Shown here: positions 1-64,000 of the stretch, one piece after another
Numbering within the stretch: the first letter of the stretch is position 1
How the letters are laid out: each line of letters opens with the position of its first letter
Assembly (NCBI GenBank): GCA_964016885.1
Contig: OZ024744.1
Location: 8,804,001 to 8,868,000 of the forward strand
Length of the DNA stretch: 64,000 nucleotides
Source of the DNA: Eledone cirrhosa
Lineage: Eukaryota
Reading direction: 5' to 3'
Translations under genes and position numbers: made by a program
The notes under the pieces: generated by a model
The model's database searches: none
Seen by the model: the letters and a program-made list of their open reading frames with translations, nothing else
What the model was told of the DNA's origin: nothing

Positions 1-541
1 GCTTCTGTCATCTTACCATCCCACTCCTACCGACTAGCCTCAGTGTCACGTGATTGATTCTTTAGAATCTACCATTTGACCAGTGACAGCGAGATGTTCA
101 GTGCATGGAATCCAGTCCCCGCTAGCTGTTCCATTTACCGAATTATTATTATTTTTATATGAGTCCCCAGTGTCCGCGCATTGCCTGGAGACTTAGCTGA
201 GAATAGACCTCCCTGATGACGCAATGAATTCTCAACAGTTTATTACGTAACTGTCTTTATCCCATTGCAGAAACTAATTAGTTGGAGTGAAAATTTTAGT
301 AAGTAAGTTAATTTTTAAAAAGTTTTTTTAATTTTCTTATTTTACGTCTTTTATATTATTGTTCTGCATCCTCCTGCATTGAACCACCTAGGTACTATGA
401 CATATCCTGTGTATTTGCTGACATTAGCGTACATCTGTGCGCATATGTTAGTAGATATACTATATTCTCTATATTTATCTCCAAATCACTTTGTCTAGCA
501 AACCTGCCAAAACCACTACTAAATTTTTGGTGTGTTAGTAG
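1..541 (+). repeat. Reference monomer (541 bp, arbitrary phase)
   Basis: First full period; the next copy starts at 542. About 202 of 541 bases are G+C by hand count. It contains AT-rich blocks at 141-160 and 290-360. Confidence 0.98.
209..287 (+). ncRNA. Type I hammerhead ribozyme-like motif (monomer 1 copy), predicted cleavage after U283
   Basis: CTCC (209-212) pairs with GGAG (284-287) as stem I. CTGATGA is at 213-219. GCAATG (221-226) pairs with CATTGC (263-268) as stem II, enclosing ACAGTT (235-240)/AACTGT (249-254). GAAA is at 270-273. A273-C274-T275 pair with A280-G281-T282 as stem III with loop AATT. The NUH triplet is GTT at 281-283. Deviations are the C220/A269 mismatch at positions 10.1/11.1 and GUU rather than GUC/GUA. 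Confidence 0.75.
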
Positions 542-3500
542 GCTTCTGTCATCTTACCATCCCACTCCTACCGACTAGCCTCATTGTCACGTGATTGATT
601 CTTTAGAATCTACCATTTGACCAGTGACAGCGAGATTTTCAGTGCATGGAATCCAGTCCCCGCTAGCTGTTCCATTTACCGAATTATTATTATTTTTATA
701 TGAGTCCCCAGTGTGCGCGCATTGGCTGGAGACTTAGCTGAGAATAGACCTCCCTGATGACGCAATGAATTCTCAACAGTTTATTACGTAACAGTCTTTA
801 TCCCATTGCAGAAACTAATTAGTTGGAGTGAAAATTTTAGTAAAAAGTTAATTTTAAAAAATTTTTTTTTAAATTTCTTATTTTACGTCTTTTATATTAT
901 TGTTCTGCATCCTCCTGCATTGAACCACCTAGGTACTATGACATAACCTGTGTATTTGCTGACATTAGCGTACATCTGTGCGCATATGTTAGTAGATATA
1001 CTAAATTCTCTATATTTATCTCCAAATCACTTTGTCGAGCAAACCTGCCAAAACCACTACTAAATTTTTGGTGTGTTAGTAGGCTTCTGTCATCTTACCA
1101 TCCCACTCCTACCGACTAGCCTCATTGTCACGTGATTGATTCTTTAGAATCTACCATTTGACCAGTGACAGCGAGATTTTGAGTGCATGGAATCCAGTCC
1201 CCGCTAGCTGTTCCATTTACCGAATTATTATTATTTTTATATGAGTCCCCAGTGTCCGCGCATTGCCTGGAGACTTAGCTGAGAATAGACCTCCCTGATG
1301 ACGCAATGAATTCTCAACAGTTTATTACGTAACTGTCTTTATCCCATTGCAGAAACTAATTAGTTGGAGTGAACATTTTAGTAAGTAAGTTAATTTTTAA
1401 AAAATTTTTTAAATCTTCTTATTTTACGTCTTTTATATTATTGTTCTGCATCCTCCTGCATTGAACCACCTAGGTACTATGACATAACCTGTGTATTTGC
1501 TGACATTAGCGTACATCTGTGCGCATATGTTAGTAGATATACTAAATTCTCTATATTTATCTCCAAATCACTTTGTCGAGTAAACCTGCCAAAACCACTA
1601 CTAAATTTTTGGTGTGTTAGTAGGCTTCTGTCATCTTACCATCCCACTCCTACCGACTAGCCTCAGTGTCACGTGATTGATTTTTTAGAATCTACCATTT
1701 GACCAGTGACAGCGAGATTTTCAGTGCATGGAATCCAGTCCCCGCTAGCTGTTCCATTTACCGAATTATTATTATTTTTATATGAGTCCCCAGTGTCCGC
1801 GCATTGCCTGGAGACTTAGCTGAGAATAGACCTCCCTGATGACGCAATGAATTCTCAACAGTTTATTACGTAACTGTCTTTATCCCATTGCAGAAACTAA
1901 TTAGTTGGAGTGAAAATTTTAGTAAGTAAGTTAATTTTTAAAAAGTTTTTTTAATTTTCTTATTTTACGTCTTTTATATTATTGTTCTGCATCCTCCTGC
2001 ATTGAACCACCAAGGTACTATGACATAACCTGTGTATTTGCTGACATCAGCGTACATCTGTGCGCATATGTTAGTAGATATACGAAATTCTCTATATTTA
2101 TCTCCAAATCACTTTGTCGAGCAAACCTGCCAAAACCAGTACTAAATTTTTGGTGTGTTAGTAGGCTTCTGTCATCTTACCATCCCACTCCTACCGACTA
2201 GCCTCAGTGTCACGTGATTGATTCTTTAGAATCTACCATTTGACCAGTGACAGCGAGATGTTCAGTGCATGGAATCCAGTCCCCGCTAGCTGTTCCATTT
2301 ACCGAATTATTATTATTTTTATATGAGTCCCCAGTGTCCGCGCATTGCCTGGAGACTTAGCTGAGAATAGACCTACTGATGACGCAATGAATTCTCAACA
2401 GTTTATTACGTAACTGTCTTTATCCCATTGCAGAAACTAATTAGTTGCAGTGAAAATTTTAGTAAGTTAATTTTTTAAAAATTTTTTAAAATTTTCTTAT
2501 TTTACGTCTTTTATATTATTGTTCTGCATCCTCCTGCATTGAACCACCTAGGTACTATGACATATCCTGTGTATTTGCTGACATTAGCGTCCATCTGTGC
2601 GCATATGTTAGTAGATATACTAAATTCTCTATATTTATCTCCAAATCACTTTGTCGAGCAAACCTGCCAAAACCACTACTAAATTTTTGGTGTGTTAGTA
2701 GGCTTCTGTCATCTTACCATCCCACTCCTACCGACTAGCCTGAGTGTCACGTGATTGATTCTTTAGAATCTACCATTTGACCAGTGACAGCGAGATTTTC
2801 AGTGCATGGAATCCAGTCCCCGCTAGCTGTTCCATTTACCGAATTATTATTATTTTTATATGAGTCCCCAGTGTCCGCGCATTGCTTGGAGACTTAGCTG
2901 AGAATAGACCTCCCTGATGACGCAATGAATTCTCAACAGTTTATTACGTAACTGTCTTTATCCCATTGCAGAAACTAATTAGTTGGAGTGAACATTTTAG
3001 TAAGTTAATTTTTAAAAAATTTTTTTAAATCTTCTTATTTTACGTCTTTTATATTATTGTTCTGCATCCTCCTGCATTGAACCACCTAGGTACTATGACA
3101 TAACCTGTGTATTTGCTGACATTAGCGTACATCTGTGCGCATATGTTAGTAGATATACTAAATTCTCTATATATATCTCCAAATCACTTTGTCGAGCAAA
3201 CCTGCCAAAACCACTACTAAATTTTTGGTGTGTTAGTAGGCTTCTGTCATCTTACCATCCCACTCCTACCGACTAGCCTCATTGTCACGTGATTGATTCT
3301 TTAGAATCTACCATTTGACCAGTGACAGCGAGATTTTCAGTGCATGGAATCCAGTCCCCGCTAGCTGTTCCATTTACCGAATTATTATTATTTTTATATG
3401 AGTCCCCAGTGTCCGCGCATTGCCTGGAGACTTAGCTGAGAATAGACCTCCCTGATGGCGCAATGAATTCTCAACAGTTTATTAAGTAACTGTCTTTATC

Positions 3501-5403
3501 CCATTGCAGAAACTAATTAGTTGGAGTGAAAATTTTAGTAAGTAAGTTAATTTTTTAAACTTTTTTTAAAATTTTCTTATTTTACGTCTTTTATATTATT
3601 GTTCTGCATCCTCCTGCATTGAACCACCTAGGTACTATGACATAACCTGTGTATTTGCTGACATTAGCGTACATCTGTGCACATATGTTAGTAGATATAC
3701 TAAATTCTCTATATTTATATCCAAATCACTTTGTCTAGCAAACCTTCCAAAACCACTACTAAATTTTTGGTGTGTTAGTAGGCTTCTGTCATCTTACCAT
3801 CCCACTCCTACCGACTAGCCTCAGTGTCACGTGATTGATTCTTTAGAATCTACCATTTGACCAGTGACAGCGAGATTTTCAGTGCATGGAATCCAGTCCC
3901 CGCTAGCTGTTCCATTTACCGAATTATTATTATTTTTATATGAGTCCCCAGTGTCCGCGCATTGCCTGGAGACTTAGCTGAGAATAGACCTCCCTGATGA
4001 CGCAATGAATTCTCAACAGTTTATTACGTAACTGTCTTTATCCCATTGCAGAAACTAATTAGTTGGAGTGAACATTTTAGTAAGTAAGTTCATTTTTAAA
4101 AAGTTTTTTTAATTTTCTTATTTTACGTCTTTTATATTATTGTTCTGCATCCTCCTGCATTGAACCACCTAGGTACTATGACATAACCTGTGTATTTGCT
4201 GACATTAGCGTACATCTGTGCGCATATGTTAGTAGATATACTAAATTCTCTATATTTATCTCCAAATCTCTTTGTCGAGTAAACCTGCCAAAACCACTAC
4301 TAAATTTTTGGTTTGTTAGTAGGCTTCTGTCATCTTACCATCCCACTCCTACCGACTAGCCTCAGTGTCACGTGATTGATTTTTTAGAATCTACCATTTG
4401 ACCAGTGACAGCGAGATTTTCAGTGCATGGAATCCAGTCCCCGCTAGCTGTTCCATTTACCGAATTATTATTATTTTTATATGAGTCCCCAGTGTCCGCG
4501 CATTGCCTGGAGACTTAGCTGAGAATAGACCTCCCTGATGACGCAATGAATGCTCAACAGTTTATTACGTAACTGTCTTTATACCATTGCAGAAACTAAT
4601 TAGTTGGAGTGAAAATTTTAGTAAGTAAGTTAATTTTTAAAAAGTTTTTTTAATTTTCTTATTTTACGTCTTTTATATTATTGTTCTGCATCCTCCTGCA
4701 TTGAACCACCTAGGTACTATGACATAACCTGTGTATTTGCTGACATCAGCGTACATCTGTGCGCATATGTTAGTAGATATACGAAATTCTCTATATTTAT
4801 CTCCAAATCACTTTGTCGAGCAAACCTGCCAAAACCAGTACTAAATTTTTGGTGTGTTAGTAGGCTTCTGTCATCTTACCATCCCACTCCTACCGACTAG
4901 CCTCAGTGTCACGTGATTGATTCTTTAGAATCTACCATTTGACCAGTGACAGCGAGATTTTCAGTGCATGGAATCCAGTCCCCGCTAGCTGTTCCATTTA
5001 CCGAATTATTATTATTTTTATATGAGTCCCCAGTGTCCGCGCATTGCCTAGAGACTTAGCTGAGAATAGACCTCCCTGATGACGCAATGAATTCTCAATA
5101 GTTTATTAAGTAACTCTCTTTATCCCATTGCAGAAACTAATTAGTTGGAGTGAAAATTTTATTAAAAAGTTAATTTTTAAAATTTTTTTAAAATTTTCTT
5201 CTTTTACGTCTTATATATTATTGTTCTGCATCCTCCTGCATTGAACCACCTAGGTACTATGACATAACCTGTGTATTTGCTGACATTAGCGTACATCTGT
5301 GCGCATATGTTAGTAGATATACTAAATTCTCTATATTTATCTCCAAATCACTTTGTCTAGCAAACCTTCCAAAACCACTACTAAATTTTTGGTGTGTTAG
5401 TAG

Positions 5404-8104
5404 GCTTCTGTCATCTTACCATCCCACTCCTGCCGACTAGCCTCATTGTCACGTGATTGATTCTTTAGAATCTACCATTTGACCAGTGACAGCGAGATTT
5501 TCAGTGCATGGAATCCAGTCCCCGCTAGCTGTTCCATTTACCGAATTATTATTATTTTTATATGAGTCCCCAGTGTCCGCGCATTGCCTGGAGACTTAGC
5601 TGAGAATAGACCTCCCTGATGACGCAATGAATGCTCAACAGTTTATTACGTAACTGTCTTTATACCATTGCAGAAACTAATTAGTTGGAGTGAAAATTTT
5701 AGTAAGTAAGTTAATTTTTAAAAATTTTTTTTAATTTTCTTATTTTACGTCTTTTATATTATTGTTCTGCATCCTCCTGCATTGAACCACCTAGGTACTA
5801 TGACATAACCTGTGTATTTGCTGACATCAGCGTACATCTGTGCGCATATGTTAGTAGATATACGAAATTCTCTATATTTATCTCCAAATCACTTTGTCGA
5901 GCAAACCTGCCAAAACCAGTACTAAATTTTTGGTGTGTTAGTAGGCTTCTGTCATCTTACCATCCCACTCCTACCGACTAGCCTCAGTGTCACGTGATTG
6001 ATTCTTTAGAATCTACCATTTGACCAGTGACAGCGAGATTTTCAGTGCATGGAATCCAGTCCCCGCTAGCTGTTCCATTTACCGAATTATTATTATTTTT
6101 ATATGAGTCCCCAGTGTCCGCGCATTGCCTAGAGACTTAGCTGAGAATAGACCTCCCTGATGACGCAATGAATTCTCAATAGTTTATTAAGTAACTGTCT
6201 TTATCCCATTGCAGAAACTAATTAGTTGGAGTGAAAATTTTATTAAAAAGTTAATTTTTAAAATTTTTTTTAAATTTTCTTCTTTTACGTCTTATATATT
6301 ATTGTTCTGCATCCTCCTGCATTGAACCACCTAGGTACTATGACATAACCTGTGTATTTGCTGACATTAGCGTACATCTGTGCGCATATGTTAGTAGATA
6401 TACTAAATTCTCTATATTTATCTCCAAATCACTTTGTCTAGCAAACCTTCCAAAACCACTACTAAATTTTTGGTGTGTTAGTAGGCTTCTGTCATCTTAC
6501 CATCCCACTCCTACCGACTAGCCTCATTGTCACGTGATTGATTCTTTAGAATCTACCATTTGACCAGTGACAGCGAGATTTTCAGTGCATGGAATCCAGT
6601 CCCCGCTAGCTGTTCCATTTACCGAATTATTATTATTTTTATATGAGTCCCCAGTGTCCGCGCATTGCCTGGAGACTTAGCTGAGAATAGACCTCCCTGA
6701 TGACGCAATGAATTCTCAACAGTTTATTAAGTAACTGTCTTTATCCCATTGCAGAAACTAATTAGTTGGAGTGAAAATTTTAGTAAAAAGTTAATTTTTT
6801 TAAATTTTTTTTTAATTTTCTTATTTTACGTCTTTTATATTATTGTTCTGCATCCTCCTGCATTGAACCACCTAGGTACTATGACATAACCTGTGTATTT
6901 GCTGACATTAGCGTACATCTGTGCGCATATGTTAGTAGATATACTAAATTCTCTATATTTATATCCAAATCACTTTGTCGAGCAAACCTGCCAAAACCAC
7001 TACTAAATTTTTGGTGTGTTAGTAGGCTTCTGTCATCTTACCATCCCACTCCTACCGACTAGCCTCAGTGTCACGTGATTGATTCTTTAGAATCTACCAT
7101 TTGACCAGTGACAGCGAGATTTTCAGTGCATGGAATCCAGTCCCCGCTAGCTGTTCCGTTTACCGAATTATTATTATTTTTATATGAGTCCCCAGTGTCC
7201 GCGCATTGCCTGGAGACTTAGCTGAGCATAGACCTCCCTGATGACGCAATGAATTCTCAACAGTTTATTAAGTAACTGTCTTTATCCCATTGCAGAAACT
7301 AATTAGTTGCAGTGAAAATTTTAGTAAGTTAATTTTTTAAAAATCTTTTAAAATTTTCTTATTTTACGTCTTTTATATTATTGTTCTGCATCCTCCTGCA
7401 TTGAACCACCTAGGTACTATGACATATCCTGTGTATTTGCTGACATTAGCGTCCATCTGTGCGCATATGTTAGTAGATATACTAAATTCTCTATATTTAT
7501 CTCCAAATCACTTTGTCGAGCAAACCTGCCAAAACCACTACTAAATTTTTGGTGTGTTAGTAGGCTTCTGTCATCTTACCATCCCACTCCTACCGACTAG
7601 CCTGAGTGTCACGTGATTGATTCTTTAGAATCTACCATTTGACCAGTGACAGCGAGATTTTCAGTGCATGGAATCCAGTCCCCGCTAGCTGTTCCATTTA
7701 CCGAATTATTATTATTTTTATATGAGTCCCCAGTGTCCGCGCATTGCCTGGAGACTTAGCTGAGAATAGACCTCCCTGATGACGCAATGAATTCTCAACA
7801 GTTTATTACGTAACTGTCTTTATCCCATTGCAGAAACTAATTAGTTGGAGTGAACATTTTAGTAAGTAAGTTAATTTTTAAAAAATTTTTTAAATCTTCT
7901 TATTTTACGTCTTTTATATTATTGTTCTGCATCCTCCTGCATTGAACCACCTAGGTACTATGACATAACCTGTGTATTTGCTGACATTAGCGTACATCTG
8001 TGCGCATATGTTAGTAGATATACTAAATTCTCTATATTTATCTTCAAATCACTTTGTCGAGTAAACCTGCCAAAACCACTACTAAATTTTTGGTGTGTTA
8101 GTAG
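5404..8104 (+). repeat. Canonical 5-monomer higher-order repeat unit A-B-C-D-E (2701 bp)
   Basis: A: agtaagtaag, catcagc, acgaaa, ccagtact. B: cctagag, caatag, ttttattaaaaag, cttcttt, tctagcaaaccttcc. C: tagtaaaaag, ttatatcc. D: ttccgttt, gagcat, gttgcag, catatcc, cgtccat, followed by gcctgag. E: gaacattt, aatcttctt, gtcgagt. Lengths are 541+540+541+538+541 = 2701. Confidence 0.8.
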
Positions 8105-11100
8105 GCTTCTGTCATCTTACCATCCCACTCCTACCGACTAGCCTCATTGTCACGTGATTGATTCTTTAGAATCTACCATTTGACCAGTGACAGCGAGATT
8201 TTCAGTGCATGGAATCCAGTCCCCGCTAGCTGTTCCATTTACCGAATTATTATTATTTTTATATGAGTCCCCAGTGTCCGCGCATTGCCTGGAGACTTAG
8301 CTGAGAATAGACCTCCCTGATGACGCAATGAATTCTCAACAGTTTATTACGTAACTGTCTTTATCCCATTGCAGAAACTAATTAGTTGGAGTGAAAATTT
8401 TAGTAAGTAAGTTAATTTTTAAAAAGTTTTTTTAATTTTCTTATTTTACGTCTTTTATATTATTGTTCTGCATCCTCCTGCATTGAACCACCTAGGTACT
8501 ATGACATAACCTGTGTATTTGCTGACATCAGCGTACATCTGTGCGCATATGTTAGTAGATATACGAAATTCTCTATATTTATCTCCAAATCACTTTGTCG
8601 AGCAAACCTGCCAAAACCAGTACTAAATTTTTGGTGTGTTAGTAGGCTTCTGTCATCTTACCATCCCACTCCTACCGACTAGCCTCAGTGTCACGTGATT
8701 GATTCTTTAGAATCTACCATTTGACCAATGACAGCGAGATTTTCAGTGCATGGAATCCAGTCCCCGCTAGCTGTTCCATTTACCGAATTATTATTATTTT
8801 TATATGAGTCCCCAGTGTCCGCGCATTGCCTAGAGACTTAGCTGAGAATAGACCTCCCTGATGACGCGATGAATTCTCAATAGTTTATTAAGTAACTGTC
8901 TTTATCCCATTGCAGAAACTAATTAGTTGCAGTGAAAATTTTATTAAAAAGTTAATTTTTAAAATTTTTTTTAAATTTTCTTCTTTTACGTCTTTTATAT
9001 TATTGTTCTGCATCCTCCTGCATTGAACCACCTAGGTACTATGACATAACCTGTGTATTTGCTGACATTAGCGTACATCTGTGCGCATATGTTAGTAGAT
9101 ATACTAAATTCTCTATATTTATCTCCAAATCACTTTGTCTAGCAAACCTTCCAAAACCACTACTAAATTTTTGGTGTGTTAGTAGGCTTCTGTAATCTTA
9201 CCATCCCACTCCTGCCGACTAGCCTCATTGTCACGTGATTGATTCTTTAGAATCTACCATTTGACCAGTGACAGCGAGATTTTCAGTGCATGGAATCCAG
9301 TCCCCGCTAGCTGTTCCATTTACCGAATTATTATTATTTTTATATGAGTCCCCAGTGTCCGCGCATTGCCTGGAGACTTAGCTGAGAATAGACCTCCCTG
9401 ATGACGCAATGAATTCTCAACAGTTTATTAAGTAACTGTCTTTATCCCATTGCAGAAACTAATTAGTTGGAGTGAAAATTTTAGTAAAAAGTTAATTTTT
9501 TTAAATTTTTTTTTAATTTTCTTATTTTACGTCTTTTATATTATTGTTCTGCATCCTCCTGCATTGAACCACCTAGGTACTATGACATAACCTGTGTATT
9601 TGCTGACATTAGCGTACATCTGTGCGCATATGTTAGTAGATATACTAAATTCTCTATATTTATATCCAAATCACTTTGTCGAGCAAACCTGCCAAAACCA
9701 CTACTAAATTTTTGGTGTGTTAGTAGGCTTCTGTCATCTTACCATCCCACTCCTACCGACTAGCCTCAGTGTCACGTGATTGATTCTTTAGAATCTACCA
9801 TTTGACCAGTGACAGCGAGATTTTCAGTGCATGGAATCCAGTCCCCGCTAGCTGTTCCATTTACCGAATTATTATTATTTTTATATGAGTCCCCAGTGTC
9901 CGCGCATTGCCTGGAGACTTAGCTGAGAATAGACCTCCCTGATGACGCAATGAATTCTCAACAGTTTATTACGTAACTGTCTTTATCCCATTGCAGAAAC
10001 TAATTAGTTGGAGTGAACATTTTAGTAAGTAAGTTAATTTTAAAAAAAATTTTTAAATCTTCTTATTTTACGTCTTTTATATTATTGTTCTGCATCCTCC
10101 TGCATTGAACCACCTAGGTACTATGACATAACCTGTGTATTTGCTGACATTAGCGTACATCTGTGCGCATATGTTAGTAGATATACTAAATTCTCTATAT
10201 TTATCTCCAAATCACTTTGTCGAGTAAACCTGCCAAAACCACTACTAAATTTTTGGTGTGTTAGTAGGCTTCTGTCATCTTACCATCCCACTCCTACCGA
10301 CTAGCCTCAGTGTCACGTGATTGATTTTTTAGAATCTACCATTTGACCAGTGACAGCGAGATTTTCAGTGCATGGAATCCAGTCCCCGCTAGCTGTTCCA
10401 TTTACCGAATTATTATTATTTTTATATGAGTCCCCAGTGTCCGCGCATTGCCTGGAGACTTAGCTGAGAATAGACCTCCCTGATGACGCAATGAATTCTC
10501 AACAGTTTATTACGTAACTGTCTTTATCCCATTGCAGAAACTAATTAGTTGGAGTGAAAATTTTAGTAAGTAAGTTAATTTTTAAAAAGTTTTTTTAATT
10601 TTCTTATTTTACGTCTTTTATATTATTGTTCTGCATCCTCCTGCATTGAACCACCTAGGTACTATGACATAACCTGTGTATTTGCTGACATTAGCGTACA
10701 TCTGTGCGCATATGTTAGTAGATATAGTAAATTCTCTATATTTATCTCCAAATCACTTTGTCTAGCAAACCTTCCAAAACCACTAATAAATTTTTGGTGT
10801 GTTAGTAGGCTTCTGTAATCTTACCATCCCACTCCTGCCGACTAGCCTCATTGTCACGTGATTGATTCTTTAGAATCTACCATTTGACCAGTGACAGCGA
10901 GATTTTCAGTGCATGGAATCCAGTCCCCGCTAGCTGTTCCATTTACCGAATTATTATTATTTTTATATGAGTCCCCAGTGTCCGCGCATTGCCTGGAGAC
11001 TTAGCTGAGAATAGACCTCCCTGATGACGCAATGAATTCTCAACAGTTTATTAAGTAACTGTCTTTATCCCATTGCAGAAACTAATTAGTTGCAGTGAAA

Positions 11101-14100
11101 ATTTTAGTAAGTTAATTTTTTAAAAATTTTTTAAAATTTTCTTATTTTACGTCTTTTATATTATTGTTCTGCATCCTCCTGCATTGAACCACCTAGGTAC
11201 TATGACATATCCTGTGTATTTGCTGACATTAGCGTCCATCTGTGCGCATATGTTAGTAGATATACTAAATTCTCTATATTTATCTCCAAATCACTTTGTC
11301 GAGCAAACCTGCCAAAACCACTACTAAATTTTTGGTGTGTTAGTAGGCTTCTGTCATCTTACCATCCCACTCCTACCGACTAGCCTGAGTGTCACGTGAT
11401 TGATTCTTTAGAATCTACCATTTGACCAGTGACAGCGAGATTTTCAGTGCATGGAATCCAGTCCCCGCTAGCTGTTCCATTTACCGAATTATTATTATTT
11501 TTATATGAGTCCCCAGTGTCCGCGCATTGCCTGGAGACTTAGCTGAGAATAGACCTCCCTGATGACGCAATGAATTCTCAACAGTTTATTACGTAACTGT
11601 CTTTATCCCATTGCAGAAACTAATTAGTTGGAGTGAACATTTTAGTAAGTAAGTTAATTTTTAAAAAATTTTTTAAATCTTCTTATTTTACGTCTTTTAT
11701 ATTATTGTTCTGCATCCTCCTGCATTGAACCACCTAGGTACTATGACATAACCTGTGTATTTGCTGACATCAGCGTACATCTGTGCGCATATGTTAGTAG
11801 ATATACGAAATTCTCTATATTTATCTCCAAATCACTTTGTCGAGCAAACCTGCCAAAACCAGTACTAAATTTTTGGTGTGTTAGTAGGCTTCTGTCATCT
11901 TACCATCCCACTCCTACCGACTAGCCTCGGTGTCACGTGATTGATTCTTTAGAATCTACCATTTGACCAGTGACAGCGAGATTTTCAGTGCATGGAATCC
12001 AGTCCCCGCTAGCTGTTCCATTTACCGAATTATTATTATTTTTATATGAGTCCCCAATGTCCGCGCATTGCCTAGAGACTTAGCTGAGAATAGACCTCCC
12101 TGATGACGCAATGAATTCTCAATAGTTTATTAAGTAACTGTCTTTATCCCATTGCAGAAACTAATTAGTTGGAGTGAAAATTTTATTAAAAAGTTAATTT
12201 TTAAAATTTTTTTTAAATTTTCTTCTTTTACGTCTTTTATATTATTGTTCTGCATCCTCCTGCATTGAACCACCTAGGTACTATGACATAACCTGTGTAT
12301 TTGCTGACATTAGCGTACATCTGTGCGCATATGTTAGTAGATATAGTAAATTCTCTATATTTATCTCCAAATCACTTTGTCTAGCAAACCTTCCAAAACC
12401 ACTACTAAATTTTTGGTGTGTTAGTAGGCTTCTGTAATCTTACCATCCCACTCCTGCCGACTAGCCTCATTGTCACGTGATTGATTCTTTAGAATCTACC
12501 ATTTGACCAGTGACAGCGAGATTTTCAGTGCATGGAATCCAGTCCCCGCTAGCTGTTCCATTTACCGAATTATTATTATTTTTATATGAGTCCCCAGTGT
12601 CCGCGCATTGCCTGGAGACTTAGCTGAGAATAGACCTCCCTGATGACGCAATGAATTCTCAACAGTTTATTAAGTAACTGTCTTTATCCCATTGCAGAAA
12701 CTAATTAGTTGCAGTGAAAATTTTAGTAAGTTAATTTTTTAAAAATTTTTTAAAATTTTCTTATTTTACGTCTTTTATATTATTGTTCTGCATCCTCCTG
12801 CATTGAACCACCTAGGTACTATGACATATCCTGTGTATTTGCTGACATTAGCGTCCATCTGTGCGCATATGTTAGTAGATATACTAAATTCTCTATATTT
12901 ATCTCCAAATCATTTTGTCGAGCAAACCTGCCAAAACCACTACTAAATTTTTGGTGTGTTAGTAGGCTTCTGTCATCTTACCATCCCACTCCTACCGACT
13001 AGCCTGAGTGTCACGTGATTGATTCTTTAGAATCTACCATTTGACCAGTGACAGCGAGATTTTCAGTGCATGGAATCCAGTCCCCGCTAGCTGTTCCATT
13101 TACCGAATTATTATTATTTTTATATGAGTCCCCAGTGTCCGCGCATTGCCTGGAGACTTAGCTGAGAATAGACCTCCCTGATGACGCAATGAATTCTCAA
13201 CAGTTTATTACGTAACTGTCTTTATCCCATTGCAGAAACTAATTAGTTGGAGTGAACATTTTAGTAAGTAAGTTAATTTTTAAAAAAATTTTTAAATCTT
13301 CTTATTTTACGTCTTTTATATTATTGTTCTGCATCCTCCTGCATTGAACCACCTAGGTACTATGACATAACCTGTGTATTTGCTGACATTAGCGTACATC
13401 TGTGCGCATATGTTAGTAGATATACTAAATTCTCTATATTTATCTCCAAATCACTTTGTCGAGCAAACCTGCCAAAACTAGTACTAAATTTTTGGTGTGT
13501 TAGTAGGCTTCTGTCACCTTACCATCCCACTCCTACCGACTAGCCTCAGTGTCACGTGATTGATTCTTTAGAATCTACCATTTGACCAGTGACAGCGAGA
13601 TTTTCAGTGCATGGAATCCAGTCCCCGCTAGCTGTTCCATTTACCGAATTATTATTATTTTTATATGAGTCCCCAGTGTCCGCGCATTGCCTAGAGACTT
13701 AGCTGAGAATAGACCTCCCTGATGACGCAATGAATTCTCAATAGTTTATTAAGTAACTGTCTTTATCCCATTGCAGAAACTAATTAGTTGGAATGAAAAT
13801 TTTATTAAAAAGTTAATTTTTAAAATTTTTATTTAAATTTTCTTCTTTTACGTCTTTTATATTATTGTTCTGCATCCTCCTGCATTGAACCACCTAGGTA
13901 CTATGACATAACGTGTGTATTTGCTGACATTAGCGTACATCTGTGCGCATATGTTAGTAGATATACTAAATTCTCTATATTTATCTCCAAATCACTTTGT
14001 CTAGCAAACCTTCCAAAACCACTACTAAATTTTTGGTGTGTTAGTAGGCTTCTGTCATCTTACCATCCCACTCCTGCCGACTAGCCTCATTGTCACGTGA

Positions 14101-17100
14101 TTGATTCTTTAGAATCTACCATTTGACCAGTGACAGCGAGATTTTCAGTGCATGGAATCCAGTCCCCGTTAGCTGTTCCATTTACCGAATTATTATTATT
14201 TTTGTATGAGTCCCCAGTGTCCGCGCATTGCCTGGAGACTTAGCTGAGAATAGACCTCCCTGATGACGCAATGAATTCTCAACAGTTTATTAAGTAACTG
14301 TCTTTATCCCATTGCAGAAACTAATTAGTTGGAGTGAAAATTTTAGTAAAAAGTTAATTTTTTTAAATTTTTTTTTAATTTTCTTATTTTACGTCTTTTA
14401 TATTATTGTTCTGCATCCTCCTGCATTGAACCACCTAGGTACTATGACATAACCTGTGTATTTGCTGACATTAGCGTACATCTGTGCGCATATGTTAGTA
14501 GATATACTAAATTCTCTATATTTATATCCAAATCACTTTGTCGAGCAAACCTGCCAAAACCACTACTAAATTTTTGGTGTGTTAGTAGGCTTCTGTCATC
14601 TTACCATCCCACTCCTACCGACTAGCCTCAGTGTCACGTGATTGATTCTTTAGAATCTACCATTTGACCAGTGACAGCGAGATTTTCAGTGCATGGAATC
14701 CAGTCCCCGCTAGCTGTTCCGTTTACCGAATTATTATTATTTTTATATGTGTCCCCAGTGTCCGCGCATTGCCTGGAGACTTAGCTGAGCATAGACCTCC
14801 CTGATGACGCAATGAATTCTCAACAGTTTATTAAGTAACTGTCTTTATCCCATTGCAGAAACTAATTAGTTGCAGTGAAAATTTTAGTAAGTTAATTTTT
14901 TTTAAATTTTTTAAAATTTTCTTATTTTACGTCTTTTATATTATTGTTCTGCATCCTCCTGCATTGAACCACCTAGGTACTATGACATATCCTGTGTATT
15001 TGCTGACATTAGCGTCCATCTGTGCGCATATGTTAGTAGATATACTAAATTCTCTATATTTATCTCCAAATCACTTTGTCGAGCAAACCTGCCAAAACCA
15101 CTACTAAATTTTTGGTGTGTTAGTAGGCTTCTGTCATCTTACCATCCCACTCCTACCGACTAGCCTGAGTGTCACGTGATTGATTCTTTAGAATCTACCA
15201 TTTGACCAGTGACAGCGAGATTTTCAGTGCATGGAATCCAGTCCCCGCTAGCTGTTCCATTTACCGAATTATTATTATTTTTATATGAGTCCCCAGTGTC
15301 CGCGCATTGCCTGGAGACTTAGCTGAGAATAGACCTCCCTGATGACGCAATGAATTCTCAACAGTTTATTACGTAACTGTCTTTATCCCATTGCAGAAAC
15401 TAATTAGTTGGAGTGAACATTTTAGTAAGTAAGTTAATTTTTAAAAAATTTTTTAAATCTTCTTATTTTACGTCTTTTATATTATTGTTCTGCATCCTCC
15501 TGCATTGAACCACCTAGGTACTATGACATAACCTGTGTATTTGCTGACATTAGCGTACATCTGTGCGCATATGTTAGTAGATATACTAAATTCTCTATAT
15601 TTATCTCCAAATCACTTTGTCTAGCAAACCTTCCAAAACCACTACTAAATTTTTGGTGTGTTAGTAGGCTTCTGTCATCTTACCATCCCACTCCTGCCGA
15701 CTAGCCTCATTGTCACGTGATTGATTCTTTAGAATCTACCATTTGACCAGTGACAGCGAGATTTTCAGTGCATGGAATCCAGTCCCCGCTAGCTGTTCCA
15801 TTTACCGAATTATTATTATTTTTATATGAGTCCCCAGTGTCCGCGCATTGCCTGGAGACTTAGCTGAGAATAGACCTCCCTGATGACGCAATGAATTCTC
15901 AACGGTTTATTAAGTAACTGTCTTTATCCCATTGCAGAAACTATTTAGTTGGAGTGAAAATTTTAGTAAAAAGTTAATTTTTTTAAATTTTTTTTTAATT
16001 TTCTTATTTTGCGTCTTTTATATTATTGTTCTGTATCCTCCTGCATTGAACCACCTAGGTACTATGACATAACCTGTGTATTTGCTGACATTAGGGTACA
16101 TCTGTGCGCATATGTTAGTAGATATACTAAATTCTCTATATTTATATCCAAATCCCTTTGTCGAGCAAACCTGCCAAAACCACTACTAAATTTTTGGTGT
16201 GTTAGTAGGCTTCTGTCATCTTACCATCCCACTCCTACCGACTAGCCTCAGTGTCACGTGATTGATTCTTTAGAATCTACCATTTGACCAGTGACAGCGA
16301 GATTTTCAGTGCATGGAATCCAGTCCCCGCTAGCTGTTCCGTTTACCGAATTATTATTATTTTTATATGAGTCCCCAGTGTCCGCGCATTGCCTGGAGAC
16401 TTAGCTGAGCATAGACCTCCCTGATGACGCAATGAATTCTCAACAGTTTATTAAGTAACTGTCTTTATCCCATTGCAGAAACTAATTAGTTGCAGTGAAA
16501 ATTTTAGTAAGTTAATTTTTTAAAAATTTTTTTAAATTTTATTATTTTACGTCTTTTATATTATTGTTCTGCATCCTCCTGCATTGAACCACCTAGGTAC
16601 TATGACATATCCTGTGTATTTGCTGACATTAGCGTCCATCTGTGCGCATATGTTAGTAGATATACTAAATTCTCTATATTTATCTCCAAATCACTTTGTC
16701 GAGCAAACCTGCCAAAACCAGTACTAAATTTTTGGTGTGTTAGTAGGCTTCTGTCATCTTACCATCCCACTCCTACCGACTAGCCTCGGTGTCACGTGAT
16801 TGATTCTTTAGAATCTACCATTTGACCAGTGACAGCGAGATTTTCAGTGCATGGAATCCAGTCCCCGCTAGCTGTTCCATTTACCGAATTATTATTATTT
16901 TTATATGAGTCCCCAGTGTCCGCGCATTGCCTAGAGACTTAGCTGAGAATAGACCTCCCTGATGACGCAATGAATTCTCAATAGTTTATTAAGTAAGTGT
17001 CTTTATCCCATTGCAGAAACTAATTAGTTGGAGTGAAAATTTTATTAAAAAGTTAATTTTTAAAATTTTTTTTAAATTTTCTTCTTTTACGTCTTTTATA

Positions 17101-20100
17101 TTATTGTTCTGCATCCTCCTGCATTGAACCACCTAGGTACTATGACATAACCTGTGTATTTGCTGACATTAGCGTACATCTGTGCGCATATGTTAGTAGA
17201 TATAGTAAATTCTCTATATTTATCTCCAAATCACTTTGTCTAGCAAACCTTCCAAAACCACTACTAAATTTTTGGTGTGTTAGTAGGCTTCTGTAATCTT
17301 ACCATCCCACTCCTGCCGACTAGCCTCATTGTCACGTGATTGATTCTTTAGAATCTACCATTTGACCAGTGACAGCGAGATTTTCAGTGCATGGAATCCA
17401 GTCCCCGCTAGCTGTTCCATTTACCGAATTATTATTATTTTTATATGAGTCCCCAGTGTCCGCGCATTGCCTGGAGACTTAGCTGAGAATAGACCTCCCT
17501 GATGACGCAATGAATTCTCAACAGTTTATTAAGTAACTGTCTTTATCCCATTGCAGAAACTAATTAGTTGCAGTGAAAATTTTAGTAAGTTAATTTTTTA
17601 AAAATTTTTTTAAATTTTCTTATTTTACGTCTTTTATATTATTGTTCTGCATCCTCCTGCATTGAACCACCTAGGTACTATGACATATCCTGTGTATTTG
17701 CTGACATTAGCGTCCATCTGTGCGCATATGTTAGTAGATATACTAAATTCTCTATATTTATCTCCAAATCACTTTGTCGAGCAAACCTGCCAAAACCACT
17801 ACTAAATTTTTGGTGTGTTAGTAGGCTTCTGTCATCTTACCATCCCACTCCTACCGACTAGCCTGAGTGTCACGTGATTGATTCTTTAGAATCTACCATT
17901 TGACCAGTGACAGCGAGATTTTCAGTGCATGGAATCCAGTCCCCGCTAGCTGTTCCATTTACCGAATTATTATTATTTTTATATGAGTCCCCAGTGTCCG
18001 CGCATTGCCTGGAGACTTAGCTGAGAATAGACCTCCCTGATGACGCAATGAATTCTCAACAGTTTATTACGTAACTGTCTTTATCCCATTGCAGAAACTA
18101 ATTAGTTGGAGTGAACATTTTAGTAAGTAAGTTAATTTTTAAAAAATTTTTTAAATCTTCTTATTTTACGTCTTTTATATTATTGTTCTGCATCCTCCTG
18201 CATTGAACCACCTAGGTACTATGACATAACCTGTGTATTTGCTGACATTAGCGTACATCTGTGCGCATATGTTAGTAGATATACTAAATTCTCTATATTT
18301 ATCTCCAAATCACTTTGTCGAGCAAACCTGCCAAAACTAGTACTAAATTTTTGGTGTGTTAGTAGGCTTCTGTCACCTTACCATCCCACTCCTACCGACT
18401 AGCCTCAGTGTCACGTGATTGATTCTTTAGAATCTACCATTTGACCAGTGACAGCGAGATTTTCAGTGCATGGAATTCAGTCCCCGCTAGCTGTTCCATT
18501 TACCGAATTATTATTATTTTTATATGAGTCCCCAGTGTCCGCGCATTGCCTAGAGACTTAGCTGAGAATAGACCTCCCTGATGACGCAATGAATTCTCAA
18601 TAGTTTATTAAGTAACTGTCTTTATCCCATTGCAGAAACTAATTAGTTGGAATGAAAATTTTATTAAAAAGTTAATTTTTAAAATTTTTATTTAAATTTT
18701 CTTCTTTTACGTCTTTTATATTATTGTTCTGCATCCTCCTGCATTGAACCACCTAGGTACTATGACATAACCTGTGTATTTGCTGACATTAGCGTACATC
18801 TGTGCGCATATGTTAGTAGATATACTAAATTCTCTATATTTATATCCAAATCACTTTGTCGAGCAAACCTGCCAAAACCACTACTAAATTTTTGGTGTGT
18901 TAGTAGGCTTCTGTCATCTTACCATCCCACTCCTACCGACTAGCCTCAGTGTCACGTGATTGATTCTTTAGAATCTACCATTTGACCAGTGACAGCGAGA
19001 TTTTCAGTGCATGGAATCCAGTCCCCGCTAGCTGTTCCGTTTACCGAATTATTATTATTTTTATATGAGTCCCCAGTGTCCGCGCATTGCCTGGAGACTT
19101 AGCTGAGCATAGACCTCCCTGATGACGCAATGAATTCTCAACAGTTTATTAAGTAACTGTCTTTATCCCATTGCAGAAACTAATTAGTTGCAGTGAAAAT
19201 TTTAGTAAGTTAATTTTTAAAAAATTTTTTAAAATTTTCTTATTTTACGTCTTTTATATTATTGTTCTGCATCCTCCTGCATTGAACCACCTAGGTACTA
19301 TGACATATCCTGTGTATTTGCTGACATTAGCGTCCATCTGTGCGCATATGTTAGTAGATATACTAAATTCTCTATATTTATCTCCAAATCACTTTGTCGA
19401 GCAAACCTGCCAAAACCACTACTAAATTTTTGGTGTGTTAGTAGGCTTCTGTCATCTTACCATCCCACTCCTACCGACTAGCCTGAGTGTCACGTGATTG
19501 ATTCTTTAGAATCTACCATTTGACCAGTGACAGCGAGATTTTCAGTGCATGGAATCCAGTCCCCGCTAGCTGTTCCATTTACCGAATTATTATTATTTTT
19601 ATATGAGTCCCCAGTGTCCGCGCATTGCCTGGAGACTTAGCTGAGAATAGACCTCCCTGATGACGCAATGAATTCTCAACAGTTTATTACGTAACTGTCT
19701 TTATCCCATTGCAGAAACTAATTAGTTGGAGTGAACATTTTAGTAAGTAAGTTAATTTTTAAAAAATTTTTTAAATCTTCTTATTTTACGTCTTTTATAT
19801 TATTGTTCTGCATCCTCCTGCATTCAACCACCTAGGTACTATGACATAACCTGTGTATTTGCTGACATTAGCGTACATCTGTGCGCATATGTTAGTAGAT
19901 ATACTAAATTCTCTATATTTATCTCCAAATCACTTTGTCGAGTAAACCTGCCAAAACCACTACTAAATTTTTGGTGTGTTAGTAGGCTTCTGTCATCTTA
20001 CCATCCCACTCCTACCGACTAGCCTCAGTGTCACGTGATTGATTTTTTAGAATCTACCATTTGACCAGTGACAGCGAGATTTTCAGTGCATGGAATCCAG

Positions 20101-20526
20101 TCCCCGCTAGCTGTTCTATTTACCGAATTATTATTATTTTTATATGAGTCCCCAGTGTCCGCGCATTGCCTGGAGACTTAGCTGAGAATAGACCTCCCTG
20201 ATGACGCAATGAATTCTCAACAGTTTATTACGTAACTGTCTTTATCCCATTGCAGAAACTAATTAGTTGGAGTGAAAATTTTAGTAAGTAAGTTAATTTT
20301 TAAAAAGTTTTTTTAATTTTCTTATTTTACGTCTTTTATATTATTGTTCTGCATCCTACTGCATTGAACCACCTAGGTACTATGACATAACCTGTGTATT
20401 TGCTGACATTAGCGTACATCTGTGCGCATATGTTAGTAGATATACTAAATTCTCTATATTTATATCCAAATCACTTTGTCGAGCAAACCTGCCAAAACCA
20501 CTACTAAATTTTTGGTGTGTTAGTAG

Positions 20527-23227
20527 GCTTCTGTCATCTTACCATCCCACTCCTACCGACTAGCCTCAGTGTCACGTGATTGATTCTTTAGAATCTACCA
20601 TTTGACCAGTGACAGCGAGATTTTCAGTGCATGGAATCCAGTCCCCGCTAGCTGTTCCGTTTACCGAATTATTATTATTTTTATATGAGTCCACAGTGTC
20701 CGCGCATTGCCTGGAGACTTAGCTGAGCATAGACCTCCCTGATGACGCAATGAATTCTCAACAGTTTATTAAGTAACTGTCTTTATCCCATTGCAGAAAC
20801 TAATTAGTTGCAGTGAAAATTTTAGTAAGTTAATTTTTAAAAAATTTTTTAAAATTTTCTTATTTTACGTCTTTTATATTATTGTTCTGCATCCTCCTGC
20901 ATTGAACCACCTAGGTACTATGACATATCCTGTGTATTTGCTGACATTAGCGTCCATCTGTGCGCATATGTTAGTAGATATACTAAATTCTCTATATTTA
21001 TCTCCAAATCACTTTGTCGAGCAAACCTGCCAAAACCACTACTAAATTTTTGGTGTGTTAGTAGGCTTCTGTCATCTTACCATCCCACTCCTACCGACTA
21101 GCCTGAGTGTCACGTGATTGATTCTTTAGAATCTACCATTTGACCAGTGACAGCGAGATTTTCAGTGCATGGAATCCAGTCCCCGCTAGCTGTTCCATTT
21201 ACCGAATTATTATTATTTTTATATGAGTCCCCAGTGTCCGCGCATTGCCTGGAGACTTAGCTGAGAATAGACCTCCCTGATGACGCAATGAATTCTCAAC
21301 AGTTTATTACGTAACTGTCTTTATCCCATTGCAGAAACTAATTAGTTGGAGTGAACATTTTAGTAAGTAAGTTAATTTTAAAAAAAATTTTTAAATCTTC
21401 TTATTTTACGTCTTTTATATTATTGTTCTGCATCCTCCTGCATTGAACCACCTAGGTACTATGACATAACCTGTGTATTTGCTGATATTAGCGTACATCT
21501 GTGCGCATATGTTAGTAGATATACTAAATTCTCTATATTTATCTCCAAATCACTTTGTCGAGTAAACCTGCCAAAACCACTACTAAATTTTTGGTGTGTT
21601 AGTAGGCTTCTGTCATCTTACCATCCCACTCCTACCGACTAGCCTCAGTGTCACGTGATTGATTTTTTAGAATCTACCATTTGACCAGTGACAGCGAGAT
21701 TTTCAGTGCATGGAATCCAGTCCCCGCTAGCTGTTCCATTTACCGAATTATTATTATTTTTATATGAGTCCCCAGTGTCCGCGCATTGCCTGGAGACTTA
21801 GCTGAGAATAGACCTCCCTGATGACGCAATGAATTCTCAACAGTTTATTACGTAACTGTCTTTATCCCATTGCAGAAACTAATTAGTTGGAGTGAAAATT
21901 TTAGTAAGTAAGTTAATTTTTAAAAAGTTTTTTTAATTTTCTTATTTTACGTCTTTTATATTATTGTTCTGCATCCTCCTGCATTGAACCACCTAGGTAC
22001 TATGACATAACCTGTGTATTTGCTGACATCAGCGTACATCTGTGCGCATATGTTAGTAGATATACGAAATTCTCTATATTTATCTCCAAATCACTTTGTC
22101 GAGCAAACCTGCCAAAACCAGTACTAAATTTTTGGTGTGTTAGTAGGCTTCTGTCATCTTACCATCCCACTCCTACCGACTAGCCTCAGTGTCACGTGAT
22201 TGATTCTTTAGAATCTACCATTTGACCAGTGACAGCGAGATTTTCAGTGCATGGAATCCAGTCCCCGCTAGCTGTTCCATTTACCGAATTATTATTATTT
22301 TTATATGAGTCCCCAGTGTCCGCGCATTGCCTAGAGACTTAGCTGAGAATAGACCTCCCTGATGACGCAATGAATTCTCAATAGTTTATTAAGTAACTGT
22401 CTTTATCCCATTGCAGAAACTAATTAGTTGGAGTGAAAATTTTATTAAAAAGTTAATTTTTAAAATTTTTTTTAAATTTTCTTCTTTTACGTCTTTTATA
22501 TTATTGTTCTGCATCCTCCTGCATTGAACCACCTAGGTACTATGACATAACCTGTGTATTTGCTGACATTAGCGTACATCTGTGCGCATATGTTAGTAGA
22601 TATACTAAATTCTCTATATTTATCTCCAAATCACTTTGTCTAGCAAACCTTCCAAAACCACTACTAAATTTTTGGTGTGTTAGTAGGCTTCTGTCATCTT
22701 ACCATCCCACTCCTGCCGACTAGCCTCATTGTCACGTGATTGATTCTTTAGAATCTACCATTTGACCAGTGACAGCGAGATTTTCAGTGCATGGAATCCA
22801 GTCCCCGCTAGCTGTTCCATTTACCGAATTATTATTATTTTTATATGAGTCCCCAGTGTCCGCGCATTGCCTGGAGACTTAGCTGAGAATAGACCTCCCT
22901 GATGACGCAATGAATTCTCAACAGTTTATTAAGTAACTGTCTTTATCCCATTGCAGAAACTAATTAGTTGGAGTGAAAATTTTAGTAAAAAGTTAATTTT
23001 TTAAAATTTTTTTTTAATTTTCTTATTTTACGTCTTTTATATTATTGTTCTGCATCCTCCTGCATTGAACCACCTAGGTACTATGACATAACCTGTGTAT
23101 TTGCTGACATTAGCGTACATCTGTGCGCATATGTTAGTAGATATACTAAATTCTCTATATTTATATCCAAATCACTTTGTCGAGCAAACCTGCCAAAACC
23201 ACTACTAAATTTTTGGTGTGTTAGTAG
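20527..23227 (+). repeat. Second intact 5-mer unit, read in phase D-E-A-B-C (2701 bp)
   Basis: The same diagnostic variants occur in the same cyclic order as in 5404-8104. Confidence 0.8.
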
Positions 23228-26200
23228 GCTTCTGTCATCTTACCATCCCACTCCTACCGACTAGCCTCAGTGTCACGTGATTGATTCTTTAGAATCTACC
23301 ATTTGACCAGTGACAGCGAGATTTTCAGTGCATGGAATCCAGTCCCCGCTAGCTGTTCCGTTTACCGAATTATTATTATTTTTATATGAGTCCCCAGTGT
23401 CCGCGCATTGCCTGGAGACTTAGCTGAGCATAGACCTCCCTGATGACGCAATGAATTCTCAACAGTTTATTACGTAACTGTCTTTATCCCATTGCAGAAA
23501 CTAATTAGTTGGAGTGAAAATTTTATTAAAAAGTTAATTTTTAAAATTTTTTTTAAATTTTCTTCTTTTACGTCTTTTATATTATTGTTCTGCATCTTCC
23601 TGCATTGAACCACCTAGGTACTATGACATAACCTGTGTATTTGCTGACATTAGCGTACATCTGTGCGCATATGTTAGTAGATATACTAAATTATCTATAT
23701 TTATCTCCAAATCACTTTGTCTAGCAAACCTTCCAAAACCACTACTAAATTTTTGGTGTGTTAGTAGGCTTCTGTCATCTTACCATCCCACTCCTGCCGA
23801 CTAGCCTCATTGTCACGTGATTGATTCTTTAGAATCTACCATTTGACCAGTGACAGCGAGATTTTCAGTGCATGGAATCCAGTCCCCGCTAGCTGTTCCA
23901 TTTACCGAATTATTATTATTTTTATATGAGTCCCCAGTGTCCGCGCATTGCCTGGAGACTTAGCTGAGAATAGACCTCCCTGATGACGCAATGAATTCTC
24001 AACAGTTTATTAAGTAACTGTCTTTATCCCATTGCAGAAACTAATTAGTTGGAGTGAAAATGTTAGTAAAAAGTTAATTTTTTTAAATTTTTTTTTAATT
24101 TTCTTATTTTACGTCTTTTATATTATTGTTCTGCATCCTCCTGCATTGAACCACCTAGGTACTATGACATAACCTGTGTATTTGCTGACATTAGCGTACA
24201 TCTGTGCGCATATGTTAGTAGATATACTAAATTCTCTATATTTATATCCAAATCACTTTGTCGAGCAAACCTGCCAAAACCACTACTAAATTTTTGGTGA
24301 GTTAGTAGGCTTCTGTCATCTTACCATCTCACTCCTACCGACTAGCCTCAGTGTCACGTGATTGATTCTTTAGAATCTACCATTTGACCAGTGAAAGCGA
24401 GATTTTCAGTGCATGGAATCCAGTCCCCGCTAGCTGTTCCGTTTACCGAATTATTATTATTTTTATATGAGTCCCCAGTGTCCGCGCATTGCCTGGAGAC
24501 TTAGCTGAGCATAGACCTCCCTGATGACGCAATGAAATCTCAACAGTTTATTAAGTAACTGTCTTTATCCCATTGCAGAAACTAATTAGTTGCAGTGAAA
24601 ATTTTAGTAAGTTAATTTTTTAAAAATTTTTTAAAATTTTCTTATTTTACGTCTTTTATATTATTGTTCTGCATCCTCCTGCATTGAACCACCTAGGTAC
24701 TATGACATAACCTGTGTATTTGCTGACATCAGCGTACATCTGTGCGCATATGTTAGTAGATATACGAAATTCTCTATATTTATCTCCAAATCACTTTGTC
24801 GAGCAAACCTGCCAAAACCAGTACTAAATTTTTGGTGTGTTAGTAGGCTTCTGTCATCTTACCATCCCACTCCTACCGACTAGCCTCAGTGTCACGTGAT
24901 TGATTCTTTAGAATCTACCATTTGACCAGTGACAGCGAGATTTTCAGTGCACGGAATCCAGTCCCCGCTAGCTGTTCCATTTACCGAATTATTATTATTT
25001 TTATATGAGTCCCCAGTGTCCGCGCATTGCCTAGAGACTTAGCTGAGAATAGACCTCCCTGATGACGCAATGAATTCTCAATAGTTTATTAAGTAACTGT
25101 CTTTATCCCATTGCAGAAACTAATTAGTTGGAGTGAAAATTTTATTAAAAAGTTAATTTTTTAAATTTTTTTTAAATTTTCTTCTTTTACGTCTTTTATA
25201 TTATTGTTCTGCATCCTCCTGCATTGAACCACCTAGGTACTATGACATAACCTGTGTATTTGCTGACATTAGCGTACATCTGTGCGCATATGTTAGTAGA
25301 TATACTAAATTCTCTATATTTATCTCCAAATCACTTTGTCTAGCAAACCTTCCAAAACCACTACTAAATTTTTGGTGTGTTAGTAGGCTTCTGTCATCTT
25401 ACCATCCCACTCCTGCCGACTAGCCTCATTGTCACGTGATTGATTCTTTAGAATCTACCATTTGACCAGTGACAGCGAGATTTTCAGTGCATGGAATCCA
25501 GTCCCCGCTAGCTGTTCCATTTACCGAATTATTATTATTTTTATATGAGTCCCCAGTGTCCGCGCATTGCCTGGAGACTTAGCTGAGAATAGACCTCCCT
25601 GATGACGCAATGAATTCTCAACAGTTTATTAAGTAACTGTCTTTATCCCATTGCAGAAACTAATTAGTTGGAGTGAAAATTTTAGTAAAAAGTTAATTTT
25701 TTTAAATTTTTTTTTAATTTTCTTATTTTACGTCTTTTATATTATTGTTCTGCATCCTCCTGCATTGAACCACCTAGGTACTATGACATAACCTGTGTAT
25801 TTGCTGACATTAGCGTACATCTGTGCGCATATGTTAGTAGATATACTAAATTCTCTATATTTATATCCAAATCACTTTGTCGAGCAAACCTGCCAAAACC
25901 AGTACTAAATTTTTGGTGTGTTAGTAGGCTTCTGTCATCTTACCATCCCACTCCTACCGACTAGCCTCAGTGTCACGTGATTGATTCTTTAGAATCTACC
26001 ATTTGACCAGTGACAGCGAGATTTTCAGTGCATGGAATCCAGTCCCCGCTAGCTGTTCCATTTACCGAATTATTATTATTTTTATATGAGTCCCCAGTGT
26101 CCGCGCATTGCCTAGAGACTTAGCTGAGAATAGACCTCCCTGATGACGCAATGAATTCTCAATAGTTTATTAAGTAACTGTCTTTATCCCATTGCAGAAA

Positions 26201-27239
26201 CTAATTAGTTGGAGTGAAAATTTTATTAAAAAGTTAATTTTTAAAATTTTTTTTAAATTTTCTTCTTTTACGTCTTTTATATTATTGTTCTGCATCCTCC
26301 TGCATTGAACCACCTAGGTACTATGACATAACCTGTGTATTTGCTGACATTAGCGTACATCTGTGCGCATATGTTAGTAGATATACTAAATTCTCTATAT
26401 TTATCTCCAAATCACTTTGTCTAGCAAACCTTCCAAAACCACTACTAAATTTTTGGTGTGTTAGTAGGCTTCTGTCATCTTACCATCCCACTCCTGCCGA
26501 CTAGCCTCATTGTCACGTGATTGATTCTTTAGAATCTACCATTTGACCAGTGACAGCGAGATTTTCAGTGCATGGAATCCAGTCCCCGCTAGCTGTTCCG
26601 TTTACCGAATTATTATTATTTTTATATGAGTCGCCAGTGTCCGCGCATTGCCTGGAGACTTAGCTGAGCATAGACCTCCCTGATGACGCAATGAATTCTC
26701 AACAGTTTATTAAGTAACTGTCTTTATCCCATTGCAGAAACTAATTAGTTGCAGTGAAAATTTTAGTAAGTTAATTTTTTAAAAATTTTTAAAAATTTTC
26801 TTATTTTACGTCTTTTATATTATTGTTCTGCATCCTCCTGCATTGAACCACCTAGGTAATATGACATATCCTGTGTATTTGCTGACATTAGCGTCCATCT
26901 GTGCGCATATGTTAGTAGATATACTAAATTCTCTATATTTATCTCCAAATCACTTTGTCGAGCAAACCTGCCAAAACCACTACTAAATTTTTGGTGTGTT
27001 AGTAGGCTTCTGTCATCTTACCATCCCACTCCTGCCGACTAGCCTCATTGTCACGTGATTGATTCTTTAGAATCTACCATTTGACCAGTGACAGCGAGAT
27101 TTTCAGTGCATGGAATCCAGTCCCCGCTAGCTGTTCCATTTACCGAATTATTATTATTTTTATATGAGTCCCCAGTGTCCGCGCATTGCCTGGAGACTTA
27201 GCTGAGAATAGACATCCCTGATGACGCAATGAATTCTCA

Positions 27240-30200
27240 ACAGTTTATTACGTAACTGTCTTTATCCCATTGCAGAAACTAATTAGTTGGAGTGAAAATT
27301 TTAGTAAGTAAGTTAATTTTTAAAAAGTTTTTTTAATTTTCTTATTTTACGTCTTTTATATTATTGTTCTGCATCCTCCTGCATTGAACCACCTAGGTAC
27401 TATGACATAACCTGTGTATTTGCTGACATCAGCGTACATCTGTGCGCATATGTTAGTAGATATACGAAATTCTCTATATTTATCTCCAAATCACTTTGTC
27501 TAGCAAACCTTCCAAAACCACTACTAAATTTTTGGTGTGTTAGTAGGCTTCTGTCATCTTACCATCCCACTCCTGCCGACTAGCCTCATTGTCACGTGAT
27601 TGATTCTTTAGAATCTACCATTTGACCAGTGACAGCGAGATTTTCAGTGCATGGAATCCAGTCCCCGCTAGCTGTTCCATTTACCGAATTATTATTATTT
27701 TTATATGAGTCCCCAGTGTCCGCGCATTGCCTGGAGACTTAGCTGAGAATAGACCTCCCTGATGACGCAATGAATTCTCAACAGTTTATTAAGTAACTGT
27801 CTTTATCCCATTGCAGAAACTAATTAGTTGGAGTGAAAATTTTAGTAAAAAGTTAATTTTTTTAAATTTTTTTTTAATTTTCTTATTTTACATCTTTTAT
27901 ATTATTGTTCTGCATCCTCCTGCATTGAACCACCTAGGTACTATGACATAACCTGTGTATTTGCTGACATTAGCGTCCATCTGTGCGCATATGTTAGTAG
28001 ATATACTAAATTCTCTATATTTATATCCAAATCACTTTGTCGAGCAAACCTGCCAAAACCAGTACTAAATTTTTGGTGTGTTAGTAGGCTTCTGTCATCT
28101 TACCATCCCACTCCTACCGACTAGCCTCAGTGTCACGTGATTGATTCTTTAGAATCTACCATTTGACCAGTGACAGCGAGATTTTCAGTGCATGGAATCC
28201 AGTCCCCGCTAGCTGTTCCGTTTACCGAATTATTATTATTTTTATATGAGTCCCCAGTGTCCGCGCATTGCCTGGAGACTTAGCTGAGCATAGACCTCCC
28301 TGATGACGCAATGAATTCTCAACAGTTTATTAAGTAACTGTCTTTATCCCATTGCAGAAACTAATTAGTTGCAGTGAAAATTTTAGTAAGATAATTTTTT
28401 AAAAATTTTTTAAAATTTTCTTATTTTACGTCTTTTATATTATTGTTCTGCATCCTCCTGCATTGAACCACCTAGGTACTATGACATAACCTGTGTATTT
28501 GCTGACATTAGCGTACATCTGTGCGCATATGTTAGTAGATATACTAAATTCTCTATATTTATCTCCAAATCACTTTGTCTAGCAAACCTTCCAAAACCAC
28601 TACTAAATTTTTGGTGTGTTAGTAGGCTTCTGTCATCTTACCATCCCACTCCTGCCGACTAGCCTCATTGTCACGTGATTGATTCTTTAGAATCTACCAT
28701 TTGACCAGTGACAGCGAGATTTTCAGTGCATGGAATCCAGTCCCCGCTAGCTGTTCCATTTACCGAATTATTATTATTTTTATATGAGTCCCCAGTGTCC
28801 GCGCATTGCCTGGAGACTTAGCTGAGAATAGACCTCCCTGATGACGCAATGAATTCTCAACAGTTTATTAAGTATCTGTCTTTATCCCATTGCAGAAACT
28901 AATTAGTTGGAGTGAACATTTTAGTAAGTAAGTTAATTTTTAAAAAAATTTTTAAATCTTCTTATTTTACGTCTTTTATATTATTGTTCTGCATCCTCCT
29001 GCATTGAACCACCTAGGTACTATGACATAACCTGTGTATTTGCAGACATTAGCGTACATCTGTGCGCATATGTTAGTAGATATACTAAATTCTCTATATT
29101 TATCTCCAAATCACTTTGTCGAGTAAACCTGCCAAAACCACTACTAAATTTTTGGTGTGTTAGTAGGCTTCTGTCATCTTACCATCCCACTCCTACCGAC
29201 TAGCCTCAGTGTCACGTGATTGATTTTTTAGAATCTACCATTTGACCAGTGACAGCGAGATTTTCAGTGCATGGAATCCAGTCCCCGCTAGCTGTTCCAT
29301 TTACCGAATTATTATTATTTTTATATGAGTCCCCAGTGTCCGCGCATTGCCTGGAGACTTAGCTGAGAATAGACCTCCCTGATGACGCAATGAATTCTCA
29401 ACAGTTTATTACGTAACTGTCTTTATCCCATTGCAGAAACTAATTAGTTGCAGTGAAAATTTTAGTAAGTTAATTTTTAAAAAATTTTTTAAAATTTTCT
29501 TATTTTACGTCTTTTATATTATTGTTCTGCATCCTCCTGCATTGAACCACCTAGGTACTATGACATATCCTGTGTATTTGCTGACATTAGCGTCCATCTG
29601 TGCGCATATGTTAGTAGATATACTAAATTCTCTATATTTATCTCCAAATCACTTTGTCGAGCAAACCTACCAAAACCACTACTAAATTTTTGGTGTGTTA
29701 GTAGGCTTCTGTCATCTTACCATCCCACTCCTACCGACTAGCCTGAGTGTCACGTGATTGATTCTTTAGAATCTACCATTTGACCAGTGACAGCGAGATT
29801 TTCAGTGCATGGAATCCAGTCCCCGCTAGCTGTTCCATTTACCGAATTATTATTATTTTTATATGAGTCCCCAGTGTCCGCGCATTGCCTGGAGACTTAG
29901 CTGAGAATAGACCTCCCTGATGACGCAATGAATTCTCAACAGTTTATTACGTAACTGTCTTTATCCCATTGCAGAAACTAATTAGTTGGAGTCAACATTT
30001 TAGTAAGTAAGTTAATTTTTAAAAAATTTTTTAAATCTTCTTATTTTACGTCTTTTATATTATTGTTCTGCATCCTCCTGCATTGAACCACCTAGGTACT
30101 ATGACATAACCTGTGTATTTGCTGACATTAGCGTACATCTGTGCGCATATGTTAGTAGATATACTAAATTCTCTATATTTATCTCCAAATCACTTTGTCG

Positions 30201-33200
30201 AGTAAACCTGCCAAAACCACTACTAAATTTTTGGTGTGTTAGTAGGCTTCTGTCATCTTACCATCCCACTCCTACCGACTAGCCTCAGTGTCACGTGATT
30301 GATTTTTTAGAATCTACCATTTGACCAGTGACAGCGAGATTTTCAGTGCATGGAATCCAGTCCCCGCTAGCTGTTCCATTTACCGAATTATTATTATTTT
30401 TATATGAGTCCCCAGTGTCCGCGCATTGCCTGGAGACTTAGCTGAGAATAGACCTCCCTGATGACGCAATGAATTCTCAACAGTTTATTACGTAACTGTC
30501 TTTATCCCATTGCAGAAACTAATTAGTTGGAGTGAAAATTTTAGTAAGTAAGTTAATTTTTAAAAAGTTTTTTTAACTTTCTTATTTTACGTCTTTTATA
30601 TTATTGTTCTGCATCCTCCTGCATTGAACCACCTAGGTACTATGACATAGCCTGTGTATTTGCTGACATCAGCGTACATCTGTGCGCATATGTTAGTAGA
30701 TATACGAAATTCTCTATATTTATCTCCAAATCACTTTGTCGAGCAAACCTGCCAAAACCAGTACTAAATTTTTGGTGTGTTAGTAGGCTTCTGTCATCTT
30801 ACCATCCCACTCCTACCGACTAGCCTCAGTGTCACGTGATTGATTCTTTAGAATCTACCATTTGACCAGTGACAGCGAGATTTTCAGTGCATGGAATCCA
30901 GTCCCCGCTAGCTGTTCCATTTACCGAATTATTATTATTTTTATATGAGTCCCCAGTGTCCGCGCATTGCCTAGAGACTTAGCTGAGAATAGACCTCCCT
31001 GATGACGCAATGAATTCTCAATAGTTTATTAAGTAACTGTCTTTATCCCATTGCAGAAACTAATTAGTTGGAGTGAAAATTTTATTAAAAAGTTAATTTT
31101 TAAAATTTTTATTAAATTTTCTTCTTTTACGTCTTTTATATTATTGTTCTGCATCCTCCTGCATTGAACCACCTAGGTACTATGACATAACGTGTGTATT
31201 TGCTGACATTAGCGTACATCTGTGCGCATATGTTAGTAGATATACTAAATTCTCTATATTTATCTCCAAATCACTTTGTCGAGTAAACCTGCCAAAACCA
31301 CTACTAAATTTTTGGTGTGTTAGTAGGCTTCTGTCATCTTACCATCCCACTCCTACCGACTAGCCTCAGTGTCACGTGATTGATTTTTTAGAATCTACCA
31401 TTTGACCAGTGACAGCGAGATTTTCAGTGCATGGAATCCAGTCCCCGCTAGCTGGTCCATTTACCGAATTATTATTATTTTTATATGAGTCCCCAGTGTC
31501 CGCGCATTGCCTGGAGACTTAGCTGAGAATAGACCTCCCTGATGACGCAATGAATTCTCAACAGTTTATTACGTAACTGTCTTTATCCCATTGCAGAAAC
31601 TAATTAGTTGGAGTGAAAATTTTAGTAAGTAAGTTAATTTTTAAAAAGTTTTTTTAATTTTCTTATTTTACGTCTTTTATATTATTGTTCTGCATCCTCC
31701 TGCATTGAACCACCTAGGTACTATGACATAACCTGTGTATTTGCTGACATCAGCGTACATCTGTGCGCATATGTTAGTAGATATACGAAATTCTCTATAT
31801 TTATCTCCAAATCACTTTGTCTAGCAAACCTTCCAAAACCACTACTAAATTTTTGGTGTGTTAGTAGGCTTCTGTCATCTTACCATCCCACTCCTGCCGA
31901 CTAGCCTCATTGTCACGTGATTGATTCTTTAGAATCTACCATTTGACCAGTGACAGCGAGATTTTCAGTGCATGGAATCCAGTCCCCGCTAGCTGTTCCA
32001 TTTACCGAATTATTATTATTTTTATATGAGTCCCCAGTGTCCGCGCATTGCCTGGAGACTTAGCTGAGAATAGACCTCCCTGATGACGCAATGAATTCTC
32101 AACAGTTTATTAAGTAACTGTCTTTATCCCATTGCAGAAACTAATTAGTTGGAGTGAAAATTTTAGTAAAAAGTTAATTTTTTTAAATTTTTTTTTAATT
32201 TTCTTATTTTACATCTTTTATATTATTGTTCTGCATCCTCCTGCATTGAACCACCTAGGTACTATGACATAACCTGTGTATTTGCTGACATTAGCGTCCA
32301 TCTGTGCGCATATGTTAGTAGATATACTAAATTCTCTATATTTATATCCAAATCACTTTGTCGAGCAAACCTGCCAAAACCAGTACTAAATTTTTGGTGT
32401 GTTAGTAGGCTTCTGTCATCTTACCATCCCACTCCTACCGACTAGCCTCAGTGTCACGTGATTGATTCTTTAGAATCTACCATTTGACCAGTGACAGCGA
32501 GATTTTCAGTGCATGGAATCCAGTCCCCGCTAGCTGTTCCGTTTACCGAATTATTATTATTTTTATATGAGTCCCCAGTGTCCGCGCATTGCCTGGAGAC
32601 TTAGCTGAGCATAGACCTCCCTGATGACGCAATGAATTCTCAACAGTTTATTAAGTAACTGTCTTTATCCCATTGCAGAAACTAATTAGTTGCAGTGAAA
32701 ATTTTAGTAAGATAATTTTTTAAAAATTTTTTAAAATTTTCTTATTTTACGTCTTTTATATTATTGTTCTGCATCCTCCTGCATTGAACCACCTAGGTAC
32801 TATGACATAACCTGTGTATTTGCTGACATTAGCGTACATCTGTGCGCATATGTTAGTAGATATACTAAATTCTCTATATTTATCTCCAAATCACTTTGTC
32901 TAGCAAACCTTCCAAAACCACTACTAAATTTTTGGTGTGTTAGTAGGCTTCTGTCATCTTACCATCCCACTCCTGCCGACTAGCCTCATTGTCACGTGAT
33001 TGATTCTTTAGAATCTACCATTTGACCAGTGACAGCGAGATTTTCAGTGCATGGAATCCAGTCCCCGCTAGCTGTTCCATTTACCGAATTATTATTATTT
33101 TTATATGAGTCCCCAGTGTCCGCGCATTGCCTGGAGACTTAGCTGAGAATAGACCTCCCTGATGACGCAATGAATTCTCAACAGTTTATTAAGTATCTGT

Positions 33201-35900
33201 CTTTATCCCATTGCAGAAACTAATTAGTTGGAGTGAACATTTTAGTAAGTAAGTTAATTTTTAAAAAAATTTTTAAATCTTCTTATTTTACGTCTTTTAT
33301 ATTATTGTTCTGCATCCTCCTGCATTGAACCACCTAGGTACTATGACATAACCTGTGTATTTGCAGACATTAGCGTACATCTGTGCGCATATGTTAGTAG
33401 ATATACTAAATTCTCTATATTTATCTCCAAATCACTTTGTCGAGTAAACCTGCCAAAACCACTACTAAATTTTTGGTGTGTTAGTAGGCTTCTGTCATCT
33501 TACCATCCCACTCCTACCGACTAGCCTCAGTGTCACGTGATTGATTTTTTAGAATCTACCATTTGACCAGTGACAGCGAGATTTTCAGTGCATGGAATCC
33601 AGTCCCCGCTAGCTGTTCCATTTACCGAATTATTATTATTTTTATATGAGTCCCCAGTGTCCGCGCATTGCCTGGAGACTTAGCTGAGAATAGACCTCCC
33701 TGATGACGCAATGAATTCTCAACAGTTTATTACGTAACTGTCTTTATCCCATTGCAGAAACTAATTAGTTGCAGTGAAAATTTTAGTAAGTTAATTTTTA
33801 AAAAATTTTTTAAAATTTTCTTATTTTACGTCTTTTATATTATTGTTCTGCATCCTCCTGCATTGAACCACCTAGGTACTATGACATATCCTGTGTATTT
33901 GCTGACATTAGCGTCCATCTGTGCGCATATGTTAGTAGATATACTAAATTCTCTATATTTATCTCCAAATCACTTTGTCGAGCAAACCTACCAAAACCAC
34001 TACTAAATTTTTGGTGTGTTAGTAGGCTTCTGTCATCTTACCATCCCACTCCTACCGACTAGCCTGAGTGTCACGTGATTGATTCTTTAGAATCTACCAT
34101 TTGACCAGTGACAGCGAGATTTTCAGTGCATGGAATCCAGTCCCCGCTAGCTGTTCCATTTACCGAATTATTATTATTTTTATATGAGTCCCCAGTGTCC
34201 GCGCATTGCCTGGAGACTTAGCTGAGAATAGACCTCCCTGATGACGCAATGAATTCTCAACAGTTTATTACGTAACTGTCTTTATCCCATTGCAGAAACT
34301 AATTAGTTGGAGTCAACATTTTAGTAAGTAAGTTAATTTTTAAAAAATTTTTTAAATCTTCTTATTTTACGTCTTTTATATTATTGTTCTGCATCCTCCT
34401 GCATTGAACCACCTAGGTACTATGACATAACCTGTGTATTTGCTGACATTAGCGTACATCTGTGCGCATATGTTAGTAGATATACTAAATTCTCTATATT
34501 TATCTCCAAATCACTTTGTCGAGTAAACCTGCCAAAACCACTACTAAATTTTTGGTGTGTTAGTAGGCTTCTGTCATCTTACCATCCCACTCCTACCGAC
34601 TAGCCTCAGTGTCACGTGATTGATTTTTTAGAATCTACCATTTGACCAGTGACAGCGAGATTTTCAGTGCATGGAATCCAGTCCCCGCTAGCTGTTCCAT
34701 TTACCGAATTATTATTATTTTTATATGAGTCCCCAGTGTCCGCGCATTGCCTGGAGACTTAGCTGAGAATAGACCTCCCTGATGACGCAATGAATTCTCA
34801 ACAGTTTATTACGTAACTGTCTTTATCCCATTGCAGAAACTAATTAGTTGGAGTGAAAATTTTAGTAAGTAAGTTAATTTTTAAAAAGTTTTTTTAACTT
34901 TCTTATTTTACGTCTTTTATATTATTGTTCTGCATCCTCCTGCATTGAACCACCTAGGTACTATGACATAGCCTGTGTATTTGCTGACATCAGCGTACAT
35001 CTGTGCGCATATGTTAGTAGATATACGAAATTCTCTATATTTATCTCCAAATCACTTTGTCGAGCAAACCTGCCAAAACCAGTACTAAATTTTTGGTGTG
35101 TTAGTAGGCTTCTGTCATCTTACCATCCCACTCCTACCGACTAGCCTCAGTGTCACGTGATTGATTCTTTAGAATCTACCATTTGACCAGTGACAGCGAG
35201 ATTTTCAGTGCATGGAATCCAGTCCCCGCTAGCTGTTCCATTTACCGAATTATTATTATTTTTATATGAGTCCCCAGTGTCCGCGCATTGCCTAGAGACT
35301 TAGCTGAGAATAGACCTCCCTGATGACGCAATGAATTCTCAATAGTTTATTAAGTAACTGTCTTTATCCCATTGCAGAAACTAATTAGTTGGAGTGAAAA
35401 TTTTATTAAAAAGTTAATTTTTAAAATTTTTATTAAATTTTCTTCTTTTACGTCTTTTATATTATTGTTCTGCATCCTCCTGCATTGAACCACCTAGGTA
35501 CTATGACATAGCGTGTGTATTTGCTGACATTAGCGTACATCTGTGCGCATATGTTAGTAGATATACTAAATTCTCTATATTTATCTCCAAATCACTTTGT
35601 CGAGTAAACCTGCCAAAACCACTACTAAATTTTTGGTGTGTTAGTAGGCTTCTGTCATCTTACCATCCCACTCCTACCGACTAGCCTCAGTGTCACGTGA
35701 TTGATTTTTTAGAATCTACCATTTGACCAGTGACAGCGAGATTTTCAGTGCATGGAATCCAGTCCCCGCTAGCTGGTCCATTTACCGAATTATTATTATT
35801 TTTATATGAGTCCCCAGTGTCCGCGCATTGCCTGGAGACTTAGCTGAGAATAGACCTCCCTGATGACGCAATGAATTCTCAACAGTTTATTACGTAACTG
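27240..35900 (+). repeat. Recent tandem duplication of an 8-monomer block (period 4321 bp); boundaries approximate
   Basis: Rare variants recur at +4321: acatctttt at 27892/32213, gctggtcc at 31455/35776, and the ORF variant QTYQ at 29431/33752. The markers gataattt, agtatct, gcagac, gtcaac and taacttt recur likewise. Confidence 0.9.
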
Positions 35901-38600
35901 TCTTTATCCCATTGCAGAAACTAATTAGTTGGAGTGAACATTTTAGTAAGTAAGTTAATTTTTAAAAAAATTTTTAAATCTTCTTATTTTACGTCTTTTA
36001 TATTATTGTTCTGCATCCTCCTGCATTGAACCACCTAGGTACTATGACATAACCTGTGTATTTGCAGACATTAGCGTACATCTGTGCGCATATGTTAGTA
36101 GATATACTAAATTCTCTATATTTATCTCCAAATCACTTTGTCGAGTAAACCTGCCAAAACCACTACTAAATTTTTGGTGTGTTAGTAGGCTTCTGTCATC
36201 TTACCATCCCACTCCTACCGACTAGCCTCAGTGTCACGTGATTGATTTTTTAGAATCTACCATTTGACCAGTGACAGCGAGATTTTCAGTGCATGGAATC
36301 CAGTCCCCGCTAGCTGTTCCATTTACCGAATTATTATTATTTTTATATGAGTCCCCAGTGTCCGCGCATTGCCTGGAGACTTAGCTGAGAATAGACCTCC
36401 CTGATGACGCAATGAATTCTCAACAGTTTATTACGTAACTGTCTTTATCCCATTGCAGAAACTAATTAGTTGCAGTGAAAATTTTAGTAAGTTAATTTTT
36501 AAAAAATTTTTTAAAATTTTCTTATTTTACGTCTTTTATATTATTGTTCTGCATCCTCCTGCATTGAACCACCTAGGTACTATGACATATCCTGTGTATT
36601 TGCTGACATTAGCGTCCATCTGTGCGCATATGTTAGTAGATATACTAAATTCTCTATATTTATCTCCAAATCACTTTGTCGAGCAAACCTACCAAAACCA
36701 CTACTAAATTTTTGGTGTGTTAGTAGGCTTCTGTCATCTTACCATCCCACTCCTACCGACTAGCCTGAGTGTCACGTGATTGATTCTTTAGAATCTACCA
36801 TTTGACCAGTGACAGCGAGATTTTCAGTGCATGGAATCCAGTCCCCGCTAGCTGTTCCATTTACCGAATTATTATTATTTTTATATGAGTCCCCAGTGTC
36901 CGCGCATTGCCTGGAGACTTAGCTGAGAATAGACCTCCCTGATGACGCAATGAATTCTCAACAGTTTATTACGTAACTGTCTTTATCCCATTGCAGAAAC
37001 TAATTAGTTGGAGTCAACATTTTAGTAAGTAAGTTAATTTTTAAAAAATTTTTTAAATCTTCTTATTTTACGTCTTTTATATTATTGTTCTGCATCCTCC
37101 TGCATTGAACCACCTAGGTACTATGACATAACCTGTGTATTTGCTGACATTAGCGTACATCTGTGCGCATATGTTAGTAGATATACTAAATTCTCTATAT
37201 TTATCTCCAAATCACTTTGTCGAGTAAACCTGCCAAAACCACTACTAAATTTTTGGTGTGTTAGTAGGCTTCTGTCATCTTACCATCCCACTCCTACCGA
37301 CTAGCCTCAGTGTCACGTGATTGATTTTTTAGAATCTACCATTTGACCAGTGACAGCGAGATTTTCAGTGCATGGAATCCAGTCCCCGCTAGCTGTTCCA
37401 TTTACCGAATTATTATTATTTTTATATGAGTCCCCAGTGTCCGCGCATTGCCTGGAGACTTAGCTGAGAATAGACCTCCCTGATGACGCAATGAATTCTC
37501 AACAGTTTATTACGTAACTGTCTTTATCCCATTGCAGAAACTAATTAGTTGGAGTGAAAATTTTAGTAAGTAAGTTAATTTTTAAAAAGTTTTTTTAACT
37601 TTCTTATTTTACGTCTTTTATATTATTGTTCTGCATCCTCCTGCATTGAACCACCTAGGTACTATGACATAGCCTGTGTATTTGCTGACATCAGCGTACA
37701 TCTGTGCGCATATGTTAGTAGATATACGAAATTCTCTATATTTATCTCCAAATCACTTTGTCGAGCAAACCTGCCAAAACCAGTACTAAATTTTTGGTGT
37801 GTTAGTAGGCTTCTGTCATCTTACCATCCCACTCCTACCGACTAGCCTCAGTGTCACGTGATTGATTCTTTAGAATCTACCATTTGACCAGTGACAGCGA
37901 GATTTTCAGTGCATGGAATCCAGTCCCCGCTAGCTGTTCCATTTACCGAATTATTATTATTTTTATATGAGTCCCCAGTGTCCGCGCATTGCCTAGAGAC
38001 TTAGCTGAGAATAGACCTCCCTGATGACGCAATGAATTCTCAATAGTTTATTAAGTAACTGTCTTTATCCCATTGCAGAAACTAATTAGTTGGAGTGAAA
38101 ATTTTATTAAAAAGTTAATTTTTAAAATTTTTATTAAATTTTCTTCTTTTACGTCTTTTATATTATTGTTCTGCATCCTCCTGCATTGAACCACCTAGGT
38201 ACTATGACATAACGTGTGTATTTGCTGACATTAGCGTACATCTGTGCGCATATGTTAGTAGATATACTAAATTCTCTATATTTATCTCCAAATCACTTTG
38301 TCGAGTAAACCTGCCAAAACCACTACTAAATTTTTGGTGTGTTAGTAGGCTTCTGTCATCTTACCATCCCACTCCTACCGACTAGCCTGAGTGTCACGTG
38401 ATTGATTCTTTAGAATCTACCATTTGACCAGTGACAGCGAGATTTTCAGTGCATGGAATCCAGTCCCCGCTAGCTGGTCCATTTACCGAATTATTATTAT
38501 TTTTATATGAGTCCCCAGTGTCCGCGCATTGCCTGGAGACTTAGCTGAGAATAGACCTCCCTGATGACGCAATGAATTCTCAACAGTTTATTACGTAACT
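33200..38600 (+). repeat. Tandem duplication of a 5-monomer block E-D-E-A-B (period 2701 bp), overlapping the 8-mer duplication; boundaries approximate
   Basis: gctggtcc at 35776/38477 and the ORF variant at 33752/36453 are both +2701. gcagac, gtcaac, taacttt and atagcc also recur. Confidence 0.88.
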
Positions 38601-41600
38601 GTCTTTATCCCATTGCAGAAACTAATTAGTTGGAGTGAAAATTTTAGTAAGTAAGTTAATTTTTAAAAAGTTTTTTTAATTTTCTTATTTTACGTCTTTT
38701 ATATTATTGTTCTGCATCCTCCTGCATTGAACCACCTAGGTACTATGACATAACCTGTGTATTTGCTGACATCAGCGTACATCTGTGCGCATATGTTAGT
38801 AGATATACGAAATTCTCTATATTTATCTCCAAATCACTTTGTCGAGCAAACCTGCCAAAACCAGTACTAAATTTTTGGTGTGTTAGTAGGCTTCTGTCAT
38901 CTTACCATCCCACTCCTACCGACTAGCCTCAGTGTCACGTGATTGATTCTTTAGAATCTACCATTTGACCAGTGACAGCGAGATTTTCAGTGCATGGAAT
39001 CCAGTCCCCGCTAGCTGTTCCATTTACCGAATTATTATTATTTTTATATGAGTCCCCAGTGTCCGCGCATTGCCTAGAGACTTAGCTGAGAATAGACCTC
39101 CCTGATGACGCAATGAATTCTCAATAGTTTATTAATAACTGTCTTTATCCCATTGCAGAAACTAATTAGTTGGAGTGAAAATTTTATTAAAAAGTTAATT
39201 TTTAAAATTTTTATTAAATTTTCTTCTTTTACGTCTTTTATATTATTGTTCTGCATCCTCCTGCATTGAACCACCTAGGTACTATGACATAACGTGTGTA
39301 TTTGCTGACATTAGCGTACATCTGTGCGCATATGTTAGTAGATATACTAAATTCTCTATATTTATCTCCAAATCACTTTGTCGAGTAAACCTGCCAAAAC
39401 CACTACTAAATTTTTGGTGTGTTAGTAGGCTTCTGTCATCTTACCATCCCACTCCTACCGACTAGCCTCAGTGTCACGTGATTGATTTTTTAGAATCTAC
39501 CATTTGACCAGTGACAGCGAGATTTTCAGTGCATGGAATCCAGTCCCCGCTAGCTGTTCCATTTACCGAATTATTATTATTTTTATATGAGTCCCCAGTG
39601 TCCGCGCATTGCCTGGAGACTTAGCTGAGAATAGACCTCCCTGATGACGCAATGAATTCTTAACAGTTTATTACGTAACTGTCTTTATCCCATTGCAGAA
39701 ACTAATTAGTTGGAGTGAAAATTTTAGTAAGTAAGTTAATTTTTAAAAAGTTTTTTTAATTTTCTTATTTTACGTCTTTTATATTATTGTTCTGCATCCT
39801 CCTGCATTGAACCACCTAGGTACTATGACATAACCTGTGTATTTGCTGACATCAGCGTACATCTGTGCGCATATGTTAGTAGATATACGAAATTCTCTAT
39901 ATTTATCTCCAAATCACTTTGTCGAGCAAACCTGCCAAAACCAGTACTAAATTTTTGGTGTGTTAGTAGGCTTCTGTCATCTTACCATCCCACTCCTACC
40001 GACTAGCCTCAGTGTCACGTGATTGATTCTTTAGAATCTACCATTTGACCAGTGACAGCGAGATTTTCAGTGCATGGAATCCAGTCCCCGCTAGCTGTTC
40101 CATTTACCGAATTATTATTATTTTTATATGAGTCCCCAGTGTCCGCGCATTGCCTAGAGACTTAGCTGAGAATAGACCTCCCTGATGACGCAATGAATTC
40201 TCAATAGTTTATTAAGTAACTGTCTTTATCCCATTGCAGAAACTAATTAGTTGGAGTGAAAATTTTATTAAAAAGTTAATTTTTAAAATTTTTATTTAAT
40301 TTTCTTCTTTTACGTCTTTTATATTATTGTTCTGCATCCTCCTGCATTGAACCACCTAGGTACTATGACATAACGTGTGTATTTGCTGACATTAGCGTAC
40401 ATCTGTGCGCATATGTTAGTAGATATACTAAATTCTCTATATTTATCTCCAAATCACTTTGTCGAGTAAACCTGCCAAAACCACTACTAAATTTTTGGTG
40501 TGTTAGTAGGCTTCTGTCATCTTACCATCCCACTCCTACCGACTAGCCTCAGTGTCACGTGATTGATTTTTTAGAATCTACCATTTGACCAGTGACAGCG
40601 AGATTTTCAGTGCATGGAATCCAGTCCCCGCTAGCTGTTCCATTTACCGAATTATTATTATTTTTATATGAGTCCCCAGTGTCCGCGCATTGCCTGGAGA
40701 CTTAGCTGAGAATAGACCTCCCTGATGACGCAATGAATTCTTAACAGTTTATTACGTAACTGTCTTTATCCCATTGCAGAAACTAATTAGTTGGAGTGAA
40801 AATTTTAGTAAGTAAGTTAATTTTTAAAAAGTTTTTTTAATTTTCTTATTTTACGTCTTTTATATTATTGTTCTGCATCCTCCTGCATTGAACCACCTAG
40901 GTACTATGACATAACCTGTGTATTTGCTGACATCAGCGTACATCTGTGCGCATATGTTAGTAGATATACGAAATTCTCTATATTTATCTCCAAATCACTT
41001 TGTCGAGCAAACCTGCCAAAACCAGTACTAAATTTTTGGTGTGTTAGTAGGCTTCTGTCATCTTACCATCCCACTCCTACCGACTAGCCTCAGTGTCACG
41101 TGATTGATTCTTTAGAATCTACCATTTGACCAGTGACAGCGAGATTTTCAGTGCATGGAATCCAGTCCCCGCTAGCTGTTCCATTTACCGAATTATTATT
41201 ATTTTTATATGAGTCCCCAGTGTCCGCGCATTGCCTAGAGACTTAGCTGAGAATAGACCTCCCTGATGACGCAATGAATTCTCAATAGTTTATTAAGTAA
41301 CTGTCTTTATCCCATTGCAGAAACTAATTAGTTGGAGTGAAAATTTTATTAAAAAGTTAATTTTTAAAATTTTTATTAAATTTTCTTCTTTTACGTCTTT
41401 TATATTATTGTTCTGCATCCTCCTGCATTGAACCACCTAGGTACTATGACATAACGTGTGTATTTGCTGACATTAGCGTACATCTGTGCGCATATGTTAG
41501 TAGATATACTAAATTCTCTATATTTATCTCCAAATCACTTTGTCGAGTAAACCTGCCAAAACCACTACTAAATTTTTGGTGTGTTAGTAGGCTTCTGTCA

Positions 41601-41900
41601 TCTTACCATCCCACTCCTACCGACTAGCCTCAGTGTCACGTGATTGATTTTTTAGAATCTACCATTTGACCAGTGACAGCGAGATTTTCAGTGCATGGAA
41701 TCCAGTCCCCGCTAGCTGTTCCATTTACCGAATTATTATTATTTTTATATGAGTCCCCAGTGTCCGCGCATTGCCTGGAGACTTAGCTGAGAATAGACCT
41801 CCCTGATGACGCAATGAATTCTTAACAGTTTATTACGTAACTGTCTTTATCCCATTGCAGAAACTAATTAGTTGGAGTGAAAATTTTAGTAAGTAAGTTA
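37268..41900 (+). repeat. Dimeric (A-B)n run, period about 1081 bp
   Basis: Strict alternation of A units (catcagc, acgaaa, ccagtact) with hybrid B/E units (cctagag, caatag, acgtgtg, gtcgagt, then gattttttag). Confidence 0.85.
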
Positions 41901-44900
41901 ATTTTTAAAAAGTTTTTTTAATTTTCTTCTTTTACGTCTTTTATATTATTGTTCTGCATCCTCCTGCATTGAACCACCTAGGTACTATGACATATCCTGT
42001 GTATTTGCTGACATTAGCGTCCATCTGTGCGCATATGTTAGTAGATATACTAAATTCTCTATATTTATCTCCAAATCACTTTGTCGAGCAAACCTGCCAA
42101 AACCACTACTAAATTTTTGGTGTGTTAGTAGGCTTCTGTCATCTTACCATCCCACTCCTACCGACTAGCCTGAGTGTCACGTGATTGATTCTTTAGAATC
42201 TACCATTTGACCAGTGACAGCGAGATTTTCAGTGCATGGAATCCGGTCCCCGCTAGCTGTTCCATTTACCGAATTATTATTATTTTTATATGAGTCCCCA
42301 GTGTCCGCGCATTGCCTGGAGACTTAGCTGAGAATAGACCTCCCTGATGACGCAATGAATTCTCAACAGTTTATTACGTAACTGTCTTTATCCCATTGCA
42401 GAAACTAATTAGTTGGAGTGAAAATTTTAGTAAGTAAGTTAATTTTTAAAAAGTTTTTTTAATTTTCTTATTTTACGTCTTTTATATTATTGTTCTGCAT
42501 CCTCCTACATTGAACCACCTAGGTACTATGACATAACCTGTGTATTTGCTGACATTAGCGTACATCTGTGCGCATATGTTAGTAGATATACTAAATTCTC
42601 TATATTTATCTCCAAATCACTTTGTCGAGCAAACCTGCCAAAACCAGTACTAAATTTTTGGTGTGTTAGTAGGCTTCTGTCATCTTACCATCCCACTCCT
42701 ACCGACTAGCCTCAGTGTCACGTGATTGATTCTTTAGAATCTACCATTTGACCAGTGACAGCGAGATTTTCAGTGCATGGAATCCAGTCCCCGCTAGCTG
42801 TTCCATTTACCGAATTATTCTTATTTTTATATGAGTCCCCAGTGTCCGCGCATTGCCTAGAGACTTAGCTGAGAATAGACCTCCCTGATGACGCAATGAA
42901 TTCTCAATAGTTTATTAAGTAACTGTCTTTATCCCATTGCAGAAACTAATTAGTTGGAGTGAAAATTTTATTAAAAAGTTAATTTTTAAAATTTTTTTTA
43001 AATTTTCTTCTTTTACGTCTTTTATATTATTGTTCTGCATCCTCCTGCATTGAACCACCTAGGTACTATGACATAACCTGTGTATTTGCTGACATTAGCG
43101 TACATCTGTGCGCATATGTTAGTAGATATACTAAATTCTCTATATTTATCTCCAAATCACTTTGTCTAGCAAACCTTCCAAAACCACTACTAAATTTTTG
43201 GTGTGTTAGTAGGCTTCTGTCATCTTACCATCCCACTCCTGCCGACTAGCCTCATTGTCACGTGATTGATTCTTTAGAATCTACCATTTGACCAGTGACA
43301 GCGAGATTTTCAGTGCATGGAATCCAGTCCCCGCTAGCTGTTCCATTTACCGAATTATTATTATTTTTATATGAGTCCCCAGTGTCCGCGCATTGCCTGG
43401 AGACTTAGCTGAGAATAGACCTCCCTGATGACGCAATGAATTCTCAACAGTTTATTACGTAACTGTCTTTATCCCATTGCAGAAACTAATTAGTTGGAGT
43501 GAACATTTTAGTAAGTAAGTTAATTTTTAAAAAAATTTTTAAATCTTCTTATTTTACGTCTTTTATATTATTGTTCTGCATCCTCCTGCATTCAACCACC
43601 TAGGTACTATGACATAACCTGTGTATTTGCTGACATTAGCGTACATCTGTGCGCATATGTTAGTAGATATACTAAATTCTCTATATTTATCTCCAAATCA
43701 CTTTGTCGAGTAAACCTGCCAAAACCACTACTAAATTTTTGGTGTGTTAGTAGGCTTCTGTCATCTTACCATCCCACTCCTACCGACTAGCCTCAGTGTC
43801 ACGTGATTGATTTTTTAGAATCTACCATTTGACCAGTGACAGCGAGATTTTCAGTGCATGGAATCCAGTCCCCGCTAGCTGTTCCATTTACCGAATTATT
43901 ATTATTTTTATATGAGTCCCCAGTGTCCGCGCATTGCCTGGAGACTTAGCTGAGAATAGACATCCCTGATGACGCAATGAATTCTCAACAGTTTATTACG
44001 TAACTGTCTTTATCCCATTGCAGAAACTAATTAGTTGGAGTGAAAATTTTAGTAAGTAAGTTAATTTTTAAAAAGTTTTTTTAATTTTCTTATTTTACGT
44101 CTTTTATATTATTGTTCTGCATCCTCCTGCATTGAACCACCTAGGTACTATGACATAACCTGTGTATTTGCTGACATCAGCGTACATCTGTGCGCATATG
44201 TTAGTAGATATACGAAATTCTCTATATTTATCTCCAAATCACTTTGTCTAGCAAACCTTCCAAAACCACTACTAAATTTTTGGTGTGTTAGTAGGCTTCT
44301 GTCATCTTACCATCCCACTCCTACCGACTAGCCTCATTGTCACGTGATTGATTCTTTAGAATCTACCATTTGACCAGTGACAGCGAGATTTTCAGTGCAT
44401 GGAATCCAGTCCCCGCTAGCTGTTCCATTTACCGAATTATTATTATTTTTATATGAGTCCCCAGTGTCCGCGCATTGCCTGGAGACTTAGCTGAGCATAG
44501 ACCTCCCTGATGACGCAATGAATTCTCAACAGTTTATTAAGTAACTGTCTTTATCCCATTGCAGAAACTAATTAGTTGCAGAGAAAATTTTAGTAAGTTA
44601 ATTTTTTAAAAATTTTTTAAAATTTTCTTATTTTACGTCTTTTATATTATTGTTCTGCATCCTCCTGCATTGAACCACCTAGGTACTATGACATAACCTG
44701 TGTATTTGCTGACATTAGCGTACATCTGTGCGCATATGTTAGTAGATATACTAAATTCTCTATATTTATCTCCAAATCACTTTGTCTAGCAAACCTTCCA
44801 AAACCACTACTAAATTTTTTGTTTGTTAGTAGGCTTCTGTCATCTTACCATCCCACTCCTGCCGACTAGCCTCATTGTCACGTGATTGATTCTTTAGAAT

Positions 44901-46452
44901 CTACCATTTGACCAGTGACAGCGAGATTTTCAGTGCATGGAATCCAGTCCCCGCTAGCTGTTCCATTTACCGAATTATTATTATTTTTATATGAGTCCCC
45001 AGTGTCCGCGCATTGCCTGGAGACTTAGCTGAGAATAGACCTCCCTGATGACGCAATGAATTCTCAACAGTTTATTAAGTATCTGTCTTTATCCCATTGC
45101 AGAAACTAATTAGTTGGAGTGAACATTTTAGTAAGTAAGTTAATTTTTAAAAAAATTTTTAAATCTTCTTATTTTACGTCTTTTATATTATTGTTCTGCA
45201 TCCTCCTGCATTGAACCACCTAGGTACTATGACATAACCTGTGTATTTGCAGACATTAGCGTACATCTGTGCGCATATGTTAGTAGATATACTAAATTCT
45301 CTATATTTATCTCCAAATCACTTTGTCGAGTAAACCTGCCAAAACCACTACTAAATTTTTGGTGTGTTAGTAGGCTTCTGTCATCTTACCATCCCACTCC
45401 TACCGACTAGCCTCAGTGTCACGTGATTGATTTTTTAGAATCTACCATTTGACCAGTGACAGCGAGATTTTCAGTGCATGGAATCCAGTCCCCGCTAGCT
45501 GTTCCATTTACCGAATTATTATTATTTTTATATGAGTCCCCAGTGTCCGCGCATTGCCTGGAGACTTAGCTGAGAATAGACCTCCCTGATGACGCAATGA
45601 ATTCTCAACAGTTTATTACGTAACTGTCTTTATCCCATTGCAGAAACTAATTAGTTGCAGTGAAAATTTTAGTAAGTTAATTTTTAAAAAATTTTTTAAA
45701 ATTTTCTTATTTTACGTCTTTTATATTATTGTTCTGCATCCTCCTGCATTGAACCACCTAGGTACTATGACATATCCTGTGTATTTGCTGACATTAGCGT
45801 CCATCTGTGCGCATATGTTAGTAGATATACTAAATTCTCTATATTTATCTCCAAATCACTTTGTCGAGCAAACCTGCCAAAACCACTACTAAATTTTTGG
45901 TGTGTTAGTAGGCTTCTGTCATCTTACCATCCCACTCCTACCGACTAGCCTGAGTGTCACGTGATTGATTCTTTAGAATCTACCATTTGACCAGTGACAG
46001 CGAGATTTTCAGTGCATGGAATCCAGTCCCCGCTAGCTATTCCATTTACCGAATTATTATTATTTTTATATGAGTCCCCAGTGTCCGCGCATTGCCTGGA
46101 GACTTAGCTGAGAATAGACCTCCCTGATGACGCAATGAATTCTCAACAGTTTATTACGTAACTGTCTTTATCCCATTGCAGAAACTAATTAGTTGGAGTC
46201 AACATTTTAGTAAGTAAGTTAATTTTTAAAAAATTTTTTAAATCTTCTTATTTTACGTCTTTTATATTATTATTCTGCATCCTCCTGCATTGAACCACCT
46301 AGGTACTATGACATAACCTGTGTATTTGCTGACATTAGCGTACATCTGTGCGCATATGTTAGTAGATATACTAAATTCTCTATATTTATCTCCAAATCAC
46401 TTTGTCGAGTAAACCTGCCAAAACCACTACTAAATTTTTGGTGTGTTAGTAG

Positions 46453-49400
46453 GCTTCTGTCATCTTACCATCCCACTCCTACCGACTAGCCTCAGTGTCA
46501 CGTGATTGATTTTTTAGAATCTACCATTTGACCAGTGACAGCGAGATTTTCAGTGCATGGAATCCAGTCCCCGCTAGCTGTTCCATTTACCGAATTATTA
46601 TTATTTTTATATGAGTCCCCAGTGTCCGCGCATTGCCTGGAGACTTAGCTGAGAATAGACCTCCCTGATGACGCAATGAATTCTCAACAGTTTATTACGT
46701 AACTGTCTTTATCCCATTGCAGAAACTAATTAGTTGGAGTGAAAATTTTAGTAAGTAAGTTAATTTTTAAAAAGTTTTTTTAACTTTCTTATTTTACGTC
46801 TTTTATATTATTGTTCTGCATCCTCCTGCATTGAACCACCTAGGTACTATGACATAGCCTGTGTATTTGCTGACATCAGCGTACATCTGTGCGCATATGT
46901 TAGTAGATATACGAAATTCTCTATATTTATCTCCAAATCACTTTGTCGAGCAAACCTGCCAAAACCAGTACTAAATTTTTGGTGTGTTAGTAGGCTTCTG
47001 TCATCTTACCATCCCACTCCTACCGACTAGCCTCAGTGTCACGTGATTGATTCTTTAGAATCTACCATTTGACCAGTGACAGCGAGATTTTCAGTGCATG
47101 GAATCCAGTCCCCGCTAGCTGTTCCATTTACCGAATTATTATTATTTTTATATGAGTCCCCAGTGTCCGCGCATTGCCTAGAGACTTAGCTGAGAATAGA
47201 CCTCCCTGATGACGCAATGAATTCTCAATAGTTTATTAAGTAACTGTCTTTATCCCATTGCAGAAACTAATTAGTTGGAGTGAAAATTTTATTAAAAAGT
47301 TAATTTTTAAAATTTTTATTAAATTTTCTTCTTTTACGTCTTTTATATTATTGTTCTGCATCCTCCTGCATTGAACCACCTAGGTACTATGACATAACGT
47401 GTGTATTTGCTGACATTAGCGTACATCTGTGCGCATATGTTAGTAGATATACTAAATTCTCTATATTTATCTCCAAATCACTTTGTCGAGTAAACCTGCC
47501 AAAACCACTACTAAATTTTTGGTGTGTTAGTAGGCTTCTGTCATCTTACCATCCCACTCCTACCGACTAGCCTCAGTGTCACGTGATTGATTTTTTAGAA
47601 TCTACCATTTGACCAGTGACAGCGAGATTTTCAGTGCATGGAATCCAGTCCCCGCTAGCTGTTCCATTTACCGAATTATTATTATTTTTATATGAGTCCC
47701 CAGTGTCCGCGCATTGCCTGGAGACTTAGCTGAGAATAGACCTCCCTGATGACGCAATGAATTCTCAACAGTTTATTACGTAACTGTCTTTATCCCATTG
47801 CAGAAACTAATTAGTTGGAGTGAAAATTTTAGTAAGTAAGTTAATTTTTAAAAAGTTTTTTTAATTTTCTTATTTTACGTCTTTTATATTATTGTTCTGC
47901 ATCCTCCTGCATTGAACCACCTAGGTACTATGACATAACCTGTGTATTTGCTGACATCAGCGTACATCTGTGCGCATATGTTAGTAGATATACGAAATTC
48001 TCTATATTTATCTCCAAATCACTTTGTCGAGCAAACCTGCCAAAACCAGTACTAAATTTTTGGTGTGTTAGTAGGCTTCTGTCATCTTACCATCCCACTC
48101 CTACCGACTAGCCTCAGTGTCACGTGATTGATTTTTTAGAATCTACCATTTGACCAGTGACAGCGAGATTTTCAGTGCATGGAATCCAGTCCCCGCTAGC
48201 TGTTCCATTTACCGAATTATTATTATTTTTATATGAGTCCCCAGTGTCCGCGCATTGCCTGGAGACTTAGCTGAGAATAGACCTCCCTGATGACGCAATG
48301 AATTCTCAACAGTTTATTACGTAACTGTCTTTATCCCATTGCAGAAACTAATTAGTTGGAGTGAAAATTTTAGTAAGTAAGTTAATTTTTAAAAAGTTTT
48401 TTTAACTTTCTTATTTTACGTCTTTTATATTATTGTTCTGCATCCTCCTGCATTGAACCACCTAGGTACTATGACATAGCCTGTGTATTTGCTGACATCA
48501 GCGTACATCTGTGCGCATATGTTAGTAGATATACGAAATTCTCTATATTTATCTCCAAATCACTTTGTCGAGCAAACCTGCCAAAACCAGTACTAAATTT
48601 TTGGTGTGTTAGTAGGCTTCTGTCATCTTACCATCCCACTCCTACCGACTAGCCTCAGTGTCACGTGATTGATTCTTTAGAATCTACCATTTGACCAGTG
48701 ACAGCGAGATTTTCAGTGCATGGAATCCAGTCCCCGCTAGCTGTTCCATTTACCGAATTATTATTATTTTTATATGAGTCCCCAGTGTCCGCGCATTGCC
48801 TAGAGACTTAGCTGAGAATAGACCTCCCTGATGACGCAATGAATTCTTAATAGTTTATTAAGTAACTGTCTTTATCCCATTGCAGAAACTAATTAGTTGG
48901 AGTGAAAATTTTATTAAAAAGTTAATTTTTAAAATTTTTATTAAATTTTCTTCTTTTACGTCTTTTATATTATTGTTCTGCATCCTCCTGCATTGAACCA
49001 CCTAGGTACTATGACATAACGTGTGTATTTGCTGACATTAGCGTACATCTGTGCGCATATGTTAGTAGATATACTAAATTCTCTATATTTATCTCCAAAT
49101 CACTTTGTCGAGTAAACCTGCCAAAACCACTACTAAATTTTTGGTGTGTTAGTAGGCTTCTGTCATCTTACCATCCCACTCCTACCGACTAGCCTCAGTG
49201 TCACGTGATTGATTTTTTAGAATCTACCATTTGACCAGTGACAGCGAGATTTTCAGTGCATGGAATCCAGTCCCCGCTAGCTGTTCCATTTACCGAATTA
49301 TTATTATTTTTATATGAGTCCCCAGTGTCCGCGCATTGCCTGGAGACTTAGCTGAGAATAGACCTCCCTGATGACGCAATGAATTCTCAACAGTTTATTA

Positions 49401-52400
49401 CGTAACTGTCTTTATCCCATTGCAGAAACTAATTAGTTGGAGTGAAAATTTTAGTAAGTAAGTTAATTTTTAAAAAGTTTTTTTAATTTTCTTATTTTAC
49501 GTCTTTTATATTATTGTTCTGCATCCTCCTGCATTGAACCACCTAGGTACTATGACATAACCTGTGTATTTGCTGACATCAGCGTACATCTGTGCGCATA
49601 TGTTAGTAGATATACGAAATTCTCTATATTTATCTCCAAATCACTTTGTCGAGCAAACCTGCCAAAACCAGTACTAAATTTTTGGTGTGTTAGTAGGCTT
49701 CTGTCATCTTACCATCCCACTCCTACCGACTAGCCTCAGTGTCACGTGATTGATTCTTTAGAATCTACCATTTGACCAGTGACAGCGAGATTTTCAGTGC
49801 ATGGAATCCAGTCCCCGCTAGCTGTTCCATTTACCGAATTATTATTATTTTTATATGAGTCCCCAGTGTCCGCGCATTGCCTAGAGACTTAGCTGAGAAT
49901 AGACCTCCCTGATGACGCAATGAATTCTCAATAGTTTATTAAGTAACTGTCTTTATCCCATTGCAGAAACTAATTAGTTGGAGTGAAAATTTTATTAAAA
50001 AGTTAATTTTTAAAATTTTTATTAAATTTTCTTCTTTTACGTCTTTTATATTATTGTTCTGCATCCTCCTGCATTGAACCACCTAGGTACTATGACATAA
50101 CGTGTGTATTTGCTGACATTAGCGTACATCTGTGCGCATATGTTAGTAGATATACTAAATTCTCTATATTTATCTCCAAATCACTTTGTCGAGTAAACCT
50201 GCCAAAACCACTACTAAATTTTTGGTGTGTTAGTAGGCTTCTGTCATCTTACCATCCCACTCCTACCGACTAGCCTCAGTGTCACGTGATTGATTTTTTA
50301 GAATCTACCATTTGACCAGTGACAGCGAGATTTTCAGTGCATGGAATCCAGTCCCCGCTAGCTGTTCCATTTACCGAATTATTATTATTTTTATATGAGT
50401 CCCCAGTGTCCGCGCATTGCCTGGAGACTTAGCTGAGAATAGACCTCCCTGATGACGCAATGAATTCTTAACAGTTTATTACGTAACTGTCTTTATCCCA
50501 TTGCAGAAACTAATTAGTTGGAGTGAAAATTTTAGTAAGTAAGTTAATTTTTAAAAAGTTTTTTTAATTTTCTTATTTTACGTCTTTTATATTATTGTTC
50601 TGCATCCTCCTGCATTGAACCACCTAGGTACTATGACATATCCTGTGTATTTGCTGACATTAGCGTCCATCTGTGCGCATATGTTAGTAGATATACGAAA
50701 TTCTCTATATTTATCTCCAAATCACTTTGTCGAGCAAACCTGCCAAAACCAGTACTAAATTTTTGGTGTGTTAGTAGGCTTCTGTCATCTTACCATCCCA
50801 CTCCTACCGACTAGCCTCAGTGTCACGTGATTGATTCTTTAGAATCTAGCATTTGACCAGTGACAGCGAGATTTTCAGTGCATGGAATCCAGTCCCCGCT
50901 AGCTGTTCCATTTACCGAATTATTATTATTTTTATATGAGTCCCCAGTGTCCGCGCATTGCCTAGAGACTTAGCTGAGAATAGACCTCCCTGATGACGCA
51001 ATGAATTCTCAATAGTTTATTAAGTAACTGTCTTTATCCCATTGCAGAAACTAATTAGTTGGAGTGAAAATTTTATTAAAAAGTTAATTTTTAAAATTTT
51101 TATTAAATTTTCTTCTTTTACGTCTTTTATATTATTGTTCTGCATCCTCCTGCATTGAACCACCTAGGTACTATGACATAACGTGTGTATTTGCTGACAT
51201 TAGCGTACATCTGTGCGCATATGTTAGTAGATATACTAAATTCTCTATATTTATCTCCAAATCACTTTGTCGAGTAAACCTGCCAAAACCACTACTAAAT
51301 TTTTGGTGTGTTAGTAGGCTTCTGTCATCTTACCATCCCACTCCTACCGACTAGCCTCAGTGTCACGTGATTGATTTTTTAGAATCTACCATTTGACCAG
51401 TGACAGCGAGATTTTCAGTGCATGGAATCCAGTCCCCGCTAGCTGTTCCATTTACCGAATTATTATTATTTTTATATGAGTCCCCAGTGTCCGCGCATTG
51501 CCTGGAGACTTAGCTGAGAATAGACCTCCCTGATGACGCAATGAATTCTCAACAGTTTATTACGTAACTGTCTTTATCCCATTGCAGAAACTAATTAGTT
51601 GGAGTGAAAATTTTAGTAAGTAAGTTAATTTTTAAAAAGTTTTTTTAATTTTCTTATTTTACGTCTTTTATATTATTGTTCTGCATCCTCCTGCATTGAA
51701 CCACCTAGGTACTATGACATAACCTGTGTATTTGCTGACATCAGCGTACATCTGTGCGCATATGTTAGTAGATATACGAAATTCTCTATATTTATCTCCA
51801 AATCACTTTGTCGAGCAAACCTGCCAAAACCAGTACTAAATTTTTGGTGTGTTAGTAGGCTTCTGTCATCTTACCATCCCACTCCTACCGACTAGCCTCA
51901 GTGTCACGTGATTGATTCTTTAGAATCTACCATTTGACCAGTGACAGCGAGATTTTCAGTGCATGGAATCCAGTCCCCGCTAGCTGTTCCATTTACCGAA
52001 TTATTATTATTTTTATATGAGTCCCCAGTGTCCGCGCATTGCCTAGAGACTTAGCTGAGAATAGACCTCCCTGATGACGCAATGAATTCTCAATAGTTTA
52101 TTAAGTAACTGTCTTTATCCCATTGCAGAAACTAATTAGTTGGAGTGAAAATTTTATTAAAAAGTTAATTTTTAAAATTTTTATTAAATTTTCTTCTTTT
52201 ACGTCTTTTATATTATTGTTCTGCATCCTCCTGCATTGAACCACCTAGGTACTATGACATAACGTGTGTATTTGCTGACATTAGCGTACATCTGTGCGCA
52301 TATGTTAGTAGATATACTAAATTCTCTATATTTATCTCCAAATCACTTTGTCGAGTAAACCTGCCAAAACCACTACTAAATTTTTGGTGTGTTAGTAGGC

Positions 52401-52700
52401 TTCTGTCATCTTACCATCCCACTCCTACCGACTAGCCTCAGTGTCACGTGATTGATTTTTTAGAATCTACCATTTGACCAGTGACAGCGAGATTTTCAGT
52501 TCATGGAATCCAGTCCCCGCTAGCTGTTCCATTTACCGAATTATTATTATTTTTATATGAGTCCCCAGTGTCCGCGCATTGCCTGGAGACTTAGCTGAGA
52601 ATAGACCTCCCTGATGACGCAATGAATTCTTAACAGTTTATTACGTAACTGTCTTTATCCCATTGCAGAAACTAATTAGTTGGAGTGAAAATTTTAGTAA
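46453..52700 (+). repeat. Second dimeric (A-B)n run, with one A-A interruption near 47534-48615
   Basis: Same alternation and same B/E hybrid markers as 37268-41900. Confidence 0.8.
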
Positions 52701-55700
52701 GTAAGTTAATTTTTAAAAAGTTTTTTTAATTTTCTTATTTTACGTCTTTTATATTATTGTTCTGCATCCTCCTGCATTGAACCACCTAGGTACTATGACA
52801 TATCCTGTGTATTTGCTGACATTAGCGTCCATCTGTGCGCATATGTTAGTAGATATACTAAATTCTCTATATTTATCTCCAAATCACTTTGTCGAGCAAA
52901 CCTGCCAAAACCACTACTAAATTTTTGGTGTGTTAGTAGGCTTCTGTCATCTTACCATCCCACTCCTACCGACTAGCCTGAGTGTCACGTGATTCATTCT
53001 TTAGAATCTACCATTTGACCAGTGACAGCGAGATTTTCAGTGCATGGAATCCGGTCCCCGCTAGCTGTTCCATTTACCGAATTATTATTATTTTTATATG
53101 AGTCCCCAGTGTCCGCGCATTGCCTAGAGACTTAGCTGAGAATAGACCTCCCTGATGACGCAATGAATTCTCAATAGTTTATTAAGTAACTGTCTTTATC
53201 CCATTGCAGAAACTAATTAGTTGGAGTGAAAATTTTATTAAAAAGTTAATTTTTAAAATTTTTTTTAAATTTTCTTCTTTTACGTCTTTTATATTATTGT
53301 TCTGCATCCTCCTGCATTGAACCACCTAGGTACTATGACATATCCTGTGTATTTGCTGACATTAGCGTCCATCTGTGCGCATATGTTAGTAGATATACTA
53401 AATTCTCTATATTTATCTCCAAATCACTTTGTCGAGCAAACCTGCCAAAACCACTACTAAATTTTTGGTGTGTTAGTAGGCTTCTGTCATCTTACCATCC
53501 CACTCCTGCCGACTAGCCTCATTGTCACGTGATTGATTCTTTAGAATCTACCATTTGACCAGTGACAGCGAGATTTTCAGTGCATGGAATCCAGTCCCCG
53601 CTAGCTGTTCCATTTACCGAATTATTATTATTTTTATATGAGTCCCCAGTGTCCGCGCATTGCCTGGAGACTTAGCTGAGAATAGACCTCCCTGATGACG
53701 CAATGAATTCTCAACAGTTTATTAAATAACTGTCTTTATCCCATTGCAGAAACTAATTAGTTGGAGTGAAAATTTTAGTAAAAAGTTAATTCTTTTTAAT
53801 TTTTTTTTAATTTTCTTATTTTACGTCTTTTATATTATTGTTCTGCATCCTCCTGCATTGAACCACCTAGGTACTATGACATAACCTGTGTATTTGCTGA
53901 CATTAGCGTACATCTGTGCGCATATGTTAGTAGATATACTAAATTCTCTATATTTATATCCAAATCACTTTGTCGAGCAAACCTGCCAAAACCACTACTA
54001 AATTTTTGGTGTGTTAGTAGGCTTCTGTCATCTTACCATCCCACTCCTACCGACTAGCCTCAGTGTCACGTGATTGATTCTTTAGAATCTACCATTTGAC
54101 CAGTGACAGCGAGATTTTCAGTGCATGGAATCCAGTCCCCGCTAGCTGTTCCGTTTACCGAATTATTATTATTTTTATATTGAGTCCCCAGTGTCCGCGC
54201 ATTGCCTGGAGACTTAGCTGAGCATAGACCTCCCTGATGACGCAATGAATTCTCAACAGTTTATTAAGTAACTGTCTTTATCCCATTGCAGAAACTAATT
54301 AGTTGCAGTGAAAATTTTAGTAAGTTAATTTTTTAAAATTTTTTTAAAATTTTCTTATTTTACGTCTTTTATATTATTGTTCTGCATCCTCCTGCATTGA
54401 ACCACCTAGGTACTATGACATATCCTGTGTATTTGCTGACATTAGCGTCCATCTGTGCGCATATGTTAGTAGATATACTAAATTCTCTATATTTATCTCC
54501 AAATCACTTTGTCGAGTAAACCTGCCAAAACCACTACTAAATTTTTGGTGTGTTAGTAGGCTTCTGTCATCTTACCATCCCACTCCTACCGACTAGCCTC
54601 AGTGTCACGTGATTGATTTTTTAGAATCTACCATTTGACCAGTGACAGCGAGATTTTCAGTGCATGGAATCCAGTCCCCGCTAGCTGTTCCATTTACCGA
54701 ATTATTATTATTTTTATATGAGTCCCCAGTGTCCGCGCATTGCCTGGAGACTTAGCTGAGAATAGACCTCCCTGATGACGCAATGAATTCTCAACAGTTT
54801 ATTACGTAACTGTCTTTATCCCATTGCAGAAACTAATTAGTTGGAGTGAAAATTTTAGTAAGTAAGTTAATTTTTAAAAAGTTTTTTTAATTTTCTTATT
54901 TTACGTCTTTTATATTATTGTTCTGCATCCTCCTGCATTGAACCACCTAGGTACTATGACATAACCTGTGTATTTGCTGACATCAGCGTACATCTGTGCG
55001 CATATGTTAGTAGATATACGAAATTCTCTATATTTATCTCCAAATCACTTTGTCGAGCAAACCTGCCAAAACCAGTACTAAATTTTTGGTGTGTTAGTAG
55101 GCTTCTGTCATCTTACCATCCCACTCCTACCGACTAGCCTCAGTGTCACGTGATTGATTCTTTAGAATCTACCATTTGACCAGTGACAGCGAGATTTTCA
55201 GTGCATGGAATCCAGTCCCCGCTAGCTGTTCCATTTACCGAATTATTATTATTTTTATATGAGTCCCCAGTGTCCGCGCATTGCCTAGAGACTTAGCTGA
55301 GAATAGACCTCCCTGATGACGCAATGAATTCTCAATAGTTTATTAAGTAACTGTCTTTATCCCATTGCAGAAACTAATTAGTTGGAGTGAAAATTTTATT
55401 AAAAAGTTAATTTTTAAAATTTTTATTAAATTTTCTTCTTTTACGTCTTTTATATTATTGTTCTGCATCCTCCTGCATTGAACCACCTAGGTACTATGAC
55501 ATAACGTGTGTATTTGCTGACATTAGCGTACATCTGTGCGCATATGTTAGTAGATATACTAAATTCTCTATATTTATCTCCAAATCACTTTGTCGAGTAA
55601 ACCTGCCAAAACCACTACTAAATTTTTGGTGTGTTAGTAGGCTTCTGTCATCTTACCATCCCACTCCTACCGACTAGCCTCAGTGTCACGTGATTGATTT

Positions 55701-57750
55701 TTTAGAATCTACCATTTGACCAGTGACAGCGAGATTTTCAGTTCATGGAATCCAGTCCCCGCTAGCTGTTCCATTTACCGAATTATTATTATTTTTATAT
55801 GAGTCCCCAGTGTCCGCGCATTGCCTGGAGACTTAGCTGAGAATAGACCTCCCTGATGACGCAATGAATTCTTAACAGTTTATTACGTAACTGTCTTTAT
55901 CCCATTGCAGAAACTAATTAGTTGGAGTGAAAATTTTAGTAAGTAAGTTAATTTTTAAAAAGTTTTTTTAATTTTCTTATTTTACGTCTTTTATATTATT
56001 GTTCTGCATCCTCCTGCATTGAACCACCTAGGTACTATGACATATCCTGTGTATTTGCTGACATTAGCGTCCATCTGTGCGCATATGTTAGTAGATATAC
56101 TAAATTCTCTATATTTATCTCCAAATCACTTTGTCGAGCAAACCTGCCAAAACCACTACTAAATTTTTGGTGTGTTAGTAGGCTTCTGTCATCTTACCAT
56201 CCCACTCCTACCGACTAGCCTGAGTGTCACGTGATTCATTCTTTAGAATCTACCATTTGACCAGTGACAGCGAGATTTTCAGTGCATGGAATCCGGTCCC
56301 CGCTAGCTGTTCCATTTACCGAATTATTATTATTTTTATATGAGTCCCCAGTGTCCGCGCATTGCCTAGAGACTTAGCTGAGAATAGACCTCCCTGATGA
56401 CGCAATGAATTCTCAATAGTTTATTAAGTAACTGTCTTTATCCCATTGCAGAAACTAATTAGTTGGAGTGAAAATTTTATTAAAAAGTTAATTTTTAAAA
56501 TTTTTTTTAAATTTTCTTCTTTTACGTCTTTTATATTATTGTTCTGCATCCTCCTGCATTGAACCACCTAGGTACTATGACATATCCTGTGTATTTGCTG
56601 ACATTAGCGTCCATCTGTGCGCATATGTTAGTAGATATACTAAATTCTCTATATTTATCTCCAAATCACTTTGTCGAGCAAACCTGCCAAAACCACTACT
56701 AAATTTTTGGTGTGTTAGTAGGCTTCTGTCATCTTACCATCCCACTCCTGCCGACTAGCCTCATTGTCACGTGATTGATTCTTTAGAATCTACCATTTGA
56801 CCAGTGACAGCGAGATTTTCAGTGCATGGAATCCAGTCCCCGCTAGCTGTTCCATTTACCGAATTATTATTATTTTTATATGAGTCCCCAGTGTCCGCGC
56901 ATTGCCTGGAGACTTAGCTGAGAATAGACCTCCCTGATGACGCAATGAATTCTCAACAGTTTATTAAATAACTGTCTTTATCCCATTGCAGAAACTAATT
57001 AGTTGGAGTGAAAATTTTAGTAAAAAGTTAATTCTTTTTAATTTTTTTTTAATTTTCTTATTTTACGTCTTTTATATTATTGTTCTGCATCCTCCTGCAT
57101 TGAACCACCTAGGTACTATGACATAACCTGTGTATTTGCTGACATTAGCGTACATCTGTGCGCATATGTTAGTAGATATACTAAATTCTCTATATTTATC
57201 TCCAAATCACTTTGTCGAGCAAACCTGCCAAAACCACTACTAAATTTTTGGTGTGTTAGTAGGCTTCTGTCATCTTACCATCCCACTCCTACCGACTAGC
57301 CTCAGTGTCACGTGATTGATTCTTTAGAATCTACCATTTGACCAGTGACAGCGAGATTTTCAGTGCATGGAATCCAGTCCCCGCTAGCTGTTCCGTTTAC
57401 CGAATTATTATTATTTTTATATTGAGTCCCCAGTGTCCGCGCATTGCCTGGAGACTTAGCTGAGCATAGACCTCCCTGATGACGCAATGAATTCTCAACA
57501 GTTTATTAAGTAACTGTCTTTATCCCATTGCAGAAACTAATTAGTTGCAGTGAAAATTTTAGTAAGTTAATTTTTTAAAATTTTTTTAAAATTTTCTTAT
57601 TTTACGTCTTTTATATTATTGTTCTGCATCCTCCTGCATTGAACCACCTAGGTACTATGACATATCCTGTGTATTTGCTGACATTAGCGTCCATCTGTGC
57701 GCATATGTTAGTAGATATACTAAATTCTCTATATTTATCTCCAAATCACT
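51318..57750 (+). repeat. Recent tandem duplication of a 6-monomer block (period 3242 bp); boundaries approximate
   Basis: gttcatgg occurs at 52501/55743. gattcatt, taaataac, aattcttttt and the tatattgag 1-bp insertion each occur twice, about 3242 bp apart. Confidence 0.9.
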
Positions 57751-59424
57751 TTGTCGAGCAAACCTGCCAAAACCACTACTAAATTTTTGGTGTGTTAGTA
57801 GGCTTCTGTCATCTTACCATCCCACTCCTACCGACTAGCCTGAGTGTCACGTGATTGATTCTTTAGAATCTACCATTTGACCAGTGACAGCGAGATTTTC
57901 AGTGCATGGAATCCAGTCCCCGCTAGCTGTTCCATTTACCGAATTATTATTATTTTTATATGAGTCCCCAGTGTCCGCGCATTGCCTGGAGACTTAGCTG
58001 AGAATAGACCTCCCTGATGACGCAATGAATTCTCAACAGTTTATTACGTAACTGTCTTTATCCCATTGCAGAAACTAATTAGTTGGAGTGAACATTTTAG
58101 TAAGTAAGTTAATTTTTAAAAAAATTTTTAAATCTTCTTATTTTACGTCTTTTATATTATTGTTCTGCATCCTCCTGCATTCAACCACCTAGGTACTATG
58201 ACATAACCTGTGTATTTGCTGACATTAGCGTACATCTGTGCGCATATGTTAGTAGATATACTAAATTCTCTATATTTATCTCCAAATCACTTTGTCGAGT
58301 AAACCTGCCAAAACCACTACTAAATTTTTGGTGTGTTAGTAGGCTTCTGTCATCTTACCATCCCACTCCTACCGACTAGCCTCAGTGTCACGTGATTGAT
58401 TTTTTAGAATCTACCATTTGACCAGTGACAGCGAGATTTTCAGTGCATGGAATCCAGTCCCCGCTAGCTGTTCCATTTACCGAATTATTATTATTTTTAT
58501 ATGAGTCCCCAGTGTCCGCGCATTGCCTGGAGACTTAGCTGAGAATAGACCTCCCTGATGACGCAATGAATTCTCAACAGTTTATTACGTAACTGTCTTT
58601 ATCCCATTGCAGAAACTAATTAGTTGGAGTGAAAATTTTAGTAAGTAAGTTAATTTTTAAAAAGTTTTTTTAATTTTCTTATTTTACGTCTTTTATATTA
58701 TTGTTCTGCATCCTCCTGCATTGAACCACCTAGGTACTATGACATAACCTGTGTATTTGCTGACATCAGCGTACATCTGTGCGCATATGTTAGTAGATAT
58801 ACGAAATTCTCTATATTTATCTCCAAATCACTTTGTCGAGCAAGCCTGCCAAAACCAGTACTAAATTTTTGGTGTGTTAGTAGGCTTCTGTCATCTTACC
58901 ATCCCACTCCTACCGACTAGCCTCAGTGTCACGTGATTGATTCTTTAGAATCTACCATTTGACCAGTGACAGCGAGATTTTCAGTGCATGGAATCCAGTC
59001 CCCGCTAGCTGTTCCATTTACCGAATTATTATTATTTTTATATGAGTCCCCAGTGTCCGCGCATTGCCTGGAGACTTAGCTGAGAATAGACCTCCCTGGT
59101 GACGCAATGAATTCTCAACAGTTTATTACGTAACTGTCTTTATCCCATTGCAGAAACTAATTAGTTGGAGTGAACATTTTAGTAAGTAAGTTAATTTTTA
59201 AAAAAATTTTTAAATCTTCTTATTTTACGTCTTTTATATTATTGTTCTGCATCCTCCTGCATTGAACCACCTAGGTACTATGACATAACCTGTGTATTTG
59301 CTGACATTAGCGTACATCTGTGCGCATATGTTAGTAGATATACTAAATTCTCTATATTTATCTCCAAATCACTTTGTCGAGTAAACCTGCCAAAACCACT
59401 ACTAAATTTTTGGTGTGTTAGTAG

Positions 59425-62400
59425 GCTTCTGTCATCTTACCATCCCACTCCTACCGACTAGCCTCAGTGTCACGTGATTGATTTTTTAGAATCTACCATT
59501 TGACCAGTGACAGCGAGATTTTCAGTGCATGGAATCCAGTCCCCGCTAGCTGTTCCATTTACCGAATTATTATTATTTTTATATGAGTCCCCAATGTCCG
59601 CGCATTGCCTGGAGACTTAGCTGAGAATAGACCTCCCTGATGACGCAATGAATTCTCAACAGTTTATTACGTAACTTTCTTTATACCATTGCAGAAACTA
59701 ATTAGTTGGAGTGAAAATTTTAGTAAGTAAGTTAATTTTTAAAAAGTTTTTTTAACTTTCTTATTTTACGTCTTTTATATTATTGTTCTGCATCCTCCTG
59801 CATTGAACCACCTAGGTACTATGACATAACCTGTGTATTTGCTGACATCAGCGTACATCTGTGCGCATATGTTAGTAGATATACGAAATTCTCTATATTT
59901 ATCTCCAAATCACTTTGTCGAGCAAACCTGCCAAAACCAGTACTAAATTTTTGGTGTGTTAGTAGGCTTCTGTCATCTTACCATCCCACTCCTACCGACT
60001 AGCCTCAGTGTCACGTGATTGATTCTTTAGAATCTACCATTTGACCAGTGACAGCGAGATTTTCAGTGCATGGAATCCAGTCCCCGCTAGCTGTTCCATT
60101 TACCGAATTATTATTATTTTTATATGAGTCCCCAGTGTCCGCGCATTGCCTAGAGACTTAGCTGAGAATAGACCTCCCTGATGACGCAATGAATTCTCAA
60201 TAGTTTATTAAGTAACTGTCTTTATCCCATTGCAGAAACTAATTAGTTGGAGTGAAAATTTTATTAAAAAGTTAATTTTTAAAATTTTTTTTTAATTTTC
60301 TTCTTTTACGTCTTTTATATTATTGTTCTGCATCCTCCTGCATTGAACCACCTAGGTACTATGACATAACGTGTGTATTTGCTGACATTAGCGTACATCT
60401 GTGCGCATATGTTAGTAGATATACTAAATTCTCTATATTTATCTCCAAATCACTTTGTCTAGCAAACCTTCCAAAACCACTACTAAATTTTTGGTGTGTT
60501 AGTAGGCTTCTGTCATCTTACCATCCCACTCCTGCCGACTAGCCTCATTGTCACGTGATTGATTCTTTAGAATCTACCATTTGACCAGTGACAGCGAGAT
60601 TTTCAGTGCATGGAATCCAGTCCCCGCTAGCTGTTCCATTTACCGAATTATTATTATTTTTATATGAGTCCCCAGTGTCCGCGCATTGCCTGGAGACTTA
60701 GCTGAGAATAGACCTCCCTGATGACGCAATGAATTCTCAACAGTTTATTAAGTAACTGTCTTTATCCCATTGCAGAAACTAATTAGTTGGAGTGAACATT
60801 TTAGTAAGTAAGTTAATTTTTAAAAAATTTTTTAAATCTTCTTATTTTACGTCTTTTATATTATTGTTCTGCATCCTCCTGCATTCAAACACCTAGGTAC
60901 TATGACATAACCTGTGTATTTGCTGACATTAGCGTACATCTGTGCGCATATGTTAGTAGATATACTAAATTCTCTATATTTATCTCCAAATCACTTTGTC
61001 GAGTAAACCTGCCAAAACCACTACTAAATTTTTGGTGTGTTAGTAGGCTTCTGTCATCTTACCATCCCACTCCTACCGACTAGCCTCAGTGTCACGTGAT
61101 TGATTTTTTAGAATCTACCATTTGACCAGTGACAGCGAGATTTTCAGTGCATGGAATCCAGTCCCCGCTAGCTGTTCCATTTACCGAATTATTATTATTT
61201 TTATATGAGTCCCCAGTGTCCGCGCATTGCCTGGAGACTTAGCTGAGAATAGACCTCCCTGATGACGCAATGAATTCTCAACAGTTTATTACGTAACTGT
61301 CTTTATCCCATTGCAGAAACTAATTAGTTGGAGTGAAAATTTTAGTAAGTAAGTTAATTTTTAAAAAGTTTTTTTAATTTTCTTATTTTACGTCTTTTAT
61401 ATTATTGTTCTGCATCCTCCTGCATTGAACCACCTAGGTACTATGACATATCCTGTGTATTTGCTGACATTAGCGTCCATCTGTGCGCATATGTTAGTAG
61501 ATATACTAAATTCTCTATATTTATCTCCAAATCACTTTGTCGAGCAAACCTGCCAAAACCACTACTAAATTTTTGGTGTGTTAGTAGGCTTCTGTCATCT
61601 TACCATCCCACTCCTACCGACTAGCCTGAGTGTCACGTGATTGATTCTTTAGAATCTACCATTTGACCAGTGACAGCGAGATTTTCAGTGCATGGAATCC
61701 AGTCCCCGCTAGCTGTTCCATTTACCGAATTATTATTATTTTTATATGAGTCCCCAATGTCCGCGCATTGCCTGGAGACTTAGCTGAGAATAGACCTCCC
61801 TGATGACGCAATGAATTCTCAACAGTTTATTACGTAACTGTCTTTATCCCATTGCAGAAACTAATTAGTTGGAGTGAAAATTTTAGTAAGTAAGTTAATT
61901 TTTAAAAAGTTTTTTTAACTTTCTTATTTTACGTCTTTTATATTATTGTTCTGCATCCTCCTGCATTGAACCACCTAGGTACTATGACATAACCTGTGTA
62001 TTTGCTGACATCAGCGTACATCTGTGCGCATATGTTAGTAGATATACGAAATTCTCTATATTTATCTCCAAATCACTTTGTCGAGCAAACCTGCCAAAAC
62101 CAGTACTAAATTTTTGGTGTGTTAGTAGGCTTCTGTCATCTTACCATCCCACTCCTACCGACTAGCCTCAGTGTCACGTGATTGATTCTTTAGAATCTAC
62201 CATTTGACCAGTGACAGCGAGATTTTCAGTGCATGGAATCCAGTACCCGCTAGCTGTTCCATTTACCGAATTATTATTATTTTTATATGAGTCCCCAGTG
62301 TCCGCGCATTGCCTAGAGACTTAGCTGAGAATAGACCTCCATGATGACGCAATGAATTCTCAATAGTTTATTAAGTAACTGTCTTTATCCCATTGCAGAA

Positions 62401-63750
62401 ACTAATTAGTTGGAGTGAAAATTTTATTAAAAAGTTAATTTTTAAAATTTTTTTTTAATTTTCTTCTTTTACGTCTTTTATATTATTGTTCTGCATCCTC
62501 CTGCATTGAACCACCTAGGTACTATGACATAACGTGTGTATTTGCTGACATTAGCGTACATCTGTGCGCATATGTTAGTAGATATACTAAATTATCTATA
62601 TTTATCTCCAAATCACTTTGTCTAGCAAACCTTCCAAAACCACTACTAAATTTTTGGTGTGTTAGTAGGCTTCTGTCATCTTACCATCCCACTCCTGCCG
62701 ACTAGCCTCATTGTCACGTGATTGATTCTTTAGAATCTACCATTTGACCAGTGACAGCGAGATTTTCAGTGCATGGAATCCAGTCCCCGCTAGCTGTTCC
62801 ATTTACCGAATTATTATTATTTTTATATGAGTCCCCAGTGTCCGCGCATTGCCTGGAGACTTAGCTGAGAATAGACCTCCCTGATGACGCAATGAATTCT
62901 CAACAGTTTATTAAGTAACTGTCTTTATCCCATTGCAGAAACTAATTAGTTGGAGTGAACATTTTAGTAAGTAAGTTAATTTTTAAAAAAATTTTTAAAT
63001 CTTCTTATTTTACGTCTTTTATATTATTGTTCTGCATCCTCCTGCATTCAACCACCTAGGTACTATGACATAACCTGTGTATTTGCTGACATTAGCGTAC
63101 ATCTGTGCGCATATGTTAGTAGATATACTAAATTCTCTATATTTATCTCCAAATCACTTTGTCGAGTAAACCTGCCACAACCACTACTAAATTTTTGGTG
63201 TGTTAGTAGGCTTCTGTCATCTTACCATCCCACTCCTACCGACTAGCCTCAGTGTCACGTGATTGATTTTTTAGAATCTACCATTTGACCAGTGACAGCG
63301 AGATTTTCAGTGCATGGAATCCAGTCCCCGCTAGCTGTTCCATTTACCGAATTATTATTATTTTTATATGAGTCCCCAGTGTCCGCGCATTGCCTGGAGA
63401 CTTAGCTGAGAATAGACCTCCCTGATGAGGCAATGAATTCTCAACAGTTTATTACGTAACTGTCTTTATCCCATTGCAGAAACTAATTAGTTGGAGTGAA
63501 AATTTTAGTAAGTAAGTTAATTTTTAAAAAGTTTTTTTAATTTTCTTATTTTACGTCTTTTATATTATTGTTCTGCATCCTCCTGCATTGAACCACCTAG
63601 GTACTATGACATATCCTGTGTATTTGCTGACATTAGCGTCCATCTGTGCGCATATGTTAGTAGATATACTAAATTCTCTATATTTATCTCCAAATCACTT
63701 TGTCGAGCAAACCTGCCAAAACCACTACTAAATTTTTGGTGTGTTAGTAG
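59425..63750 (+). repeat. Tandem duplication of a 4-monomer block A-B-E-A/D (period 2163 bp)
   Basis: ccccaatg occurs at 59594/61757. taacttt, acgtgtg with tctagc, cattcaa and the A/D hybrid unit recur at the same spacing. Confidence 0.82.
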
Positions 63751-64000
63751 GCTTCTGTCATCTTACCATCCCACTCCTACCGACTAGCCTGAGTGTCACG
63801 TGATTGATTCTTTAGAATCTACCATTTGACCAGTGACAGCGAGATTTTCAGTGCATGGAATCCAGTCCCCGCTAGCTGTTCCATTTACCGAATTATTATT
63901 ATTTTTATATGAGTCCCCAGTGTCCGCGCATTGCCTGGAGACTTAGCTGAGAATAGACCTCCCTGGTGACGCAATGAATTCTCAACAGTTTATTACGTAA

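Follow-up and report, generated by a model that had tools for sequence, protein, structure and literature searches.

The 541-bp unit repeated throughout the window (the whole 64,000-nt stretch of DNA analysed here) is, by sequence criteria, a non-LTR retrozyme with unusually clear signs of Penelope-type mobilisation. It is a short non-coding tandem repeat in which two or more successive units carry a type I hammerhead (with CUGANGA, GAAA and NUH in the order of that type), and it belongs to a dispersed mobile family. The dispersed copies display the marks of mobilisation by Penelope-like elements (PLEs), namely 5′ truncation, an inverted arm and a tail on one end; homology to the pseudo-LTR (pLTR) of an autonomous PLE was not found in the four families checked. 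We consider it likely that the unit represents a non-autonomous retroelement, of the type known as non-LTR retrozymes, whose movement depends on the reverse transcriptase (RT)–endonuclease of a PLE, and that one of its insertions expanded into the array described here.

The repeat unit and its hammerhead

The window (G000:C28:8,804,001-8,868,000; assembly size, 3.0 Gb) is filled from 1 to 64000 by 118 full units and one partial unit of approximately 541 bp each, arranged head to tail on a single strand (+). The units are 96–99% identical to the first (1–541), and 92 of the 118 full units have distinct sequences. The window forms the inner part of a larger array of approximately 199.6 kb and 369 units (G000:C28:8,782,639-8,982,194), which was inspected at both ends, across the window and through probes in between (through probes only for 8,868,000-8,950,000). 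Tandem Repeats Finder did not report the 541-bp unit (period limit, 500), and a comparison of five PLE protein sequences with 46 units gave no tblastn matches at E < 0.05. The unit also contains a hypervariable A/T homopolymer tract (305–335), whose length in the GCAATG subfamily far exceeds that in the other subfamilies and which differs even among tandem copies within one insertion, and a TGTCACGTGATTGATTC block (44–60) with a CACGTG core, which is well conserved between subfamilies and is a candidate internal promoter element.

The hammerhead occupies positions 209–287 of the + strand, with a predicted cut at 283/284, after GUU, that would give a processed monomer spanning 284–824 (+). Stem I (209–212/284–287) encloses the core sequence CUGAUGA (213–219), which is extended by an extra C between A9 and G10.1 (213–220 in all). 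The helix II region (221–268) comprises a stem (221–226/263–268), an 8 × 8 internal loop and a distal covarying hairpin (235–240/249–254). An extra A269, GAAA (270–273) and a 10-nt palindrome (273–282) make up most of the 3′ part (269–283), with stem III at 273–275/280–282 and U17 at 283. Beyond this core, a tentative Watson–Crick pseudoknot (198–234) would pair 198–204, located 5′ of stem I, with 228–234 in the 5′ strand of the helix II internal loop, and stem I may extend distally (191–304) through pairing of 191–195 with 300–304, which are conserved without two-sided changes.

A sequence-only reading of this DNA had placed the core elements and the three stems in type I order, and all were found at the positions claimed. 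It had also seen no equivalent core on the − strand, in agreement with our own type I descriptor (stems of 4, 6 and 3 pairs), which matched at 90 sites, all of them on the + strand. The judgement that such a match is very unlikely by chance was confirmed by shuffling: none of 40,000 shuffled strands (20,000 dinucleotide shuffles) reached 4/6/3; a loose 3/3/2 descriptor with G–U pairs allowed gave 42 passes among 40,000 shuffled strands. The statement that the fold is present in every monomer stands for the homologous motif, found in 119 of 119 units (a circular count, because the model was partly built from unit 1), but not for an intact fold, as all 39 critical positions are retained in 89 of 118 units. 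G285C, which breaks stem I, occurs in 21 of the 118 full units.

Other parts of that reading had to be revised. The Rfam search that it proposed gave no matches at the gathering score in the window and four weak matches in 100–700 (E up to 10), none of which was a hammerhead; the long loop II and the extra bases probably fall outside the models, and a match to an Rfam hammerhead model is no biological criterion. The supposed C–A mismatch at 10.1/11.1 is not a defect, given that G221–C268 forms the canonical G10.1–C11.1 pair and the additional bases are a C that follows A9 and an A that precedes G12. This A is a fixed trait of the family, and the suggested repair of A269 to G would create a non-natural variant, because a non-A base occurs in only 58 genome matches compared with approximately 12,800 matches to the family patterns. 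Two features had been overlooked: positions 273–282 form a perfect 10-nt palindrome, and stem II resumes past the 8 × 8 internal loop.

Variation among the copies of the mobile family follows the fold. All 68 distinct copies carry the extra C after A9; among them, helix I shows C–G/U–A and U–G changes and core position 7 is variable (U in 53, C in 14 and G in 1); hammerheads tolerate variation at position 7. Helix II is fully paired (100%) in 43 aligned copies, with all four Watson–Crick types at pair 2 (GC 15, AU 10, UA 10 and CG 8) and either UA (26) or GC (17) at pair 5, such that two of its six pairs have two-sided changes. In this alignment, the rows of which were hand-picked from 73 listed copies and the window's own (mostly one per locus), 97% of the cells are paired and 73 cells are two-sided, compared with 22.1 in shuffles, a control that ignores the relatedness of copies, and at most 11 in slid controls. 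A tree of 98 rows forms a ladder of subfamilies, on which the helix II changes represent a handful of successive events. The invariance of helix III is uninformative because it was fixed by the search pattern. Invariance of the core is likewise partly built in, because its 3′ half was specified in the search patterns and its 5′ half was demanded at extraction; the helix II and position 7 results are unaffected. Catalytic residues are kept in subfamilies that are 71–90% identical to the window unit (14 full units compared). We regard it as virtually certain that the hammerhead is under structural selection in the mobile family. The two strands of the candidate pseudoknot, which would span 5–7 bp, are paired in 96.7% of cells, with a change from G–C to A–U in 5 of the 43 copies that represents a single event, because the copies carrying it form one clade; the proposed Watson–Crick contact between loop 1 and loop 2 is tentative.

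In folding models, the palindrome can fold within one unit as a 3-bp helix III or join two units through a 10-bp helix (energies of +1.5 as a hairpin and −9.0 as a duplex). The hammerhead fold of a single unit lies 2.5 kcal/mol above a misfold that pairs the core with the palindrome. For two units, the double hammerhead was calculated at −41.0 kcal/mol, whereas a pair of single hammerheads gives −29.0 and a pair of misfolded monomers −34.0. The lowest energy for two units (−43.6) nevertheless belongs to a longer duplex rather than to the double hammerhead. Cleavage as a dimer would be the likeliest mode, by analogy with the axolotl retrozymes described in PMC7229834. The circular monomer folds better than its shuffles (z = −3.6; 40 shuffles). 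An upstream decoy (179–190) pairing with stems I and II was considered and discarded (ensemble probability, 0.0).

The dispersed family, its insertion footprint and a candidate helper

The pattern of the ribozyme 3′ half had 4,419 exact matches in the genome and that of the sister subfamilies had 8,349, with none for the reversed controls in either case, which amounts to approximately 12,800 motif matches for the family in a 3-Gb genome. The matches listed (100 per pattern) are all on C1, and most of the loci examined are thus from C1; one set of 29 loci spans 12 contigs. Family variants are present in three sequencing runs from one sample of unrecorded kind. A group of 30 loci with a variant stem I consists of ordinary mutated copies. 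Forward matches exceed reverse matches by 641 and 363 for the two patterns, and the C28 array accounts for approximately 300 of the first excess only; further large single-strand arrays of the family may exist elsewhere in the genome.

Dispersed copies contain 1–4 units, are 5′-truncated, frequently have an inverted arm and lie inside (TA)n tracts; the flanking (TA)n hides any target-site duplication, which in non-LTR retrozymes exceeds 4 bp when present. In 46 of the 48 rows listed, the terminal 3′ end gives way to (TA)n at one of two distances from the predicted cut, +73 or +195. End site A (+73, window position 356; 352–367, +) and end site B (+195, window position 478; 470–484, +) both consist of TATAT followed by an invariant block (in 14/14 units for A and in the 14 units compared for B), and the 122-nt tail between them contains a long hairpin (409–460, +), the inner stem of which has compensatory changes in three pairs. 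The first set of junctions (n = 55) comprised 41 pairs with one A and one B end, one apparent A/A pair and 13 with an arm that ended elsewhere or was broken in the alignment; on re-inspection, the A/A pair (L083) proved to be a fragmented alignment. The two-end rule was predicted beforehand for 40 new loci, in which 15 of 15 classifiable pairs (18 junctions) were A+B. Across all loci, one A and one B end were found in 78 of 78 classifiable pairs (97 junctions, 19 of which were unclassifiable). Both arms mostly carry the same variant, with six or fewer differences in approximately 150 nt in 14 of 17 pairs, compared with a mean of 23 between insertions. The dispersed family, 5′ truncation, inverted arms, (TA)n ends and two-end rule strongly support the origin from a retrozyme or Penelope-type element that the sequence-only reading had put forward, and we hold PLE-type mobilisation of the unit with very high confidence.

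Some junctions have further features. The inversion is symmetric at L026, L087, L143, L204, L208, L209 and L215, where the arms stop at a near-identical position of the unit, suggesting a snap-back step. One insertion junction is present twice in opposite orientation (L162 and L163; G000:C1:212.04 Mb and 212.99 Mb), suggesting a segmental duplication.

The same genome holds many intact 821-aa open reading frames (ORFs) with RW, DKT and CxCX5C motifs, which are criteria of the Hydra clade of PLEs (PMC8557442, section 11); assignment of the element to Neptune was rejected, as the motifs fit Hydra instead. The 821-aa element (L121–L127; for example, G000:C5:28,063,800-28,070,800) has its own type I hammerhead, with the palindrome AUGCGCAU, and ends in (TA)n at approximately +45 and +134, approximately 89 nt apart, with one end per arm in four of four two-armed cases. 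Pfam does not recognise the protein; its putative RT and endonuclease are suggested by the motifs and by weak similarity to a 796-aa protein (E values of 2e-5 and 0.004). Searches with BLASTN, tblastn and an RNA model found no homologous autonomous parent of the unit among three Hydra-type families and the 796-aa RT/GIY-YIG family, and the genome contains more PLE families than the four sampled for homology. Because these four autonomous families have no homology to the unit, we infer the helper from shared behaviour only; it is probably a Hydra-clade PLE protein.

The 796-aa RT/GIY-YIG element (L031–L036) has an overlapping upstream ORF of >400 aa and a microsatellite-rich 3′ end, and a pattern search found no hammerhead at its ends. 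Other hammerhead-like families are present in the genome (L171:1959 and 2604; L165, L167 and L126; L168, L173 and L179; L169 and L172), and one has a 645-bp tandem unit with the palindrome ACCAUGGU and a long helix II.

Origin of the array and the proposed cycle

The C28 array has the footprint of an insertion at both of its own ends. On the left, an inverted 206-bp arm ends at +73 in (TA)n; on the right, 199.6 kb away, the array stops at +195 in (TA)n. In the 98-row tree, the array units nest inside one dispersed subfamily, where a single dispersed copy shares their clade. A search with a 34-nt array pattern gave 275 matches, with 38 among those listed on contigs before C28; the total is consistent with approximately 369 units of which roughly two thirds match. 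A246 is found in 59 of 118 array units and in 0 of 54 dispersed segments (30 loci of the array's own variant), other array-internal alleles occur in 1 of 55 (position 285) and 3 of 55 (position 292) dispersed segments, and G439 is present in 118 of 118 array units compared with 1 of 50 dispersed segments. Because the array-internal alleles and the fixed G439 are essentially absent from them, the sampled dispersed copies were not seeded by the array, which is a dead end. Given the footprint at both ends and this lack of seeding, the array is best read as one insertion amplified in place, and its origin from a single insertion is highly probable. Near-identical runs of units recur at lags 2–20, indicating repeated block duplication at the DNA level; 23 variants are each present in at least 10 units, and no adjacent pair is identical. 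Variant load does not differ detectably between the critical ribozyme columns (10 variants in 39 columns) and the others (99 in 465; p = 0.59, low power). Contrary to one caveat of the sequence-only reading, the motif is not vestigial in the mobile family, but selection on it leaves no trace in the array itself.

In each of the two regions that flank the array (L129:950-1138 and L133:695-780), the end of another repeat (…TTACACAAATATGACCCTCCCC…) points inward at (TA)n. A repeat end of the TTACACAAATATGACCCTCCCC type also lies beside L027, and the repeat is probably another element that shares the (TA)n target.

We propose a cycle in which tandem copies would be transcribed as multimers and the hammerhead would cut after GUU at 283, mainly as a double hammerhead with neighbouring units paired through the 10-nt palindrome; part of the RNA would be left uncut or circularised. 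A helper protein, most likely of the (TA)n-targeting Hydra clade, would nick a (TA)n tract on both strands; from each nick, cDNA would be primed within the RNA at a UAUAU, with +73 serving one nick and +195 the other. Both cDNAs would end at variable points and be joined head to head. The single C28 insertion would later have grown to approximately 370 units through DNA-level duplication, to become the decaying satellite of today. Hammerhead cleavage in vivo seems fairly likely to us, and for circular RNA from the unit we see even chances. The complete combination is put forward as a tentative possibility: Hydra-type priming at two obligatory sites 122 nt apart on multimeric or circular ribozyme-processed RNA, 5′ ends made by the ribozyme as the cause of a pile-up of truncations (see below), a dimer-dependent ribozyme with a pseudoknot and a fixed pair of C and A insertions, a 200-kb satellite from one insertion, and a helper that recognises structure rather than pLTR homology.

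The extent of cutting is where the main alternative departs from this cycle. The unit could be a PLE-mobilised pseudo-LTR derivative in which the fold acts as a signal, structural or protein-binding, and cleaves seldom if at all, with uncut linear multimers as the template and no circles. The misfolded monomer is energetically favoured, and for the sole PLE tested biochemically, PMC11167929 describes cleavage that needed protein, was dispensable for insertion in vitro and left no RNA ends at the site. Truncation points of dispersed copies bear on both readings. Of 57 arm encounters with an upstream cleavage site, 45 read through, as expected without cutting, and 12 stop at +1 to +20 past the predicted cut, compared with 2.2 expected (115 arms; P = 3e-6, or 9e-5 after 27 bins), an excess 3′ of the cut that was noticed post hoc. 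Replication at new loci was underpowered (approximately a dozen encounters), with 0 versus 0.15 ends at +1 to +20 for two-armed insertions and 1 versus 0.6 for all arms; the '+1' stops at L095 and L145 are mapping artefacts. The pile-up hints at cleavage, and RT stalling at the ribozyme edge or at the AAAATTTT palindrome (+7 to +14) would also explain it. Retention of all catalytic residues across the divergent subfamilies argues against a fold that does not cut (the 5′ half of the core lay outside the patterns, but was required at extraction), and we think that such a fold is rather unlikely. A chance motif match in an ordinary satellite would agree with the lack of an Rfam hammerhead here, but is contradicted by the shuffled strands, none of which matched, and refuted by the compensatory changes, position 7 being variable; its probability is negligible.

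Amplification of one insertion in place also has to be weighed against two other accounts of the array. One rolling-circle reverse transcription of a circular monomer could have written all 200 kb, which both array ends would fit, and tandem copies in young dispersed insertions can be near-identical (1–8 differences per approximately 480 nt at four loci). The dispersed arms seen hold at most approximately four units, however, and the block structure of the array, with its lags of 2 to 20, shared variants and absence of identical neighbours, disfavours a single event of this kind, which we consider very improbable. That the array is functional, either as the master source of copies or as a host-adopted locus that produces abundant ribozyme-processed RNA, is improbable too: 89 of the 118 units are intact and a dimeric ribozyme needs a tandem arrangement, but A246 and G439 are essentially missing from dispersed loci of the array's variant, and variants load critical ribozyme positions as they do the rest of the unit (low power, as above). 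With duplication of a single insertion preferred, the array represents a clean case of satellite birth, in which both ends of the founding insertion are kept around approximately 370 units. If the joint reading with Hydra-type priming is true, the family records the life cycle of a retrozyme in DNA and the satellite can be traced end to end to one insertion.

Comparison with known systems

The unit resembles the metazoan non-LTR retrozymes, including newt and axolotl satellite 2, as described in PMC7229834 and the preprint 10.64898/2026.07.22.740005, in having a non-coding tandem unit (GC content, 37%), one type I hammerhead per unit with a weak palindromic helix III, forms ranging from monomers to long multimers, and co-occurrence with PLEs. 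At 541 bp, it is longer than the 170–400-nt retrozyme RNAs tested in 2020 (PMC7229834); the preprint gives family lengths of 51–972 bp and arrays of up to 300 units, and reports that eight of nine Xenopus retrozyme dimers were uncleaved in vitro. The machinery that moves animal retrozymes has so far been argued from co-occurrence and pLTR homology, the evidence on which the preprint already proposes a PLE origin with local amplification, and according to a 2020 review (PMC7761336) no motif in retrozyme repeats reveals the identity of the helper. In the present family, it is the footprint of insertion that implicates Penelope-type machinery, probably of the Hydra clade. A further difference lies in the insertion ends, which are mapped for this unit ((TA)n target, inverted arm and two fixed ends). 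In the literature covered by our search, which left most subscription papers outside, we found no retrozyme described as obeying an obligatory two-end rule, no tails of this length and no large array mapped at both of its founding ends.

PLE hammerheads are characterised in PMC4209133 by a long helix II, a short helix I, an extra base after A9, a G10.1–C11.1 pair and a palindromic helix III, and the unit bears all five marks. Unlike the pseudo-LTR hammerheads described there, it has another inserted base ahead of G12, its helix II includes a large internal loop as well as a distal hairpin, a Watson–Crick loop contact is a candidate feature, and it lacks an ORF. A Watson–Crick pseudoknot also organises the helix I/II side of the pseudoknot hammerhead in PDB 8YDC (PMC11300833); in that structure it replaces helix II, whereas the unit has a full 6-bp helix II and the proposed contact, which is weakly supported, would be distal.

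The unit also shares behaviour with the Hydra clade of PLEs, for which Craig et al. 2021 (PMC8557442) report (TA)n insertion; for PLEs in general, that source lists as signatures partial tandems, copies in inverted orientation and a tail at one end. Like these elements, the unit targets (TA)n, is truncated at the 5′ side, occurs as partial tandems accompanied by an inverted 5′-truncated copy and carries a tail at one end; unlike them, it lacks coding capacity, and none of the four autonomous families checked is homologous to it in sequence. The question of the helper can be tested in vitro, because an intact candidate is present in the same genome, the RNA is defined, two start sites are predicted and the target is known. 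The 122-nt tail of the unit and that of the local Hydra element (approximately 89 nt) are long compared with the 30–40 bp described for PLEs. Frangieh et al. 2024 (PMC11167929) traced the PLE tail in vitro to two start sites of the RT, and the strict rule of one end per arm constrains how PLEs form their inverted ends and tails.

Follow-up and report, generated by a model that had tools for sequence, protein, structure and literature searches.

The window analysed here, a 64,000-bp stretch of Eledone cirrhosa DNA, lies entirely within a tandem array whose unit was proposed in an initial annotation to be a ribozyme-bearing retrozyme or Penelope-related sequence domesticated as a major satellite. 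This raises the question of how a mobile ribozyme repeat comes to form a long, pure array, and whether such an array serves the host.

Extent and internal order of the array

The array and the block duplications named below are as follows.

1..64000, + strand: interior part of a tandem array of a 541-bp monomer, with 118 full monomers and 1 partial monomer here
27547..35647, + strand: block duplication, monomers 52-58 against 60-66 (lag 8)
51318..57801, + strand: block duplication, monomers 96-101 against 102-107 (lag 6)

All 64,000 bases are tiled by the 118 full monomers and one 250-bp partial monomer, all on the + strand and with no gap, insert or N, which agrees with the earlier count of about 118 highly similar copies without interspersed elements. 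The mean pairwise identity in the window is 97.1%, and 56 pairs of monomers are identical. The array, previously put at 64 kb or more, extends past the window to 199,556 bp (G000:C28:8,782,639-8,982,194, about 8.8 Mb into a 136-Mb contig) and comprises 368 full monomers without N at 96.4% pairwise identity. Tandem Repeats Finder does not detect the array in the window because its period limit is 500.

The layered higher-order repeats reported earlier are present, but as irregular block duplications. The window contains 16 diagonal runs of at least three near-identical monomers, where shuffling the monomer order 200 times gives 0.19 on average and never more than 2. The lags are irregular (2-30), the lag profile of the window monomers has no single dominant period, and the fixed n-mer period of centromeric higher-order repeats is absent. 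Across the whole array, 22 duplicated blocks of 4-13 monomers each are found (0 in 20 shuffles), and variants common to tens of monomers form nested sets.

The monomer and its predicted hammerhead

Positions prefixed with q refer to the reference monomer, which has the following features.

1..541, + strand: reference monomer, origin of q positions, no coding role found
209..287, + strand: predicted type I hammerhead, from fold and covariation across sister subfamilies
209-212/284-287, + strand: stem I, predicted
213-219 and 270-273, + strand: hammerhead core, predicted
220, + strand: extra C before stem II of the predicted hammerhead
221-226/263-268, + strand: stem II, predicted
269, + strand: extra A after stem II of the predicted hammerhead
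273-282, + strand: palindromic helix III, predicted
283..284, + strand: predicted cleavage site after a GUU triplet, from hammerhead numbering applied to the predicted fold

A protein-coding unit was rejected, since the longest stop-to-stop frames are only about 90 aa and an 88-aa frame has no Pfam match; the monomer likewise lacks the open reading frame with reverse transcriptase (RT) and GIY-YIG domains that defines an autonomous Penelope-like element. Instead, each unit is predicted to carry a self-cutting type I hammerhead fold, as the term ribozyme-bearing unit had implied; an Rfam search of window positions 1-6000 gave 0 matches at E<=1. The canonical core, three circularly permuted stems and an NUH site are present in a variant form, with an extra C and an extra A flanking stem II. 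The atypical points are the U at the cleavage site and the extra A preceding the GAAA core. As in retrozymes, every tandem non-coding unit has the predicted type I hammerhead, the core being intact in 337 of the 368 monomers.

In 22 representatives, stems I and II are 100% paired, three pairs are changed on both sides, and one stem position shows all four Watson-Crick pairs. The covariation score of 0.195 was reached by none of 500 shuffles; of the five measures compared with the shuffles, both-side pair changes (499/500) and further pair types (480/500) do not beat them. The columns of helix III were preset by the search pattern. Because stems I and II covary, the ordinary type I order is fixed, and a scrambled (type-SGC) hammerhead was rejected, the core strands not being in non-circular order. 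The constrained hammerhead fold lies 2.5 kcal/mol above the MFE, and the isolated hammerhead region folds no better than shuffles (z -1.43). The unit circle, taken from cut to cut, has a predicted fold z of -4.8 against 25 shuffles, and the helix III palindrome is predicted to dimerise at -9.0. Subfamily-level variants are weakly depleted in the hammerhead's unselected 5' half (1/17 versus 81/380).

The dispersed family and its insertions

The array unit belongs to a dispersed family with at least 11,740 motif matches genome-wide, 4,316 of them exact to one 26-mer and 7,424 to a mutually exclusive sister pattern; reversed-pattern controls gave 0 matches for both motifs. The dispersed copies occupy (AT)n tracts, and their 3' ends fall at two fixed points, which we call start sites A and B.

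349..356, + strand: start site A, where dispersed copies have the first of their fixed 3' ends, next to (AT)n; single-stranded in the predicted fold
470..478, + strand: start site B, the second fixed 3' end joined to (AT)n, and the end of the array
357..478, + strand: 122-nt tail between both fixed 3' ends, with a long predicted hairpin inside

From 58 loci on C1, 36 two-orientation insertions were grouped automatically; 31 of them have one end at A and one at B, none has like ends, and 5 have one non-standard end. The single-orientation copies of the C1 loci end at A (17), at B (16) or elsewhere (4), and in a further 27 loci, counted manually, all 14 inverted insertions obey the one-A-one-B rule. 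This pairing of unlike ends is the footprint of a Penelope-like tail: excerpts of the literature give a tail on one side only, inverted 5' copies and (TA)n as target for Penelope-like elements (PMC8557442), and describe the tail as the stretch between two RT start sites (PMC11167929). The family also shows the 5' truncation and microsatellite target of Penelope mobilisation, and it is dispersed, multi-copy and apparently without LTR-type structure, as retrozymes are. The evidence supports a retrozyme-type, Penelope-mobilised hammerhead repeat, and to this extent the proposed retrozyme or Penelope-related origin is borne out by a dispersed non-coding repeat with Penelope-like insertion anatomy.

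A search for dispersed copies adjoining a Penelope-like RT/GIY-YIG frame had been suggested earlier. Penelope-like frames do occur near dispersed copies (Naiad-like ones in L026 and L027, others in L035, L040 and L041), but most of them are independent insertions into shared (AT)n-rich places. An autonomous partner was not found: neither 30 loci of one Penelope-like family nor the surroundings of the other Penelope-like frames seen in the retrieved loci show pLTR homology to the monomer. Only the frame in L041 is directly joined to a family copy, and that junction fits a template switch or a nested insertion alike. In an autonomous GIY-YIG family of the E. cirrhosa genome, 3' ends at (AT)n likewise occur at two points, about 44 nt from each other.

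Outside the long arrays, the dispersed insertions seen have at most about 4 monomers per arm. Three further family arrays of 30-89 kb, each from a different subfamily, expanded independently, so that satellite birth from an insertion has been repeated at least four times within one family. The four long arrays total about 357 kb, or 0.012% of the assembly, a count of those found so far (at least four) in a non-exhaustive search for arrays of other subfamilies.

Origin and growth of the array

The array starts with an inverted q152-356, followed by q455-541 and then the 368 monomers; its last piece stops at q478, and (AT)n flanks both sides. The first piece is thus inverted, 5'-truncated and ends at site A, and the far end is site B. 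Because these ends show the anatomy of a dispersed copy, we conclude that one insertion expanded in place: the array, which belongs to a known class, the retrozymes, is read here as a single non-LTR retrozyme insertion that was likely written into (AT)n by a Penelope-like RT and likely grew in place to about 370 copies (probability roughly 0.8). Basically, it is a clean and readable satellite birth, from one retro-insertion with both ends intact to 200 kb.

The insertion would begin with a Penelope-like endonuclease nicking both strands of the (AT)n target. The two nicks would prime at the two fixed RNA sites, one nick each, and both cDNAs would join head to head. Copying would run beyond unit length, for which the simplest template would be a unit-length circle, cleaved and ligated by dimeric hammerheads. 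Once inserted, the array likely grew by unequal exchange, and it evolved as neutral DNA, with block duplications and hammerhead decay.

Alternatively, the array may have been written near full length by one rolling-circle reverse transcription and diversified later, which we consider improbable. Both insertion ends are intact and the base of the array tree is star-like, as this alternative would have it, and the inverted arm of the C2 array exceeds 5 monomers, so that long founding cDNAs do occur. However, the nested variants and the 22 duplicated blocks require DNA-level duplication, and the short arms of the dispersed insertions also speak against it. That the length is an assembly artefact is the least probable of the alternatives considered in this study; the array is known from assembled sequence alone, but there is no N in 254 kb, adjacent monomers differ by a median of 18 changes, variants are region-specific, and both junctions are biologically precise.

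A likely daughter insertion on another chromosome

A homogeneous insertion of four copies on C12 carries the alleles A273T (4/4 copies covering the site), C220A (3/4) and T478A (3/3). These alleles segregate in the array in a nested way, and none of 13 other close relatives has them. Its haplotype differs from array unit a340|a341 by 1 change when the unit boundary is placed between q273 and q478, and by 3 in the standard register. In a tree with 36 array units, 8 of them picked for T478A, the insertion is nested among the array sequences with support of 96/73, in a clade supported at 91/89; its direct node carries no star. Because it nests within the array phylogeny and matches one junction-spanning unit, the array likely seeded at least this one insertion, probably via a unit-length RNA, and so likely remained transcribable; indirectly, this would mean + strand transcription at least once. 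Note that the case consists of one insertion and three alleles, and that the boundary window spans 38% of the unit, so that the cut site falling inside it is weak evidence. A homogeneous source run on an unassembled haplotype, or one since lost, could also have given the C12 haplotype; a scan of the array for runs of 3 near-identical neighbours found none. The daughter's core is mutated (A15.1 to U). Two other candidate daughters, L138 and L139, were rejected, as their place is at the base of the array clade, where the tree has no resolution.

In the literature listings and excerpts covered, we found no report that derives a new insertion from one unit within a long retrozyme array. In the excerpts used, the spread of retrozymes from array transcript to unit circle to Penelope reverse transcriptase is so far a hypothesis; concrete substrates and predictions for testing it come from the C12 daughter and from the strict way in which both start sites are paired. 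A more speculative possibility, less likely than not, is that the array is a self-amplified master locus recording the whole retrozyme cycle: dimeric hammerheads would cut multimers into unit circles, an intact neighbour would free a unit with a dead core, the RNA would be A-to-I edited, and a Penelope RT pair would prime once per fixed site, run round the circle and seed insertions able to become satellites.

Domestication and centromere function

Under the domestication proposal, the array would be a (peri)centromeric satellite, and its self-cutting transcripts would serve the host. The length, purity and homogeneity of the array suit this proposal, as do the cores kept in most monomers and the other tandem repeats in 4 of 13 sparse 2-kb samples of C28 8.0-9.6 Mb; in excerpts of published work, the ends and centres of Xenopus chromosomes are enriched in retrozyme multimers (bioRxiv 10.64898/2026.07.22.740005), and primary constrictions of Lathyrus are sites of retroelement-derived array expansion (PMC7004042). 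However, an array-diagnostic 22-mer has 349 of its 363 genome-wide matches inside the array and reveals no sister array of the same lineage. The pattern of one large array per chromosome, for which a check had been suggested, is not seen: this lineage has a single locus, and among the four long family arrays found, two lie 167 Mb apart on C3. Moreover, the hammerhead mutates as fast as the rest of the monomer within the array (the 42 hammerhead positions have 34 variant alleles and the 462 other positions have 377, a ratio of 0.99), which shows no purifying selection and argues against domestication, and the fraction of fully intact monomers drops with array divergence (39/53, 47/69, 215/368, 19/69). 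A 176-bp repeat 31 kb from the array, considered as a centromere lead, was rejected because it is local, with only 8 exact matches, all within 8 kb. Domestication is thus very improbable, and the 0.012% share of the four long arrays found in the assembly does not support a major satellite; a long, pure ribozyme array need not imply centromere function.

Comparison with known systems

The comparisons below refer to excerpts of the cited papers. The view that metazoan retrozymes form only short clusters of smaller monomers is outdated, since published arrays have 300 and 180 units, and monomer lengths of 51-972 bp are on record (bioRxiv 10.64898/2026.07.22.740005). Metazoan non-LTR retrozymes resemble the array unit in being non-coding, low-GC tandem units with one type I hammerhead each (Cervera and de la Pena 2020, PMC7229834; Li, Clavereau and Pollet, bioRxiv 10.64898/2026.07.22.740005) and a palindromic helix III suiting dimer activity, and they resemble the family in having thousands of dispersed copies, coexisting Penelope-like elements and occasional arrays of hundreds. 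In contrast, the 368 units slightly exceed the survey maximum of 300 (bioRxiv 10.64898/2026.07.22.740005), the core is atypical, and these excerpts describe for them neither the strict one-A-one-B rule nor a daughter that goes back to a unit of an array. For Xenopus retrozyme dimers, 8 of 9 lacked in vitro cleavage (same preprint).

Penelope-like elements with an endonuclease share the 5' truncation and the head-to-head inverted piece (PMC8557442, PMC3846280, PMC11167929), as well as the one-sided tail between two RT start sites and (TA)n targets, whereas the family has no open reading frame and a tail of 122 nt instead of 30-40. The anole Penelope inserts without cleavage (PMC11167929); its start site is non-homologous to the target, unlike the two family start sites, which both end in AT-like, target-matching bases. 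Like the array form, the hammerheads of Penelope pLTRs (PMC4209133) combine a palindromic helix III with a short stem I and a long stem II, keep G10.1-C11.1 invariant and carry an additional base after position 9 and before 10.1. Beyond this, the array form has a GUU site and, ahead of G12, an additional A that is invariant, two features that the excerpts of that paper do not describe.

Hammerhead satellites (pDo500 of the cave cricket, PMC2808323; satellite 2 of newts and the schistosome repeats, as cited in PMC7229834) also have a monomer of about 500 bp with a hammerhead, and in pDo500, as in the array, this region shows no greater conservation than the remaining sequence (PMC2808323). What sets the array apart from these satellites is that both of its ends still show how it arose from one insertion.

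Extent and internal order of the array

Monomers of 541 bp, 118 of them full and one partial, fill the whole window on the + strand without inserts and with a mean pairwise identity of 97.1%, so the initial count of about 118 consecutive similar copies free of interspersed elements holds. With the neighbouring stretches the array comes to 199,556 bp and 368 full monomers (G000:C28:8,782,639-8,982,194) and contains no N; it lies on a contig of 136.5 Mb, in a genome of 3.0 Gb. The layered higher-order repeats proposed in the initial annotation are real, since near-identical runs of at least three monomers occur 16 times in the window at lags of 2-30 (shuffle mean 0.19); in the whole array, runs of at least four occur 22 times (0 in 20 shuffles). 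However, they are irregular block duplications with no fixed higher-order unit. Positions within the monomer (q; window 1..541, + strand) are as follows.

q209-287: predicted type I hammerhead, cut predicted after q283
q213-219 and q270-273: hammerhead cores
q273-282: palindromic helix III
q356: fixed 3' end A
about q478: fixed 3' end B
q357-478: 122-nt tail

Predicted hammerhead

Every monomer has both cores and a predicted GUU cut triplet. Stem II is 6 bp long, stem I is 4 bp long and is predicted to extend distally, and helix III is a palindrome of 10 nt. An Rfam search of window 1-6000 gave no match at E<=1. Stem II is altered in matched pairs between sister subfamilies. In 22 representatives, hand-chosen to span subfamilies, pairing in stems I and II is 100%; three pairs have both sides changed, and one stem position has all four Watson-Crick pairs. 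The covariation score and percentage paired exceed 500 of 500 shuffles and two count-type measures failed to beat all 500; helix III columns, being preset by the search pattern, are uninformative here. The array unit shares with Penelope pLTR hammerheads (PMC4209133) an extra base after the first core, a stem II whose basal pair is an invariant G-C, and a palindromic helix III; it departs in its extra A and in the U at the cut site. In published work, many comparable motifs show poor cleavage in vitro.

Each monomer also has one or two GTAAGT splice-donor-like motifs right after the hammerhead (window 299-308), kept across subfamilies, which also build the predicted distal stem I; introns are present in Penelope pLTRs. 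At window 45-62 of each monomer, CACGTG, a putative E-box (119 times in the window), lies beside a CCAAT-like box; the two may form an internal promoter.

Dispersed copies and insertion anatomy

Exact matches of a family 26-mer number 4,316 across the genome, including 273 within the array; a sister pattern, mutually exclusive with it, gives 7,424. In 58 loci (covering the first 100 matches listed, all on C1), copies are 5'-truncated, with 1-4 units per arm, (AT)n flanks and 3' ends at A or B. Automatically grouped two-orientation insertions pair one A with one B in 31 of 36 cases and like ends in none, the other five having one non-standard end; single-orientation copies end at A (17), B (16) or elsewhere (4). 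In 27 further loci, counted manually, the rule is kept in 14 of 14 inverted insertions. This anatomy is the footprint described for Penelope-like elements, which insert into microsatellites and leave an inverted 5' copy and a one-sided tail (PMC8557442; PMC3846280), the tail being the stretch between two RT start sites (PMC11167929).

By structure the array unit is a metazoan non-LTR retrozyme, and by insertion anatomy a Penelope-mobilised element. Young Penelope-like ORFs are numerous in the genome, and one such family also has two 3' ends at (AT)n. Among the Penelope-like ORFs seen, none has sequence in common with the monomer, and no partner is assigned.

The array as one insertion

At the left end of the array an inverted q152-356 piece is followed by q455-541 and the 368 monomers; the right end stops at q478, and (AT)n adjoins both ends. 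By these ends the array is a single insertion. An array-diagnostic 22-mer has 363 matches, 349 in the array, 11 among those listed on C1-C14 and at most three elsewhere; its lineage therefore has no sister array. Rare-variant patterns located three further arrays, each from a different subfamily in the tree.

Further arrays of the family
C2:312,577,955-312,666,754; 88.8 kb; interior partly sampled, left end truncated
C3:88,369,499-88,407,831; 38.3 kb; two-end anatomy as in the C28 array
C3:255,003,940-255,034,266; 30.3 kb; two-end anatomy as in the C28 array

Summed, the four arrays make up some 357 kb, or 0.012% of the assembly. They account for only part of the forward-strand excess of family matches (608), so more may exist.

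In each flank of the C28 array (8,782,550-8,782,620 and 8,982,220-8,982,450; loci L046, L056) lies a terminal piece of another (AT)n-targeting repeat, oriented towards the array; the right-hand one contains a different hammerhead-like core. The repeats beside the array and the dispersed copies, and the plentiful (AT)n, resemble those of octopus genomes. Other tandem repeats are present in the region, including, about 31 kb to the left, a local, diverged 176-bp repeat with internal inversions (L145:1-7416; its 23-mer has eight exact matches, all there).

Proposed domestication

The initial annotation suggested that the array could be a domesticated satellite. Its variant alleles number 34 at 42 hammerhead sites and 377 at 462 others (ratio 0.99, and 0.9-1.3 when frequency cut-offs are raised). 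The hammerhead is fully intact in 215 of 368 monomers and its core kept in 337; of the four arrays, the most diverged has the smallest intact fraction. These counts speak against that reading, and we see no sign of domestication in the sequence. Cricket pDo500 is alike, its hammerhead region having no extra conservation over the rest (PMC2808323).

A probable daughter insertion on C12

L134, on C12, is an independent insertion that consists of about four units and one inverted piece, with ends B and A and its own junction and flanks. It carries A273T (4/4 copies covering the site), C220A (3/4) and T478A (3/3), found in 0 of 13 other close relatives. In the right half of the array these alleles are nested: T478A occurs in 45 monomers; of the 13 C220A cases, 8 come after a monomer with T478A and none shares a monomer with it; and A273T is added to the pair at three junctions. 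Of 1,509 possible substitutions, only 95 are present in the array in five copies or more. The L134 haplotype differs by one change from the unit spanning monomers a340|a341, given a unit boundary in q273-q478, a range that includes the predicted cut, and by three from the best standard-register monomer. In a tree of cut-to-cut units (36 from the array, 8 selected for T478A), L134 is sister to the a340|a341 unit (96/73) inside an array subclade (91/89).

In this one case, an array unit was probably the source, and may have acted through a circle. Nowhere in the array are three neighbours near-identical, so a single unit copied repeatedly is the simplest template; a homogeneous source run since lost or unassembled is possible, as is conversion from C12 into the array. 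The core of L134 is mutated, so release would require an intact neighbour within a dimer, or would have to do without cleavage. Circle-templated insertion by Penelope-like RTs is a proposal in bioRxiv 10.64898/2026.07.22.740005 and PMC7229834. The former also describes retrozyme arrays with 300 and 180 units and monomer lengths of up to 972 bp, and retroelement-derived satellites are common in plants (PMC7004042 abstract). The additions here are a strict end-pairing rule, four independent expansions, neutral decay and a traceable daughter.

Variants private to one insertion and present in all its copies, taken as template-stage, include A>G in 4 of 9 and T>C in 0 of 9 (p 0.03; tiny sample); among post-insertion variants T>C (12) outnumbers A>G (4). 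In L134 (L134:4237-5322), two A>G changes also lie inside the predicted A/T hairpin. Together these patterns hint weakly that the RNA template underwent A-to-I editing.

Other Penelope-like elements

At L041:5685-8440 an inverted, 5'-truncated Penelope-like element (GIY-YIG, PF01541) joins a retrozyme copy directly at that copy's 5' end, with no (AT)n between them, by either template switch or nested insertion; its 3' region (~6060-5900) has paired boxes similar to those of the monomer. L027:152-2476 holds a 775-aa frame without a Pfam match, which we take to be Naiad-like; upstream, a small canonical type I hammerhead that belongs to another family is present in inverted copies (L027 ~3790-4000; L143). 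A very young GIY-YIG Penelope-like family has many identical copies with 784-aa open frames, and forms a tandem run at ~3.9 kb spacing (e.g. G000:C2:359,517,957-359,534,021 among the matches listed).

Follow-up and report, generated by a model that had tools for sequence, protein, structure and literature searches.

A non-coding tandem array of 541-bp units

The stretch of Eledone cirrhosa contig OZ024744.1 analysed here, 64,000 nt long and called the window in what follows, is one uninterrupted tandem array of 118 complete units of about 541 bp (1..64000, read on the + strand), as established by alignment of the units, a scan for stop-free stretches and tblastn. The units are 537–542 bp each, 92 of the 118 are distinct, and they share a mean identity of 97.1% at a GC content of about 37%. 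Positions 1..541 of the + strand serve as the reference unit, defined by the array analysis and by its fold as a circle relative to shuffled sequences; its boundary is arbitrary. The period limit of Tandem Repeats Finder is 500, so that an array of such units is missed by this program.

The array is non-coding. The longest stop-free stretch reaches 99 codons, and a Penelope-like protein had no tblastn match in the array, leaving the unit without a coding remnant. No tRNA was found in the window, and promoter-like sites occur at chance level (3 versus 4.0 expected) in a scan that is bacterial and unsuited to this DNA. A phage collection held no match to the unit, and four matches of 18–21 bases each in prokaryote genomes were set aside as chance.

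About five subfamilies of units alternate along the array, and their order forms an irregular higher-order structure. Adjacent units are more different than a shuffled order gives (18.0 versus 15.6; 0 of 20,000 shuffles), near-identical neighbours are confined to one of 117 pairs, and blocks of 4–9 units recur at various lags, for example at positions 37268 and 48075. Because of this order and these recurring blocks, the array fits growth by DNA-level amplification, through duplication of multi-unit blocks, rather than by rolling-circle copying of a single monomer.

Folded as a circle, the unit beats its shuffled versions on both strands, with z −4.1 on the + strand, where 59% of the bases are paired, and z −3.3 on the − strand. 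A hairpin at 160-198, just upstream of the motif described below, scores at z of about −2 on the + strand and −2.5 on the − strand and is not strand-specific.

A type I hammerhead motif in every unit

On the + strand, each unit carries a type I hammerhead motif, with both catalytic boxes and three helices in the type I order; the − strand of the unit has no hammerhead motif. The features that define the type are the CUGANGA and GAAA boxes, an A15.1-U16.1 pair, an H17 other than G and the order of the helices, and all of them are present. The 5' strand of helix I (209..212) is predicted by folding to form 4 bp, which A207-U288 can extend across a bulged C208, and is followed by the box CUGAUGA, C3 to A9 (213..219). 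The C at 220, found in 117 of the 118 copies, can be read either as the extra nucleotide of Penelope-type hammerheads or as C10.1 of a C.A mismatch. Helix II (221..268) is predicted to consist of 6 bp, 221-226 with 263-268, opening into an internal loop (8x8) and, beyond it, another helix of 6 bp, 235-240 with 249-254, with pair probabilities of 0.99 and 0.97, respectively. An atypical A at 269, present in 118 of 118 copies, lies between helix II and G12 of the GAAA box (G12 to A15.1, 270..273). The segment 272..283 then contains A14, helix III (273-275 with 280-282), the loop AAUU (276-279) and U17, placing the cleavage site, as predicted from hammerhead geometry, at 283..284, after the GUU triplet 281-283 (U in all 118 copies) and directly before the 3' strand of helix I (284..287).

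Several parts of this anatomy depart from the canonical form. The 10.1-11.1 pair next to G12, usually G-C, is missing, as C220 faces A269 in 117 of 118 copies, and the 6-bp helix I and 4-bp helix II that canonically allow contact between loops 1 and 2 are absent, the observed sizes being 4(-5) bp for helix I and 6 bp plus an internal loop for helix II. Since that pair and those helix sizes are lacking, we do not file the motif as a canonical hammerhead or as a proven retrozyme. In addition, U17 of the GUU site can pair with A14 as the outer pair of a 12-bp palindrome, which is non-productive. Cleavage at GUU is slower than at GUC or GUA. GUU is among the triplets listed as cleavable. On C.A at 10.1/11.1, or on this repeat, nothing appeared among titles and abstract openings, a coverage outside which most subscription papers lie. 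Junction variants like the C.A one may already have been described by Lunse et al. (2017). According to PMC3088659, U.U is the best-tolerated mispair at 10.1/11.1, and natural hammerheads with U.U at this place do occur.

Could such a motif arise by chance in an AT-rich satellite? With Watson–Crick stems, the whole motif appeared in none of 20,000 shuffled units, and with G-U pairs allowed, none of 6,000 shuffles was as good as the observed motif. Looser descriptors, widened after the motif had been seen, were matched by 4 of 6,000 shuffles (helix I ≥4, II ≥4 and III ≥2) and, at the loosest level (I ≥3 and II ≥3), by 79 of 6,000; the two core boxes alone occurred in 1,442 of 6,000. It is thus the three helices in order around both boxes by which the motif exceeds chance, and the first-pass annotation was right to take the palindrome for the third helix of such a motif. 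The explanation that the motif is a chance look-alike and no ribozyme, its palindrome being neutral or a protein-binding site in the DNA, can draw on the frequency of the two boxes and on Rfam, which gave no match at the gathering threshold and nothing but miRNA and intron noise when E was relaxed to 10. At 4 of 4 control loci, Rfam failed to find the Penelope-type hammerheads as well. The ordered helices stand against the look-alike explanation, which we hold to be very unlikely. The core of the palindrome does resemble what we take to be a palindromic homeodomain site.

The palindrome and variation within the array

Positions 272-283 form a perfect 12-bp palindrome, reaching from A14 in the GAAA box as far as U17, the nucleotide at the cleavage site. 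It had been described as spanning the 3' part of GAAA through the cleavage triplet, with an intramolecular stem III of 3 bp and a 4-nt loop, and as nearly invariant with one exception near 15944, all of which agrees with our alignment: 117 of 118 copies have the exact palindrome, and a comparison of copies finds it broken solely at 15939..15950 (+ strand), by an A>T change at 15944. This constancy is nothing special, because the units are 97.1% identical throughout and 80 of 530 windows of 12 columns are equally invariant, with at most one deviation (415 of 544 unit columns are invariant). We therefore rejected near-invariance as a sign of selection, as it is ordinary within this array. Nor is the palindrome itself rare, a perfect 12-bp palindrome occurring somewhere in 2,796 of 20,000 shuffled units, which is another point for the look-alike explanation. 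Six of its 12 bases are symmetric merely by stem pairing; beyond these, a palindromic loop has a chance of about 0.067 and a U as H17 one of 0.43. Taken alone, the palindrome is weak evidence for a ribozyme.

The motif is fully intact in 89 of the 118 copies. Helix I is broken in 25, with G285C, which disrupts pairing of the 3' strand, accounting for 21 of them, and the core is changed in three. Twenty of the 21 G285C copies belong to one subfamily, which also carries a 3-bp deletion near 309-311. The share of polymorphic columns does not differ significantly between the motif (11 of 43) and the remaining columns (91 of 452; p 0.43), giving no sign of selection on the motif within the array, in a test of little power, since homogenisation would be expected to hide selection acting on single copies. 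The A/T tract at 290-335, which follows the predicted cleavage site directly and has T runs in its + strand, is the most variable segment of the unit.

Relatives in other organisms

Small shares of the sequence words of the window occur in sequencing runs of eight further organisms, and in all four runs examined from other organisms (X5, X8, X10 and X12) contigs cover the motif region. A match of 150 bases in X10 contains 2 substitutions and 2 gaps, all of them outside the core, helix II, the palindrome and the 3' strand of helix I; among the differences listed, X10 is the only run for which an unchanged palindrome is shown. X8 and X12 have lost one C at 208 and with it the bulge, turning helix I into a contiguous 5 bp, and share A234G, which adds one pair to the second stem. 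The changes listed for X8, X10 and X12 thus fall in loops or extend helices, and this pattern, together with the unchanged core, would fit continued constraint. One X12 fragment has an insertion within the 3' strand of helix I, and the absence of X12 changes at 209-226 (0 of 18 positions versus 19 of 173 elsewhere) is not a significant depletion (p 0.22).

One well-covered contig of X5 has A224C in helix II with no compensating change, which speaks for the look-alike explanation. A loose end in X5 preserves, in exact register, the last part of the core box and then continues into a different 5' strand of helix II; changes of the kinds that would compensate for this occur among those counted for X5, where they are given without positions. 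One X5 contig resembles a diverged homologue in which both helix II and the second stem are different, and the match of one X8 contig starts precisely with the first base of helix I, at 209. A search of metagenomes with an exact 20-base pattern returned 0 matches.

A more telling RNA feature lies outside the motif. At 409..460, every unit contains a 22-bp hairpin with 5 G-U pairs that, compared with shuffled sequences, folds on the + strand only (−29.1 kcal/mol, z −6.85, versus −8.4 kcal/mol, z 0.09, on the − strand). X5 and X12 have eight changes in common in this hairpin, by which three pairs are kept as G-U, two are created and two are broken, for a total of 22 again. In a simulation, random changes kept the pair count with P of 0.004-0.017, the changes being events of one lineage and among the differences listed. 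This supports past or present selection on the + strand RNA, the same strand as that of the hammerhead, and counts against the look-alike explanation. As evidence of an RNA-level past, the hairpin is stronger than the palindrome.

Dimer and monomer folding

Descriptions of a palindromic helix III and of dimer cleavage in tandem repeats go back to 1988, reportedly to Forster et al., and further ones followed for Penelope-like elements, mosquito and axolotl; the dimer idea itself is not new. Published cases of dimer cleavage by way of such a helix III include the motifs of newt, axolotl, Penelope-like elements and Aedes, in agreement with the earlier statement that such a helix is typical of Penelope-like and of satellite or retrozyme hammerheads. 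The text of the PMC3088659 supplement, whose figures were poorly extracted, has no match to the palindrome of the window.

Computed energies make it understandable why two motifs might be needed. The intermolecular 10-bp duplex is worth −9.0 kcal/mol versus +1.5 for the helix III hairpin, the pairs of which form in the monomer with a probability of about 0.1, and for two isolated motifs the nested double hammerhead reaches −41.0 kcal/mol versus −34.0 (2 x −17.0) for the monomer ground states. Precedents point the same way: helix II of axolotl HHR_Amex2 likewise has a basal mismatch, and this ribozyme is far more efficient in its dimeric form (PMC7229834), and a 10-bp dimer stem was drawn for an Aedes motif by Perreault et al. 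(PMC3088659). One could picture an active ribozyme that works only when two motifs have the 10-bp helix III in common; multimers would then be cut and monomers spared.

Other calculations speak against such dependence. The lowest-energy cofold of two motifs (−43.6 kcal/mol) pairs A14 with U17 and is non-productive, and the gain of 7 kcal/mol in trans holds at 1 M and, by simple arithmetic, is about cancelled at micromolar RNA. Within a two-unit transcript (100-950), the cost above the free ensemble is +15.0 kcal/mol for the double hammerhead versus +13.8 for two monomer folds, +7.6 for one monomer fold and +7.8 for the outer dimer junction, and no pair of helix I is present in the free fold. 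The first-pass annotation had proposed that neighbouring motifs in a multimeric transcript pair with each other and that activity would depend on tandem organisation: a nested double hammerhead with a 10-bp helix can indeed be formed, and activity might depend on it, but in the two-unit transcript the double fold is no better than two monomers. Three defects did not enter that annotation: the C.A at the base of helix II, the possible pairing of U17 with A14, and the broken helix I of 25 copies. Nearest-neighbour energies model hammerhead junctions poorly, making folding weak evidence in either direction. Dimer cleavage through the palindromic helix III is, on these models, possible in this array, and a presently active ribozyme that depends on it strikes us as unlikely. 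Dimers were also proposed for the minimal hammerheads of Penelope-like elements, whose activity in vitro is low (Cervera and de la Pena 2014, PMC4209133), and among predicted dimer elements of Xenopus cleavage was seen in only one of nine (bioRxiv 10.64898/2026.07.22.740005).

Alternatively, the motif might be active as a monomer that cleaves during transcription, with the palindromic loop incidental. Its helix III of 3 bp plus a tetraloop is longer than the 2-bp stem plus tetraloop of invertebrate hammerheads reported, in the accessible literature, to cleave as monomers; local folding (span ≤100 nt) gives helix I a probability of 0.95-0.97 and helix II one of 0.99, and a loop of 4 nt is palindromic with a chance of 0.067. 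The same local folding leaves helix III at 0.11, the motif lacks the helix sizes (6 bp for I, 4 bp for II) that canonically support a contact between loops 1 and 2, and the C.A junction and the GUU site weigh on a monomer too. We regard this alternative as distinctly unlikely.

The same helix III next to a probable Penelope-like ORF

A metagenome search for both boxes plus the 10-nt palindrome returned 56 loci; as the pattern required the identical helix III, this demonstrates its occurrence, not an enrichment. Thirteen of the loci form one hammerhead family, unrelated to the window unit, and the other 43 lie outside this Penelope-type family, with no matching stem pair and none homologous to the window unit. 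Six of the thirteen have a helix I of 6-8 bp and a helix II of 8-9 bp, all with a GUA site. Two loci (L011:3208-5367, − strand, and L045:677-2836, + strand) contain an intact 720-aa ORF and, about 165 bases downstream of it, a type I hammerhead that is well formed. The 10-nt palindromic helix III of this element is identical to that of the window, from which the element differs in its helix I of 8 bp, its helix II of 9 bp with a G-U or G-C base, its GUA site and the adjacent ORF; there is no other similarity to the window unit.

Neither of the 720-aa ORFs has a Pfam match; their protein-atlas neighbours carry HTH_animal, GIY-YIG and RVT_1 domains. Motifs within the ORF look Penelope-like, and from these motifs and the clade descriptions in PMC8557442 the element probably belongs to the Hydra clade. 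As judged from sequence, a helix III identical in its 10 nt to that of the window is thus probably used by a Penelope-like element. A PDB match of a control ORF was due to chance only.

An alignment of the thirteen-locus family reaches 86.8% pairing, with covariation not above that of shuffles; the 11 sequences aligned come from 10 of the 13 loci after exclusion of the near-duplicates L034, L041 and L045. Helix II failed to align between the window motif and the family model. The score that the family covariance model gives the window motif (18 bits, E 0.0006) was discarded as circular, the same boxes having selected the family. At L050, two such hammerhead motifs stand back to back on opposite strands, and four pattern matches outside the family (L026:3001-3053, L022:3001-3053, L051:3001-3053 and L054:699-750) may be hammerheads with bulged helices.

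Comparison with known hammerhead repeats

The window motif has the anatomy of a Penelope-like minimal hammerhead save for the extra A269. As in those described in the available text of PMC4209133, helix I has 4-5 bp, helix II is long, helix III and loop 3 are palindromic, and an extra nucleotide after A9 is followed by G-C. Unlike them, as far as that text goes, the motif has an A before G12 and an 8x8 loop plus a second stem in helix II, and it belongs to an array made up entirely of non-coding units, the window containing no ORF.

Retrozyme traits are also visible, namely tandem non-coding units each with a type I motif and a unit RNA that is, by computation, highly self-paired. Like the metazoan non-LTR retrozymes and the newt and axolotl satellite 2 in the accessible part of PMC7229834, the array has one hammerhead per unit, a low GC content (37%) and self-pairing, and its unit size and copy number lie inside the range of catalogued tandem hammerhead arrays (units of 51-972 bp, up to 300 units; bioRxiv 10.64898/2026.07.22.740005, part of the text). 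In contrast to retrozymes, as described in the sources available in part, the 541-bp unit exceeds the 170-400 nt of characterised circles, the motif lacks canonical helix sizes, and the order of the array indicates DNA-level amplification.

A further parallel is pDo500 of Dolichopoda cave crickets, likewise a satellite of about 500 bp with one hammerhead per unit that is common to related species, and for which single and double hammerhead folds were proposed (PMC2837043, available text). In the double fold of pDo500, stem III stays intramolecular. The pDo500 motif is, in the same partial text, measurably more conserved than the rest of its unit; that of the window is not.

Origin and present state of the motif

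We are highly confident that the window motif is a hammerhead by descent. From its sequence, it most likely descends from a Penelope-type or retrozyme hammerhead and would work like one. Our preferred reading, with a probability of roughly 0.57, is that a hammerhead of this type resides in a satellite that would now be spread by DNA recombination, and that its activity is weak or dead. The ancestral 541-bp unit would have moved, or been selected, as RNA before becoming a satellite: a read-through transcript of the + strand would have been cut after the 281-283 triplet into unit-length RNA, in which process two motifs could have shared the 10-bp helix III. Today, the array would grow through duplication of multi-unit blocks of DNA, with the motif carried along under no detectable selection, and the C.A junction, the GUU site and a helix I of 4 bp would leave little or no cleavage.

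The hammerhead ancestry in this reading is supported by a motif beyond chance, its anatomy, the identical 10-nt helix III in the family with the 720-aa ORF, the + strand hairpin and the relatives in other organisms; the lack of a sign of selection within the array, the order of the units and the single cleaving element among nine in Xenopus are in favour of its remaining parts. Counting against the preferred reading are the unchanged core in X10 and, as to the fold of the whole unit, the fact that the − strand also scores (z −3.3).

It seems to us scarcely probable that the motif is instead an active natural variant, one that cuts at GUU in spite of the C.A junction at the foot of helix II, with the full 12-bp palindrome acting as a brake on the dimer through A14-U17 pairing. 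If this were true, a satellite of at least 64 kb would still yield a 541-nt circular RNA that bears the conserved G-U hairpin, and would do so in several related species; units with a broken helix I would set the sizes of multimers, and an active C.A junction would mean that the descriptors used in genomic hammerhead searches need widening. The array also offers a way to ask if a repeat of the retrozyme type remains catalytic after turning into a large satellite, and it assembles natural variants at one locus: 21 copies with G285C, three with a changed core, one with a broken palindrome and, throughout, the unusual helix II junction.
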